53,378 nucleotides of DNA, taken from the NCBI GenBank assembly GCA_016180655.1, contig JACPAT010000027.1:1-53378 (forward strand), in the 5' to 3' direction. The position numbers and the translations under genes were made by a program. The stretch comes from Candidatus Methylomirabilota bacterium (GTDB taxonomy: Bacteria; Methylomirabilota; Methylomirabilia; Methylomirabilales; 2-02-FULL-66-22). This document shows, piece after piece, positions 1-53,378 of this stretch; position 1 is the first letter of the stretch; the number at the start of each line of letters is the position of its first letter. Below the pieces are notes generated by a model. That model saw nothing but the letters and a program-made list of their open reading frames with translations, did no database searches and had not been told where the DNA came from.

Positions 1-888
1 GCCCCCGGGGGGCCGGAAGACCTGGGCGAGTTGAGCCTGGAGGACCTCTCCACCCTCCCGCTCCCGCCCTCGACCGAGTTGCCCCCGACGGGGCTGCCGG
101 CGCTGGACCTCGAATCCCTCGACCAGCAGCCGGCCGGCGCCGCCGAGGGGGGTGCGCCGCCGCTTCCCGAGAGCCTCTCGCTGGAAGAGCTGCTATCGCC
201 GGGTCCGGCGGTCTCCTCCCCGCTCGTGGGTCTGGAACCCGTCGAGCTGGAACCGTCGCCGGATCAGCCGGTCTTCGATCTGACGGCCGAGATGGAGGCC
301 CCGTCGCTGCCCCTGGTGGAAGTGGGAACGGGCGAGCCGCCGTCGCTCTCCGTCGAGGATCTGCTGCGTCCGGTGGAGGCCGCGCCGGCCGAGCCGGGCA
401 GCGGGGGGCTTCCCGAGCTGGATCTGGAGCCGCTCTCCGGACTCGAGCCGGTGGAGGCCCCTTCGGAAGGGGATCTTTTGAGCGCGGCTGCCCCGCTGGA
501 CCTTGAGACATTTTCTCCGACCCCACAGGCGGAGGCGGAGACGATCACCGCCGAGGCCGGCCTGGCGGAGGTGAGCCTTCCCGAGGTGAACCTGCCGGTG
601 GAGCCTCCCCCGGCCCCGCCCCTCGCCCGCGCCACGGAGGCCATGCTTCCGGCGGCCGCGCCGGTGTCACTCCCCGGCGGGCTCGAGGGGCTGGCCCCGG
701 AGATGGCGGCGATGCGCCAGGCGGTCACCGAGCGCGTGGCGCACGAGCTGGCCCGGGATCTCAGCGACAAGCTGCTCGAACGGATCGAGCGGATCGTGTG
801 GGAGGTGGTCCCGGATCTCGCCGAGATCCTGATCACCAAGGAGATCGAGCGGATCCGGGCCCAGGCGGAAGGCAAGCAATCCTCCTGA
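1..888 (+). CDS. 3' part (open at the window edge) of a hypothetical acidic Pro/Leu/Glu-rich protein with a C-terminal amphipathic helical domain
   Basis: The frame is open from nt 1 to TGA 886-888. Low-complexity LDLE/LEPVE-type sequence is followed by [46 protein letters not shown]. No family recognised. Confidence 0.5.
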
Positions 889-892
889 GTCT

Positions 893-939
893 GGACGCCG
901 AACAACGGGGATGCTGCCCTCCCTGCGAGGGCGGCGTCC
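893..939 (+). terminator. Stem-loop (GGACGCC...GGCGTCC with inner CCCTC/GAGGG) followed by CCGTTCTGCTT; possible terminator of the upstream gene
   Basis: Inverted repeats read directly from the sequence. The T-tract is weak. Its presence favours the valS start at 962 over 911. Confidence 0.35.
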
Positions 940-961
940 CCGTTCTGCTTGGGAGCATGGG

Positions 962-3772
962 ATGACCGACAGTCGCGACGTGCCTGCCGCCGAGGTTTCC
1001 GCATCCCCCGAGCCGGTGCCGCCGGCGAAGCAGGGCTACGATCCCCGCGGGGTGGAGGAGCGCTGGTACCAGTTCTGGGAGGCGCGGGGCCTGTTCCGCG
1101 CCGACGAGACCTCGGCCGCGCCGCCTTACTGCATCGTCATTCCCCCGCCCAACGTGACGGGCTCCCTGCACATGGGACACGCCCTGAACAACACCCTCCA
1201 GGATATCCTGATCCGCTGGCACCGGATGCTGGGGGACAACACGCTCTGGATGCCCGGCACGGATCACGCCGGCATCGCGACCCAGAACGTCGTGGAGCGC
1301 CAGCTCCAGCAGGAGGGCCTCAGCCGGGATCAGCTCGGTCGGGAGGCGTTCATCCAGCGCGTCTGGCGCTGGAAGGATGCCTCGGGCGGGACCATCATCC
1401 GCCAGCTCAAGCGCCTGGGGGCCTCCTGCGACTGGGCGCGGGAGCGGTTCACCATGGATCCGGGCCTGTCGGAGGCGGTGAAGGAGGTCTTCTGCCAGCT
1501 CTACGAGGGCGGGCTCGTGTACCGGGGCGACTACATCATCAACTGGTGTCCCCGCTGCCGGACGGCGCTCTCGGACCTGGAGGTGGAATACCAGGAGCGG
1601 GACGGCAGGCTCTGGCACATCCGGTACCCCCTGGCCTCCGGCAACGGCGGGGTGGTGGTGGCGACGACCCGGCCCGAGACCATGCTGGGGGACACGGCCG
1701 TGGCGGTGCATCCCGAAGACCAGCGCTATGCCCGGCTGGTGGGGCAGCGGGTCATCCTTCCCCTCGTGGACCGGGAGATCCCGGTCATCGCCGATAGTTA
1801 TGTGGACCAGGCCTTCGGCACCGGCCTGGTGAAGGTGACGCCCGCGCACGATCCCAAGGACTTCGAATGCGGCCTGCGCCACAGCCTCCCCCAGATCAAG
1901 GTCATCGCGGATGACGGCCGCATGAACGAGAACGCCGGGCGCTACCGGGGCCTGGACCGGTTCGCCTGCCGGGACCGGGTCGTGAAGGACCTGCAGCAGC
2001 TCGGCCTCCTCACGAAGGTGGAGGACCATCGCCACGCCGTGGGGCACTGCTACCGGTGCCAGACGGTGGTGGAGCCGACCCTGTCGCGCCAGTGGTTCGT
2101 TCGCATGCGGCCGCTGGCCGAGCCGGCCATGCGGGCGGTGGAGACGGGGCGGATCCGGATCATCCCCTCGCAGTGGGAGCGGACCTATTACGAGTGGATG
2201 CGGAACATCCGGGACTGGTGCGTGTCCCGCCAGATCTGGTGGGGGCACCGGATCCCGGCCTGGTACTGCGACCCCTGCGGGGAGATCATCGTCTCCCGGA
2301 CCGTCCCCGCGGCCTGCCCGCGCTGCGGGAAGGGGGACCTGCGTCAGGAGACCGACGTCCTGGACACCTGGTTCAGCTCGGGCCTGTGGCCCTTCTCCAC
2401 CCTGGGCTGGCCCGAGCGCACGCAGGCGCTCCGCGTCTACTACCCGACCGCCTGCCTGGTGACGGGCTTCGACATCCTGTTCTTCTGGGTGGCCCGGATG
2501 ATCATGCTGGGCCTCCGCTTCATGGGGGACGGCCCCTTCCGCGAGGTGGTCATCCACGGCCTGATCCGGGACGAGCAGGGCGAGAAGATGTCCAAGACGC
2601 GGGGCAACGTCATCGACCCGCTGCACGTGATCCACGGCGCCACCCTGGACGAGCTGCTGGCGGGCGCCCGGGCCGGCGGGGCGCCGCCCGCGGCCCTGGA
2701 GAGCCTCCGGCGACAGTACCCCGAGGGGTTCCCGGCCTTCGGGGCGGACGCCCTGCGGTTCACGCTGGCCGCGCTGGCGAGCCAGGGGAGCGACGTCAAG
2801 CTCTCCGTCAAGCGTATCGAAGGCTACCGGTTCTTCTGCAACAAGATCTGGAATGCCTACCGGTTCGTGGCCGCCCACCTTCGCGAAGCGGAGAGCGGGG
2901 AAACGGGCCTGGGGGACCTCGCGCTGACGCTGCCGGATCGCTGGATCCTCAGCCGGCTCACGGAGGTGATCCAGGGGGTTACGGACGCGCTGCGGACGTA
3001 CCGGTTCAACGACGCCGCCTCCATCCTCTATCAGTTCCTGTGGCACGAGTACTGCGACTGGTACCTGGAGATCGTGAAGAACCGGCTGGCGGCGGCCGAG
3101 GATCCGGCGTCGGCCCGGGCGGGGCGGGTGCTGCTGGTCCACGTCCTGGAGCAGTCCCTGCGGCTCCTGCACCCGATGATGCCCTTCATCACCGAGGAGA
3201 TCTGGCAGCGTCTCCCGCACACGGGGGAGAGCATCATGCTGGCGCCCTGGCCAGAGGCCGATGCCGCCCTCAGCTGGCCGGACGCCGTGGAGACCATGGG
3301 GACCCTCATGGAGATCACCCGCGAGGTGCGGAACATCCGGTCGAGCTACAACATCCCCCCGGGGAAGCGCCTGGCCCTCACCCTGCGGACCTCCAGCCCG
3401 GGCCAGGATGCCGCCCTGCAGCTCTGCCAGGAATATCTGACCAGCCTGGCCAGGCTGGCGCGGCTGACCTGGGGACACGACGTGGCCAGGCCGAACCTGG
3501 CGGCCACCGCCGTCATCCGGGGCATCGAGGTGCACGTCCCCCTGGAAGATCTGATTGACCTGCAGGAGGAGAGCGAGCGGCTGACCCGGGAGTTGGCCAA
3601 GGTGGACCAGGCGCTGGAGCGGGTCACCCGGAAGCTCCAGAACGAAGAGTTCCTGGGCAGGGCGCCGGCGGCCGTCGTGAGCCGGGAGAAGGCCACCCGG
3701 GCGGAACTCCAGGATGCCCGGGCGAAGCTCCGGGAGGGCCTGGAACGGATCGAGGCGCACCTGAAACGCTGA
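962..3772 (+). CDS. valS: Valine--tRNA ligase
   Basis: Class I HIGH motif ([14 protein letters not shown]) and KMSKS motif (KMSKTRGN), zinc-knuckle CP1 region and C-terminal coiled coil. ATG 962 (MTDSRDV) preferred; 911 is the alternative. Confidence 0.95.
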
Positions 3773-3780
3773 CAGGAGTA

Positions 3781-3893
3781 GCCGTCAGCAGTCAGCGGTC
3801 AGCAAGCGGGGGCCAGGGATCAGGGGCCGGGGTTCGATCCTCCCCAACCCCTAGCCCCCAGCCCCTAATCCCCGGAATGGTGGCTGACGGCTG
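3781..3893. repeat. Nested tandem-heptamer hairpin. Outer arms are GCNGTCA units (3781-3803) against GCTGACGGC (3879-3893). Inner arms are G-tract heptamers (3808-3836) against C-tract heptamers (3842-3873).
   Basis: Units GCCGTCA GCAGTCA GCGGTCA, then GGGGCCA GGGATCA GGGGCCG GGGTTCG, mirrored by CCCCAAC CCCTAGC CCCCAGC CCCTAAT. Confidence 0.8.
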
Positions 3894-3901
3894 TGTGTGG
3901 C

Positions 3902-4699
3902 ATGTCGATTCCACCGGACCTCGACCCGGCCAAGATCCAGGCTGCCCTCCGATCACGACTGATCGGCCGCCCGCTGGAGGTGGTGGAAGAGATCGGCTCG
4001 ACCAACGATGCGGCCCTGGCGGCCGGCCGCTCCGGGGCGCCCGAGGGATTCGCCGTCCTGGCGAATCGGCAGACGGCCGGCCGGGGACGCCGGGGACGGG
4101 CGTGGGCGTCGCCGCCCGGGGTGGGCCTCTACACCTCGGTCCTGCTGCGACCCCTGCAGCCGCCGGGCTGGATCCCGCTTCTCACCCTGGTCGCAGGTCT
4201 CGCCGTGAGCGAGGCGATCCGGGAAGTCGCCGGGCTGGAGCCCCTGCTGAAGTGGCCCAACGACGTCCTGGTGCACGGGCGCAAGGTGGCCGGCATCCTC
4301 ACCGAGATGGCCAGCCTGGACGCCCGGGTGAGCTACCTCGCGGTGGGCATGGGGGTCAATGTGAACCACGGGGCGCCGGACCTGCCGGAGGATCTCCTCC
4401 CGGTCGCAACGTCCCTGCGCCTGGCGAGCGGCCGGACCATCCCACGGTGTGATCTGGCCGTGGCGCTGTACAACAGCATGGATCGGTGGTATCAGGTGTT
4501 CCGCCAGGGGCAGACCGGGACGATCCTGGCACACGGCCGGCAGCGAAGTGCGACCCTGGGGAAATCCGTGGACGTGCTCGCCGGGGAGGAGCGATGGCGA
4601 GGCCGGGCGGTGGACCTGGATGCCGACGGCGCCCTGCTGGTTCAGGAGGAGGGGGGCGCCGTCCGCCGGGTGCAGGCCGGCGACGTCTCTATCCGATAA
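3902..4699 (+). CDS. birA: Biotin--[acetyl-CoA-carboxylase] ligase, apparently without an N-terminal HTH domain
   Basis: GRGRRGRAW biotin-binding signature and KWPNDV motif. ATG 3902 (MSIPPDL); in-frame GTG 3893 is the alternative. Confidence 0.85.
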   Translation: MSIPPDLDPAKIQAALRSRLIGRPLEVVEEIGSTNDAALAAGRSGAPEGFAVLANRQTAGRGRRGRAWASPPGVGLYTSVLLRPLQPPGWIPLLTLVAGLAVSEAIREVAGLEPLLKWPNDVLVHGRKVAGILTEMASLDARVSYLAVGMGVNVNHGAPDLPEDLLPVATSLRLASGRTIPRCDLAVALYNSMDRWYQVFRQGQTGTILAHGRQRSATLGKSVDVLAGEERWRGRAVDLDADGALLVQEEGGAVRRVQAGDVSIR

Positions 4700-4705
4700 C
4701 ATGAA

Positions 4706-4781
4706 ACGGCATATGGCGTATGGCGTATCGCTGATGGTTCGGGCTCGACCATACGCCATAGGCCACGAGTCATACGCAGTC
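4706..4781. repeat. Tandem-heptamer hairpin, unit ATGGCGT against CGCCATA
   Basis: ACGGCAT ATGGCGT ATGGCGT ATCGCTG ATGGTTC, short spacer, then GACCATA CGCCATA GGCCACG AGTCATA. Several pairing registers are possible. Confidence 0.8.
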
Positions 4782-4846
4782 TTGGTTGCTTTCCCATGAT
4801 TCCCGGCTGGCACCCAGGCCCAAATCCGGCAAGGGGCGGATGACAG

Positions 4847-5611
4847 GTGTTACTGGCGCTGGACGTCGGCAACACGAACACGGTCATCGGCGTCTTCGAC
4901 GACAAGGCGCTCCTGACCCACTGGCGCCTGTCCACGCGGCGCGAGGGGACGCGCGACGAATACGCCATGCTCATCAGGGGCCTCTTCGACTTCGCCGGGC
5001 TGGCGTTCCAGGGGGTGTCGGCGGTCATCATCTCCTCGGTGGTTCCGCCGCTCCAGGGTCCCCTGGAGGAGATGGCCCGGCAGTACTTCGGGGTCGAGCC
5101 GATGGTCGTGGGCCCGGGGATCAAGACCGGCATGCCGATCCTGTACGAGTCCCCCAGGGACGTCGGGGCCGACCGGATCGTGAACGCCGTGGCGGCCTTC
5201 GAGGCCTACGGCGGGCCCTGCATCGTGGTGGATTTCGGGACGGCGACCACCTTCGACGCCATCTCGGTGCGGGGCGAGTACCTGGGCGGCGCGATCTGTC
5301 CGGGGATCGGGATCTCGTCCGAGGCGCTCTTCCAGCACGCGGCCAAGCTCCCGCGGGTGGATATCACCCGGCCCAAGGTCATCATCGGCAAGAACACGGT
5401 GGGCAGCATGCAGGCGGGGCTGTTCTTCGGGTACCTGAGCCTGGTGGAGGGGATCGTCGCCCGCATGCGGGCCGAATTGGGCGGTCGGGCCGCCGTGGTC
5501 GCCACGGGCGGCCTGGCAGAGCTCCTCCTCACCGAGTCCACGGCGGTGGATCACGTGGACCCCCTCCTCACCCTCACGGGCCTCCGCATCCTCTTCGAGC
5601 GCAACCAGTAG
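4847..5611 (+). CDS. coaX: Type III pantothenate kinase
   Basis: N-terminal LLALDVGNTNTVIGVF and ASKHA-fold motifs. GTG start. Confidence 0.9.
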   Translation: MLLALDVGNTNTVIGVFDDKALLTHWRLSTRREGTRDEYAMLIRGLFDFAGLAFQGVSAVIISSVVPPLQGPLEEMARQYFGVEPMVVGPGIKTGMPILYESPRDVGADRIVNAVAAFEAYGGPCIVVDFGTATTFDAISVRGEYLGGAICPGIGISSEALFQHAAKLPRVDITRPKVIIGKNTVGSMQAGLFFGYLSLVEGIVARMRAELGGRAAVVATGGLAELLLTESTAVDHVDPLLTLTGLRILFERNQ

Positions 5612-5646
5612 CCACCCCCGATTTCACTCTGTGGGTCCCGGCTTTT

Positions 5647-5681
5647 CCCCAACCCCCAACCCCTGACCCACGTCCCCCGTC
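5647..5681 (+). repeat. One-armed heptamer array CCCCAAC x2, CCCTGAC, CCACGTC, CCCCGTC (the C-tract strand; G-tracts lie on the minus strand)
   Basis: Five units in register between the convergent coaX and hydratase genes. The last unit overlaps the hydratase stop codon. Confidence 0.7.
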
Positions 5682-6447
5682 ATTTCCCCTTGGCGGCCTG
5701 CTCGGCACGGAAGGCGGCCATGGCAGCCTCGTGCTCCGGGGAGGTGAGACACGCCTGCTGGGCGGGGATGAAGGCTTGCATGAACTGGGTGAAGTCGGTC
5801 TGGAACGCCAGATTGGAGAGCCGCTTGATGTGGATCAGGCTGGTGTGGGGGACCGCCAGGAACCGTTCTGCCATGGCCAGGCAGCTGGCCTCCAGCTCCG
5901 CCCGGGGGACCACGGCGTTCACCAGGCCGATCTCCAGGGCGCGGCGCGCGCCGACCGTATCGCCGAGCAGGAGGAGTTCGCGGGCACGGCCCATCCCGAT
6001 GAGGCGGGGGAGCCGGTAGGTCCCCAGGCCGGGGATCAGGCACTCCTTGACGGCGGGCAGCCCCAGGATCGCGTCGTCCGCGGCGATCCGCAGGTCGCAG
6101 GCGAGGGCGATCTGCAGGCCACCGCCGAGACAATAGCCGTGGATGCCGCAGAGGACGGCCTTGTCGCAGTTCTCCAGGATGTCCCACAGGGACTCGATGT
6201 CCGTGAAGAAGACGGGGTCCAGGCGGCCGCTGGAGAGGGCCTTGAGGTCCACCCCGGCGCAGAAGGCGCGGCCCGTGCCGGTCAGGATGGCCACCCGAAC
6301 CTTCCGATCGTCCCGCAGGGTGTGGACCGCCTCGGTCAGGTCGGCCAGAAAGGTCATGTCCTCGGCGTTGAGGACCTCGGGCCGGTTCAGCGTGATGCGC
6401 GCGATAGGGCCCTCTCTGCGATACAGCACCGTCCGCTCCGTGGCCAT
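5680..6447 (-). CDS. Enoyl-CoA hydratase/isomerase (crotonase) family protein
   Basis: RITLNRPEVLNA, FCAGVDLK and GYCLGGGLQIALACD crotonase motifs. Start taken at MATERTV (6447). The longer ORF reaching 6558 would run over the rplM promoter. Confidence 0.85.
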   Translation of the reverse strand: MATERTVLYRREGPIARITLNRPEVLNAEDMTFLADLTEAVHTLRDDRKVRVAILTGTGRAFCAGVDLKALSSGRLDPVFFTDIESLWDILENCDKAVLCGIHGYCLGGGLQIALACDLRIAADDAILGLPAVKECLIPGLGTYRLPRLIGMGRARELLLLGDTVGARRALEIGLVNAVVPRAELEASCLAMAERFLAVPHTSLIHIKRLSNLAFQTDFTQFMQAFIPAQQACLTSPEHEAAMAAFRAEQAAKGK

Positions 6448-6551
6448 GCCTGTCCTCCCGTGTGGCGGCGTTGTGTGTGGGGCGCATTCAGGAAACCGGC
6501 GAGAGTCTACGGTACGGAACTCGGGTCTGTAAAGCCGATGGGACATTTCCC

Positions 6552-6580
6552 TTGACAAATCGGCGCTCTCTCCATATGTT
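6552..6580 (+). promoter_or_regulatory. Sigma70-type promoter for rplM-rpsI: TTGACA, 17 nt spacer, TATGTT
   Basis: -35 at 6552-6557 and -10 at 6575-6580, with a 17-nt spacer, ~60 nt upstream of the rplM ATG. Confidence 0.6.
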
Positions 6581-6639
6581 TACGCGGTTCCGGAGGGCAC
6601 ATTCGTCCCCCACCACTCTGCATGAGGACTCGTGACTTC

Positions 6640-7074
6640 ATGAAGACGTATCAACCCAAGGCGGGAGAGATCAACCGCGGCTGGGTCCTGGTGGACGCCC
6701 AGGGGCAGATCCTGGGGCGCCTGGCGTGCCGGGTGGCCATGCTCCTGCGCGGAAAAGGCAAGCCGGTCTTCGCCCCCCACCTGGATATCGGGGACTTCGT
6801 GGTCGTCATCAACGCCGAAAAGGTGGCGGTGACCGGCCGGAAGCTCCGCCAGAAGGAGTACTATCATCATTCCCAGTATCCCGGGGGCCTGAAGACCATC
6901 ACGCTGGAGAAACTGCTCCGGCAGAAGCCGGAGCGCGTTCTGGAGAAGGCGGTGCGGGGGATGCTCCCCAAGAACAAGTTGGGCGACGCCCTCTTCGGGA
7001 AACTCAAGGTCTACGCCGGCCCCACGCATCCCCATGTGTCGCAGCGGCCGGTGCCTCTGGCGGCCGCGACGTAG
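6640..7074 (+). CDS. rplM: 50S ribosomal protein L13
   Basis: [20 protein letters not shown]... is a typical L13 N-terminus. Confidence 0.95.
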
Positions 7075-7094
7075 CCCAAGGAGACGAGGCAGGC

Positions 7095-7490
7095 ATGGAG
7101 ACGACGGTGCGCGCCTACGGGACGGGACGCCGGAAGAATTCCGTGGCGCGGGTGTGGTTGCGGCCGGGCGAGGGCAAGATCCAGGTGAACGACCGTCCGG
7201 TGGATGAGTTCTTTCCGCGGCCCACATTGACGATGCTCCTGGCCCAACCCCTCAAGGTGGTCGGTGTGGAGGGGAAGTTCGACGTCCTGGCCACCGTGAG
7301 CGGCGGCGGGACCAGCGGCCAGGCAGGGGCGATTCGCCTGGGGATCGCACGGGCCCTGGTGCGGCTGGACGAGGCCATGCGGTCCGCGTTGAAGAAGGCG
7401 GGCCTGCTCACCCGGGATCCCCGAGTGAAGGAGCGAAAGAAGTACGGTCAGAAGGGCGCGCGGGCCCGGTTCCAGTTCTCCAAACGGTAA
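7095..7490 (+). CDS. rpsI: 30S ribosomal protein S9
   Basis: [15 protein letters not shown]... and the C-terminal ...[16 protein letters not shown]. Confidence 0.95.
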
Positions 7491-7510
7491 CCGTTTCGCC
7501 GTGACGGACG

Positions 7511-7541
7511 GGGAAGGGCCTCCGGGTTCTTCCCTTTTTTT
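7511..7541 (+). terminator. Canonical intrinsic terminator after rpsI
   Basis: GGGAAGGGCC-TCCG-GGGTTCTTCCC stem followed by a T7 run. Confidence 0.8.
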
Positions 7542-7617
7542 GTGCCTGCGGCCGGATGACCCCGGCCCCCCTGGTGAGACGGGCGGGGCAGGCGACAGCA
7601 GGACGGGAGTAGGCAGC

Positions 7618-8685
7618 ATGGCCGGCACAGTCAAACACGAGAAGATCCGCCGCGTGGCCATCGCCGGGGCCAGCGGCTACACGGGGGTGGAGTTGCTCCG
7701 TCTTCTCCTTCAACATCCCCTGACCAAGGTCGTCGCCCTCACCGCCGAGGCCCACGCGAACCAGCCCATCGGCAAGGTCTTCCCCAGCCTGGCGGGGTTC
7801 CTGGATCTCACGTGCCTGCCGCTGGACACGGCCAAGCTGGCCGCGGAGGCGGAATTCGTGTTCCTCGGCCTGCCCCACAAGACCTCCATGGCGGTGGGGG
7901 CAGACCTGATCCAGCGGGGCACGCGGGTGCTGGACCTGTCCGCCGATTACCGCCTGAAAGACGCGGCGGCCTACCCGCGCTGGTATGGCGTGGAGCACGT
8001 CGCCCCGCACCTGCTGAAGGAGGCCGCCTACGGCCTGCCGGAACTGCACCGGGCCGAGATCGCTGCGGCCCGCCTGGTGGCCGTGCCGGGGTGCTATCCC
8101 ACCGGCGCCGTGCTGGGCCTGGCCCCCCTCATCGCCGAGGGGCTGGTGGACCCGGATTCCGTGCTGATCGACGCCATCTCCGGCGTGTCGGGAGCGGGGC
8201 GGAAGGCCGAATTGCCGTATCATTACTCCGAGGCCAACGAGAACCTCAAGGCGTACGGGGTGGCCAGCCACCGGCACACCCCCGAGATCGAGCAAGAGCT
8301 GTCGCGCCTGGCCGGCCGCGAGGTCACGGTGTCCTTCACGCCGCACCTGGCCCCGCTCACCCGGGGGATCCTGACCACCATCACGGCGTCGCTGCAGAGC
8401 TGGCGGTCGGCCGCGGACCTCGTGCCGGTGTACCGGAGCTTCTACCGCGAGGCTCCGTTCGTCCGCGTCCTTCCAGAAGGGCAGCTTCCGGAGACGAAGC
8501 AGGTCCTGCACTCGAACCTCTGCGATGTCGGGCTGGTCTCCGACCCCAGGACGGGGCGGGTCATCGTGGTGACCGCCATCGACAACCTGGTCAAGGGGGC
8601 CTCCGGACAGGCCGTGCAATGTTTCAACCTGATGGCCGGCCTGGATGAGCGGGCCGGTCTCTGGATCCCGGGTCTCTTCCCGTAA
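7618..8685 (+). CDS. argC: N-acetyl-gamma-glutamyl-phosphate reductase
   Basis: IAGASGYTG Rossmann motif and the catalytic PGCYPT motif. ATG at 7618. Confidence 0.93.
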   Translation: MAGTVKHEKIRRVAIAGASGYTGVELLRLLLQHPLTKVVALTAEAHANQPIGKVFPSLAGFLDLTCLPLDTAKLAAEAEFVFLGLPHKTSMAVGADLIQRGTRVLDLSADYRLKDAAAYPRWYGVEHVAPHLLKEAAYGLPELHRAEIAAARLVAVPGCYPTGAVLGLAPLIAEGLVDPDSVLIDAISGVSGAGRKAELPYHYSEANENLKAYGVASHRHTPEIEQELSRLAGREVTVSFTPHLAPLTRGILTTITASLQSWRSAADLVPVYRSFYREAPFVRVLPEGQLPETKQVLHSNLCDVGLVSDPRTGRVIVVTAIDNLVKGASGQAVQCFNLMAGLDERAGLWIPGLFP

Positions 8686-8733
8686 CTCAGCGGGCCGGAA
8701 CCAAACAGGACACACCTTCAAGGTGAGGACACC

Positions 8734-9960
8734 GTGACAGCGACAGACGCATACCTCTTCGGGATTCCCGGCGGGCTCTCCGCGGTCAAGGGGGTCCGGT
8801 CGGCGGGCGTCTCCTGCGGCCTGAAGCGGAGCGGCGCCCCAGACCTGGCCCTGGTCGTGTCGGATACGCCCGCGACGGTGGCGGCGACCTTCACCACGAA
8901 CCGGGTGCAGGCCGCGCCGGTCCAGATCTCGCGGCGGAAACTCCGGGGAGGCAAGTTCGCGGCCATCGTCCTCAACAGCGGGAACGCCAACTGTTGCTCG
9001 GGGCGGCAAGGGCTCGCGGATGCCGAGGCGACGGCCCAGGAAGTGGCCCGGGCGGTGAAGCGGCCGGCCGGCCAGGTCTTCGTGGCGTCCACCGGCGTCA
9101 TCGGGAAGCCGCTGGACATGGCGGCCATCCGGGCGGGGATCACCCAGGCCGTGGCTCGGCTGGAGGCCGCCGGAGGGCAGGAGGCGGCCCAGGCGATCCT
9201 CACCACGGACACCACGGCCAAGGAAGCTGCGGTCACCTTTGCGGTGGGGAAGCGGCGGGTCACCATCGGGGGCATGGCCAAGGGATCGGGCATGATCGCC
9301 CCGCGAATGGCCACCATGCTGGCGGTCCTGGCCACGGACGCGGCAGTGGGAGCGGCCACCCTCCAACGGGCCCTGCGGGTGGCGGTGAACGGGAGCTTCA
9401 ACTGCATCACCGTGGATGGGGACACCAGCACCAACGATATGGTGCTGTGCTTCGCCAACGGCGCCTCGGGCGCGCCCGCGCTTCGCGGGGGCACGACGGC
9501 CCTCCGGACGTTCCAGGCCGCGTTGGAGATGGTATGCCTCTGCCTGGCGAAGATGATCGCGCGTGACGGGGAGGGGGCGACCAAACTTGTGGAGGTCCGG
9601 ATCACCGGCGCGCGCACGCCCAGAGAGGCCCGCCTGGCGGCCGAGGCGGTGGCCAATTCCCCCCTGGTCAAGACCACGTTCTTCGGGGAGGACATCAACT
9701 GGGGGCGGGTGATGGCCGCGTTGGGGAGGTCCGGTGCCCGCTTCGATCCCGGGGCAGTCGATCTGGCGGTGGATGACCTGCCAGTGGTGGAGGGCGGTGT
9801 CGGCCTCGGGCCTAGCAGCGAGGCGGCTGTGAACCACCGGCTGCGGCAGCCGGAATACGCCCTCGTGGCGCATCTGCACGCGGGTCGCGCGTCGGCGCGG
9901 ATGTGGGCCACCGACCTCTCCGAAGCCTACGTGCGGATCAACGCAGGATACCGGACGTAA
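8734..9960 (+). CDS. argJ: Bifunctional ornithine acetyltransferase / N-acetylglutamate synthase
   Basis: ArgJ family, with the autoproteolytic ATML site (PRMATMLAVLATDA). GTG start. Confidence 0.93.
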   Translation: MTATDAYLFGIPGGLSAVKGVRSAGVSCGLKRSGAPDLALVVSDTPATVAATFTTNRVQAAPVQISRRKLRGGKFAAIVLNSGNANCCSGRQGLADAEATAQEVARAVKRPAGQVFVASTGVIGKPLDMAAIRAGITQAVARLEAAGGQEAAQAILTTDTTAKEAAVTFAVGKRRVTIGGMAKGSGMIAPRMATMLAVLATDAAVGAATLQRALRVAVNGSFNCITVDGDTSTNDMVLCFANGASGAPALRGGTTALRTFQAALEMVCLCLAKMIARDGEGATKLVEVRITGARTPREARLAAEAVANSPLVKTTFFGEDINWGRVMAALGRSGARFDPGAVDLAVDDLPVVEGGVGLGPSSEAAVNHRLRQPEYALVAHLHAGRASARMWATDLSEAYVRINAGYRT

Positions 9961-9980
9961 CGGCACAATGCGTTCGGGGC

Positions 9981-10022
9981 ACCCACGCCACAGCGGTGGG
10001 TATCCACCGCGGTGCCGTGGGT
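9981..10022. repeat. Hairpin built from CCAC/GTGG-containing ~7-nt units
   Basis: ACCCACG CCACAGCGGTGG gtat CCACCGCGGTGC CGTGGGT. The arms are complementary with two mismatches. Confidence 0.7.
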
Positions 10023-10027
10023 CCCGA

Positions 10028-10090
10028 CGGTTCGGGTGTTCGGGCGTTCAAGAACCACCGGACCACCGAACCCTCGAACGCCCGAACGCC
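10028..10090. repeat. Octamer hairpin of the GTTCGGNN / NNCCGAAC family
   Basis: GTTCGGGT GTTCGGGC GTTCA..., then GAACCACC GGACCACC GAACCCTC GAACGCCC GAACGCC. Confidence 0.8.
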
Positions 10091-10102
10091 CTTGGATAGA
10101 CC

Positions 10103-10131
10103 TTGCTGGTCCCGGATCGGTGTGATATAAG
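10103..10131 (+). promoter_or_regulatory. Candidate sigma70 promoter for rpsB-tsf: TTGCTG, 17 nt spacer, TGa-TATAAG (extended -10)
   Basis: Hexamers and spacing read from the sequence, ~135 nt upstream of the rpsB ATG. Confidence 0.5.
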
Positions 10132-10266
10132 CGGCGCAGGTCCGCCATGTGCGCGGACCGAATTCACACGCGCGCGGATTTCCTCGGAGGTGTCCCACTC
10201 TGAAGCGGGATTCCGGGGGGACGTGAGGCGCGCGGCGGATCAACCTGGACAGGAGGGAACCGTCTC

Positions 10267-11151
10267 ATGTCTGTGACAATCAAGGAACTCTTGGAGGCCG
10301 GCGTGCATTTCGGGCACCAGACCAAGCGCTGGAACCCGAAGATGAAGAGGTACCTCTTCGGGGAGCGGAACGGGATATACATCATCGATCTCCAGAAATC
10401 CCTGAAGAAGTTCCAGGAGGCGCAGGCCTTCCTGCGGGACGTGGCCGCCCGCGGTGCGTCGGTGCTGTTCGTGGGGACGAAGAAACAGGCGGTGGACACG
10501 ATCCAGGAAGAGGCGGCCCGCGCCGGCATCTACTTCGTCAACCGCCGCTGGCTGGGCGGGACCCTGACGAATTTCCAGACCATCACCAAGAGCATCTCGC
10601 GTCTGAAGCAGCTGGAGGACATGCAGGCCACGGGAAAGTTCGAGGCCTTCTCCAAGAAGGAGGTCCTCAAGCTGGGACGGGAGATGGAGAAGCTCAACAA
10701 TGCCCTGATGGGGATCAAGGGCATGGAGCAGCTCCCCAGCGCGGTCTTCGTCATTGACCCCAAGAAAGAGCGGATCGCGGTCCAGGAGGCGCGGCGGCTG
10801 GGCATCCCGGTGGTGGCGATCGTGGACACGAACTGCGATCCGGACGAGATCGACTATCCGATTCCGGGCAATGACGATGCCATCCGTGCCATCCGGCTGA
10901 TCACCTCGCGGCTGGCCGATGCCATCCTGGATGGGCGGGGAGTGGCCGCCAAGACAGGCGTGGCGGACATGGAAGAGATCATGGCGGCCGGCGGGGCGCC
11001 CGGCGCCGAGGCTGCCGCAGGCGGAGCGGCCGCGGGTGGAGACGCGACCTCCGGCGCGGCCGCGGCCGGGTCCGGTGCCACACCCGGAGCGCCCGTGGCG
11101 GACGCGACCTCCCCGGTCGGTTCCCCGGCGAGCGCGTCCCCGGCCCAGTAA
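10267..11151 (+). CDS. rpsB: 30S ribosomal protein S2 with a ~55-aa Ala/Gly-rich C-terminal extension
   Basis: [19 protein letters not shown]... S2 signature. The tail begins around aa 240. Confidence 0.95.
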
Positions 11152-11199
11152 CCTCGGGTCTCCCTGGTCTCGACGGCCGGCAATCACGAAGGAGTGTTC

Positions 11200-12111
11200 A
11201 TGACGATTTCGGCGACGATGGTGCGTGATCTCCGTGAGAAGACGGGGGCGGGGATCATGGAGTGCAAGGCCGCCCTGGCGGAGGCCAGCGGCGATCTGGA
11301 GAAGGCAATCGAGGTCCTGCGGAAGCGGGGCCTGAAGACCGCCGAGAAGAAGGCGGGCCGGACCGCCGCCGACGGAGTGGTGGCGGCCTGGATTGCTCCC
11401 GGCCGGGATGCCGGGGCCCTGGTGGAGGTGAACTGCGAGACCGATTTCGTGGCCCGCACGGATCGCTTTGCCGGACTGACCCGCTCCCTCGTGGCCCTGG
11501 TGGGACAGGATCCCGCCGCCGCATCGGACGTCGCCGTGCTGCTCACGCGATCTCTCAACGGCAAGCCGGTGGCGGAGATGGTCAAGGAAACCATCGGCTC
11601 TCTGGGAGAGAACATCGTCGTCCGGCGAGCGGCGCGGTTGGCGATCCCCCCGGGCGCCCAGGGCGTGGTGGTGAGCTACCTTCACGCCGGCGGAAAGATC
11701 GGCGTGCTGGTGGAGGTGCGGTGCGCGTCGGACGGCGTGGCCCAGGGAGAGGCCCTGGGGCGGCTGGCCAAGGAGCTGGCCCTCCAGATCTGCTCGGCGG
11801 AGCCCGCCTACGTGACGCGCGACCAGGTCCCGGCGAAGCTCCTGGAGAAGGAACGGGAGATCCTGCGGGCCCAGCCCGATGTGCAGGGCAAGCCGGCCGC
11901 CATCCTGGACAAGATCATCCAAGGGCGGCTGGAGAAGTTCTTCATGGAGCGCTGCCTGGTGGACCAGCTCTTCATCCGGGACCCCGAGGGGAAGCAGAAG
12001 ATCCGGGACGTCCTGAAGGCCGCCGAGAAGTCCCTGGGGGAGCCGGTGACGGTGGCGGGATTCGCCCGGTTCCGCCTGGGCGAGGGAATCGAGCGGCGAC
12101 CGGGGGACTAA
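11200..12111 (+). CDS. tsf: Translation elongation factor Ts
   Basis: MVRDLREKTGAGIMECKAAL UBA-like N-terminus. GAAGGAG RBS 5-6 nt before ATG 11200. Confidence 0.93.
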   Translation: MTISATMVRDLREKTGAGIMECKAALAEASGDLEKAIEVLRKRGLKTAEKKAGRTAADGVVAAWIAPGRDAGALVEVNCETDFVARTDRFAGLTRSLVALVGQDPAAASDVAVLLTRSLNGKPVAEMVKETIGSLGENIVVRRAARLAIPPGAQGVVVSYLHAGGKIGVLVEVRCASDGVAQGEALGRLAKELALQICSAEPAYVTRDQVPAKLLEKEREILRAQPDVQGKPAAILDKIIQGRLEKFFMERCLVDQLFIRDPEGKQKIRDVLKAAEKSLGEPVTVAGFARFRLGEGIERRPGD

Positions 12112-12170
12112 CACGGCAACCGGGCACTTAGCCCGCATAATTCACGAACGGACCTGTGAATTCTCCGGAT

Positions 12171-12324
12171 CCAATGACCAATGACCAATTTCCAATGACC
12201 AATGATGGTGGGCGCGCACAGCGCGCCGTCAAGGAGCATCACGGAGATACCATTCACGCTTGGTCATTCGTCATTGGGATTTGGTCATTCCCGCGATTAT
12301 TCGCGAACATGTTCGCGAATAATC
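12171..12324. repeat. Composite repeat element, copy A: CCAATGA x5, internal hairpin, TTGGTCA x4, then the 30-bp perfect palindrome GATTATTCGCGAACATGTTCGCGAATAATC
   Basis: Left arm 12171-12205, GGCGCGC-aca-GCGCGCC at 12210-12226, right arm 12260-12289, palindrome 12295-12324. Homologous to copy B at 19353-19481. Confidence 0.85.
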
Positions 12325-12359
12325 CGGGTTAGGCACTCAGGCAACCTGAGGTTCCTGAT

Positions 12360-12391
12360 TGCCGGACTGCCGGAGTGCCCGACTGCCAGAG
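12360..12391 (+). repeat. One-armed octamer array TGCCGGAC TGCCGGAG TGCCCGAC TGCCAGAG ending 6 nt before the pyrH ATG
   Basis: Four units in register, read directly. Confidence 0.7.
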
Positions 12392-12397
12392 AGACAC

Positions 12398-13117
12398 ATG
12401 CCGGAGCTCAAGTACCGACGGATCCTCCTGAAGATCAGCGGCGAGGCGCTCGCCGGCCGGCAGGAATTCGGCATCAGCGCCGACGTGGTCCGTTTCATCG
12501 CGGAGGAGGTCCGGGACATCCACCAGCTCGGCGTCCAGGTCGGCATGGTGATCGGCGGCGGCAACATCTTCCGCGGGGTGGAGGCCAGCGCCCAGGGGAT
12601 GGATCGCTCGTCGGCCGACTACATGGGCATGCTGGCCACGGTGATCAACGGGCTGGCCCTGCAGGACGCCCTGGAGAAGGTGGGGGTGGACACCCGGGTC
12701 CAGACCGCCATCGAGATGCGCGAGATCGCCGAGCCCTTCATCCGCCGCCGGGCGCTGCGCCACCTGCAGAAGGGGCGGGTGGTGATCTTCGTGGGCGGCA
12801 CCGGCAACCCCTACTTCACGACGGACACGGCGGCCGCGCTGCGGGCCATGGAGATCACCGCCGACGTCGTCTTCAAGGCCACGAAGGTGGACGGGGTCTA
12901 CAGCGCCGATCCGAAGATCGACCCGACCGCCCAGAAGTTCGACGAGCTGAGCTACCTCGAGGTCCTGAGCCGGCGCCTGAAGGTGATGGATTCCACCGCC
13001 ATCTCGCTGTGCATGGACAACGGGTTTCCCATCGTGGTCTTCAATCTGCAGGAGAAGGGGCGCCTGCGCCAGTTGGTGTGCGGGGAGCGGGTGGGCACCC
13101 TGGTCCGGGGAGGCTGA
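12398..13117 (+). CDS. pyrH: UMP kinase
   Basis: [13 protein letters not shown]... and amino-acid kinase fold motifs. ATG 12398. Confidence 0.93.
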
Positions 13118-13123
13118 CGTCCC

Positions 13124-13678
13124 ATGCAGGAGATCATCCGCAAGGCCGAGCAGGACATGAAGCGGGCCACCGAGGCGACGCTCAAGGACTTCAACAGTGT
13201 CCGGACGGGTCGGGCCTCTCTGACCTTGCTGGACGGGATCCAGGTGGATTACCACGGGACGCTTACCCCCTTGAACCGCGTGGCCAGCCTGGCCATCCCG
13301 GAGCGGCGCCTGATCACCATCCAGCCCTGGGAACCCTCGCTGGTCCCCGCCATCGAGAAGGCCATCCTGAAATCCGACCTGGGGATCACCCCGTCCAACG
13401 ACGGCAAGATCATCCGTTTGGCGATCCCCACCCTCACCGAGGAGCGCCGCAAAGAGCTGGTGAAGGTCGTCAGGAAGATGGCGGAGGAGGGCCGGGTGAT
13501 CATTCGCAACCTCCGCCGGGATGCCAACGAGGCCCTGAAGAAGCTGGAGAAGAACAAGCAGGCCCCCGAGGACGCCGTGCGCAAGGGCATGGACCAGGTC
13601 CAGGAATTGACGAATCGCATGATCAAGAACCTGGACGAGCTCCTGGAAAAGAAGGAAAAGGAGATCATGGAGTTTTGA
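13124..13678 (+). CDS. frr: Ribosome recycling factor
   Basis: Full-length RRF similarity (LDGIQVDYHGTLTPLNRVASL...). Confidence 0.95.
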   Translation: MQEIIRKAEQDMKRATEATLKDFNSVRTGRASLTLLDGIQVDYHGTLTPLNRVASLAIPERRLITIQPWEPSLVPAIEKAILKSDLGITPSNDGKIIRLAIPTLTEERRKELVKVVRKMAEEGRVIIRNLRRDANEALKKLEKNKQAPEDAVRKGMDQVQELTNRMIKNLDELLEKKEKEIMEF

Positions 13679-13703
13679 GTCCGGCCGGCCCGCCCGGTGC
13701 GGG

Positions 13704-14516
13704 ATGGCGGACATCGAGGTCATGCATCGCCAACGGATCCTCAGCGCGCTCCTGCTCGTTCCCCCGTTCCTCCTCCTCGTCCATTTCGGTTCGCCACTCC
13801 ACTTCGCGCTGCTGGTCAGCCTGGTCATCGCCCTGGCGGCCTGGGAGTTCTCCCGGCTCTGCCCGGCGGGGACAGATCCCGGGCTCTCGCTTCTCACCGT
13901 GCTCGGAGGTCTCGCATGGCACGCGGCCCTGGCGCTCCACGGGGGCGTGGCGGGCGTTGCGGCCGCGGTGGTGGGAGCGGCGCTCTTGCGGGCCACGCTT
14001 CTGCGGGCCGAGTTTCGGGTCGGCCTGCTGCAGGCGGCCTGGATCGTCCTGGGTACGCTGTACGTGGGGGGTCTCCTGAGCTTCGCCAGCCTCCTGCGGG
14101 CCTTGCCCGAGGGACGACAGGTCATCTACTACCTGGCCTTCACGACGTGGGCGGGGGACATCGGGGCGTTCTATGTGGGGAGCCGGTACGGCCGCCGGCC
14201 GCTGGCGGCCCGAATCAGTCCCAAGAAGACGGTCGAGGGCGCCCTGGGCGGGATGATCGCCACGATGCTGGTGGCGATCGGCGGGAGCGTCTGGATCTGG
14301 CCGCGGTTCCTGTGGGCTCCCGCGGCCCTGGTCGGCCTCCTGCTCGCCAGCGTCGGAATCCTGGGGGACCTGTGCGAGTCGGCGGTGAAGCGGGCCGCCG
14401 ACGCCAAGGATAGCGGAGCCCTCATTCCGGGCCATGGCGGCGTCCTGGACCGGCTGGACAGTCTGATGTTCGCGGGTCCCGTGCTGTACGCGCTGGTACG
14501 GATCGGGTGGGTGTGA
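13704..14516 (+). CDS. cdsA: Phosphatidate cytidylyltransferase
   Basis: CDS signature SAVKRAADAKDSGALIPGHGGVLDRLDS and multiple TM segments. Confidence 0.9.
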   Translation: MADIEVMHRQRILSALLLVPPFLLLVHFGSPLHFALLVSLVIALAAWEFSRLCPAGTDPGLSLLTVLGGLAWHAALALHGGVAGVAAAVVGAALLRATLLRAEFRVGLLQAAWIVLGTLYVGGLLSFASLLRALPEGRQVIYYLAFTTWAGDIGAFYVGSRYGRRPLAARISPKKTVEGALGGMIATMLVAIGGSVWIWPRFLWAPAALVGLLLASVGILGDLCESAVKRAADAKDSGALIPGHGGVLDRLDSLMFAGPVLYALVRIGWV

Positions 14517-16078
14517 TCCCCGGGGGGCTCCCGGCCGCACGGGATCTCCCGCGCGGGTTGCGCGCGGGGCTGGCGGTAGGCAGCGGCCTGCTCTCTGCGG
14601 CGGCCTTCCCGCCCTGGGACCTCGGGCCGCTGGCCTTCCTGGCACTGGTGCCGCTCTTCCTGGCGCTGGAGGGGACCGGCCCGGGGCAGGCGGCCTGGCT
14701 GGGATACGCGGGCGGTCTGAGCTTCTATCTTGCGACGATCTGGTGGGTCATCAACACGATGACCACCTACGGCCGGATGCCGCTCGTCTTGAGCCTGGTG
14801 GTCCTCCTGCTTCTGTGTGGGGTCCTGGCGGGATACACGGCGGCCTTCGCGTGGCTTCTGGCGGCGGGGCAGCGCTGGCTGCGGCTCCCGCGGGAGGTCC
14901 TGCCACTGGTCGCTGCGGGGCTCTGGACGGCCCTGGAGTATCTGCGATCCTATCTCCTGTCGGGGTTCCCGTGGGCACTCCTCGGCACCAGCCAGTACCG
15001 GCAGCCGACGATCCGCCTGCTGGCATCGGCCGTGGGCGTGTACGGGATCTCCGCCCTGCTCATCCTGGTGAATGCCGCGCTGGCTGGCCTCCTGGCCTGG
15101 ACCCTGCGCCCGCGGGATGAGGCGGGCCGGTGGCGGGAGGTGCTGGTGCCCCTGGGACTCGCGGCCGTTTCGCTCCTGGCCTCCGTCGGGTATGGGCGGC
15201 TCGTCTGGCAGGATCCCACGGGGGGGCCCCCGATCCGCGTGGCGTTGCTCCAGGGGAACATCGACCAGTCCCTGAAGTGGGACCGGGGCTATCAGGCGGC
15301 GACCCTGGACATCTACGAACGACTGGCGCGGGGCGCGGCGGCCGAGAAGCCGGCACTGATCGTCTGGCCGGAGACGGCCGTCCCGTTCTTCCTGCGACGG
15401 GATGCCGAGCTTTCCCCGCGCCTGCGCCGCCTGGCCGCGGAGGCCGGTATCCCCATGCTGGTCGGCAGTCCCGACCTGGGAGACGACGGATTCCTGTACA
15501 ATGCAGTCTTTCTGCTGGGGAGCGACGGGCAGATCCGGGGGCGCTACGACAAGCGCCACCTGGTGCCCTTCGGGGAATATGTTCCCTTGAAGGGGATCTT
15601 CTTCTTTCTGGACAAGCTCGTCGTGGGGATCGGCGATTTCGGACGGGGACGGTCGGCCACGGTCTTTTCCCTGGACGGGGCGCGCTTCAGCGTGATGATC
15701 TGCTACGAGGTCATCTTCCCGGGCGAGGTGCGGCAGTTCGTGCGCGAGGGGGCGCAGGTCCTGGTGAACATCACCAACGACGCGTGGTTCGGCCGGAGCG
15801 GGGCACCCTATCAGCACCTGGCCATGGCGGCCATGCGGGCGGTGGAGAACGGGACCTACCTCGTCCGCGCGGCCAACACCGGCGTCACCGCGCTGATCAC
15901 GCCGACGGGAGCGATCCTGGCGGAGACCGGGATCTTCACCGAGGCGGCGCTGGTGGGGAGCGTGCGCGCCCGGCAGGCCGAGACCCCGTACACCCGGTAC
16001 GGGGACGTGCTGGCCTGGGTGTGCCTGGCATTCCTGGGCGCCTACGTGCTTGCGCTTCTGCGATCGCGCCGGAAATGA
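14507..16078 (+). CDS. lnt: Apolipoprotein N-acyltransferase
   Basis: N-terminal TM domain plus CN-hydrolase domain (WPETAVPF, KRHLVPFGEYVP, ICYE). GTG start overlaps the cdsA stop. Confidence 0.9.
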   Translation: MGVIPGGLPAARDLPRGLRAGLAVGSGLLSAAAFPPWDLGPLAFLALVPLFLALEGTGPGQAAWLGYAGGLSFYLATIWWVINTMTTYGRMPLVLSLVVLLLLCGVLAGYTAAFAWLLAAGQRWLRLPREVLPLVAAGLWTALEYLRSYLLSGFPWALLGTSQYRQPTIRLLASAVGVYGISALLILVNAALAGLLAWTLRPRDEAGRWREVLVPLGLAAVSLLASVGYGRLVWQDPTGGPPIRVALLQGNIDQSLKWDRGYQAATLDIYERLARGAAAEKPALIVWPETAVPFFLRRDAELSPRLRRLAAEAGIPMLVGSPDLGDDGFLYNAVFLLGSDGQIRGRYDKRHLVPFGEYVPLKGIFFFLDKLVVGIGDFGRGRSATVFSLDGARFSVMICYEVIFPGEVRQFVREGAQVLVNITNDAWFGRSGAPYQHLAMAAMRAVENGTYLVRAANTGVTALITPTGAILAETGIFTEAALVGSVRARQAETPYTRYGDVLAWVCLAFLGAYVLALLRSRRK

Positions 16079-16108
16079 CGACGTCACACAGGGACCAAGG
16101 GACAAAGA

Positions 16109-16195
16109 GCGTTCGGCTGTTCGAGCGTTCGGGCGTTCGATTGTTCCGGTTCGGAGAGAACGACCGAACCACCGAACTCCCGAACCACCGAACGC
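16109..16195. repeat. Octamer hairpin of the GTTCGNNN / CCGAACNN family
   Basis: GTTCG recurs at 16111, 16119, 16127 and 16135 (8-nt spacing). CGAAC recurs at 16165, 16173, 16181 and 16189. Confidence 0.8.
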
Positions 16196-16246
16196 GCTGC
16201 ACTCGGTGACTCTGTCACTAGGTCCCCGCATTTGAGGGAGGAAGAC

Positions 16247-17354
<1,108 letters not shown>

Positions 17355-17359
17355 AGGCC

Positions 17360-17383
17360 GACAGCGACAGGGACAGGGACAGG
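17360..17383 (+). repeat. One-armed hexamer array GACAGC GACAGG GACAGG GACAGG inside a longer purine-rich tract
   Basis: Read directly, immediately after the prfB stop codon. Confidence 0.65.
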
Positions 17384-17454
17384 GCAACAGAGGGGAGCGG
17401 GAGGGGGAAGTCCCAGGCGTGGTGAGACCAGCCTGACGGATGAGGAGGTGCAGC

Positions 17455-17697
17455 ATGCCGGACGAGGATGTTCGAGCGGAACTGGAGCGGCTGCGCGCCG
17501 AAAACGAAGCGCTCAAGGCCAAGGTGACTCGACCAACGTCCATCAAGGTCAGTGAGAAGGGCGCCGTCTCGGTGTACGGCCTGGGGCGTTTCCCCGTGAC
17601 ACTCTACAAGGAGCAATGGCTCAAGCTCCTGGCCATGGCGGAGGACATCAAGAAGTTCATCGCCGAGAACGAATCCCGGTTGAAGGTCAAGGGGTGA
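17455..17697 (+). CDS. Small hypothetical protein (80 aa): N-terminal coiled coil plus a conserved-looking beta-rich core
   Basis: GAGGAGG RBS 6 nt before ATG 17455. Non-GC-biased composition (K/E-rich): MPDEDVRAELERLRAENEALKAKV...KGAVSVYGLGRFPVTLYKEQWLKLL. No family recognised. Confidence 0.6.
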   Translation: MPDEDVRAELERLRAENEALKAKVTRPTSIKVSEKGAVSVYGLGRFPVTLYKEQWLKLLAMAEDIKKFIAENESRLKVKG

Positions 17698-17726
17698 CAC
17701 CCCCGGGCCACAGGCCCGGAAGGTGC

Positions 17727-17769
17727 GTTCGGTCGTTCGGTGGTTCGGCTCGGCGATTCCACCCGAACA
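17727..17769. repeat. GTTCGGNN octamer array (x3) with a short complementary CACCCGAAC arm, preceded by hairpin CCGGGCC-aca-GGCCCGG (17703-17719)
   Basis: GTTCGGTC GTTCGGTG GTTCGGCT ... CCACCCGAACA. Confidence 0.7.
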
Positions 17770-17784
17770 TCCGGAGGCTCTTCC

Positions 17785-17813
17785 TTGACTCCCCCCGGAG
17801 CGACCCCTATAAT
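17785..17813 (+). promoter_or_regulatory. Near-consensus sigma70 promoter for lysS: TTGACT, 17 nt spacer, TATAAT
   Basis: -35 at 17785-17790 and -10 at 17808-17813, ~45 nt upstream of the lysS GTG. Confidence 0.7.
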
Positions 17814-17857
17814 CGCGGCACTTTCCGCAGAGTTCCGCCCCATCATCTGGAGGACGT

Positions 17858-19366
17858 GTGGACGAGGCGAATGCCTTCATCCGCGAGCGCCTGAAGAAGC
17901 TGGAGGAGCTCAGTCGCGACGGCATTGATCCCTACCCCAGTACCTTTCCCATCACCCACCTGGCAGGCGACCTGACGGGCCGCTACGCCACCGCCGATGA
18001 GGCCGCGCTGGCGGCGGCCGGACCCGTGACCTTGGGCGGGCGGGTCCTGTCGCTGCGGGGGCACGGCAAGGCCTCCTTCGCCCACCTCAAGGACCAGACC
18101 GGCAAGATCCAGATCTACGTGCGCCAGGACGTGGTGGGCGAATCGGCCTACCACCTGTTCCGCCGCGTTGACGTCGGCGACTTCCTGGGGGTGCAAGGAC
18201 GACTCTTCCGGACCAAGACGGGCGAGCTGACGATCCAGGTCGAGCATCTCACCCTCCTGGCCAAATCGCTCCGCCCCCTGCCCGACAAGTGGCACGGCCT
18301 CAGCGACGTGGAGGTCCGCTACCGCCAGCGCTACGTGGACCTGATCGCCAATCCGACGGTGGCGGAGCTGTTCCGGCGGCGGGCGCACGTCATCGCCGAG
18401 ATCCGCCGCTTCTTCGATGCCCGCGGCTTTCTCGAGGTCGAGACGCCCATGATGCACCCCATCCCGGGGGGCGCCGCGGCCCGGCCCTTTGTCACCCACC
18501 ACAACGCCCTGGACCTCAGTCTCTACCTGCGCATCGCGCCGGAACTCCATCTCAAGCGGTGCGTGGTGGGCGGGCTGGAGCGGGTCTACGAGATCAACCG
18601 GAACTTCCGGAACGAGGGGCTGTCCACCCAGCACAACCCCGAGTTCACCATGCTGGAGTTCTACCAGGCCTACGCCGACTATCAGGACCTCATGGCCCTG
18701 ACGGAGGAGCTGCTGCCCCAGGTCGTCCGGACCGTCTGCGGCAGCGATACCATCACCTATCAGGGGCGCCAGATCTCCTTCGCGCCCCCGTGGCCGCGCC
18801 TGTCCCTGGAAGAGGCCCTGGTGAAGCTGGGAGGCCTCCGCCCCCAGGAGGTCCGGACCGAGGCGGGCCTGCGGACCGCCGCGGAGGCGAGCGGTGTTGC
18901 CGTCAAGCCGACCTGGGGGTGGGGCAAGCTCTTGGTCGAGCTCTTCGAGGCCCGGGTGGAGGAGCAGCTCGTCCAGCCCACCTTCGTCACCGACTTCCCC
19001 GCGGAGCTGTCGCCGCTGGCCAAGGCCCGGACGGACGATCCCCGCTACGCGCAGCGCTTCGAGCTGTACGTGGCCGGCCTGGAGGTCGCCAACGCCTACA
19101 CCGAGTTGAACGACCCCCGGGAGCAGCGGCGCCGGCTGGAGGCCCAGGCCAAGGCGCGGGCCGCCGGCGATGAGGAAGCCCACTGCATGGACGAGGACTT
19201 CCTGCGGGCGCTGGAATACGGGCTGCCGCCCACGGCCGGCGAGGGGATCGGGATCGACCGCCTGGTCATGCTGCTCACCGATTCCCCTTCGATCCGCGAC
19301 GTGATCCTGTTCCCGTTGCTCAGGCCGGAAGTCCGGGGTCCCGAGACTACGGACAATGACCAATGA
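17858..19366 (+). CDS. lysS: Lysine--tRNA ligase (class II)
   Basis: OB-fold anticodon-binding domain plus class II motifs. GGAGGA RBS before GTG 17858. The last codons and the stop lie inside the CCAATGA array. Confidence 0.93.
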
Positions 19367-19481
19367 CCAATGACCAATTCCCAATGCCAGTACACCCCGG
19401 CCCGTGGAGTATCTTCCCTGTCGGTCATTGGTCATTGGGATTTGGTCATTGCCCCCGGCTTTTCGCGAACGGGTTCGCGAA
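19353..19481. repeat. Composite repeat element, copy B: (A/C)CAATGA x5, spacer, TTGGTCA x4, TTCGCGAAC-GGG-TTCGCGAA
   Basis: Right arm 19421-19450 matches copy A at 28 of 30 positions, including the odd TTGGGAT unit. The TTCGCGAA dyad at 19462-19481 is also shared. Confidence 0.85.
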
Positions 19482-19507
19482 GAGCGGGGATAGGGGGTAG
19501 CGGTCGG

Positions 19508-20791
19508 ATGGCTTGGTCTCTTCCCTACGAGGTGTTCATCAGTCTGCGCTACCTCAAGGCCAAGCGGCGGCAACGCTCCCTCTCCGTCATCACCTTCATC
19601 TCCATCGCCGGCGTGGCCGTGGGAGTCATGGCCCTCATCGTGGTGATGGCGGTGATGAGCGGGTTCGAATTCGACCTCCGCAACAAGATCCTGGGGACCA
19701 ACGCCCACATCTGGGTCCTGCGCTACGGCGAGCGAGGGATCCAGGACCCGGCCGCCGCCCTGGCGGCCGTGCGGGAGGTGCGGGGCGTCAGGGCGGCCTC
19801 GCCCTTCACCTATAACGAGGTGCTGCTGACGGCCGCGGGGCGAACCGCGGGCACGGTCCTGCGGGGGATCGACCTGGCCTCGGCCGTGGAGGCGACCGAC
19901 TTCCGCAAGACGCTCAAGAGCGCGAGCGCGGGGCTGACCGCCGCCATGGCCGGCCCCCGCCCCGTCTTCCCCCCGGACGGGATCGTCCTCGGATCGTACC
20001 TGGCCAGCAACCTGGGCGTCAGCGTGGGCAGCCCGGTGGACGTGCTCTTGCCCCTGGGGGGGGACCTCTCCCCCCTGGGGGTGATGCCCCGCCTGCGCCG
20101 GTTCAGCGTGGTGGGGATCTTCCAGGTCGGGTTCGCCGAGTTTGATTCGAAGCTGGCCATGATCGCGATTCCCACCGCCCAGCAGCTCTTCCGCATGGGG
20201 CCCGCCGTCTCGGGCATCGAGGTCCGGGTCACGGACATCTACCGGGCGGCCGAGGTCGCCGAGGCCATCCGCGCCCGCCTCACGTTCCCGTACTTCACAC
20301 GGACCTGGATGGAGTTGAACCGGAACTTCTTCTCGGCGCTGCGGGTGGAGCGGATCGTGATGTTCGTCATCCTCACCATGATCGTGCTGGTGGCGGCCTT
20401 CGGGATCATCAGCACGCTGATCATGCTGGTCATGCAGAAGCGGAAGGAGATCGCCGTCCTGAAGTCCATGGGCGCCACCGGGGCGAGCCTCATGGCCGTC
20501 TTCATCGTGCAGGGGATGATCATCGGGGCGGCCGGGACGATCCTGGGGCTCCTGGCGGGCCTCGGCCTCGCCCGGAACCTGGATCCCATCGTGGCGGCCG
20601 TGGAGTGGGTCTTCGGGTTCAAGGCCTTCCCGCAGGACGTCTACCTGCTGGACAAGCTGCCGGCCCGCATCCTGTGGCCGGACCTCGTGGCCATCACGGT
20701 CACGGCCTTTCTCATCAGCTTCCTGGCGACGATCATCCCCTCGCGGCAGGCGGCGCGGGTGGACCCGGTCGTCGCCATCCGGTACGAATGA
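19508..20791 (+). CDS. lolE: Lipoprotein-releasing system transmembrane permease (LolC/LolE family)
   Basis: MacB-like periplasmic domain plus FtsX-type C-terminal TM bundle. Adjacent to lolD. Confidence 0.88.
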   Translation: MAWSLPYEVFISLRYLKAKRRQRSLSVITFISIAGVAVGVMALIVVMAVMSGFEFDLRNKILGTNAHIWVLRYGERGIQDPAAALAAVREVRGVRAASPFTYNEVLLTAAGRTAGTVLRGIDLASAVEATDFRKTLKSASAGLTAAMAGPRPVFPPDGIVLGSYLASNLGVSVGSPVDVLLPLGGDLSPLGVMPRLRRFSVVGIFQVGFAEFDSKLAMIAIPTAQQLFRMGPAVSGIEVRVTDIYRAAEVAEAIRARLTFPYFTRTWMELNRNFFSALRVERIVMFVILTMIVLVAAFGIISTLIMLVMQKRKEIAVLKSMGATGASLMAVFIVQGMIIGAAGTILGLLAGLGLARNLDPIVAAVEWVFGFKAFPQDVYLLDKLPARILWPDLVAITVTAFLISFLATIIPSRQAARVDPVVAIRYE

Positions 20792-20798
20792 ACCCACT

Positions 20799-20843
20799 GC
20801 GGATTGAAAAATCCGAAATCCGAAATCCCAAATCCGAAATTGC
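20799..20843. repeat. Short hairpin GCGGATT/AAATCCG followed by the heptamer array AAATCCG AAATCCG AAATCCC AAATCCG AAATTGC
   Basis: Array at 20809-20843 in register, ending 3 nt before the lolD ATG. Confidence 0.8.
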
Positions 20844-20846
20844 GCC

Positions 20847-21521
20847 ATGAGCGTAGAGATCCTCGTCCAGGGTGTCACCAAGAGCTTCCCCCGGGACGGC
20901 GAGCGGGTGGAGGTGCTGAAGGGAATCAGCCTACGCATCGCCTCCGGGGAGCTGGTGGCGATCGCGGGACCCTCGGGGGTCGGCAAGAGCACCCTGCTGC
21001 ACCTCCTGGGGGCGCTGGAACGGCCGACCGGCGGCGAGATCCGGTACGGCGAGACGGCGCTGTCCAGTCTGAGCGATTCGGCTCTGGCGGAGTTCCGGAA
21101 CCGGCAGGTGGGCTTCGTCTTCCAGTTCCATCACCTGCTGCCCGAATTCACCGCCCTGGAGAACGTCATGCTTCCCCTGCTCATTCGGCGCTGCCCGGCG
21201 GCCCGGGCCAGGGAGCGGGCGCGGGGTCTTTTGGGACAGGTCGGGTTGGGGGAACGGCTGCGGCACCGGCCGGGGGAACTCTCCGGGGGTGAGCAGCAGC
21301 GGGTGGCCATGGCGCGGGCGCTCGTCGGCGAGCCGGCCGTGCTGCTGGCGGACGAACCGACGGGGAACCTGGACAGCAAGACCGGGGCGGAGATCTTCGA
21401 GCTCCTCCGCCAGCTCAATCGCGAGCGCCGCCTCACCAGCGTCATCGTCACCCACAACGAGGGCCTGGCCGCCCGGACGGATCGCGTCCTGCGCATGCTG
21501 GATGGCCGGATGGTGGAGTAG
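20847..21521 (+). CDS. lolD: Lipoprotein-releasing system ATP-binding protein
   Basis: Walker A GPSGVGKST, ABC signature LSGGEQQRVAMARAL, Walker B LLADEPTGNLD. Confidence 0.9.
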   Translation: MSVEILVQGVTKSFPRDGERVEVLKGISLRIASGELVAIAGPSGVGKSTLLHLLGALERPTGGEIRYGETALSSLSDSALAEFRNRQVGFVFQFHHLLPEFTALENVMLPLLIRRCPAARARERARGLLGQVGLGERLRHRPGELSGGEQQRVAMARALVGEPAVLLADEPTGNLDSKTGAEIFELLRQLNRERRLTSVIVTHNEGLAARTDRVLRMLDGRMVE

Positions 21522-21570
21522 CCCCGAGGCCCGGGGCGAGCCCGACCGCCGGTGGTGCGAAATTTGCCCC

Positions 21571-21599
21571 TTCCCGCCCCGGGGCTTGTCGGGTATAAT
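21571..21599 (+). promoter_or_regulatory. Candidate promoter for clpC: perfect -10 TATAAT with a weak -35 (TTCCCG)
   Basis: TATAAT at 21594-21599, ~80 nt upstream of clpC. The -35 is poor. Confidence 0.4.
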
Positions 21600-21679
21600 G
21601 CCCTGGCTGTCGCCGCCGCCACGTCTCGGGCTGTGCCTCGACGGGAGCGGTCGAAAGAGGAGGTCACGAGGAGCCGATT

Positions 21680-24115
21680 ATGTTTGAACGATTCACCGAA
21701 CGCGCCCGCAAGGTGATCATCCTGGCCCGCGAGGAGGCCATACGACTTGGGCATAATTTCGTCGGGACGGAGCACCTCCTCCTCGGCCTGATCCGCGAGG
21801 GGGACGGCCTAGCCGTCGCTATCCTGAAGAAGCTCAACGTGAATGTCTCGGCCCTCAAGGCCGAGATCGAGAAGATCGTCGCCGTCGGCACCGAGTTCTC
21901 GCCGGCCGGGGAGATCCCGTTCACCCCGCAGGCCAAGAAGGTGCTGGAGTACGCCATCTCCGAGGCCCGCTCCCTGGGCCACAACTACATCGGCACGGAG
22001 CACCTGCTGCTCGGCCTGATCCGCGAGGGGGAGGGCATCGCCTCCCTGGTCCTCCGCGATTTCGGGGTGAGCGTGGCGGCCGCCAAGGCCCAGGCGCAGG
22101 AACTCCTGGGCGAGCAGGCGTCCAAGCAGACGTCCAGCACCCGGACCCCCGCCCTGGATGAGTTCGGCGTGGACCTCACCGCGCTGGCCCGCCAGGACAA
22201 GCTGGACCCGGTCATCGGCCGCGAGGCGGAGATCGAGCGGGTGATCCAGGTCCTGAGCCGCCGGAAGAAGAACAACCCGGTGCTGATCGGCGAGGCGGGC
22301 GTGGGCAAGACCGCCATCGTGGAAGGGCTGGCCCTCCAGATTGTCAGCAGCACCGTGCCCGAGATCCTCCTGCGCAAGCGGGTGGTGCAGCTGGACCTGG
22401 CCGGCATGGTGGCCGGCACCAAGTATCGCGGCCAGTTCGAGGAGCGGCTCAAGGCCGTGGTGAAGGAGATCCAGCAGGCCAACAACATCATTATGTTCAT
22501 TGACGAGCTGCATACCCTGGTGGGGGCGGGGGCGGCCGAGGGGGCCATTGACGCCAGCAACATGCTGAAGCCGGCGCTGGCCCGCGGCGAGCTGCAGTGC
22601 ATCGGGGCCACCACCATGGACGAATACCGGAAGTACATCGAGAAGGACCGGGCGCTGGAGCGGCGGTTCCAGGCCATCCACGTGGGGCCGCCCAGCGTGG
22701 AGGAGACGATCCGGATCCTGCGGGAGATCAAGGATCGCTACGAGACCCACCACCAGGCCATCATCACCGACGAGGCGGTGGTCGCGGCCGCGCGCCTGAG
22801 CCAGCGATACATCGCCGACCGCTTCCTGCCCGACAAGGCCATCGACGTGATCGACGAGGCCGGGGCCCGGGCACGGCTGAAGGGCATGGTCCTGCCTCCC
22901 GAGCTGCGGGAGATGGAGAACGAGGTCGAGCGCCTCCGCTCCCAGAAGGAGGACGCCATCCGGACCCAGGCGTTCGAGGTGGCCGCCCGCCTCCGCGACG
23001 CGGAGCGGAAGCTGCGGACCGACCTGGAGGAGCGCAAGGGCAACTGGAAGGACCAGCGGGCCAAGGCCAGGACGGTCGTCAGCGAGGACGACATCGCCTA
23101 CGTGGTGGCCAAGTGGACCGGGATCCCCCTCCAGCAGCTCGAGGAGGCGGAGTCGGCCAAGCTGCTGCGCATCGAGGGAGAGCTGGCCAGGCGTGTGGTG
23201 GGACAGGAGGAGGCCATCAAGGCCGTGGCCCGCGCCATCCGCCGGTCCCGGGCCGGGGTGAAGAATCCCAACCGGCCCGTGGGCTCGTTCATCTTCCTGG
23301 GACCCACGGGCGTGGGCAAGACGGAGCTGGCCCGGGCATTGGCGGAGTTCCTGTTCGGGACCGAGGACGCCCTGGTCCGGGTGGACATGTCGGAGTACAT
23401 GGAGCGCTTCTCCACGTCCCGGCTGATCGGGGCCCCGCCCGGCTACATCGGCTACGACGACTCCGGTCAGCTCACCGAGAAGGTGCGCCGGCGCCCCTTC
23501 TCGCTGGTCCTGCTGGATGAGATCGAGAAGGCGCACCCGGAGGTCTTCAACCTGTTGCTCCAGATCCTGGAGGACGGGCGCCTGACCGACAACTACGGGC
23601 GGGTGGTGGACTTCCGGAATACCATCCTCATCATGACCTCCAACCTCGGCACCCGGCAATTCACGCTGCACACCAACCTGGGGTTCTCCAAGGGCGGGGA
23701 CGAGGCCCACTCGTACGACAAGATGAAGGAGACGGTCACCAACGAGCTGAAGCGGGCCTTCAACCCGGAGATGCTGAACCGCATTGACGAGGTGATCGTC
23801 TTCCACTCGCTCACCAAGGACCACATGCGGCAGATCGTGGACCTGATGCTGCACCGACTGGAGCTACAGCTCAAGGAGAAGCGGATGAGCCTGCAGGTCG
23901 AGGGGGAGGCGAAGGAGTTCCTCATCGAGCAAGGCTTCGACCCCAATTACGGCGCGCGTCCGCTCCGCCGGGCCATCCAGCGCTACGTGGAAGACGCCCT
24001 GGCCGAAGAGGTGCTCAAGGGCCGGTTCGGCGAGGGCGGAACCATCCGGATCCGAAAAGGCGAGGGCGCGACGCTGCACTTCGAGGTGGCCGAGCCGGTC
24101 GAGGCGCCCTCGTAA
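21680..24115 (+). CDS. clpC: ATP-dependent Clp protease ATP-binding subunit ClpC
   Basis: Double Clp_N repeat (FTERARKVI..., FTPQAKKVL...), two AAA+ modules ([16 protein letters not shown]) and a UVR-like linker. Confidence 0.93.
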
Positions 24116-24175
24116 CCCCCCCCGCCGGACGCGATCATCCGCACCCATTGCCCCTCCGGGGGCAAGGCGTGCCCG

Positions 24176-24203
24176 CGGCTTCGGATCCTCGGAAGCCGTT
24201 TCT
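24176..24203 (+). terminator. Possible terminator after clpC (CGGCTTC...GAAGCCG then TTTCT)
   Basis: 7-bp stem and a short T-rich tail. Confidence 0.35.
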
Positions 24204-24391
24204 GCCTTCTGGATGACCGGCGTGGGGGGTGCCGCGGGAAACGGATCCCTCTCTCCCGCGCGACCCCCGCCTGACCGCCGGTCCCCGATTTTCTGCTTGG
24301 CTTTCGGGAAGGATGGTGATAAGGTCCGCGGGCATTTGCCAGCGGATGCAGGAATCCGGTGTAGGTTGCTCGTTCGCTAGAGCGAGAGCCC

Positions 24392-26683
24392 GTGACGTCG
24401 CTGCTACGCGTTCGACTGCCCGTCGTTCTCTGCAGTTGTCTCCTGTTCCTCGCCCCACCCCGGGGGGCCGGGGGGCAGGACCAGCCCCTCGTCACCCAGA
24501 TTGACGTGGTCGGGGCTCGCAAGGTCGAAGAGGCCACCGTCCGCTTCAAGCTCAAGAGTCGCGTCGGGGATCCCTATTCGCCCGAGGTAGTGCGCGAGGA
24601 CATCAAGGCCCTCTACGGGTTGGGCTACTTCGAGGATATCGTGGTCCAGGCGGACATCTTCGAGGGGGGCCTCAAGCTGACCTTCGTGCTCCAGGAGAAG
24701 CCCAGCATCCAGAGCATCCGCATCGTGGGGAACCGGAAGCTGGCGGCGGACAAGATCAAGGCCAAGATTGACCTGGTGGAAGGCGCCATCATCCCCCCCG
24801 GCGCCCTGCCCAAGAACGCCGAGAAGATCCGCCTGTTTTACGAGGAGGAGGGGTATTATCAGGCCCAAGTGGAAGGGCGCGAGGATCGGATCTCCCCCCA
24901 GGAGGTGGCCGTCACCTTCAACCTCGTGGAGGGGGACAAGTTCGATGTGGGTGAGATCCGGATCGTCGGTAACCGGTATCTGAAGGAGAAGGACATCAAG
25001 GGCCGGCTCCAGACCTCGGAGCTGTACCTGTTCTTCTTCGGGGGCACGCTGAAGCGGGAGGAATTGCGCCGCGACCTGGATCGTATCCGGGCCTACTACC
25101 TGGACAACGGGTTCCTTGACATCGCGGTAGAGGAGCCGGAGATCCAGCTCGACGCGCGCCGGAAGAGGCTCCGAATCCTCATCCGGGTCGAGGAAGGTTC
25201 CCAATACCGGATCGGCGATCTCAGCATCAAGGGCAACAACCTGCTCCCGGAGGCCGAGGTCCGGAGCCTCATCAAGAGCCGGGCGGGAGGCATCTTCAGC
25301 CGGGAGGCGATGCAGGGCGACGTGGTGGCCATCACCGACCGCTACGCGGAGCGGGGGTACCTGTTCGCCGACGTGGCGCCCGTCACTGATGTCAAACGGG
25401 CCGAGAGCACGGTGAATGTCGCCCTGGAGATCACCGAGGGCCGCCAGGCCTTCCTCAACCGGATCGAGATCACGGGGAATGTCCGGACCCGGGACAAGGT
25501 CATCCGCAGGGAGCTTCGCCTGGTGGAGGGGGATGTCTTCAACAGCACCCTGCAGCAACGCAGCCGGCGCAACCTCGAGAACCTCGGATTCTTCGAGGAG
25601 GTGAAGCTGGACACCAAGCGGGCGGCGGCCGGGGACCGGGTGGATCTGACGGTGGACGTGAAGGAAAAACCGACCGGTGCCTTCACCATCGGTGGCGGGT
25701 ACAGCTCCGTGGACGGCCCCATCGCCGTGGCCAGTATCTCCCAAAATAACCTCTTCGGCCTGGGGAAGCGGGCCGCCCTGACGGGGCAGATCGGGCAGCG
25801 GGCCAACCGGTACAACGCCCTCTACAGCGACCCCCACTTCCTGGATAGCGACTTCCTGATGGAGGTCCGGGGCTTCGAAAACCAGACGCGGTTCCGGACC
25901 AACCAGGGCTTCAACCAGAGCAGCCGGGGGCTATCGCTGACCGTCGGCCACCTGCTGGTGGAGGAGGTCTTTGGCGCGGCGACCTACACCTACCAGCGAG
26001 TGCACATCAAGGACGTGGAGGACTCGGCCCCGTCCCTGGTAAAGCGGCAGGCGGCGGAGTCGGGGGGCGTCTCCAACACCAGCTCCCTGGCCTTTGCCCT
26101 GACCCGGGACACGCGCGACTCCTTCAGCGAGCCGACCCGGGGCCTGCGGGCCCGGGCCGCGTTCGAGTACGCCGGGGGTTTCCTGGACGCGGACAACAAC
26201 TTCACCAAGTACAGCCTGGAGCTGTCCCAGTACTGGCCGCTCTGGTGGAAGTTCGTGGGGCATGTCCGGGGCAACGTCGCCTACGGCGAATCCTTCGGCG
26301 ATACGCCGACCCTGCCGGTGCAGGAGCGCTTCTTCCTGGGCGGCGTGGGCAGCATCCGCGGCTTCCGGAACTTTACCATCAGTCCCCGGGAGACGGAGGG
26401 CGGGGACGGGATCACAGGCGGCAACAAGGCCTTCTTCATCAACAACGAGGTCCTGTTCCCGCTCTACGAGGCCTTGAAGATGCGGGGGCTGGTCTTCGTG
26501 GATTTGGGCAATGTGTTCGACGAACGGGGCAACTTTGAATGGTCGGTCAAGCGGTCGGCCGGGCTCGGCATCCGGTTCACCTCTCCCATCGGGGCCATCC
26601 GGCTGGAATACGGCTTCAACCTGGCTCCCGAGAAGGGGGAGCGAGCCCAGGTGCTCCACTTCAGTGCCGGCACGGCCTTCTAA
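24392..26683 (+). CDS. bamA: Outer membrane protein assembly factor BamA
   Basis: Signal peptide, POTRA repeats, Omp85 barrel and a C-terminal aromatic residue (...FSAGTAF). Confidence 0.93.
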   Translation: MTSLLRVRLPVVLCSCLLFLAPPRGAGGQDQPLVTQIDVVGARKVEEATVRFKLKSRVGDPYSPEVVREDIKALYGLGYFEDIVVQADIFEGGLKLTFVLQEKPSIQSIRIVGNRKLAADKIKAKIDLVEGAIIPPGALPKNAEKIRLFYEEEGYYQAQVEGREDRISPQEVAVTFNLVEGDKFDVGEIRIVGNRYLKEKDIKGRLQTSELYLFFFGGTLKREELRRDLDRIRAYYLDNGFLDIAVEEPEIQLDARRKRLRILIRVEEGSQYRIGDLSIKGNNLLPEAEVRSLIKSRAGGIFSREAMQGDVVAITDRYAERGYLFADVAPVTDVKRAESTVNVALEITEGRQAFLNRIEITGNVRTRDKVIRRELRLVEGDVFNSTLQQRSRRNLENLGFFEEVKLDTKRAAAGDRVDLTVDVKEKPTGAFTIGGGYSSVDGPIAVASISQNNLFGLGKRAALTGQIGQRANRYNALYSDPHFLDSDFLMEVRGFENQTRFRTNQGFNQSSRGLSLTVGHLLVEEVFGAATYTYQRVHIKDVEDSAPSLVKRQAAESGGVSNTSSLAFALTRDTRDSFSEPTRGLRARAAFEYAGGFLDADNNFTKYSLELSQYWPLWWKFVGHVRGNVAYGESFGDTPTLPVQERFFLGGVGSIRGFRNFTISPRETEGGDGITGGNKAFFINNEVLFPLYEALKMRGLVFVDLGNVFDERGNFEWSVKRSAGLGIRFTSPIGAIRLEYGFNLAPEKGERAQVLHFSAGTAF

Positions 26684-26801
26684 CAGCGTTACCTGGTGTC
26701 ACCCGGCCAGGGCGCGTCGAATCCCCGGCCCCCGTCCGCAGCATCAGGTGAAGGGCCGGGTCCGGGGCTGAGGATCCGGGAGAGAATGGGAGGCAGGGAA
26801 C

Positions 26802-27347
26802 GTGAATGTCGGGTTCCAGAGAGGCCGGGGGATGCTGCTGGCCGCGGCGGCTGGGCTGCTCCTCCTCGGGTGGACAGCGCCGGGATGGACTGCGCAGGGC
26901 GTCCGCATCGGCGTCGTGGATGTGCAACAGGTCCTGAATCAATCTCAGCGGGGTAAGACCATCAAGCAAAAGCTGGACCAGGAGATGGCATTACGCCAGA
27001 AGGATTTGGATGCTCGGCAGCAAGAGGTGATGAAGCTGCAGGCCGAACTGGAGAAGCAGGCCCCGGTGCTGAGCGAGCAGGCCAAGCGGGAGAAATCCGA
27101 GTCGATCCAGCGCAAGGTCCGGGACGTCCGCCGCATGGCGGAAGATGCCAACCGGGATCTCGACAAGCGCGTTCGCGAGGCGGAAATGGACGTCACCCGG
27201 GAGATCTTCACCGTGATCCAGGAGTACGGCAAGGATCAGGGGTACACTCTCATCCTGACGCTCGAGCCCAGAACCGTGGCTTACTCTGCCACGGCGGTGG
27301 ATATCACCGCGGAGATCACTAAACGGTTTGACTCCAAGCAGAAGTAG
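26802..27347 (+). CDS. skp: OmpH/Skp family periplasmic chaperone
   Basis: Signal peptide plus long coiled-coil K/E/Q-rich body, in the position bamA-skp-lpxD. Alternative start ATG 26832. Confidence 0.85.
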   Translation: MNVGFQRGRGMLLAAAAGLLLLGWTAPGWTAQGVRIGVVDVQQVLNQSQRGKTIKQKLDQEMALRQKDLDARQQEVMKLQAELEKQAPVLSEQAKREKSESIQRKVRDVRRMAEDANRDLDKRVREAEMDVTREIFTVIQEYGKDQGYTLILTLEPRTVAYSATAVDITAEITKRFDSKQK

Positions 27348-27351
27348 GGGG

Positions 27352-27519
27352 AGAGCGGAGAGCCGCGAGCCGAGAGCCGAGGGAAAGACACCGCGAGCCG
27401 AGAGGGAAGCGCCGAGCACCGAGCGCCGAGAGGCGAGGGAAAAGCACTGAGAGCCGAGAGCCGCGAGCCGCGAGCCGAGAGGGAAGCGCCGAGCGACGCG
27501 AGCGGAGAGCCGAGACGGA
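27352..27519 (+). repeat. One-armed array of 24 heptamers in unbroken register, consensus AGAGCCG (variants CGAGCCG, AGCGCCG, AGAGGGA)
   Basis: I parsed the tract unit by unit from 27352 to 27519 without any phase break. No local inverted partner. Confidence 0.85.
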
Positions 27520-27596
27520 GCGGGTGAGGAGCTGAGGACTTCCGGCGCATTGTAGACGCACAGGATTTACCGGCAGGACAGGGGAAACGGAACGCC

Positions 27597-28622
27597 GTGC
27601 GACTGGGAGAGTTGGCGGAGCGATTGGGATGCCGGCTCGAGGGAGATGGCGGGCTGGAGATCGGGGGCGTGCGGGGTCTGGAGGACGCGGGCCCGCAGGA
27701 TCTGGCCTTCCTGGCCCAGGAACGGCATCTTCCCCGGCTGGCTGGCTCGGCCGCGGCGGCCGTGATCCTTGCCGAGGGCTGGCCGCCGGTGGATCGCCCC
27801 ACCCTTCGGACCTCCAACCCGTACCTCGCCTTCGCGCGCGCCTTGAGCCTGTTCCATCCCGCATCCGTTCCGTCCCCCGGCATCCACCCCACGGCGGTGG
27901 TGTCGTCTGACGCGCGCGTGGCCGCCAGTGCCAGCGTGGGCCCATTCAGCGTCCTGGGTCCGGGCGCAGAGGTGGGAGCAGACACGATCGTGGAGGCCCA
28001 GGTGGCCGTGGGCGCCGGGGTGCGGATCGGCCGGGGCTGCCGGATCTTCCCCCAGGTGACCCTGCGGGACGGCGTCGTGCTGGGGGATCGGGTCACCGTG
28101 CACAGCGGGGCCGTGATCGGCGCCGATGGCTTCGGCTACGCCCGGGACGGGCATCGCTACGTCAAGATCCCCCAGATCGGCCGGGTCGTGATCGAGGATG
28201 AGGTGGAGATCGGGGCGAACGTGACCATTGACCGGGCCACCCTGGGAGAAACCCGCATCGGACGCGGGACGAAGATTGACAATCTGGTCCAGATCGGGCA
28301 CAACGTCCGCGTGGGGGCCGACACGGTGATCGTCGCCCAGGTAGGCATCTCGGGCAGCACGCGCATCGGATCCCGGGTCACGCTGGCCGGTCAGGTCGGC
28401 GTGGTGGACCATGTGGACATCGGCGATGACGTGATCGTGGGGGCGCAAGCGGGCGTGACGAAGGACATCCCGGCGGGCTCGGTGGTCCTGGGATCGCCGG
28501 CCATCCCCCACGGCGAGTTCAAGCGACAGTTGGCAGTGGCCGCGAGGCTGCCGGAGATGCGCAAGATCCTGCGCGCCCTGGAAGAGCGCCTGGCGGCCTT
28601 GGAGGCCCGCCTGACACGGTAA
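27597..28622 (+). CDS. lpxD: UDP-3-O-acylglucosamine N-acyltransferase
   Basis: LpxD N-terminal domain plus left-handed beta-helix hexapeptide repeats. GTG start. Confidence 0.92.
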   Translation: MRLGELAERLGCRLEGDGGLEIGGVRGLEDAGPQDLAFLAQERHLPRLAGSAAAAVILAEGWPPVDRPTLRTSNPYLAFARALSLFHPASVPSPGIHPTAVVSSDARVAASASVGPFSVLGPGAEVGADTIVEAQVAVGAGVRIGRGCRIFPQVTLRDGVVLGDRVTVHSGAVIGADGFGYARDGHRYVKIPQIGRVVIEDEVEIGANVTIDRATLGETRIGRGTKIDNLVQIGHNVRVGADTVIVAQVGISGSTRIGSRVTLAGQVGVVDHVDIGDDVIVGAQAGVTKDIPAGSVVLGSPAIPHGEFKRQLAVAARLPEMRKILRALEERLAALEARLTR

Positions 28623-28751
28623 CCAGGCTGATGAAAAAGGCCCATCTGCTGCGTCAGGCACTCGTCGCGGCACTGCGACGTACACACCAACGTACGCCTC
28701 GTGCCACGACTTCGGGCCTTCCTTGCATCTGGGCCTTTTTGACCAGCCTGG
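28623..28751. repeat. 129-bp element bounded by imperfect 27-bp terminal inverted repeats (CCAGGCTGATGAAAAAGGCCCATCTGC / GCATCTGGGCCTTTTTGACCAGCCTGG); MITE-like
   Basis: The arms are complementary with about 4 mismatches. The interior holds further small stems (GTCGC/GCGAC, CGTAC/GTACG). Starts immediately after the lpxD stop. Confidence 0.6.
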
Positions 28752-28752
28752 G

Positions 28753-28782
28753 TTAGCAGGGGGCTGCAGAGCCCCCTGCTAA
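28753..28782. other. Perfect 13-bp stem-loop TTAGCAGGGGGCT-gcag-AGCCCCCTGCTAA between lpxD and fabZ
   Basis: Read directly. No T-tract. Lies ~20 nt upstream of the fabZ RBS. Confidence 0.7.
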
Positions 28783-28805
28783 GACGGCGGCGGAGGGAGC
28801 AGCGC

Positions 28806-29276
28806 ATGTTGGGCCAGAAGGAGATCCAGGAGACCCTCCCACACCGGTACCCGTTTCTCCTGGTGGATCGCATCCTGGAGCTGGAACTGGGCAAGCGCGT
28901 GGTGGGGATCAAGAACGTCACGATCAACGAGCCGTTCTTCCGGGGCCACTTCCCGGGCCATCCAATCATGCCGGGGGTCCTCATCGTGGAGGCCATGGCC
29001 CAGGTCGGCGGGGTGCTCCTGATGCGCAGCCTGGACGCGCGGGCCGAGAAGAAGGTGATGTACTTCACCGGCATTGATCGGGCCCGGTTCCGGCGGCCGG
29101 TGGTCCCCGGCGACCAGATCCGGTTCGAACTGGAGATCCTCCAGCTCCGCCGGCAGGTCTGCCGGATGAAGTGCGCGGCCTACGTGGATGGCAAGCTGGT
29201 GGCGGAGGCGGAATTGAGCTCGGTGGTGGTGGACCGCGATCCCGGGGCGTCGGGGGACGCCCCCCTCACGGTATAG
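28806..29276 (+). CDS. fabZ: 3-hydroxyacyl-ACP dehydratase
   Basis: [13 protein letters not shown] and [12 protein letters not shown] motifs. Confidence 0.95.
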
Positions 29277-29324
29277 TTTGGTTCGGAATTTCGAATATCC
29301 TTGGGCGGAGACGAAGGGGGGAAC

Positions 29325-30101
29325 GTGGTCACCGTTCATCCCACGGCCGTGGTGGAGCCCGGCGCGGAGCTGGCGGCCGGGGTCCAGGTGGGCGCCTACG
29401 CCATCGTGGGCTCGCAGGTGCGCCTGGGGCCCGGCGCCTGTGTTGGCAGCCACACGATCCTGGAAGGTCGGGCGGACATCGGCGCGGACTGTCGCATCGG
29501 GTCCCACGTGATCATCGGGGCCCCGCCCCAGGACGTGAAGTACCACGGGGAGCCCACCCGGGTGGTCATCGGCGACCGCACCCTGGTGCGGGAGTTCGCC
29601 ACGATCCATCGCGCCAGCACCGGCGGCTCGGGCGTCACCCGCATCGGGCCGGAGAGCTTCATCATGGCCTATGCCCACGTGGCCCACGATTGCCAGTTGG
29701 GGGAACAGGTCATCATGGCCAACCAGGCCTCCCTGGCGGGCCACGTCGAGATCGGCCGGTGCGCCGTGATCGGGGGCATGAGCGGCGTGCACCAGTTCGT
29801 GCGGATCGGCGAATACGCGTTCCTGGGCGCCTGCTCCGCCGTCCTGCAAGACATCCCCCCCTTCGTCAAGGCCCAGGGAAACCGGGCCAAGCCCTATGGC
29901 CTCAACGTCGTGGGGCTCCGGCGGGCGGGGTTCTCGGCCGAAACAATCCAGGCACTGAAGCAGGCCTACCGCATCGTCTTCCTCTCCGACCTGAATACCT
30001 CCCAGGCGCTGGCGCAGCTGGAGCAGGAGCTCAGCGGACCCCCCGAGGTGCAGCGGTTCATTGACTTCATCAAGCGGTCCCAGCGCGGGATCAGCAAGTA
30101 G
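29325..30101 (+). CDS. lpxA: Acyl-ACP--UDP-N-acetylglucosamine O-acyltransferase
   Basis: IHPTAVV hexapeptide start and LpxA C-terminal helical domain. GTG 29325 follows a GAAGGGGGG RBS. The ORF opens at 29301. Confidence 0.9.
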   Translation: MVTVHPTAVVEPGAELAAGVQVGAYAIVGSQVRLGPGACVGSHTILEGRADIGADCRIGSHVIIGAPPQDVKYHGEPTRVVIGDRTLVREFATIHRASTGGSGVTRIGPESFIMAYAHVAHDCQLGEQVIMANQASLAGHVEIGRCAVIGGMSGVHQFVRIGEYAFLGACSAVLQDIPPFVKAQGNRAKPYGLNVVGLRRAGFSAETIQALKQAYRIVFLSDLNTSQALAQLEQELSGPPEVQRFIDFIKRSQRGISK

Positions 30102-30107
30102 TCGGCG

Positions 30108-30908
30108 ATGGAAGCGCTGGGAATCCTCGCGGGCAGCGGCCGGCTCCCGTTCGTTGCCGCGACCGAGGCGCGGCGCCAGGGCCTGCGCGTCGTCGCCGTC
30201 GCCATCAAAGACGAGGCCGACCCCGGGCTGGCCGCCGAGGTGGAGGCCATCCACTGGGTCCAGGTGGGGCAGTTGGGCGCCGTGGTCCGCGCCCTCCGGC
30301 AGGAGGGGGTGACCGACGCCATCCTGCTGGGGAAGGTGGAGATCACCCGGTTGTTCTCCCGGGCCCGCCCGGACCTGCTGGGAGCCAGGGTCCTCCTGAA
30401 GGCGCGGGACCTGCGCGGGGACAGCATCCTGGAAGCCATCGTGGACGCCCTGGCTGCGGAGGGGATCCGGGTCCTGGAGACGCCCCGCTTTCTCGGCCCC
30501 CTGCTGGTGCGCCCCGGACAGTTGACCCGGCGGGCCCCCACGGCACGGGAGCAACGCGACATCGTCCTGGGCCGGGACGTCGCCCGGCAGGTGGCTGCCC
30601 TCCGGATCGGCCAGACGGTGGTCCTCAAACAGGGGACCGTGCTGGCGGTCGAATCCGCCGAGGGGACCGACGCCGCCATCCGGCGGGGCGGGGAGTTGGG
30701 CCGGGGGGGGATCGTGGTGGTGAAGGTGAGCCGTCCCGACCAGGATCTCCGGTTCGATCTCCCCACGATCGGCGCGGAGACGCTTGTCGTGTTGCGGGAG
30801 GCCAGCGCCACCGCCCTGGCCCTGGACGCGGGACGCACCCTGCTGCTGGATCGGGAGCGGTTCGTGGCCGGGGCCGACGAGCTGGACCTGGCAGTCGTCG
30901 CGGACTGA
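30108..30908 (+). CDS. lpxI: UDP-2,3-diacylglucosamine hydrolase LpxI (DUF1009)
   Basis: LGILAGSGRLPF N-terminus, ~265 aa, in the position between lpxA and lpxB. Confidence 0.8.
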   Translation: MEALGILAGSGRLPFVAATEARRQGLRVVAVAIKDEADPGLAAEVEAIHWVQVGQLGAVVRALRQEGVTDAILLGKVEITRLFSRARPDLLGARVLLKARDLRGDSILEAIVDALAAEGIRVLETPRFLGPLLVRPGQLTRRAPTAREQRDIVLGRDVARQVAALRIGQTVVLKQGTVLAVESAEGTDAAIRRGGELGRGGIVVVKVSRPDQDLRFDLPTIGAETLVVLREASATALALDAGRTLLLDRERFVAGADELDLAVVAD

Positions 30909-30916
30909 AAACGAAA

Positions 30917-31007
30917 ACGTTCGGCAGTTCGGGCGTTCGGGAGTTCGGTGGTTCACTCAGATCCGATGAACACCCGAACACCCGAACCATCGAACGCCCG
31001 AACGCTT
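30917..31007. repeat. Octamer hairpin: GTTCGGNN x5 against GAACNNCC x5
   Basis: GTTCGGCA GTTCGGGC GTTCGGGA GTTCGGTG GTTCACTC, 9-nt spacer, then GAACACCC GAACACCC GAACCATC GAACGCCC GAACGCTT. Confidence 0.85.
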
Positions 31008-31017
31008 GTGATTGGCA

Positions 31018-31873
31018 ATGAACGCGACCGAATTGAAGATCAGGGTGGCGGTCGTCGGGGTGGGCCACCTGGGCCAGCACCATGCGCGGATCTACACCGA
31101 GCTGCCCGGCGTGGAGCTGGTGGCGGTGGCGGACGTCGCCGAGGGGCGCCGGCGTGAGGTGGGCGGGCGGCTCAAGGTCTCGGCCGTGGCGGACTATCGG
31201 ACGCTGCTGGGCCCTGGTCGAGAAGCCGATCACCCGCACGCTCCGCGAGGCGGACGATCTCATCGCCACGGCCGCGGCCGGGGGCCGCATCCTCCAGGTG
31301 GGCCACAGCGAGCGGTATAACGGCGGCGTCCAGGCCCTGGCCGCGCAGGTCCAGGAGCCCGGGTTCATCGAGGTCCACCGCATGGGACCGTTCCCGGGCC
31401 GCGGGACCGACGTGGACGTGGTGCTGGACCTCATGATCCACGATATCGACATCATCCTGACCCTGGTCAAGTCGCCGGTCACGGCCGTCAGCGCCGTGGG
31501 CGTGCCCGTGGTCTCCGACCAGGTGGACATCGCCAACGCCCGGCTGGAGTTCGCCTCGGGCTGCGTGGCCAACCTCACCGCCAGCCGGGTGAGCGGCGAG
31601 CGACTGCGCAAGATCCGGGTCTTCCAGCGGGACACCTCCTTCGTCCTGGATTACGCCAGCCAGGAACTGCACCTGTTCCGGCCGACCTCCGCCGACGGGT
31701 CGGGGAGATCGCGGCTCGCCCGGGTGGACATCCCGGTGGCGCGAGTGGAGCCGCTGCAGCAGGAGCTCTCGGATTTCGTGCACAGCGTGCGGACCCGCCG
31801 CCCGCCCATGGTCTCGGGCGAGGCTGGGAGGGAGGCGGTCGCCGTGGCGGCCCAGATCATCGAGCGCCTCTAA
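31018..31873 (+). pseudogene. Gfo/Idh/MocA family oxidoreductase disrupted by an internal out-of-frame deletion near 31209-31215
   Basis: The N-terminal Rossmann part (KIRVAVVGVGHLGQHHARIY...VADYRTLLG) is in one frame. LVEKPITRTLREADDLI...GHSERYN continues in another frame. About 25 aa normally found between these motifs are missing. Confidence 0.75.
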
Positions 31874-31880
31874 TCTCTCC

Positions 31881-31992
31881 GCATGGGTGGAATCGTGGAT
31901 CGGTGGATGGGTGGATTCGTGAGTGATGAACGCCGCAGGCCGATTTCCTGAACCACGGATTCACCAGTCCACGGATCCACGCATGCACGGGT
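31881..31992. repeat. Octamer hairpin: GTGGATNN x5 against CCACGNAT x4-5
   Basis: GTGGAATC GTGGATCG GTGGATGG GTGGATTC GTGAGTGA, spacer, then CCACGGAT TCACCAGT CCACGGAT CCACGCAT GCACGGGT. The right arm contains the lpxB ATG. Confidence 0.8.
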
Positions 31993-33137
31993 CGCCCGCC
32001 GGGCCCCGGATCCTGATCGTGGCGGGGGAGGCCTCGGGCGATCTGCACGGCGCGCGCCTGGTGGCGGCGCTCCGGCGACTGGCCCCGCAGCTCACCCTGG
32101 AGGGCATGGGTGGGGCACAGATGCGGGACGCCGGCGCGCACCTGCTGGCCGACGCCGGCGACACCGCCGTGGTGGGGCTCACCGAGCTGTGGGAGAAGCG
32201 GCGGGCCCTGCGGGATGCCCTCCGGCGCCTGCGCCAGCACCTGGCGACCGCTCGTCCTGCCCTGCTGATCTGCATCGACTTCCCGGACTTCAACCTCCTG
32301 CTGGCGCGCACGGCTCATCGCCTCCGCATCCCGGTCTGCTACTTCATCAGCCCGCAGGTCTGGGCGTGGCGACGCGGCCGGATCCGGACGATCCGCCGTC
32401 TCGTGCGGAAGATGCTCGTCCTGTTCCCGTTCGAGGAAGCCATGTACCGGAAGGCCGGCGTGGACGTGACGTTCGTGGGGCATCCCCTCCTGGACGCGCT
32501 GGCTGACGTGCCGCCGCGAGAGGCCTGCCGGGCGGCGCTGGGCGTCGCGGGTCCCTCCCCGGTCCTGGGACTGCTGCCCGGCAGCCGGCAGGCGGAGATC
32601 CGGCGCCACCTGCCGCTGCTCTTGGGGGCGGCGGCCCGCCTCGCCGGGGGTCGTCCCGATCTGCGGCTGCTCTTGGGATTGGTGTCCTGGCTGGATGGCC
32701 GGGCGGTCGAGGCGGCAGTCGCGGCCTCGGGGATCCGGCCGACGATCATCCAGGGACGGACCCCCGAGCTGATCCGTGCGGCCGATCTGGTCCTGGCGGT
32801 GTCGGGGACGGTGACCCTGGAGGCCGCCATCCTGGGAACGCCCATGATCATCACGTATCGCGTGGGAAGGCTCTCCTGGGCTCTCGGGCGACTCCTGGTC
32901 CGGGTGCGGTTCATCGGCCTGCCGAACCTGGTGGCGGACGAGGGCATTGTCCCGGAGCTGATTCAGTTCGAGGCCACGCCGGAGCGACTGGCCCTCACCG
33001 CGGCGGCGATCCTGGAATCGCCCGAGCGCCAGGCCCGGATGCGGGCGGCTCTGGCCGAGGTCCGGATGCGGCTGGGGGCGCCGGGAGCCGCGGAACGCGC
33101 CGCCCGGGAAGTTCTGGCGCTGCTCCCAGCTTCGTGA
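31983..33137 (+). CDS. lpxB: Lipid-A-disaccharide synthase
   Basis: ILIVAGEASGDLHGARL motif, GT19 family. ATG 31983 preferred; the ORF opens at 31923 inside the repeat. Confidence 0.9.
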   Translation: MHGSPAGPRILIVAGEASGDLHGARLVAALRRLAPQLTLEGMGGAQMRDAGAHLLADAGDTAVVGLTELWEKRRALRDALRRLRQHLATARPALLICIDFPDFNLLLARTAHRLRIPVCYFISPQVWAWRRGRIRTIRRLVRKMLVLFPFEEAMYRKAGVDVTFVGHPLLDALADVPPREACRAALGVAGPSPVLGLLPGSRQAEIRRHLPLLLGAAARLAGGRPDLRLLLGLVSWLDGRAVEAAVAASGIRPTIIQGRTPELIRAADLVLAVSGTVTLEAAILGTPMIITYRVGRLSWALGRLLVRVRFIGLPNLVADEGIVPELIQFEATPERLALTAAAILESPERQARMRAALAEVRMRLGAPGAAERAAREVLALLPAS

Positions 33138-33153
33138 GGGCCACGGCATCGCC

Positions 33154-33831
33154 ATGAGCAGACATTGGCGTTCTCCCAAAGATTGGCCGATCAGCCTGAC
33201 CGTGGGCCCCTGGCTTTCCAGCCACCTGATGCGGATCGGCATGGCCACCCTTCGCCGCTCGGATGTGGGGCGCCAGCATCCGGAAGCCTGCTGGGCCAGA
33301 GGGGAACGGGTCATCGTGGCCTTCTGGCACGGGCGGCTCCTGATGATGCCGTTCGTCTATCCCGGACAGCCGGTCGCGATCCTCATCAGCCATCACCGGG
33401 ACGGCGAATACATCACCCGGATCGCAGAGCGGTTCGGGTTCACGGTCGTCCGCGGGTCGACCACGCGCGGCGGGGCGCGGGCCTTCAAGCAGCTCATCCA
33501 TGCGCTGCGCGGCGGCCGCAACGCGGTCATCACCCCGGACGGTCCGAAGGGGCCACGGCAGCGGGCGAAATCCGGCGTCGTCGAATTGGCGCGCCTGTCG
33601 GGGATGCCCATCCTGCCCGTGGCCTTCGGGGCCTGGCCCCGGACCATCCTGAAGAGCTGGGACCAGTTCCTGGTCCCCTGTCCCTTTGGCCGGGGGGTCT
33701 ACGTCTGGGGCGAGCCCATCTACGTGCCGGGGAACGCCGACCAGGCTGCGGTCGAGAAGTTCCAGTCCCTGCTGGCCGAACGATTGGACGCCCTGCTTGT
33801 AGAGGCGGACACGCGGGCGGCCAACGGATGA
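33154..33831 (+). CDS. DUF374 domain protein (lysophospholipid acyltransferase-like, commonly adjacent to waaA)
   Basis: FWHGRLLMMP...SHHRDGEYI...VRGSTTRGG...ITPDGPKGP pattern typical of DUF374. Confidence 0.8.
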   Translation: MSRHWRSPKDWPISLTVGPWLSSHLMRIGMATLRRSDVGRQHPEACWARGERVIVAFWHGRLLMMPFVYPGQPVAILISHHRDGEYITRIAERFGFTVVRGSTTRGGARAFKQLIHALRGGRNAVITPDGPKGPRQRAKSGVVELARLSGMPILPVAFGAWPRTILKSWDQFLVPCPFGRGVYVWGEPIYVPGNADQAAVEKFQSLLAERLDALLVEADTRAANG

Positions 33832-33916
33832 AAAACGTTCGGCGGTTCGGCAGTTCGGCAGTTCGGCGGTTCGGGAACACCCGAACACCCGAACGGTCGA
33901 ACAGCCGAACGTTTTC
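33832..33916. repeat. Near-loopless octamer hairpin: GTTCGGNN x5 against GAACNNCC x5, flanked by AAAAA and TTTT (bidirectional terminator-like)
   Basis: AAAAAC-GTTCGGCG GTTCGGCA GTTCGGCA GTTCGGCG GTTCGGGA/GAACACCC GAACACCC GAACGGTC GAACAGCC GAACG-TTTTCT. Confidence 0.85.
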
Positions 33917-33922
33917 TGGCGC

Positions 33923-35185
33923 ATGATGTACTGGCTCTACAGCCTCGGGCTCGGCGCCTTCTTCGTGGGGGGACTGCCGGTCTTCATGGCCCAGGCGATC
34001 CTGCGGGGAAAGTACCGCCGGGGCCTGCCCGAGCGGTTGGGGCGGGTCCCGGCCTGGGCAGGACCGGTGCCGCCCGTCTGGCTGCACGCGGTCTCCGTGG
34101 GCGAGGTGATGGCGGCCATCCCGCTGGCGCGGGAGCTGGCGGGGCGTCGGCCGGATCTGCCGCTCTTGGTCTCCACGGTCACGGACACCGGGCGCAACGT
34201 GGCGGAGCAGCGGCTGCCGGGCAAGCAGTTCGTCTTCTTTCCCGTGGATCTCGGGTGGGCCGTCGAGCCGGCGCTGGACCGGCTCCGCCCGCGGATCGTG
34301 CTGCTCACCGAGACGGAGATCTGGCCGAATTTCATCCGTGCCTGCGGGGCTCGTGGCGTCCCCGTGGTGCTGATCAATGGCCGGATCTCCCCGCGCTCGT
34401 ATCCCCGCTATCGTCGGGTGCGCCGGCTCTTTGCGCAGGTGCTCCGGGGGATCCGGCTCTTCTGCATGCAGACGCCGGAGGACGCGGGCCGCATCTTGGA
34501 CCTGGGCGCGCCGGCGGAACGGGTGCACGTGGTCGGCAACCTGAAGTTCGACCTGGCCGTGACCGGCGACCCGCAGGATGGCTCCGCGGTCCGCCGCATG
34601 CTGGGGCTGCCGCCGTCACGGCCCGTCCTGGTGGCAGGCAGCACGCACCGCGGGGAAGAGGCGCCCGTGCTGGAGGCGTTCCACGCGGTGCGCAGCGCCG
34701 TCCCGGATATCACCCTGCTGCTGGCCCCGCGCCACCCGGAGCGCCTGGGGGAGGTGGAGACGCTGCTGGAGCGTACCGGCGTCGCCTGGAGCCGTCGCAG
34801 CCGCTTGCCGGCGAGCCAGCCTCCCCCCGTGATCCTGGTGGACACCATGGGGGAACTCGCCCGGCTGTATGCTGCGGGGACGGTGGTCTTCGTGGGCGGC
34901 AGCCTCGTTCCCATCGGCGGCCACAATGGCCTGGAGCCGGCGGCCTATGCACGCCCGGTGCTGTTCGGTCCTCACATGGGCAACTTTGCCGAGATGGCCC
35001 GGCTCTTCCTGGAACAGGGGGCGGCCATCCAGGTCATGAACGCGGACGGGCTGGCGGCGGAGATCCTTCGCCTCCTGCAGGAGCCCCGCCTCGCGGGGCG
35101 GATGGGCGAGGCAGGCCGGGGCATCGTGGAGACCCACCGGGGCGCCGGTCGCCGGACCCTGGACCTGCTGGAGGCTCTCTTGTGA
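33923..35185 (+). CDS. waaA: 3-deoxy-D-manno-octulosonic acid (Kdo) transferase
   Basis: GT30 family: WLHAVSVGE, the EIWPN motif and a C-terminal GT-B domain. Confidence 0.92.
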   Translation: MMYWLYSLGLGAFFVGGLPVFMAQAILRGKYRRGLPERLGRVPAWAGPVPPVWLHAVSVGEVMAAIPLARELAGRRPDLPLLVSTVTDTGRNVAEQRLPGKQFVFFPVDLGWAVEPALDRLRPRIVLLTETEIWPNFIRACGARGVPVVLINGRISPRSYPRYRRVRRLFAQVLRGIRLFCMQTPEDAGRILDLGAPAERVHVVGNLKFDLAVTGDPQDGSAVRRMLGLPPSRPVLVAGSTHRGEEAPVLEAFHAVRSAVPDITLLLAPRHPERLGEVETLLERTGVAWSRRSRLPASQPPPVILVDTMGELARLYAAGTVVFVGGSLVPIGGHNGLEPAAYARPVLFGPHMGNFAEMARLFLEQGAAIQVMNADGLAAEILRLLQEPRLAGRMGEAGRGIVETHRGAGRRTLDLLEALL

Positions 35186-36321
35186 GCCTGGGCGCCGCCC
35201 TCCGAAGCTACTCCCTGGGCGCGATGCAGGCGGGGCAGCCGACGGCGAGCCAGCGCGCCTGGCGGCTCGTGTTGACGGCCGCAGCGGCCGGATATCGCGC
35301 GGGCGTCGGCGTGCGCGCGTGGGCCTTCGCCTCGGGGCTGCGGGGCATCCGGCGCCTGCCCTGCCCGGTCATCTGCGTCGGCAACCTGACCGTGGGGGGA
35401 AGCGGGAAGACCCCGTGCACGATCGCCCTGGCGCGCTGGTTCCGCGCCCGGGGCCGGGCCGTCGGGATCCTGCTCCGCGGGTACGGAGGCCGGGAGTCCG
35501 GGGTAACAGTGGCAGCCGACGATCAGGGCGTTCGCGCCCGATGGGAATCGGTGGGTGACGAGGCCATCCTGCTGGCGCGGCGGCTGCCCGGCGTCCCGGT
35601 CGTCGTGGGCGCCGACCGCTTCCGGGCCGGCCAGGAGGCCCTGCGGCGGTTTCGACCGGATGTCCTGCTGCTCGACGATGGGTTTCAGCACCGGCAACTG
35701 CATCGCGACCTGGATCTCGTCATGGTGGATGCGACCGATCCGTTCGGCGGGGGGTGGCTCTTGCCGCGGGGACGGCTGCGGGAGCCCGTCGTGGGGCTTC
35801 GGCGCGCTCACGCGGTGATCCTGAGCCGGACGGATCAGGCCCCGGACCTCTCCAGTCTCCGGCGGTGCCTGGAGCAGATCGTTCCCGGCGCGCCGCAGAT
35901 CCTCACGCGCCATCGCCCATCCCGTCTGGCCGATCTGGGGGACGGCGCGGAACATCCGCTGGAATCGCTGGCGGGTCGCCGGGTCCTGGCGGTCTGCGGC
36001 ATCGCCAATCCCGGGGGGCTTCACCGGACGCTCACGGACCTCGGGGCGATGCTGGTCGGGACGGCGGTGTTTCCGGACCACCATCCCTATGGGCCAGCCG
36101 ATCTGCTCCGGGTGAATCGGATGGCCCGGGATGGATGCGCCGAGCTCGTCGTCACCACGGAGAAAGACGCGATCCGGATGCCGGCGCCGCAGGCGGTCCC
36201 GGACGAGGCCGGGACGCCGGGACGGCCGATGCTGGTGCTCCAGGTGGAGCTGGAGGTCACCGAGGGAGCGGAATCGCTCGACCGGCTGCTGATGGGTTGC
36301 GGGGGAGGGGGACGTGGCTGA
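35182..36321 (+). CDS. lpxK: Tetraacyldisaccharide 4'-kinase
   Basis: P-loop VGNLTVGGSGKTP. GTG 35182 overlaps the waaA stop (GTGA). The upstream part of the 34255 ORF is an alternative frame of waaA. Confidence 0.88.
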   Translation: MSLGAALRSYSLGAMQAGQPTASQRAWRLVLTAAAAGYRAGVGVRAWAFASGLRGIRRLPCPVICVGNLTVGGSGKTPCTIALARWFRARGRAVGILLRGYGGRESGVTVAADDQGVRARWESVGDEAILLARRLPGVPVVVGADRFRAGQEALRRFRPDVLLLDDGFQHRQLHRDLDLVMVDATDPFGGGWLLPRGRLREPVVGLRRAHAVILSRTDQAPDLSSLRRCLEQIVPGAPQILTRHRPSRLADLGDGAEHPLESLAGRRVLAVCGIANPGGLHRTLTDLGAMLVGTAVFPDHHPYGPADLLRVNRMARDGCAELVVTTEKDAIRMPAPQAVPDEAGTPGRPMLVLQVELEVTEGAESLDRLLMGCGGGGRG

Positions 36322-37297
36322 GCGATCCCGCTGGAGCCCGGCGGCACTCCTGGAATGGGGACTGGTCGTGTGTCTGGCCAGGACGTTCGCCTGGCTCCCG
36401 GAATCGGCGGCGTATGCCCTGGGGGTGGGGGCGGGCCGCCTGGCCTTCCGGCTGGACGGGAGACACCGCGCCATCACCGTGGAGAATCTCACCCGGGCCT
36501 TTCCGGGCAAGTTCTCCCCCCCAGAGGTCGAGGCGCTGGCCCGGACCGTGTTCGAGAACCTGGGACGGACGGCCGTGGATGTGGCGCGCTCGGACCGCCT
36601 GCTGCGCGGGTCGAGCCCGGAGGCCGTGCGTATTGACGGCCTGACCCGGCTGCAGGAGGCCCAGCGGCGCGGCAAGGGGGTCCTCCTGATCACGGCCCAC
36701 CTCGGTCCTTGGGAGCTTTTGCCAGTCATCATGGCCACTCGCCATGGGCCGGGCCATATGGTGGCCAGGCCTCTGGACAATCCCAGATTGGACGATCTGC
36801 TCACGGCCCTGCGGGAGCGGGGGGGAAACCGCGTGATCCGGAAGCGCGACGCGATCTTGGCGATCCTCCAGGCCCTCCGGCGGGGCGAGACGGTGGGGAT
36901 CATGATCGATCAGCACATCAGCGAGAAGGATGGGGTCGTCGTTCCCTTCTTCGGTCGCCCCGCCTCAACCGTTTTTGCGCCGGCCCTCCTCGCCTTGCGG
37001 TCGGGGGCGGCCGTCCTGCCCGCGGGCATCATCCGGGAGGGACGGGGGCGATACCGGGTCCGGGTCGCGGAAGAGGTGCCCGTGCGGCGGGGCGGAGACC
37101 TGAGGGCCGACCTGGTGGAGAACACGGCACGGTTCACGGCGGCCATCGAGGCGTTCATCCGGACGCATCCGGAACACTGGTTCTGGGTGCACCGGCGCTG
37201 GAAGACGCAGCTCCCGCTGGATCCGAAACTGGAAACTGGAAACTGGAAACTGGATGCGGACCCGGAACGTGTCGGAAGCGTCTCCGAGACAGGCTGA
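36314..37297 (+). CDS. lpxL: Lipid A biosynthesis (Kdo2-lipid IVA) late acyltransferase, LpxL/HtrB family
   Basis: HLGPWE (HX4E) motif and ...HPEHWFWVHRRWK near the end. The last ~25 aa (DPKLETGNWKLDADPERVGSVSETG) are read out of the GAAACTG array. Confidence 0.85.
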   Translation: MAERSRWSPAALLEWGLVVCLARTFAWLPESAAYALGVGAGRLAFRLDGRHRAITVENLTRAFPGKFSPPEVEALARTVFENLGRTAVDVARSDRLLRGSSPEAVRIDGLTRLQEAQRRGKGVLLITAHLGPWELLPVIMATRHGPGHMVARPLDNPRLDDLLTALRERGGNRVIRKRDAILAILQALRRGETVGIMIDQHISEKDGVVVPFFGRPASTVFAPALLALRSGAAVLPAGIIREGRGRYRVRVAEEVPVRRGGDLRADLVENTARFTAAIEAFIRTHPEHWFWVHRRWKTQLPLDPKLETGNWKLDADPERVGSVSETG

Positions 37298-37364
37298 GCT
37301 CCGCTCCCGAGCCCCAATTTCCAATATCCGATTTCCGATTTCCAGTTTCCGTTTTCCAATTCTC
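37225..37364. repeat. Heptamer hairpin: GAAACTG x4 (37225-37252) against NNTTTCC x7 (37316-37364)
   Basis: GAAACTG x4 then GATGCGG, ~56-nt spacer, then AATTTCC AATATCC GATTTCC GATTTCC AGTTTCC GTTTTCC AATTCTC. Confidence 0.85.
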
Positions 37365-37377
37365 GCACGGGGAGAGA

Positions 37378-37509
37378 ATGCTCGCCATTGACCCGCAGCA
37401 GATCCGGCGGATCCTGGTCCGGGAAGTGAACTGGGTCGGGGATGCGGCCCTGCGGACTGCGGGTGCGACTGCCCCTCAGCAACGACACCGGCGCCATGAA
37501 TCTTTTTGA
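37378..37509 (+). pseudogene. Remnant of the N-terminus of a GT9 heptosyltransferase (~25 recognisable aa, then unrelated sequence and a stop)
   Basis: A GGGGAGA RBS and an ATG, then MLAIDPQQIRRILVREVNWVGDAAL. This resembles the RILVxxxNWxGD start of WaaF/WaaC-type enzymes. The rest of the ~340-aa enzyme is absent. Confidence 0.6.
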
Positions 37510-38167
37510 TGCCTCTCTCGGCCACCCACGGCCTGCCGTGGGTACTCGGCTCTCGGCTCGCGGCTCTCCGGCGGCGTTCCTGGACCGCGACGGCACCATT
37601 ATCGAGGATCTCGGCTATCTGGGCGATCCAGCAGGGATCCGGTTCATCCCGGGCGCCGTGGGGGCCCTGCGGGCGCTCCAGCATGCGGGGTTCCGGCTGG
37701 TCCTGGTGACGAACCAGGCCGGTGTGGCGCGAGGCCTGATCAGCGAAGCGGACGTTCGCCGGGTCAACGGCCGTCTGACGGCCCTCCTGGCCGAGGCGGG
37801 AATTCCCCTCGACGGGATTTACTACTGTCCACACCATCCGGAATACGGGCCGCCGGAATACCGGCGCGACTGCGATTGCCGCAAGCCCAGGCCCGGGATG
37901 ATCTGGCAGGCCGTTCGCGATCTGGGGCTGGATCCCGCACGGTCGGTGGTCATCGGGGACCACGTCAGCGATGCCCGGCTGGCCCAGGCGTTCCCCGGGA
38001 TGCGGGGGATCCTGTTGCGCACCGGGCACGGTGCCGAGGAGTGGCAGAAGATCCAGCAGGGTGAGCTGGCGCGACCGGAACACGTTGCGGATGATCTCCG
38101 GGCGGCCGTGGAATGGTTCCTGGCCCGGGCAGGAGGGCAGGATGTCGTCGGTTCCCATCCGGCTTGA
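37496..38167 (+). CDS. gmhB: D-glycero-D-manno-heptose 1,7-bisphosphate phosphatase (HAD-IIIA)
   Basis: FLDRDGTI, VTNQ and the CPHHP...CDCRKPRPGM zinc motif. Start uncertain (ATG 37496 or GTG 37538). The N-terminus is read through a CGGCTCT array. Confidence 0.85.
   Translation: MNLFDASLGHPRPAVGTRLSARGSPAAFLDRDGTIIEDLGYLGDPAGIRFIPGAVGALRALQHAGFRLVLVTNQAGVARGLISEADVRRVNGRLTALLAEAGIPLDGIYYCPHHPEYGPPEYRRDCDCRKPRPGMIWQAVRDLGLDPARSVVIGDHVSDARLAQAFPGMRGILLRTGHGAEEWQKIQQGELARPEHVADDLRAAVEWFLARAGGQDVVGSHPA
37547..37574 (-). repeat. Four heptamers CGGCTCT CGGCTCG CGGCTCT CCGGCGG, the reverse complement of the AGAGCCG array unit at 27352-27519
   Basis: Read directly. Lies inside the 5' end of the gmhB reading frame. 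Confidence 0.7.
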
Positions 38168-39233
38168 CGGCGCCCGGCGAATCCTGCTGGTCAAGCCGAG
38201 CGCCCTGGGCGATGTGATCCACGCCCTACCCGTGGCGGCCACCCTCCGCCGGCGCTACCCGAATATTGGCCTGGACTGGCTCGTCGAAGAAGAGGCGGCA
38301 GACCTCGTCACGGGACACCCCGCTCTGAGCGGGGTCGTGGTGTCGGGAAGGCGACGGTGGCTGCGGCAGCTCCGGAATCCGGTGGAGATCCCCCGAACGC
38401 TGATGGAGGCGAGACGCTTCGCCGCGGATCTCCGGCGCCGGCGCTACGGCGCGGTGCTGGACCTCCAGGGGCTGTTCAAGAGTGCGCTTTACGTCCTGGC
38501 GACCGGGGCTCCCATCCGGGTCGGCTTTGCCGAGGGGCGGGAGGGGGCGACGCGGGTCCTCACGCATCGGGTCGTGGCCCCCCCCCAGCCGGTGCACGCG
38601 GTGGACCGGTACCTGGCTCTGGCCTCGGCCGTGGATGCGACCGAGCCGGTTCGCGAGTTCCACATCGCGCTGGGTCCCCAGGATCTGGCCGCGGAGAGAT
38701 CCCACCTGGCGGCCTGCCGGGTACCCCCTGGGTGCCCGTGCGTCGTGTTGCACCCGGCGGCCCGCTGGCGCACCAAGCTGTGGGAGGTGGAGCGATGGCG
38801 CGAACTGGCGGCGTCGCTTCTGGCGGAAGGGATGGGGGTGATCCTCACCGGCAGCCGGCAGGATGAGGCGTTGGCGGCGACGATCGTCGCCGGCCTTTCC
38901 CCGCCGCCCGTGTCGCTGGTGGGGCGACTGTCCTTGAAGCAACTTGTGGCCGTCCTTCGGGATGTGGACCTCATGATCACGGTGGACTCGGGCCCCATGC
39001 ACATGGCTGCCGCGGTGGGGACCCCGGTCGTGGCCCTGTTCGGCCCCACCGATCCGCGGCGAACGGGACCGCTGGGTCCGGGGGCCGTCCTGCGGAAGGA
39101 GCTGCCCTGCAGCCCCTGCTTGCGGCGTCGCTGTCAGATCGCGGACACCTATCGCTGCATGCGCGATCTCGGCGTCGCCGAGGTCCTGGCGGCCGCCCGC
39201 AGCCAGCTCCGGATGCGGGCACCCCTGAGATGA
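38142..39233 (+). CDS. ADP-heptose:LPS heptosyltransferase (GT9)
   Basis: RILLVKPSALGDVIHALP N-terminus and TVDSGPMHMAAAVGTPVVALFGPT C-terminal motif. AGGAGGG RBS before ATG 38142. Confidence 0.88.
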   Translation: MSSVPIRLDGARRILLVKPSALGDVIHALPVAATLRRRYPNIGLDWLVEEEAADLVTGHPALSGVVVSGRRRWLRQLRNPVEIPRTLMEARRFAADLRRRRYGAVLDLQGLFKSALYVLATGAPIRVGFAEGREGATRVLTHRVVAPPQPVHAVDRYLALASAVDATEPVREFHIALGPQDLAAERSHLAACRVPPGCPCVVLHPAARWRTKLWEVERWRELAASLLAEGMGVILTGSRQDEALAATIVAGLSPPPVSLVGRLSLKQLVAVLRDVDLMITVDSGPMHMAAAVGTPVVALFGPTDPRRTGPLGPGAVLRKELPCSPCLRRRCQIADTYRCMRDLGVAEVLAAARSQLRMRAPLR

Positions 39234-39235
39234 AA

Positions 39236-39334
39236 CCACAGATGCACACAGATACACACAGATGGTGCAGTCGGAATGGTTCGGTGAATGAGAGGCCATT
39301 ATCCGTGTTCATCTGTGTTCATCTGTGGTTGCAT
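39236..39334. repeat. Decamer hairpin: CACAGATNNN x3 against ATCYGTGTTC x3
   Basis: CACAGAT at 39237, 39247 and 39257. ATCCGTG/ATCTGTG at 39301, 39311 and 39321. Confidence 0.8.
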
Positions 39335-40177
39335 ATGCTCTTCCTCTTGGCCGGGATCCTGGCGCTGCCGGGGCATGCCCTGGCCGGGCAGGTGCCCGAG
39401 ATGGAGCGCGTCTACCGCGAGGGCGAACGGTTGGTCTATGACGTGAGCTGGCTGGGGATCAAGGGGGGGCAGGCCACTCTCGAAGTCCGGGGCGTGGTCC
39501 AGCTCAACGGCCAGCGGGCATACCACCTGGTGACGACGGCGACCTCGGGTCCCGTGCTGTCCAAGATCTACCGGGTGGACGACCGGACCGAATCCACCAT
39601 CGCGCTCCACCCGATGCGGGCGCTGCGGTTCGAGAAGCACCTGCGGGAGGGCCGCTACCGGCACAGCAGCCAGACGGAGTTCGACCACGAAAAAGGCCGA
39701 GCGAGCTTCCGGTACCTGGATTTCAGCCGGGTGCCGCGGGAGGTCTCGCGGCTGGAAGAGGCGGAGCGCTACGGAACGTACGTGAACCAGGAGTTTCCCC
39801 TCACCCCCGGTGCCCTGGATGAGCTGTCAATCCTGTACTACGTGCGGACCCTGCCCCTGGCCTCCAGCACGACGGTCGTGACCAGCGTGTTTGCCAGCAA
39901 GAAGAATTGGGACCTGGAGGTCAAGGTGCTGAGACGGGAACCGGTGGAGACGGCCCTGGGCCGCCGAGACACGGTGGTGGTGGAGCCCCTCCTGAAATTC
40001 GAGGGGATCTTTCAGCGGAAGGGCCGGATGATCGTCTGGATGACGGACGATGCGGAGAGGATCCCGGTGCAGATGAAGAGCGAGATCATCATCGGCAGCT
40101 TCGTGGCGAGCCTTACCCGGCGGGAGGTCGGGACTCCCCCGCCGCGGCTGGACCTTCCGGGAGGGCCAGCCCAATGA
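39335..40177 (+). CDS. DUF3108 domain protein (secreted)
   Basis: Signal peptide MLFLLAGILALPGHALAG. The YDVSWLGIKGGQATLEV pattern is typical of DUF3108. The ORF upstream of 39335 is repeat read-through. Confidence 0.75.
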   Translation: MLFLLAGILALPGHALAGQVPEMERVYREGERLVYDVSWLGIKGGQATLEVRGVVQLNGQRAYHLVTTATSGPVLSKIYRVDDRTESTIALHPMRALRFEKHLREGRYRHSSQTEFDHEKGRASFRYLDFSRVPREVSRLEEAERYGTYVNQEFPLTPGALDELSILYYVRTLPLASSTTVVTSVFASKKNWDLEVKVLRREPVETALGRRDTVVVEPLLKFEGIFQRKGRMIVWMTDDAERIPVQMKSEIIIGSFVASLTRREVGTPPPRLDLPGGPAQ

Positions 40178-41142
40178 CGGTCATGCCCGCCTCCCTGGTC
40201 ACGGGCGCCGCGGGATTCATCGGCTCGCACCTGTGCGAGCGCCTCCTTCAGGCGGGTCACCGGGTCGTCGGCGTGGACGCCTTCACGGATTATTATCCCC
40301 GGGCGGTCAAGGAGGCGAACCTCGACACGCTTCGGACTCGCCCCGACTTCCGGTTCCTGGAGGTGGATCTGGCGCGGGCCGACCTCGCGCCGGTCGTGGC
40401 CGAGGCCGACTTCATCTTCCACCAGGCCGGACAGCCTGGCGTCCGCGCGAGCTGGGGCAAGGAGTTCGACGTGTACGTGGAGCACAACATCCGCGCGACG
40501 CAACGCCTGCTGGAAGCTGCCAGGGGGTCGGCCCGCCTCCAGCGACTGGTATTTGCATCCTCCTCTTCGGTGTACGGGGAGACATCTGACCTGCCGCTCC
40601 GGGAACACTCTCCGACGCGCCCGTTCTCGCCGTATGGCGTGAGCAAGCTTGCGGCCGAACACCTCTGCTCCCTGTACCACGCCAATTACGGGCTCCCCAC
40701 GGTGGCCCTGCGCTATTTCACCGTCTACGGGCCAAGGCAGCGGCCGGACATGGCCTTCCACAAGTTCATCCGGGCGGCGCTCCAGGACCGGCCCATCGTC
40801 CTGTACGGGGACGGGGAGCAAACCCGCGATTTCACCTACGTGGGTGACGCCGTGGAGGCGAACTGGCTGGCCCTGGCCCCACGCGCGGTGGGACAGGTGT
40901 TCAACATCGGGGGCGGCTCGCGCTGCAGCGTCATCCAGGTCCTGGCCAGCCTGGAGGAGATCCTGGGGCGGCCCATCCGCCGCGACCCGCGCCCGACCCC
41001 GCCGGGGGACGTCCGCCACACCTGGGCGGATACGTCCCGGGCCAAGGAGATCCTGGCGTTCTCTCCCCGCGTTTCCCTCCAGGAGGGTCTGGCCCGCCAG
41101 GTGGCATGGCTCCGGATGACCGCCCCCCCGGAGAGCGGATAG
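40174..41142 (+). CDS. NAD-dependent nucleotide-sugar epimerase/dehydratase (extended SDR)
   Basis: VTGAAGFIGSHL Rossmann motif and the YGVSK catalytic motif. ATGA overlap with the preceding gene. Confidence 0.88.
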   Translation: MTVMPASLVTGAAGFIGSHLCERLLQAGHRVVGVDAFTDYYPRAVKEANLDTLRTRPDFRFLEVDLARADLAPVVAEADFIFHQAGQPGVRASWGKEFDVYVEHNIRATQRLLEAARGSARLQRLVFASSSSVYGETSDLPLREHSPTRPFSPYGVSKLAAEHLCSLYHANYGLPTVALRYFTVYGPRQRPDMAFHKFIRAALQDRPIVLYGDGEQTRDFTYVGDAVEANWLALAPRAVGQVFNIGGGSRCSVIQVLASLEEILGRPIRRDPRPTPPGDVRHTWADTSRAKEILAFSPRVSLQEGLARQVAWLRMTAPPESG

Positions 41143-41428
41143 CTCTCGCCTCGACATCCACCTTTCTCGCACCTCCACCTCGCTGCCAGGGCAATCCAGA
41201 TTCCCCGACGGTCCATCGGCCCTATCGGGGCAGCTTCCTTCCGGCCTCCTCGCTTGGACCGAAAGGACCGTGTCCCGAGACAATCTCTGGAAAGACCTTG
41301 ACGCTCCCCATCGGTCCAATTCAACATCTATGGAACGGCGAGCTTGTGGGACCATCGGGGGGCCGTGATGGATCGAGCGGGCTCCACTGCGGGGGCCGGG
41401 ACGAACGGGGAGGGGGAGGAGGAGCGTC

Positions 41429-42637
41429 ATGAAGCGCATGGGGTGGATTTCGATGCTCGCCATTGCCCTGGTATGCATGGCGACGTCAGCCAGCGTCGCC
41501 GGTGAGGTCATCAAGGTGGGGTTGCCCCTCCCGCTCACGGGCATCCATGCCAAGTTTGGCGAGGCCATTCGGAATGCCTACCTGCTGGGCCTGGAGGAGA
41601 TCACCGCGGCCGGCGGCGTGACCAAGGGAGCGTTCAAGGGGAGCAAGATCGAGCTCCTCATCGAGGACACCACCAGCAAGCCGGAGGTGGCGCGCTCGGC
41701 GGTGGAGAAGTTGATCACACGGGACAAGGTTCCGATGATCGTCGGCGAGTATTCGAGCTCCAACGTTTTCGCCGTGGCGGCCGTGGCCGATAAGTTCCAG
41801 ATCCCGTATCTCTCCCAGACCGGGGCGGCCGACAACATCACGCAGCAGGGCTGGAAGTGGGTCTTTCGGGTCAATCAGCCAGCCAGCGAGTACGCCGGAG
41901 GCCTGCAAGACTTCCTCCTCAAAGTCGTGAAGCCCAAGAGCATGGCCATCCTGTTCGAGAACACCCTCTTCGGAACCAGCCTCTCCAAGGCGGTGCAGGA
42001 GTGGACCAAGGAGGTGGGCATCGAGGTCACCAACTTCGAGCCGTATGAGGCCGGGGCCATTGACTTCAAACCGATGCTGCTGAAGGTGAAGGCCAAGAAT
42101 CCGGACGTGATGTTCATGGTCTCTTACCTCATGGACGCCATGCTCCTGATGCGCCAGTCCAAGGAGCTGGACATCAACCCCAAGATCTTCGCCGGCGGCG
42201 CCGCCGGCTTCACCATGCCGGAGTTCATCGAGGGGGCCAGGGGGGCCGCGGAGCTGGTCTATTCTGCCACCCTGTGGGCGCCCGACGTGAAGTACAAGGG
42301 CGCCAGGGAGTTCTACGACAAGTACTATAAGAAATACGGAGTGCATCCGGAGTACCACTCCACCGAGGGATACGCGGCGGCCTACGTCCTGAAGGATGTC
42401 CTGGAGCGGACGAAGTCGCTGAAGAACGAGGACCTGCGGGAGGCCCTGGCCGCGACCGACATGTTGACCCCCTTCGGGCCGGTGAAGTTCGAGGCCTACA
42501 AGAAGTTTATCAACCAGAACCGCCTGCCGACGTTGGTGGTGCAGATCCAGAAGGGGAAGCTGGTGACGGTCTGGCCGAAGGAGTTTGCGGCGGCGGACTA
42601 CGTGTACCCGGTGCCCAAGTGGGCCGAGCGGAAGTAG
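41429..42637 (+). CDS. ABC transporter substrate-binding protein, branched-chain amino acid (LivK/LivJ-like, PBP type 1)
   Basis: Signal peptide and type 1 periplasmic binding fold similarity. Followed by livHMGF-type genes. Confidence 0.88.
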   Translation: MKRMGWISMLAIALVCMATSASVAGEVIKVGLPLPLTGIHAKFGEAIRNAYLLGLEEITAAGGVTKGAFKGSKIELLIEDTTSKPEVARSAVEKLITRDKVPMIVGEYSSSNVFAVAAVADKFQIPYLSQTGAADNITQQGWKWVFRVNQPASEYAGGLQDFLLKVVKPKSMAILFENTLFGTSLSKAVQEWTKEVGIEVTNFEPYEAGAIDFKPMLLKVKAKNPDVMFMVSYLMDAMLLMRQSKELDINPKIFAGGAAGFTMPEFIEGARGAAELVYSATLWAPDVKYKGAREFYDKYYKKYGVHPEYHSTEGYAAAYVLKDVLERTKSLKNEDLREALAATDMLTPFGPVKFEAYKKFINQNRLPTLVVQIQKGKLVTVWPKEFAAADYVYPVPKWAERK

Positions 42638-42663
42638 GGTAGGCGGGAATCCAGCAATGGGAG

Positions 42664-42696
42664 GGCGCGGGGTGGGCATACCGCTCGCCCCGCGCC
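42664..42696 (+). other. Intercistronic stem-loop GGCGCGGGG...CCCCGCGCC between the binding-protein and permease genes
   Basis: 9-bp GC stem with a 15-nt loop and no T-tract. Confidence 0.5.
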
Positions 42697-42723
42697 ATGG
42701 CTGAGGGACAGCGGAAGGGGCAC

Positions 42724-43602
42724 ATGGATTTGACTATCCTGCTCCAGACCGTCCTGGCCGGCGTCCTTGTCGGGGGGCTCTACGGCCTCATCGGCATGGG
42801 GATGGCGATCAACTTCGGCGTCCTCCGCATCATCAACCTGGCCCAGGGCGAGCTGTTGATGGTCGGCATGTATGTCTGCTACTGGGTCTTCACGCTCTGG
42901 GGCCTCGACCCGCTCCTCTCCCCCGTGGTGACGATTCCGTTCCTATTCGTGCTGGGAGTCGTCATCCACCGGTTCCTCCTGACCCCGCTCATCCGGGCGC
43001 GGGCGCTCCCGGAGAATCAGATCCTGCTGACGGTGGGGGTTGGGCTGGTGTTGACCAACGCGGCCCTCCTGGCCTTCACCTCTAACTACCGCACCATCAC
43101 CACGAGCTATTCGGCCTCGCTGATCACGCTGGGCTCCATCGCCGTCAGCCTCCCGGCCGTGCTGGCCTTCGGCATCGCCATGCTGGTCTCCTCGGCGCTA
43201 TGGCTCTTCCTGATGAAGACCGACCTGGGCAAGTGCATCCGGGCCACGGCCCAGGATCCGGATGCCGCCCTGCTGATGGGGGTCAACGTCGAGCGGATCT
43301 CCGTCATCACCTTCGGCATCGGCGCCGCCCTGGAGGGGGCCGCGGGATCCCTCCTGGTCCTCGTCTACTACCTGTTCCCGGCCCTGGGCGGCATCTTCAC
43401 CCTCAAGGCGTTCATCGTGGTGGTCCTGGGCGGCCTGGGGAGTACCCTGGGGGCCCTCCTGGGGGGGATCGTCCTGGGCCTGGCGGAATCGTTGGGGGCG
43501 GTCTTCGTCTCCACCGGCTATAAGGATGCCATCGGCTTCATCGTCTTCGTCCTCATGTTGATCTTCCGGCCCGCCGGCCTGGTGGGCAAGGCGCGGATGT
43601 AA
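42724..43602 (+). CDS. livH: Branched-chain amino acid ABC transporter permease
   Basis: LivH-type TM protein. GAAGGGG RBS before ATG 42724. Confidence 0.88.
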   Translation: MDLTILLQTVLAGVLVGGLYGLIGMGMAINFGVLRIINLAQGELLMVGMYVCYWVFTLWGLDPLLSPVVTIPFLFVLGVVIHRFLLTPLIRARALPENQILLTVGVGLVLTNAALLAFTSNYRTITTSYSASLITLGSIAVSLPAVLAFGIAMLVSSALWLFLMKTDLGKCIRATAQDPDAALLMGVNVERISVITFGIGAALEGAAGSLLVLVYYLFPALGGIFTLKAFIVVVLGGLGSTLGALLGGIVLGLAESLGAVFVSTGYKDAIGFIVFVLMLIFRPAGLVGKARM

Positions 43603-43611
43603 GGGGCCTTC

Positions 43612-44592
43612 ATGGCGGCGCGGGGGGGAAAGGGCTGGCGTTGGGGTGGGGCGGTCCTGGGTGTGGCTGTCCTCCTGGGGTTCCCGATCGTTGTGTCTGA
43701 CGTGTACCTGCAGCACCTGGCCATCTTCTTTTTGCTCTGGGTGACGCTGGGCACGAGCTGGAACCTGCTGGGCGGATACGCGGGCCAGATCTCCTTCGGG
43801 CACGCCGCCTTCTTCGGCATGGGGGCCTACACCTCCAGCCTTCTCTTTGCGAAGCTGGGATTTCCCCCCTGGCCAGGGATGCTGCTGGGGGGCGTGGCGG
43901 GGATCCTCCTGGCCCTCCCCATGGGGCACATCTGCTTCCGCCTGCGGGGACCGTTCTTTGCCCTGTCCATGCTGGCCCTCTCGGAGTTCCTCCGACTCGT
44001 AACCCTGAACTGGCGCGATCTCACGGAAGGGGCGGTGGGGATCCTGCTGCCGCCCTTCTTCATCAGCAAGCTGCCCTATTACTACATCGCCCTGGCCTTG
44101 GCGGCCGCGACCATGCTGGCCACGTGGTTCCTGGTGGACTCCAAGGTAGGGTTCTACCTGCTGGCCATCCGGGAAGACCAGGATGCGGCCGAGGCCCTCG
44201 GCATCGACACCACCTGGTACAAACTGGTGGCCCTCATGGTGAGCGCCTTCTTCTCGGCGATGGCTGGAAGCTACTACGCCAACTACATGGCCTACATCGA
44301 TCCGCCCATCGTGTTTTCCATCGTGGACATCTCCATCGCCATGATCCTGGTGGCGGTGCTGGGCGGGATGGGCACGCTGTGGGGCCCCGTCGTGGGAGCC
44401 CTGGTCATCGTGACCCTGTCGGAGGCCTTCCGCGCCTACTTCGCCGCCGCCCACCTGATCGTGTACGGGGTCCTCATCATCGTGGTCATCGTCTTCATGC
44501 CCGAGGGCATCGTCGGGAGCTTGGCCGCCCGGGGGCCGCGGTGGCTCCGGCCTCGGGTGGCAACGGACGCGCCCGGGGCCAGCCAGGGGTGA
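43612..44592 (+). CDS. livM: Branched-chain amino acid ABC transporter permease
   Basis: LivM-type TM protein (GYAGQISFGHAAFFGMGAY). Confidence 0.88.
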   Translation: MAARGGKGWRWGGAVLGVAVLLGFPIVVSDVYLQHLAIFFLLWVTLGTSWNLLGGYAGQISFGHAAFFGMGAYTSSLLFAKLGFPPWPGMLLGGVAGILLALPMGHICFRLRGPFFALSMLALSEFLRLVTLNWRDLTEGAVGILLPPFFISKLPYYYIALALAAATMLATWFLVDSKVGFYLLAIREDQDAAEALGIDTTWYKLVALMVSAFFSAMAGSYYANYMAYIDPPIVFSIVDISIAMILVAVLGGMGTLWGPVVGALVIVTLSEAFRAYFAAAHLIVYGVLIIVVIVFMPEGIVGSLAARGPRWLRPRVATDAPGASQG

Positions 44593-44596
44593 TGAT

Positions 44597-45331
44597 ATGG
44601 GCTGGATGCTGGATGTCCGGAAGCTCTCCAAGGTCTTCGGCGGCCTCCCGGCCCTTGTGAACGTGGATTTTGGCATCGCCCCCGGGGAGATCGTCGGCCT
44701 CATCGGCCCCAACGGCGCCGGAAAGACCACGCTCTTCAATGTCATCACCGGGGTGTTCCGGCCGACCTCCGGGGAGATCCTCTTCGAAGGGAAGAACCTC
44801 GTGGGCCTGAAGCCCCATGACATCTGCCGGCTCGGCATCACGCGCACCTTCCAGGTGGTGAAACCGCTTCCGAAGATGACGGTCCTGGAAAACGTCATGG
44901 TGGGGGCCTTCGCCCGGGTCGGGACCAAGGAAGAGGCGCGGGAGATTGCTCTCCGCGAGCTGGAGTTCACCGGCCTCCTCCCCAAGCGTGACGCCCTGGC
45001 CCGCAGCCTGACCCTGGCCGACCGCAAACTGCTCGAGCTGACCCGTGCCGTGGCCACCCGCCCGAAGCTCATCCTGCTGGACGAAGTAGTGGCGGGCCTG
45101 AACCCGACGGAGACCGAGGAGACCATCACCCTCATCCAGCGGCTTCCCGAACGGGGGATCGCCGCGGTGGCGGGGGTGGAACACGTGATGCGGGTCATCA
45201 TGACGATCTCCCATCGCATCGTGGTCCTGAATTACGGGCGGAAGATTGCCCAGGGCTCGCCCGAGGAGGTAGGCCACAACCCGGAGGTGATCGAGGCCTA
45301 TCTGGGAGAGGCGTATGCTGAGACTTCGTGA
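44597..45331 (+). CDS. livG: Branched-chain amino acid ABC transporter ATP-binding protein
   Basis: Walker A GPNGAGKTT and the LivG-type C-terminus. Confidence 0.9.
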   Translation: MGWMLDVRKLSKVFGGLPALVNVDFGIAPGEIVGLIGPNGAGKTTLFNVITGVFRPTSGEILFEGKNLVGLKPHDICRLGITRTFQVVKPLPKMTVLENVMVGAFARVGTKEEAREIALRELEFTGLLPKRDALARSLTLADRKLLELTRAVATRPKLILLDEVVAGLNPTETEETITLIQRLPERGIAAVAGVEHVMRVIMTISHRIVVLNYGRKIAQGSPEEVGHNPEVIEAYLGEAYAETS

Positions 45332-46019
45332 TGTCAGCGTGTTCTACGGCGACATGCAAGCCCTCCACGACGTCTCCCTCGAGATCCAGCAGGGGGAGAT
45401 CGTGGCGCTGGTGGGCGCCAACGGGGCCGGCAAGACGACGACCCTGAAGACCATCTCTGGCCTCCTCCGACCGGCGGCGGGAAGCATCGAATTCGACGGG
45501 ACACGCCTGGATGCCGTTCCAGCCCACGACATGGCGAAGCTGGGCATCGCCCACGTCCCCGAGGGACGCCGCCTGTTTCCTCTCTTGACGGTGGAGGAGA
45601 ACCTGGACCTCGGATCCATGACTCCCGCCGCCCGGGCGCAGCGTTCTGAAACAAAGGAGTGGGTATTCAAGCTGCTGGCCCGACTGGCCGAGCGCCGCCA
45701 CCAACTGGCGGAGACGCTGAGCGGCGGCGAGCAGCAGATGTGCGCCATCGCCCGCGGGCTGATGGCCCGGCCCAAGCTGTTGCTGCTGGACGAGCCTTCC
45801 CTGGGACTTGCCCCCATCCTGGTCAACGAGCTCTTCGCTACCATCGCGGCAATTAACCGGGAGGGGGTGACGATCCTGCTGGTCGAACAGAATGTGCGGC
45901 GGTCCCTGGCGCTGGCCGGCCGGGCCTACGTTCTCGAGAACGGGCGGATCGTCCTCTCGGGCCCCACGGCGGATCTGAAGACGAATCCGCACGTCAAGAA
46001 GGCCTACCTGGGCCTGTAG
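45315..46019 (+). CDS. livF: Branched-chain amino acid ABC transporter ATP-binding protein
   Basis: Walker A GANGAGKTT and signature LSGGEQQMCAIARGL. Confidence 0.9.
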   Translation: MLRLRDVSVFYGDMQALHDVSLEIQQGEIVALVGANGAGKTTTLKTISGLLRPAAGSIEFDGTRLDAVPAHDMAKLGIAHVPEGRRLFPLLTVEENLDLGSMTPAARAQRSETKEWVFKLLARLAERRHQLAETLSGGEQQMCAIARGLMARPKLLLLDEPSLGLAPILVNELFATIAAINREGVTILLVEQNVRRSLALAGRAYVLENGRIVLSGPTADLKTNPHVKKAYLGL

Positions 46020-46035
46020 CTCCAAGGGGCTCCCT

Positions 46036-46107
46036 CGGATTTTCGATTGTGGATTTCCGATTTGGGATTTGGAAATCCGCAATCCGCAATCCAAAATCCG
46101 CAATCGC
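46036..46107. repeat. Heptamer hairpin with a 2-nt loop: NGGATTT x5 against AAATCCG/CAATCCG x5
   Basis: CGGATTT TCGATTG TGGATTT CCGATTT GGGATTT-gg-AAATCCG CAATCCG CAATCCA AAATCCG CAATCGC. Confidence 0.85.
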
Positions 46108-46143
46108 GCTGGGATGGCGCCCCGTAAGAAAGGATGCAGCCCC

Positions 46144-46791
46144 ATGCTGGTGCAACACTGGATGACCAGAGATGTGGTGACCGTCGAGGCGGACATGCCA
46201 TTCCTGGAGGCCCGCGTCGTCATGAAGGACAAGCGCATCCGGCATCTGCCGATCGTGGAACGCGGCAAGCTGATCGGGGTCGTCACCGACCGGGACCTGA
46301 AGCAGGCGGCCCCGTCGGGCGCCACGACCCTGGATGTCTTCGAGTTGAACTACCTCTTGCTCAAGATGAAGGTGCGGGACCTGATCACGCGGGATCCCAT
46401 CACCATCCGGCCGACGAACAGCGTGGAAAAGGCGGCGCTCTTGATGCACGACCACAAGATCGGCTGCCTGCCGGTCGTGGACGAGACCGGGAGCCTGGTG
46501 GGAATGATCACCGAGACGGACCTGCTGGAGGTGATGGTGGAGATCCTGGGGTACAAGGAGAAGGGCACCCGGATCGCCTTCGAGGTGCTGGATACCCCGG
46601 AGGCCTGCCAGGAGCTGGTGCACGTGCTCCGCGACTTCCGCCTGGACCTGCGGAGCCTGGTCACCTGCGCGCTCCACACGCGGCCCGGCTACCGCGATTT
46701 CGTCATCCGGGTGAAAGGGGAGCAGGCCGACGCGCTGGTCACGGAGCTGAAGGCGAAGTATGGCGCCGGCGTGAGCGTCCTCGTCACCTGA
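46144..46791 (+). CDS. CBS-pair plus ACT-like domain protein (AcuB-like)
   Basis: Two CBS motifs (MTRDVVTV..., ITRDPITI...) and a C-terminal ACT-like region. ATG 46144. Confidence 0.8.
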   Translation: MLVQHWMTRDVVTVEADMPFLEARVVMKDKRIRHLPIVERGKLIGVVTDRDLKQAAPSGATTLDVFELNYLLLKMKVRDLITRDPITIRPTNSVEKAALLMHDHKIGCLPVVDETGSLVGMITETDLLEVMVEILGYKEKGTRIAFEVLDTPEACQELVHVLRDFRLDLRSLVTCALHTRPGYRDFVIRVKGEQADALVTELKAKYGAGVSVLVT

Positions 46792-46875
46792 TTGACGAAG
46801 GGTTGGGATGGGTGTATTGAATCCCCAATCGGGAATTACCGATCACACCTTGGACCCTTGCGGGAGAGTGAGAGA

Positions 46876-47310
46876 ATGACCGGGCCACAGCGTGAGGCTC
46901 CCAGGCCGGCCCGGCGGGCGCGGATCCTCATCGCCGAGGACGACCCGGACATGCGTGAGCTGATCAGGGCCCTCGTGGAGGACCTCGGGCTTGAGTGCGT
47001 GGCGGTCCCTGACGGGCAGGCTGCCCTGGACGAAGTGGCCGCACGGCCGCCGGACCTCATCCTCTCCGATCTGAACATGCCGCGGGTGGGCGGGATCGAA
47101 CTCTGCCGTCGGGTGAAAGCCGACCCTGCCACCCGGTCCATTCCGGTCGTCCTGGTCACCGGGATCGGGGAGGAGTTCGAGGGGACGGGGGCCGAGGTGG
47201 GGGCGGACGCGTTCATGGGGAAGCCCTTCGTTCTGACAGACTTCCGGGCCCGGATCCACGCCCTGCTTGGGCCGCAGGCGCTCCGCAGCCCCGATGCCGG
47301 AACGGCGTGA
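46876..47310 (+). CDS. Stand-alone response regulator receiver (CheY-like) protein
   Basis: RILIAEDDPDMR, phospho-acceptor LILSDLNMP, and the conserved VTG and K (GKPF) motifs. Confidence 0.88.
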   Translation: MTGPQREAPRPARRARILIAEDDPDMRELIRALVEDLGLECVAVPDGQAALDEVAARPPDLILSDLNMPRVGGIELCRRVKADPATRSIPVVLVTGIGEEFEGTGAEVGADAFMGKPFVLTDFRARIHALLGPQALRSPDAGTA

Positions 47311-47408
47311 GCCACCGGCGGAGCGGCGGTTCCGAGGCGCCTTTTCTGAATCCTCTCAGTGACGACCTTTCCGCCACGGCCCATCAGATTCCGGCAATCA
47401 ACCTCACA

Positions 47409-47436
47409 GTGACAGCGCCACCAGACGTGCTATACT
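47409..47436 (+). promoter_or_regulatory. Candidate sigma70 promoter: GTGACA, 16 nt spacer, TGc-TATACT (extended -10)
   Basis: Hexamers read directly, ~50 nt upstream of the Memo-like gene. Confidence 0.6.
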
Positions 47437-47484
47437 CGCGCCCGGGAGAACCGGGAGAGGCAATGTCCGGCGAAAGGGGGGGCC

Positions 47485-48288
47485 ATGATCCGGCGATCGG
47501 CGGTGGCGGGATCGTTTTATGCCGGGACGCGGGACCGGTTGCGCCTTCAGGTGGAGGACCTCCTCCCCAGGGAGGTCACGCGGGAGCGGGCCATCGGGGT
47601 GGTGGCGCCCCATGCCGGCTACGTCTATTCGGGGCGGGTGGCGGCGGCCGTCTACTCGCGGGTGGAGCTTCCCGAGACCTTCGTGATCCTGGGGCCGAAC
47701 CACACCGGCCTGGGGGCCGGCGCGGCCATCATGACCTATGGGCAGTGGGAGACCCCCCTGGGTGCGGTCCGCATTGACGCCGACCTGGGGAAGGCGATCC
47801 TGGCCCACTCGTCCGTCCTGGAGGAGGATCACCTTGGCCACCTCCGCGAACACTCCATCGAGGTGCAGCTTCCGTTCCTGCAGTATTTCGAGCGACCATT
47901 CACGTTCGTTCCGATCTGCCTCTTCAGCCACGAGTACGCGGCGTGCCAGGACGTGGGGCAGGCGGTGGCGCAGGCGGTGCAGGAGGCAGGGAAGCGCGTG
48001 CTGCTCGTCGCCAGCACGGACATGAGCCACTACATCTCCCGCGAAGAGGCGACGCTGAAGGATCGCAAGGCCATTGACGCCATCCTGGCCCTGGATCCGG
48101 AGGGACTGCACAGGGTGGTTCGGAAGGAAGGGATCAGCATGTGCGGATTCCACCCGACCACGGCCATGCTGGTGGCAGCCAAGGCCCTGCGCGCCACGCA
48201 GGCGGACCTCGTGATGTACACGGATTCCGGGGAAGTCACCCGGGATCTCCAGGAGGTCGTGGCGTATGCCGGCCTGGTCATCCGGTAA
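47485..48288 (+). CDS. Memo-like protein (AmmeMemoRadiSam system protein B family)
   Basis: AVAGSFY, VAPHAGYVYSG and EHSIEVQLPFLQ motifs. Confidence 0.85.
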   Translation: MIRRSAVAGSFYAGTRDRLRLQVEDLLPREVTRERAIGVVAPHAGYVYSGRVAAAVYSRVELPETFVILGPNHTGLGAGAAIMTYGQWETPLGAVRIDADLGKAILAHSSVLEEDHLGHLREHSIEVQLPFLQYFERPFTFVPICLFSHEYAACQDVGQAVAQAVQEAGKRVLLVASTDMSHYISREEATLKDRKAIDAILALDPEGLHRVVRKEGISMCGFHPTTAMLVAAKALRATQADLVMYTDSGEVTRDLQEVVAYAGLVIR

Positions 48289-48291
48289 TTG

Positions 48292-48398
48292 TGGATTGAG
48301 GATTTCGGATTGACGATGTGGGATTTACGATTGTACAGTTACGACCTGACGCGAGCCACTGCCGGAATCTCAATCATCAATCATCAATCTGCAATCTG
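48292..48398. repeat. Heptamer hairpin: NNGGATT x6 against AATCNNC x5
   Basis: GTGGATT GAGGATT TCGGATT GACGATG TGGGATT TACGATT, spacer, then AATCTCA ATCATCA ATCATCA ATCTGCA ATCTGGA. Runs directly into the ferredoxin RBS. Confidence 0.8.
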
Positions 48399-48413
48399 GA
48401 GGAGGAGGGCAGG

Positions 48414-48755
48414 ATGACCTACATCGTCGCGGAGCCGTGCATCGGGACCAAGGACCACGCTTGCGTAGACGTCTGCCCGGTCGAATGCTTCTACGAGGGG
48501 GAGGAGATGCTCTACATCCACCCCGAGGAGTGCATTGACTGCGGGGCGTGCGTGCCGGAGTGCCCGGTGGCGGCCATCTTCGAGGAGAGTGACACTCCCG
48601 AGCAGTGGAAAGAGTACATCGCCAAGAACGCGGAGGTGTTCAAGGGTGACGCCGCGCTTCCGAAGTCCCCCACCCGGGAAAAATGGGAGGAGGCAAGGAA
48701 GGATCCGGCCAGCGACGCGGCGAAGTACTACGAGAAGTACCCGCCGAAGCACTAG
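48414..48755 (+). CDS. fdxA: 7Fe ferredoxin ([3Fe-4S][4Fe-4S], FdxA type)
   Basis: [29 protein letters not shown]...[16 protein letters not shown] cysteine pattern. Confidence 0.9.
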
Positions 48756-48816
48756 GCGGCCGTTCCGGCACTCTGCAGAGGCGCAGAGGAGCCGAGGAGC
48801 AGAGGGGAAGATCGGA

Positions 48817-48862
48817 GGCGCCCAGGCGTCCCGGAGGCGGGATGCTTGGGCGCCTCTTTTCT
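48817..48862 (+). terminator. Intrinsic terminator after the ferredoxin gene
   Basis: GGCGCCCAGGCGTCCCG-gagg-CGGGATGCTTGGGCGCC (17-bp stem with two G-U pairs), followed by TCTTTTCT. Confidence 0.8.
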
Positions 48863-48954
48863 CTGACCCGATTCGTTGCTCAGACACTCCCGGCCCCGGG
48901 ATGGAAGAACGTGCATATCCTGGAGGTCGGGCGGGTGTGGACCCCCGGCTCAAC

Positions 48955-48986
48955 CGGGGTCTCGTCCTCGGAGACCCCGCTTTCTT
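48955..48986 (+). terminator. Second plus-strand terminator-like hairpin in the convergent gap
   Basis: CGGGGTCTC-gtcctcg-GAGACCCCG followed by CTTTCTT. Confidence 0.55.
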
Positions 48987-49206
48987 GAGTGGGACGACTC
49001 GGCGGCGAAAGATCAATGTTTCCAGGGGGATATCGGGTACTCCTTGCCCTGTCTCTGAGAGATGTCGGGACCGCCTTGATGTTTCCCTTCAGGTTCTGAG
49101 CCGGGGCTCAGGGGCGGGCTTCACTTTTCCGCTGAGAGCCGCGTCACTCTTCAAGATGACGCCACTGGCGGGGCGATGCTGCGAGTGATGAACCCTGGCG
49201 ATCGGC

Positions 49207-49704
49207 CTACAGCAGAGGAGGGACGCTCAGCTCTCGCCAGTCCACCGGCCGGGGGGTGGCCGGCAGCGCGCGAATCAGCAGGACGGGCTTCCGCGTGCCG
49301 CGGACGACCTTCTCGGCGATGCTCCCCATGACGAAGCGGTCGATCCCGCTCCGCCCGTGGGTCCCCATGGCGATCAGATCACTCTCCTCCTGCTCTGCAT
49401 GGGCGATGATCTCGCTGGCCACATCTCCCTCCAGGGCGACACAGCGGGCGGCGACCCCCTGGCCCTTCAGGTCCCGCTGGATCTTTCCCAGGTAGATCAT
49501 CGCCTCGGCCTTGAGGGCCGCCTTTCGCTCCGCCGCAGCCTCCGGCACGGCGTCCAGCTTCGCACCGGACGCCCCCAGAAGGAAGTGGACCACGCTGACC
49601 AGCGTGACCTCGGCTCCCATGGCCCGGGCCAGGGCCGCGGCGTGGGGCAGCACCGTCTCTGCCAGCCCGGACCCGTCCAGGGGCACCAGGATCTTCTTGT
49701 ACAT
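49207..49704 (-). CDS. Universal stress protein (UspA family)
   Basis: MYKKILVPLDGS..., GTHGRSG...GSIAEKV motifs. GGAGGG RBS before ATG 49704. Confidence 0.88.
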   Translation of the reverse strand: MYKKILVPLDGSGLAETVLPHAAALARAMGAEVTLVSVVHFLLGASGAKLDAVPEAAAERKAALKAEAMIYLGKIQRDLKGQGVAARCVALEGDVASEIIAHAEQEESDLIAMGTHGRSGIDRFVMGSIAEKVVRGTRKPVLLIRALPATPRPVDWRELSVPPLL

Positions 49705-49725
49705 GAATCCCTCCTTCGCCGATGT

Positions 49726-49795
49726 GAGATTTTCGATTGTCGATTTTCGATTTTGATCCAAATCGTCAATCACCAATCGTCAATCGAAGATCCGC
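49726..49795. repeat. Heptamer hairpin: TCGATTT x4 against AATCGNN x4
   Basis: GAGATTT TCGATTG TCGATTT TCGATTT TGATCCA / AATCGTC AATCACC AATCGTC AATCGAA. Confidence 0.8.
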
Positions 49796-49818
49796 CCGCA
49801 GGGCGAGGGGGCGGGCGG
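49792..49818 (-). terminator. GC-rich stem-loop (CCGCCCGC...GCGGGCGG) immediately after the stop of the unknown gene
   Basis: 8-bp stem. On the minus strand it is followed by ATCTTCGATT. Confidence 0.45.
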
Positions 49819-49820
49819 CG

Positions 49821-50711
49821 TCAGAACGGCACGCCGGGAGCCGTGCAGATCCCCAGCCGCTCCCCGATGGGCCGGACCATGACGGGGGGCCACCAGCGCT
49901 GCGGCAGGAGGCCGTCGTGGATGGCCCAGCTGCGGCCCCGGATGCTGCCCCACGCACCTGGCGCACGAAACGGCGTGGACCCGTCCAGTCGCCCCGCCAA
50001 GCTTGCTCCCGGCTGAAAGCCCCGGTGGATCGCCTCCATCCGATCCCGGCCCGCCAGATACCCAAAGCCCTGCCGCTCATAGACGAGGGCATTGTGATAG
50101 TAGAAGGCCTCCAGGATGAGGGCGCTCTTGCCCAGGCGCGCCGCGAAGGCCTCGATCCGGTCCAGCGTGGGTCGAAGCATCCGAAGGCCCGGGCGGATCT
50201 GCCCCGGCGTCAGCCCGGCCCGCATGGCCGATTCCTCCGCCCGCAGATTGCGGCTGCGGGCTCCCAGCTCGGTGACCTTGCCCTCGTCATCCAGGTCCAC
50301 GTCGAATCGCGGGCCCTCGGGGTCGTTCAGGATGATGAAGGTGATCTGCAGGTTCCCGTACCGGCTCTCGTCCAGCTTCAGGAACAGCGCCGGGTCGAGG
50401 GCGTCGGCCCGATGCGTGATGCTGATCCGGACCGAGGCCTCATCGGGCGGAGTCTCCAGGCTGGCCAGCCGTCTTCCCTGAGGGTCGGTGAAGGTGAGCG
50501 GGTCGAGCCCGAAGCGCTCGGAGAACGACGGGGGGATGATGGAGAGATAGCACCGATCGCGCTCTGGAACGGGGAGGGCGTTGATCTGGCGCAGGCTGAT
50601 CACCGCGCGTGGGCTCCGCCAGGGGATCAGCCCGCCTCGCTGGGGTCGGGCCCGCGACCCGCGTTGGACCAGCCGGGCCAGGCGCGGGCGACGCAGGAGT
50701 AAGCGAGCCAC
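49821..50711 (-). CDS. Hypothetical soluble protein (~296 aa) with a possible distant GNAT-like C-terminal motif
   Basis: Ordinary amino-acid composition from ~aa 220 of the 479-aa ORF (NLQITFIILNDPEGPRFDVDLDDEG..., LILEAFYYHNALVYERQGFGY). The only plausible start is GTG 50711, which overlaps the PAP2 3' end by 85 nt. Confidence 0.6.
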   Translation of the reverse strand: MARLLLRRPRLARLVQRGSRARPQRGGLIPWRSPRAVISLRQINALPVPERDRCYLSIIPPSFSERFGLDPLTFTDPQGRRLASLETPPDEASVRISITHRADALDPALFLKLDESRYGNLQITFIILNDPEGPRFDVDLDDEGKVTELGARSRNLRAEESAMRAGLTPGQIRPGLRMLRPTLDRIEAFAARLGKSALILEAFYYHNALVYERQGFGYLAGRDRMEAIHRGFQPGASLAGRLDGSTPFRAPGAWGSIRGRSWAIHDGLLPQRWWPPVMVRPIGERLGICTAPGVPF

Positions 50712-51214
50712 CCGATGCCGGCGCCCCAGAGGGCTCCGGCCAGGACGTCCGCCGGATAGTGGACGCCCACGTACACCCGGGAATAGGCCACCCCGGCCGC
50801 CAGGAGGAAGAGGGCCCACCGCCAGCGGCGGAAGCCCAGCCATCCGACTGTGGCAACGGCGAACATGTTGCTGGCGTGGTTGGAGGGCCAGGAGAAGGAC
50901 CGGGTGCAGCCAACCAGCACATGGACGTCGGGGATCACGTGACACGGCCGGATGCGTTGGAGGCCAGCCTTGATCAGGTTGGCGCCCAGGTCGGAGAGGG
51001 CCACGGCCGCCACGGCCACCACCAGCAGGACCCACATCCGTCGCCCGCCCCGCCTCATCAACAGGAAGATCCCCACGGCCGCGGGCAGGATGGCGTAGCG
51101 CTTCGTGCTCAGGATCGGCATCAGGAGATCGAAGAGCGGATTCTGGAGAGTCCGGTTGATCAGCAGAAAACCCCAGGCATCCAGGGCTCGGAGACCCGAC
51201 AGGAGATCCAGCAT
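50627..51214 (-). CDS. PAP2 superfamily lipid phosphatase
   Basis: Motifs KAGLQRIRP, SWPSNH and SRVYVGVHYPADV. Six predicted TM segments. ATG 51214. Confidence 0.88.
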   Translation of the reverse strand: MLDLLSGLRALDAWGFLLINRTLQNPLFDLLMPILSTKRYAILPAAVGIFLLMRRGGRRMWVLLVVAVAAVALSDLGANLIKAGLQRIRPCHVIPDVHVLVGCTRSFSWPSNHASNMFAVATVGWLGFRRWRWALFLLAAGVAYSRVYVGVHYPADVLAGALWGAGIGWLAYSCVARAWPGWSNAGRGPDPSEAG

Positions 51215-51222
51215 CGTCCGGC

Positions 51223-52203
51223 TCAGGTGTCCACCCGCTTGGCGGAATGGGCGTTGACAAGGAAGGCCAGGCCGCCCAGGCTGCTGACGACCAGCGTCAG
51301 AGAGAACCAGGCCAGCGACATGGTGAGCGCCGTCGCCGCGTCCACACCGACCTTGGCGAAGAAGTAGACCGTGCCCCCCTCGCGGACGCCGAGGCCGGCC
51401 ACCGACACCGGCAGCATGGCCACGACCGTGATCAGCGGGACGTACAGGAAGAAGTAGGCGATGGGCACCCCCAGGTTGAGGCCGGCACCGATCAGGTAGT
51501 AGGCGACGATGATCAGGGCCTGGAGCACGGTCGAGAGGAGGAGGGCCTGCCACAGCGCCCAGTGATGTCCCCGATAGCGGTGGAGCGCATCCACCAGGCC
51601 CTGCAGCATGTCCTGGAACCGCCCCAGGCCCACGAGTCGCAAGAGACCCAAGGCGCGCCCTTTCACGCGATCATTGAGGAGCAGGGCGAGGGTCAGACCG
51701 AATGCCGCGGCCACGAGCAGGATCATGCTGGCGACCTGGGGGTCGCGGATCTCGCCGTAGGCCAGCCCCAGCGCCACCAGGGCAATCGCGATCAGCGCGG
51801 CGAAACCGGAGAGGCGATCCACCAGGATGGAGGCGATGGAGGCATCGTGGCCCCGGGTGATCTTGTAGATGGCGTAGCCCCGGACGATGTCCCCGCCGAT
51901 CAGCGTGGGCAGGAACAGGTTGAAGAAGGCCCCCTCGAAATAGACGAGGGTGAGGCGCCACAGGGGGAGGCGAATCCCCTCGGCCGCGAGCAGGCGTTGC
52001 CAGCGCACGGCGCTGATGACGTGGCCGAAAGCGTACAGGGCCAGGCACCCCAGGAACACCTTCAGGGGCAGCGCCTGGACGGTGCGGAAGAAGGTGGCGC
52101 GGTCCGCCCGCCAGAATAGAACGGCCAGGAGCAGGCCGCTGACGAAGAGTTTGCTCAGGAAGATGAGCCGCCCTTTGGCCCGCGGCGGCGCCTGGGGTTC
52201 CAT
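51223..52203 (-). CDS. UPF0104 / lysylphosphatidylglycerol-synthase-TM-region (flippase-like) membrane protein
   Basis: Polytopic protein with the RWQRLL and GGDIVRGY motifs typical of the family. ATGA overlap with the GT2 gene. Confidence 0.8.
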   Translation of the reverse strand: MEPQAPPRAKGRLIFLSKLFVSGLLLAVLFWRADRATFFRTVQALPLKVFLGCLALYAFGHVISAVRWQRLLAAEGIRLPLWRLTLVYFEGAFFNLFLPTLIGGDIVRGYAIYKITRGHDASIASILVDRLSGFAALIAIALVALGLAYGEIRDPQVASMILLVAAAFGLTLALLLNDRVKGRALGLLRLVGLGRFQDMLQGLVDALHRYRGHHWALWQALLLSTVLQALIIVAYYLIGAGLNLGVPIAYFFLYVPLITVVAMLPVSVAGLGVREGGTVYFFAKVGVDAATALTMSLAWFSLTLVVSSLGGLAFLVNAHSAKRVDT

Positions 52204-53174
52204 CAGGCCTCCCGGCCGGGGTGGCCCAGCACGCGCTTGACCATGTAGATCGGCTTGCGCTGGGACTCGTGGTACACCCGGACGAGCAGTTCGCCCAGGA
52301 GACCCATCACGATGAGCTGCACCCCGACGAGGATGAGCAGGATCGCGAGGAACAGGAGCGGGCGTCCCCCGATCTGGGCGCCGAACGCGAGCTTGAGCAC
52401 GCTGAGATAGCCGCCGATCGCGAATCCGACGCCGGCGGCACACACCCCCAGGAGGCCAAAGACCTGGATGGGTTTCGTGGCGAAGCTCAGCAGGAACTTG
52501 ACCGTGATGAGATCCAGGATGACCCGCAGCGTTCGGAAGATGCCGTACTTGGAGCGGCCGAAACGCCGCGCCCGATGGTGCGTCTCCACCTCGGTCAGGC
52601 TGATCCCCATCCAGCTGGCGATGGCCGGGATGAAGCGGTGCATCTCGCCGTACAGGCGGAGATGCTCGACGACCTCCCGCCGGTAGGCCTTGAGGGTGCA
52701 GCCGTAATCGTGCAGGCGGATGCCGGTGACCCGGGAGATGAGCCAGTTGGCCAGCATGGAGGGAAGCCGCCGGCTCAGGAACGGGTCTTGCCGTCTCCGC
52801 CGCCAGCCACTGACCACGTCGAAGTCCTTGGCCAGGGTGAGGAGCCGCGGAATGTCGGCCGGATCGTTCTGCAGATCCCCGTCCAGGGTGACGATCACGT
52901 CGCCCCGGGCGTGGTCGAACCCGGCGGACATGGCGGCCGTCTGGCCGAAGTTCCGCCGCAAGCCCACCAGCACCCAGCGGGGGTCCTGATCGCGCACCTT
53001 CTCCAGCCGGGTCCACGTTCCATCCGTGGACCCATCATCCACCGCGACGACCTCGTAGGCGATCCCGTGGGGGTCTAGGGCCTGACGGATCTCCCCGGCG
53101 AGGAGCGGGACGTTGTCTTCCTCGTTGAAGACGGGAATCACGATGGAGAGCGTCGGTCGGACGTCAGTCGCCAC
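52203..53174 (-). CDS. GT2 polyprenyl-phosphate glycosyltransferase (ArnC/GtrB/DPM1-like, with two C-terminal TM helices)
   Basis: LSIVIPVFNEE, DDGSTDGT and DGDLQNDP (DXD) motifs. GGGAGGA RBS before GTG 53174. Confidence 0.88.
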   Translation of the reverse strand: MATDVRPTLSIVIPVFNEEDNVPLLAGEIRQALDPHGIAYEVVAVDDGSTDGTWTRLEKVRDQDPRWVLVGLRRNFGQTAAMSAGFDHARGDVIVTLDGDLQNDPADIPRLLTLAKDFDVVSGWRRRRQDPFLSRRLPSMLANWLISRVTGIRLHDYGCTLKAYRREVVEHLRLYGEMHRFIPAIASWMGISLTEVETHHRARRFGRSKYGIFRTLRVILDLITVKFLLSFATKPIQVFGLLGVCAAGVGFAIGGYLSVLKLAFGAQIGGRPLLFLAILLILVGVQLIVMGLLGELLVRVYHESQRKPIYMVKRVLGHPGREA

Positions 53175-53209
53175 GGATCCTCCCAGGAGGAGCGGAACTC
53201 AAAGCAACC

Positions 53210-53320
53210 GCAGATGAACGCAAATGAAGGCAGAGGATTCTCTGTGGGGGTCCAAACCCAAAAACTGACAACCGACAACTGACAATCTGGCGATGATCCG
53301 TTGTCGGCTGTCCGTTTTTC
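53210..53320. repeat. Decamer array GCARATGAAS x3 followed by a heptamer hairpin (CTGACAA CCGACAA CTGACAA against TTGTCGG CTGTCCG)
   Basis: Read directly upstream of the GT2 operon. Confidence 0.7.
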
Positions 53321-53378
53321 ATTGCCAATCAGTACCCAGTGAATGGGCGGGGTGGGAACCCTTGAAAATCCCGGCCCC

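Follow-up and report, generated by a model that had tools for sequence, protein, structure and literature searches.

Paired arrays of short phased units in the intergenic gaps of a Methylomirabilota bacterium as possible dispersed hairpin repeats

The window, i.e., the whole stretch of 53,378 nt that was analysed, belongs to an uncultured Methylomirabilota (NC10/Rokubacteria-type) bacterium with a 68% GC genome, and its genes include valS, pyrH, prfB, ompH and those of an lpx operon. Its intergenic gaps, delimited with a gene map from GC3 plus MAG gene calls, hold tandem arrays of short units, many of them paired with an arm of complementary units (Table 1). Across the whole window, TRF (period 6-10, at least 2.8 copies, gaps of at least 30 nt) called 30 short-period arrays in 20 of the 33 gaps, against a mean of 0.24 and a maximum of 3 in 200 dinucleotide shuffles. 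The gaps that hold elements are co-directional in 18 cases, convergent in two and divergent in none.

Table 1. Arrays and associated elements in the window; z compares the fold of an element with 200 shuffles
Position	Element	Context	Evidence	In relatives
3780..3804	single array, (AGCAGTC) x3.6	directly after valS stop codon	TRF, gap view	
3809..3874	two-arm 7-nt: GGGGNNN x~4, NNNCCCC x~4 (CCCCAGC/CCCCAAC)	ends 2 nt short of birA-like start codon	weak fold, z = -1.1	
4708..4765	two-arm 7-nt: (ATGGCGT) x3, ACGCCAT-type right arm		z = -4.9; partner score 13 vs shuffle maximum 8	
5647..5679	single-arm 7-nt (CCCCAAC/CCCNNAC)	convergent gap coaX / enoyl-CoA hydratase	TRF, gap view	
9977..10025	non-periodic palindrome GGCACCCACGCC...GGCGTGGGTCC, dispersed element	directly after a GCGTTCGG unit		also within GTTCGG hairpin of L088
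10030..10091	GTTCGGNN family, two arms, 8-nt period; ~3 left, 4-5 right units		z = -4.4	
12132..12328	composite CCAATGA element, ~200 nt: terminal palindrome 1 12139-12166; left arm (CCAATGA) x5 12171-12205; loop hairpin 12212-12229; right arm (TTGGTCA-type) 12260-12289; terminal palindrome 2 (TTCGCGAAC..GTTCGCGAA) 12290-12328	TTAG on both flanks, 12128-12131 and 12329-12332	z = -4.3	
12360..12391	single-arm 8-nt (TGCCGGAS) x3.5-4	just upstream of pyrH start codon (12398)		
16086..16225	nested; outer hairpin of 8-nt units, GGGACNNN (16086-16107) pairing with NNNGTCCC (16204-16225); loop holds complete GTTCGGNN hairpin, 16109-16140 and 16158-16193		z = -4.8	interior wholly different in strain L081
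17360..17384	single-arm 6-nt (GACAGG) x4.2	after prfB stop codon	TRF; partner search: none	
17726..17775	GTTCGGNN family: left x3, right shrunk to 1-2 units		z = -2.3	
19354..19485	second CCAATGA copy: left arm 19354-19386; right arm 19423-19451; TTCGCGAAC palindrome 19462-19485	left arm supplies TGA stop of upstream gene	z = -4.5	
20800..20840	(AAATCCG) x4.6, one-unit left partner (GGATTGA), effectively single-armed	between lolE and lolD		
27351..27515	single-arm purine-rich (GAGAGCC)n, ~24 units, 56-nt higher-order period	after ompH stop codon		
30919..31003	GTTCGGNN family, 5 + 5 units	between lpxI and GFO-type oxidoreductase	z = -6.2	orthologous element retained in L091; 7-nt TTCGAAN element instead in L088
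31886..31990	two-arm 8-nt: GTGGATNN x4, CCACGGAT-type x4-5		z = -4.2	
33832..33917	GTTCGGNN family, 5 + 5 units, no spacer, flanks GAAAAAC...GTTTTC	fills DUF374-kdtA gap, 1 nt past stop codon to 6 nt before start codon	z = -7.1	orthologous element in L091
37225..37361	two-arm 7-nt: (GAAACTG) x4.3, (CCRRTTT) x7	left arm inside 3' end of lipid A acyltransferase ORF; right arm past stop codon (37297)	z = -4.7	
39237..39327	two-arm 10-nt: CACAGATNNN x3 + complement x3		z = -4.6	L088: same outer flanks, CGCAAATNNN on both arms, different loop
46037..46105	GATT-type 7-nt: (GATTNNN) x5, (AATCNNN) x5, no spacer		z = -3.7	
48288..48398	GATT-type 7-nt, degenerate: 6-7 left, 5 right units	begins at stop codon of Memo-like gene	z = -1.3	
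48775..48805	single-arm 8-nt (GCAGAGGA) x3.9	immediately upstream of canonical terminator (48814-48857)		
49728..49786	GATT-type 7-nt: (GATTTTC) x3.9, (AATCGTC) x3.7	between two minus-strand genes	z = -2.3	
53209..53330	nested; outer arms of 10-nt units, GCARATGAAS x2.4, right remnant TTCATTGC; loop holds inner 7-nt hairpin, (AACTGAC) x3.3, GTTGTCG-type		z = -3.8	unrelated sequence instead of inner part in 99.7%-identical strain L084

A sequence-only reading of this DNA had described phased arrays arranged as inverted arms, and shuffles for arrays, partners and folds bear out this architecture as dense and far above chance. TRF recovered arrays at the sites it gave, all of its listed units are present, and its placement of elements after stop codons, within the lpx operon and outside gaps with promoters or terminators holds; the gaps it named as array-free (6448-6639, 7491-7617, 21522-21679, 24116-24391, 41143-41428) contain no arrays. 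A complementary partner stretch (scoring at least 12 within 150 nt) was found for 15 of the 30 arrays, with 0.00 expected from shuffled flanks, and there are seven strict pairs with TRF calls on both arms versus none in shuffles; in this window, array and complementarity frequencies are both far above the shuffled controls. Folding gives about 16 two-armed elements, and 12 of these 16 have a z of -3.7 or below, with equal folding in 0-1 of 200 shuffles. The two arms of a locus were said always to match; about eight arrays, however, have one arm only or pair with a partner that is weak or partial (17360, 17726, 20809, 27351, 48775, 12360, 5647, 3780). Copy number, said to be the same in both arms, is similar but unequal, left and right arm lengths being correlated at r = 0.36 over 82 pairs (e.g., 4.8 vs 10.6 copies). 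The lpxB start codon probably lies at 31983, within the last right-arm unit of the 31886 array, which therefore has a right arm (31953-31990), correcting the earlier description.

The chance that the arrays arose as an artefact when short metagenome reads were assembled across repetitive DNA is negligible. MAG contigs do break within the region and two to three loci are wholly different between near-identical assemblies, but when independent assemblies of different samples (NCBI MAGs, Logan) are compared, about 20 of the elements show either no difference or single-base differences only, and two of these assemblies, L082 and L083, from other samples, have 0 mismatches inside elements. Such base-for-base identity argues against an artefact, as does the presence of the same families in dozens of unrelated metagenome assemblies and one 5.6-Mb contig.

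That each locus has a different unit was an overstatement, since the units group into families that recur throughout the lineage and have conserved cores and a consensus at their ends. Within the window GTTCGGNN recurs at five loci (10030, 16109, 17726, 30919, 33837), the GATT/AATC-type at four to five (among them 20809, 46037, 48288 and 49728) and CCAATGA at two (12171, 19354). The same families recur across many metagenome contigs of the Methylomirabilota/NC10 lineage, where a census of 307 kb of contigs from many metagenomes, biased because the loci were picked by the GTTCGG pattern, gave at least 10 different core families. A family consists of a 4-7 nt core phased at a 6-10 nt period, with about 4-5 repeats and the core complement on the opposite arm; the intervening nucleotides are unpaired and unconserved, and arm length clusters around 30-36 nt regardless of period.

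Units of the GTTCGG family have a conserved core of 5-6 nt and a random, unpaired spacer of 2 nt. Among the 40 two-arm elements of the family the modal unit number per arm is four and the end consensus is AARRGC-GTTCGG...CCGAAC-GCYYTT; cores are paired in 92.6%, spacers in 31% versus 28% expected, and neither compensatory covariation nor a clear duplication was found in the family. Core pairing with chance-level spacer pairing and no covariation indicates that sequence identity is maintained, not structure alone, which is at odds with the proposal that sequence is locus-specific and only pairing conserved. Conserved cores, free unpaired spacers and a preferred unit number would also be accounted for if the arrays were phased binding sites for an oligomeric single-strand RNA/DNA-binding protein (cf. 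TRAP, HutP, cold-shock), core binding on one arm competing with the hairpin as a switch and the phasing of the second arm being a mere consequence of its complementarity to the first. MacGregor has proposed S1, Csp or CsrA binding to TAACTGA arrays (PMC4679880). We nevertheless judge this very unlikely, as at least 10 core families in one lineage would need many cognate proteins, periods vary from 6 to 10 nt, strand asymmetry is absent, and the window holds no candidate gene.

The CCAATGA hairpin lies in the middle of a composite element of about 200 nt with YTAG direct repeats on both sides. The two window copies have variant units and the right flank in common; together with the copies in L176, L167 and L088 they have common variant units, a loop hairpin and terminal palindromes, and differ in their flanks. 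Two full copies are bracketed by TTAG...TTAG and CTAG...CTAG; the TSD-like direct-repeat evidence comes from these two copies of one family.

Comparison of relatives revealed turnover. Between 99.7%-identical strains the elements are stable except for wholesale interior replacement at two loci, and about 20 arrays show no change in unit number, which speaks against the suggested role as slippage-prone switches. In a 96% relative (L088), nine of 10 syntenic gaps differ by presence/absence or replacement; copies are gained, lost, nested in each other's loops and overwritten by members of the same or related families. Orthologous GTTCGG elements in L091, at 81% LpxB identity, have intact cores, a pattern less suggestive of simple selfish turnover than of host-level constraint or frequent conversion.

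We also considered whether the arrays are a mutational by-product without mobility or function, in which units of 6-10 nt slip on pre-existing short inverted repeats and template switching keeps the arms complementary. Arm lengths vary semi-independently, the (GAGAGCC)n gap is 98 nt shorter in L088, and Mrazek 2007, as summarised in PMC4679880, suggested polymerase slippage behind the heptamer excess in bacteria. This architecture also occurs, with perfect units that look specific to each locus, at Acidobacteriota, Pyrinomonadaceae and Chitinophagaceae loci (Bacteroidota included), so a general mutational process could be an alternative source. However, variation in this lineage is confined to phased spacers while cores are identical across units, loci and genomes, a pattern not predicted by slippage plus random mutation; one arm was not copied from the other, since their spacers are not complementary; unrelated loci have consensus ends and composite elements in common; and unit-number polymorphism is absent at 99.7% identity. 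This origin is quite unlikely.

The elements begin about 0-14 nt past stop codons (median distance about 10 nt) and frequently reach to within 30 nt of the following start codon. Such positions would suit host-selected RNA hairpins that punctuate operons as 3'-5' exonuclease barriers, RNase III processing sites or termination-initiation coupling devices, built by local slippage, which would be the fastest way of making a long stem. The lpxB start codon in an arm unit, very stable stems, position and cores kept at 81% identity, the common arm length at any period and the transcription of comparable Xanthomonas arrays (PMC4692102) point the same way. This explanation is unlikely, although less so than a mutational origin, given that the core sequence rather than the pairing is conserved, that loss or replacement in the 96% relative shows elements to be dispensable, that G·U pairs are not in excess on the sense strand (39 vs 47 in the window, 44 vs 55 in the GTTCGG family) and that 15 of 21 elements fold more stably as antisense. 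The elements also lack U tracts and none is flagged in a terminator scan, which disfavours the proposed register-tolerant terminators; a role as mRNA 3'-end stabilisers, also proposed, is possible, but the sense-strand G·U signal is missing. A role as substrate of a hairpin-recognising enzyme is compatible with family structure and loop nesting, but no such gene was found by tblastn with approximate query sequences, a weak test, and the window has no transposase or RAYT gene.

We put at about even the chance that the arrays are the arms of dense, small, non-coding, hairpin-forming dispersed repeats, REP/BIME- or MITE-like, tolerated inside operons. Above-chance arrays, recurrent families, and the common ends and modal unit number of GTTCGG elements support this, as do CCAATGA copies that are alike inside, differently flanked and bracketed by YTAG, gap turnover in the 96% relative, interior replacement at 99.7%, loop nesting, the co-directional/convergent context, the lack of strand asymmetry and U tracts, and parallels in Xanthomonas. 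Against it stand the missing transposase/RAYT (window; weak tblastn), TSD-like evidence from two copies, cores intact at 81% LpxB identity, the architecture in Acidobacteriota and Bacteroidota, and the biased census. New copies would arise by insertion at TA-containing sites, which in a 68% GC genome are mostly stop codons, and also by insertion into exposed hairpin loops, carried out by a trans-acting enzyme recognising the phased cores. Arms may afterwards grow and shrink through slippage, with ectopic exchange between copies homogenising them. Operons would tolerate dispersed repeats of this kind since their transcript folds as a compact hairpin without a U tract, which would neither terminate transcription nor expose unstructured RNA and may draw the upstream stop codon near the downstream start codon; any host benefit (3'-end protection, translational coupling) would be secondary.

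The elements resemble REP, MITE and heptamer repeats of other bacteria. The sequence-only reading could not assign them to a described family, which stands in so far as they match no Rfam family, but a close precedent exists in the GGGAATC heptamer arrays of Xanthomonas. These occur as 70-75 convergent inverted pairs per genome, with four units preferred, at most 50 bp from a stop codon and with divergent gaps avoided (PMC4692102), and as the closest precedent they are reported to have the same properties as the elements described here.

The intergenic tandem arrays of the window are robust and abundant, and as a genome feature they are under-described, although Xanthomonas offers a clear precedent. 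Every array listed by the sequence-only reading was also reported by TRF, which at a period of 6-10 nt and at least 2.8 copies found 30 arrays in 20 of the 33 intergenic gaps, against a mean of 0.24 when these gaps were shuffled 200 times with dinucleotides preserved. Both arms were called by TRF in seven pairs, while a complementary pair never appeared in the 200 shuffles, and 15 of the 30 arrays had a complementary stretch scoring at least 12 within 150 nt, where 0.00 were expected with shuffled flanks. Folding of the gaps gave about 16 two-arm hairpins, 12 of them with z ≤ -3.7, a value equalled by 0-1 of 200 shuffles. The arrangement as inverted arms, which had been claimed window-wide, thus holds for these hairpins but not for some eight arrays that are single-armed or have a weak or partial partner. 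Since independent assemblies carry the same elements unchanged, they are not assembly artefacts, and they occupy about 40% of the window's intergenic DNA.

Genes were mapped by GC3 frame analysis, supplemented by the gene predictions of the MAGs and the Pfam domains matched in them. The window, with a GC content of 65-73%, carries nearly all of its genes on the + strand and no tRNAs, and runs from valS, birA-like, coaX, rplM-rpsI, argCJ, rpsB-tsf-pyrH-frr-cdsA-lnt, prfB, lolED and clpB through bamA-ompH-lpxD-fabZ-lpxA-lpxI-...-lpxB-...-kdtA-lpxK to the liv transporter and further genes. Near-identical sequences (99.5-99.7% to the window) came from the groundwater MAGs GCA_016188905.1, GCA_016192625.1 and GCA_016179775.1 and from Logan runs SRR121134xx; LpxB homologues 96-74% identical are named "candidate division NC10 bacterium", "Candidatus Methylomirabilota" or "Candidatus Methylomirabilis sp.". 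The host is accordingly taken to be an uncultured Methylomirabilota, of a putative "Rokubacteria-type" judging by its GC content. Eighty loci around pyrH in other genomes served as controls, with a best PyrH match of 70% identity and no close relative among them.

Units had been thought specific to each locus, which did not stand: in the window GTTCGGNN is found at five loci, GATT/AATC-type units at 4-5 and CCAATGA at two, so the units are family-specific. Many contigs matched (GTTCGGNN)3 in a metagenome scan. Lineage contigs amounting to 307 kb hold 184 arrays (0.6 per kb), and units common to several of them include GTTCGG, GCAGAGGN, GAGAGCC, CCAATGA, AAATCCG, GAAACTG, GACAGG and ACGACAA, among others; 27 of the 51 array clusters in this census are singletons, with the bias that the contigs were picked by one pattern.

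For the GTTCGG family we collected 40 two-arm elements, mostly on contigs with 62-70% GC. The modal unit count per arm is four, the loop is often short (6-104 nt between innermost cores, median 22), and the ends follow the consensus AARRGC|GTTCGG ... CCGAAC|GCYYTT. Core positions are paired in 92.6%, with a further 4% as G·T, and the two spacer nucleotides are paired in 31%, where 28% would be expected (P = 0.21), so that the stem is a run of 5-6 bp helices with 2x2 internal loops between them. We looked in this family for complementarity of the spacers, compensation at core position 6 and covariation of the flanks, and found none: at position 6 (left G/A, right C/T) there were 31 G·T, 20 A·C and 1 A-T combinations, and the flanks were 44% complementary against 41% with shuffled partners, that is, at the consensus level only. 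Uncompensated core variation and consensus-only flanks indicate that the sequence is conserved, not merely the structure.

A second family is a composite, defined by aligning the two window copies of CCAATGA, which have in common the variants CCAATTT and TTGGGAT of the unit and a stretch of about 70 nt across right arm and flank, with copies from two unrelated metagenome contigs. It measures about 200 nt and consists of a palindrome (CCCGSATAATTCACGA...), (CCAATGA)n, a GC-hairpin loop, (TCATTGG)n and a further palindrome (TTCGCGAAC..GTTCGCGAA...CCGGG); the terminal palindromes start CCCGSATAATTCRCGAAC, and outside the ends the sequence is unrelated between copies. Direct repeats surround the composite in the window (TTAG) and in the metagenome contig L167 (CTAG...CTAG) but are absent in the other contig, L176, while no target-site duplication was evident in the GTTCGG family. 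Partial CCAATGA copies occur in other gaps of L088, a relative with 96% LpxB identity. By these features the composite is MITE-like or BIME-like. Another family is represented in the window by a classical MITE, bounded by the inverted terminal repeats CCAGGCTGATGAAAAAGGCCCATCTGC...GCATCTGGGCCTTTTTGACCAGCCTGG, that is missing from the corresponding gap in L088 and in L091 and L092, relatives at 81% and 77% identity. BLAST of the composite and the MITE against plasmids found only unannotated single-arm CCAATGA arrays, in Rhizobium and Serratia; both are perfect arrays of eight units, and in Serratia the array overlaps, or lies just 5' of, an annotated start codon. CCAATGA is thus shared between phyla, with a different setting on the plasmids that resembles phase variation.

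At 99.7% identity, mismatches affect 0.74% of element positions, against 0.39% of the remaining intergenic DNA and 0.29% of coding sequence, and two elements have their interior replaced wholesale. The contig of the 99.6%-identical MAG L081 is without 293 nt of the window comprising the birA-like 3' end and the ATGGCGT hairpin, either by a real deletion or by an assembly join. In L088, nine of ten comparable gaps differ in structure. After lpxI the window has an 8-nt GTTCGG element and L088 a 7-nt TTCGAAN element; after the GT9 glycosyltransferase gene the window has CACAGATNNN and L088 CGCAAATNNN, in both arms, with the same outer flanks and a different loop. A 141-nt two-arm 7-nt element after fabZ in L088 corresponds to a short remnant in the window, and a partial CCAATGA element after bamA in L088 is absent from the window; these presence/absence cases look like replacements rather than clean insertions. 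In the ompH-lpxD gap, the purine-rich (GAGAGCC)n array of the window is single-armed, with a 56-nt higher-order repeat and no complementary arm, and its unit recurs in six lineage contigs. Nesting occurs as well, with a GTTCGG hairpin within the loop of a GGGACNNN hairpin and an AACTGAC hairpin within the loop of a 10-nt element. A non-periodic palindrome, GGCACCCACGCC...GGCGTGGGTGCC, occurs once in the window and once in L088, on both occasions directly behind a GCGTTCGG unit; in L088 it takes the place of the inner units of the GTTCGG hairpin after DUF374, which suggests insertion targeted to that array. L091, at 81% identity, retains the GTTCGG elements that follow lpxI and DUF374, with cores and flanks intact and spacers diverged, while alignment of ordinary intergenic DNA to the window is lost. 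The DUF374-kdtA gap of L092 holds several short arrays (GGGGGAGA, GCAAAG-type, CTGACTT/CTGCC-type, CATAGGG) and not a GTTCGG hairpin.

With regard to gene context, the GTTCGG elements located on lineage contigs are found 18 times in co-directional gaps, twice in convergent and never in divergent ones, with the nearest stop codon at a median of about 10 nt, and many window elements fill the whole intercistronic gap. The start of lpxB is probably the ATG within the last arm unit, and the ORF of the lipid A acyltransferase runs through four GAAACTG units, giving a repeat-encoded C-terminal tail. A terminator role, one of the functions proposed from the sequence, found no support, as a terminator scan flagged none of the periodic elements as a hairpin plus T run. 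The elements show no strand asymmetry and no U tracts. Selection on the sense transcript was not seen, either in the window, where the sense strand gives 39 G·U pairs and a summed MFE of -683 kcal/mol and the antisense strand 47 and -693 kcal/mol, or in the GTTCGG family, where the antisense fold is more stable in 15 of 21 co-directional elements. None of the families in Rfam fits the elements, which at a permissive E-value gave only chance hairpin matches to miRNA models (25-31 bits against gathering scores of 62-100). The proposed slippage-prone switch was likewise not upheld, as the unit number is constant in about 20 arrays at 99.7% identity and the arrays lie 3' of genes. Two less probable explanations, a function of the RNA in the host and slippage as a general process, are kept alive by the intact cores at 81% identity and by the recurrence of the architecture across phyla.

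Coordinates of the features discussed, in the window, in relatives (L088, L092), on plasmids (L213, L214) and in other retrieved loci
Feature	Sequence	Position	Remark
GGGGNNN element	window	3809-3874	
CCCCAGC/CCCCAAC units	window	3842, 5647	STRR-like
Segment not present in L081	window	4555-4847	
Hairpin-plus-T-run terminator, canonical	window	7510-7535	after rpsI
Hairpin-plus-T-run terminator, canonical	window	48814-48857	after ferredoxin gene
Non-periodic palindrome	window	9977-10025	
Non-periodic palindrome	L088	9868-9920	
rpsB leader (Rfam) match	window	10165-10259	directly upstream of rpsB; 28.8 bits, below gathering score 40
TTAG direct repeats of composite	window	12128-12131, 12329-12332	
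TTGGTCA units	window	12260, 19423	STRR-like
Elements with replaced interior	window	16108-16209, 53232-53330	
prfB frameshift site CTT TGA C	window	16311-16317	22 codons past ATG (16247)
Sigma-70-like promoter	window	17785-17813	11/12 match; upstream of 502-aa gene, just downstream of GTTCGG element
(GAGAGCC)n	window	27351-27515	165 nt
(GAGAGCC)n gap	L088	3420-3570	98 nt shorter than in window
Classical MITE	window	28623-28751	directly after lpxD TAA stop
MITE copies with the same ends	L092	18545, 20549	follow TAG/TAA, as in L169, L121, L182
Perfect palindrome TTAGCAGGGGGCTGCAGAGCCCCCTGCTAAG	window	28753-28783	next after the MITE
lpxB	window	31923, 31983	longest ORF; ATG of conserved N-terminus, inside right arm (element to 31990)
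T run	window	after 33910	itself paired in the fold
Lipid A acyltransferase ORF	window	36314-37297	
DUF374-kdtA gap	L092	11911-12290	380 nt
(CCAATGA) x8	L213, Rhizobium sp. N324 plasmid	380-437	
(CCAATGA) x8	L214, Serratia fonticola plasmid	390-441	
Perfect-arm hairpins	L043	150-250, 4140-4270, 7690-7785, 9890-10000, 11300-11475	
Perfect-arm hairpins	L052	7780-7900, 9845-9975, 10700-10790	
Perfect-arm hairpin	L044	2140-2290	
Perfect-arm hairpin	L069	13365-13635	

Beyond the lineage, mean array density is 0.14 per kb in the 80 pyrH control loci, compared with 0.66 in the window, and two-arm hairpins of the same build are plain to see in two Acidobacteriota MAGs, one Pyrinomonadaceae MAG and one Chitinophagaceae MAG. 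Here the units, which differ by locus, are often perfect (AGTGGAG, GGTCTTT, AAAAGTGA, CAGTTTT and AATGTGCA, among others), and some hairpins have arms of very different length (4.8 vs 10.6 copies). All loci gathered, 2.07 Mb in total, gave 82 strict pairs, in which the correlation between left and right arm length is just 0.36; arm length medians are 31-36 nt, or about 4.5 copies at periods 7 and 8 (4.4-4.6) and about three at period 10.

The elements are best explained as dispersed repeat families of the REP, BIME or MITE kind, the arms of which are phased arrays of a family-specific core. REP and BIME sequences are multi-copy, extragenic, imperfect palindromes found after 3' ends and inside operons as mosaic modules; the sequence of a family is conserved without covariation, and orthologous sites are kept yet often gained or lost. 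The elements described here are likewise multi-copy, extragenic, imperfectly palindromic, mosaic, conserved in sequence by family without covariation and placed after 3' ends or inside operons, and they too persist at some orthologous sites while being frequently gained or lost, but instead of a single palindrome of 20-40 nt they have arms of phased 4-7 nt cores, and the GTAG-type 5' motif is absent from their ends. A cognate RAYT (TnpA-REP) gene is usually flanked by REPs; the window holds no such gene, and a weak test, tblastn of the lineage contigs with RAYT and IS200/IS605 (IS608) TnpA queries, returned only an unrelated match in a low-GC contig. With MITEs the elements share a non-coding length of 80-200 nt, inverted ends and presence/absence polymorphism. 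YTAG direct repeats stand around two copies of the CCAATGA composite but not around that in L176, and the GTTCGG family lacks a clear target-site duplication; internally periodic arms and insertion into the loop of another element are atypical for MITEs. A putative enzyme may spread the elements by inserting new copies at sites that contain TA and into the loops of hairpins, while slippage and ectopic exchange would shuffle the units and compact RNA folding could account for their tolerance in operons. Other candidates were rejected: CRISPR, as there are no unique spacers between repeats; iterons or other dsDNA-binding arrays, as periods of 6-10 nt misfit the helical repeat; and DNA-uptake or Chi-like motifs, as there are too many different units per genome.

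Tandem heptamers are also familiar from heterocystous cyanobacteria as the STRR sequences CCCCAGT, TTGGTCA and CAACAGT. TTGGTCA is presumably STRR2, and CCAATGA is a rotation of its reverse complement; TTGGTCA units and the similar CCCCAGC/CCCCAAC units occur in the window. The elements resemble STRR and long simple sequence repeats (Mazel 1990; Mrazek 2007) in being intergenic tandem heptamers, and the AACTGAC and GAAACTG units are similar to TAACTGA (PMC4679880), but all of these are mainly single direct arrays, and STRR and TAACTGA belong to other taxa and GC contents than the Methylomirabilota/NC10 host. In a review of the bacterial heptamer excess found by Mrazek 2007, the heptamer is the commonest long repeat unit, and TAACTGA arrays are almost always direct repeats, placed immediately 5' of start codons, with one inverted case among 170 arrays in Maribeggiatoa (MacGregor 2015, PMC4679880).

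The closest likeness is to the GGGAATC arrays of Xanthomonas and GGGGAYT of Nostoc, intergenic tandem heptamers with one variable position and about four units preferred. [quoted passage not shown] 2015, PMC4692102). In Methylomirabilota, a different phylum, a single genome holds many families, whose periods range from 6 to 10 nt, two arms are the norm and not a subset, and nesting, consensus ends and composite elements are found. We found no description of multi-family two-arm phased hairpins in the literature, and the paired form only in the Xanthomonas report. Rehm et al. (2015, PMC4692102) read the GGGAATC arrays as G-quadruplex formers. In the window, G tracts are found only in the GGGGNNN element and in none of the GTTCGG, GATT, CCAATGA, CACAGAT and GAAACTG families; as most families are not G-rich, G-quadruplexes cannot explain the four-unit preference here, and since these families share both that preference and the position at stop codons, the explanation is probably not a general one.

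A bolder proposal, which we regard as improbable, is that phased-core hairpins with unpaired spacers are a distinct cross-phylum class (Methylomirabilota, Acidobacteriota, Bacteroidota, Xanthomonas), in which every core family has its own multimeric enzyme or regulator that binds single strands and reads the core, as either a new REP/RAYT-like mobilisation by which arrays are built and overwritten one unit at a time or a post-transcriptional operon-punctuating code. If so, the bacterial heptamer excess would largely be the footprint of such hairpins.

At the density of the window, roughly a thousand copies or more would be expected in a genome of 5-6 Mb, and the same architecture spans several phyla dominant in soil and groundwater. 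A defined class, with phased cores, unpaired spacers, loop nesting and arms of about 30-36 nt, would make heptamer over-representation and the role of STRR testable, would point to a putative mobilising or binding factor, and would improve the annotation of gene starts and operons in MAGs, where arms overlap stop or start codons and break assemblies.

Two further features of the window lie outside the elements. The prfB gene has a canonical programmed +1 frameshift site, and the subthreshold match upstream of rpsB could plausibly be genuine, as a ribosomal-protein leader from a phylum that is divergent.
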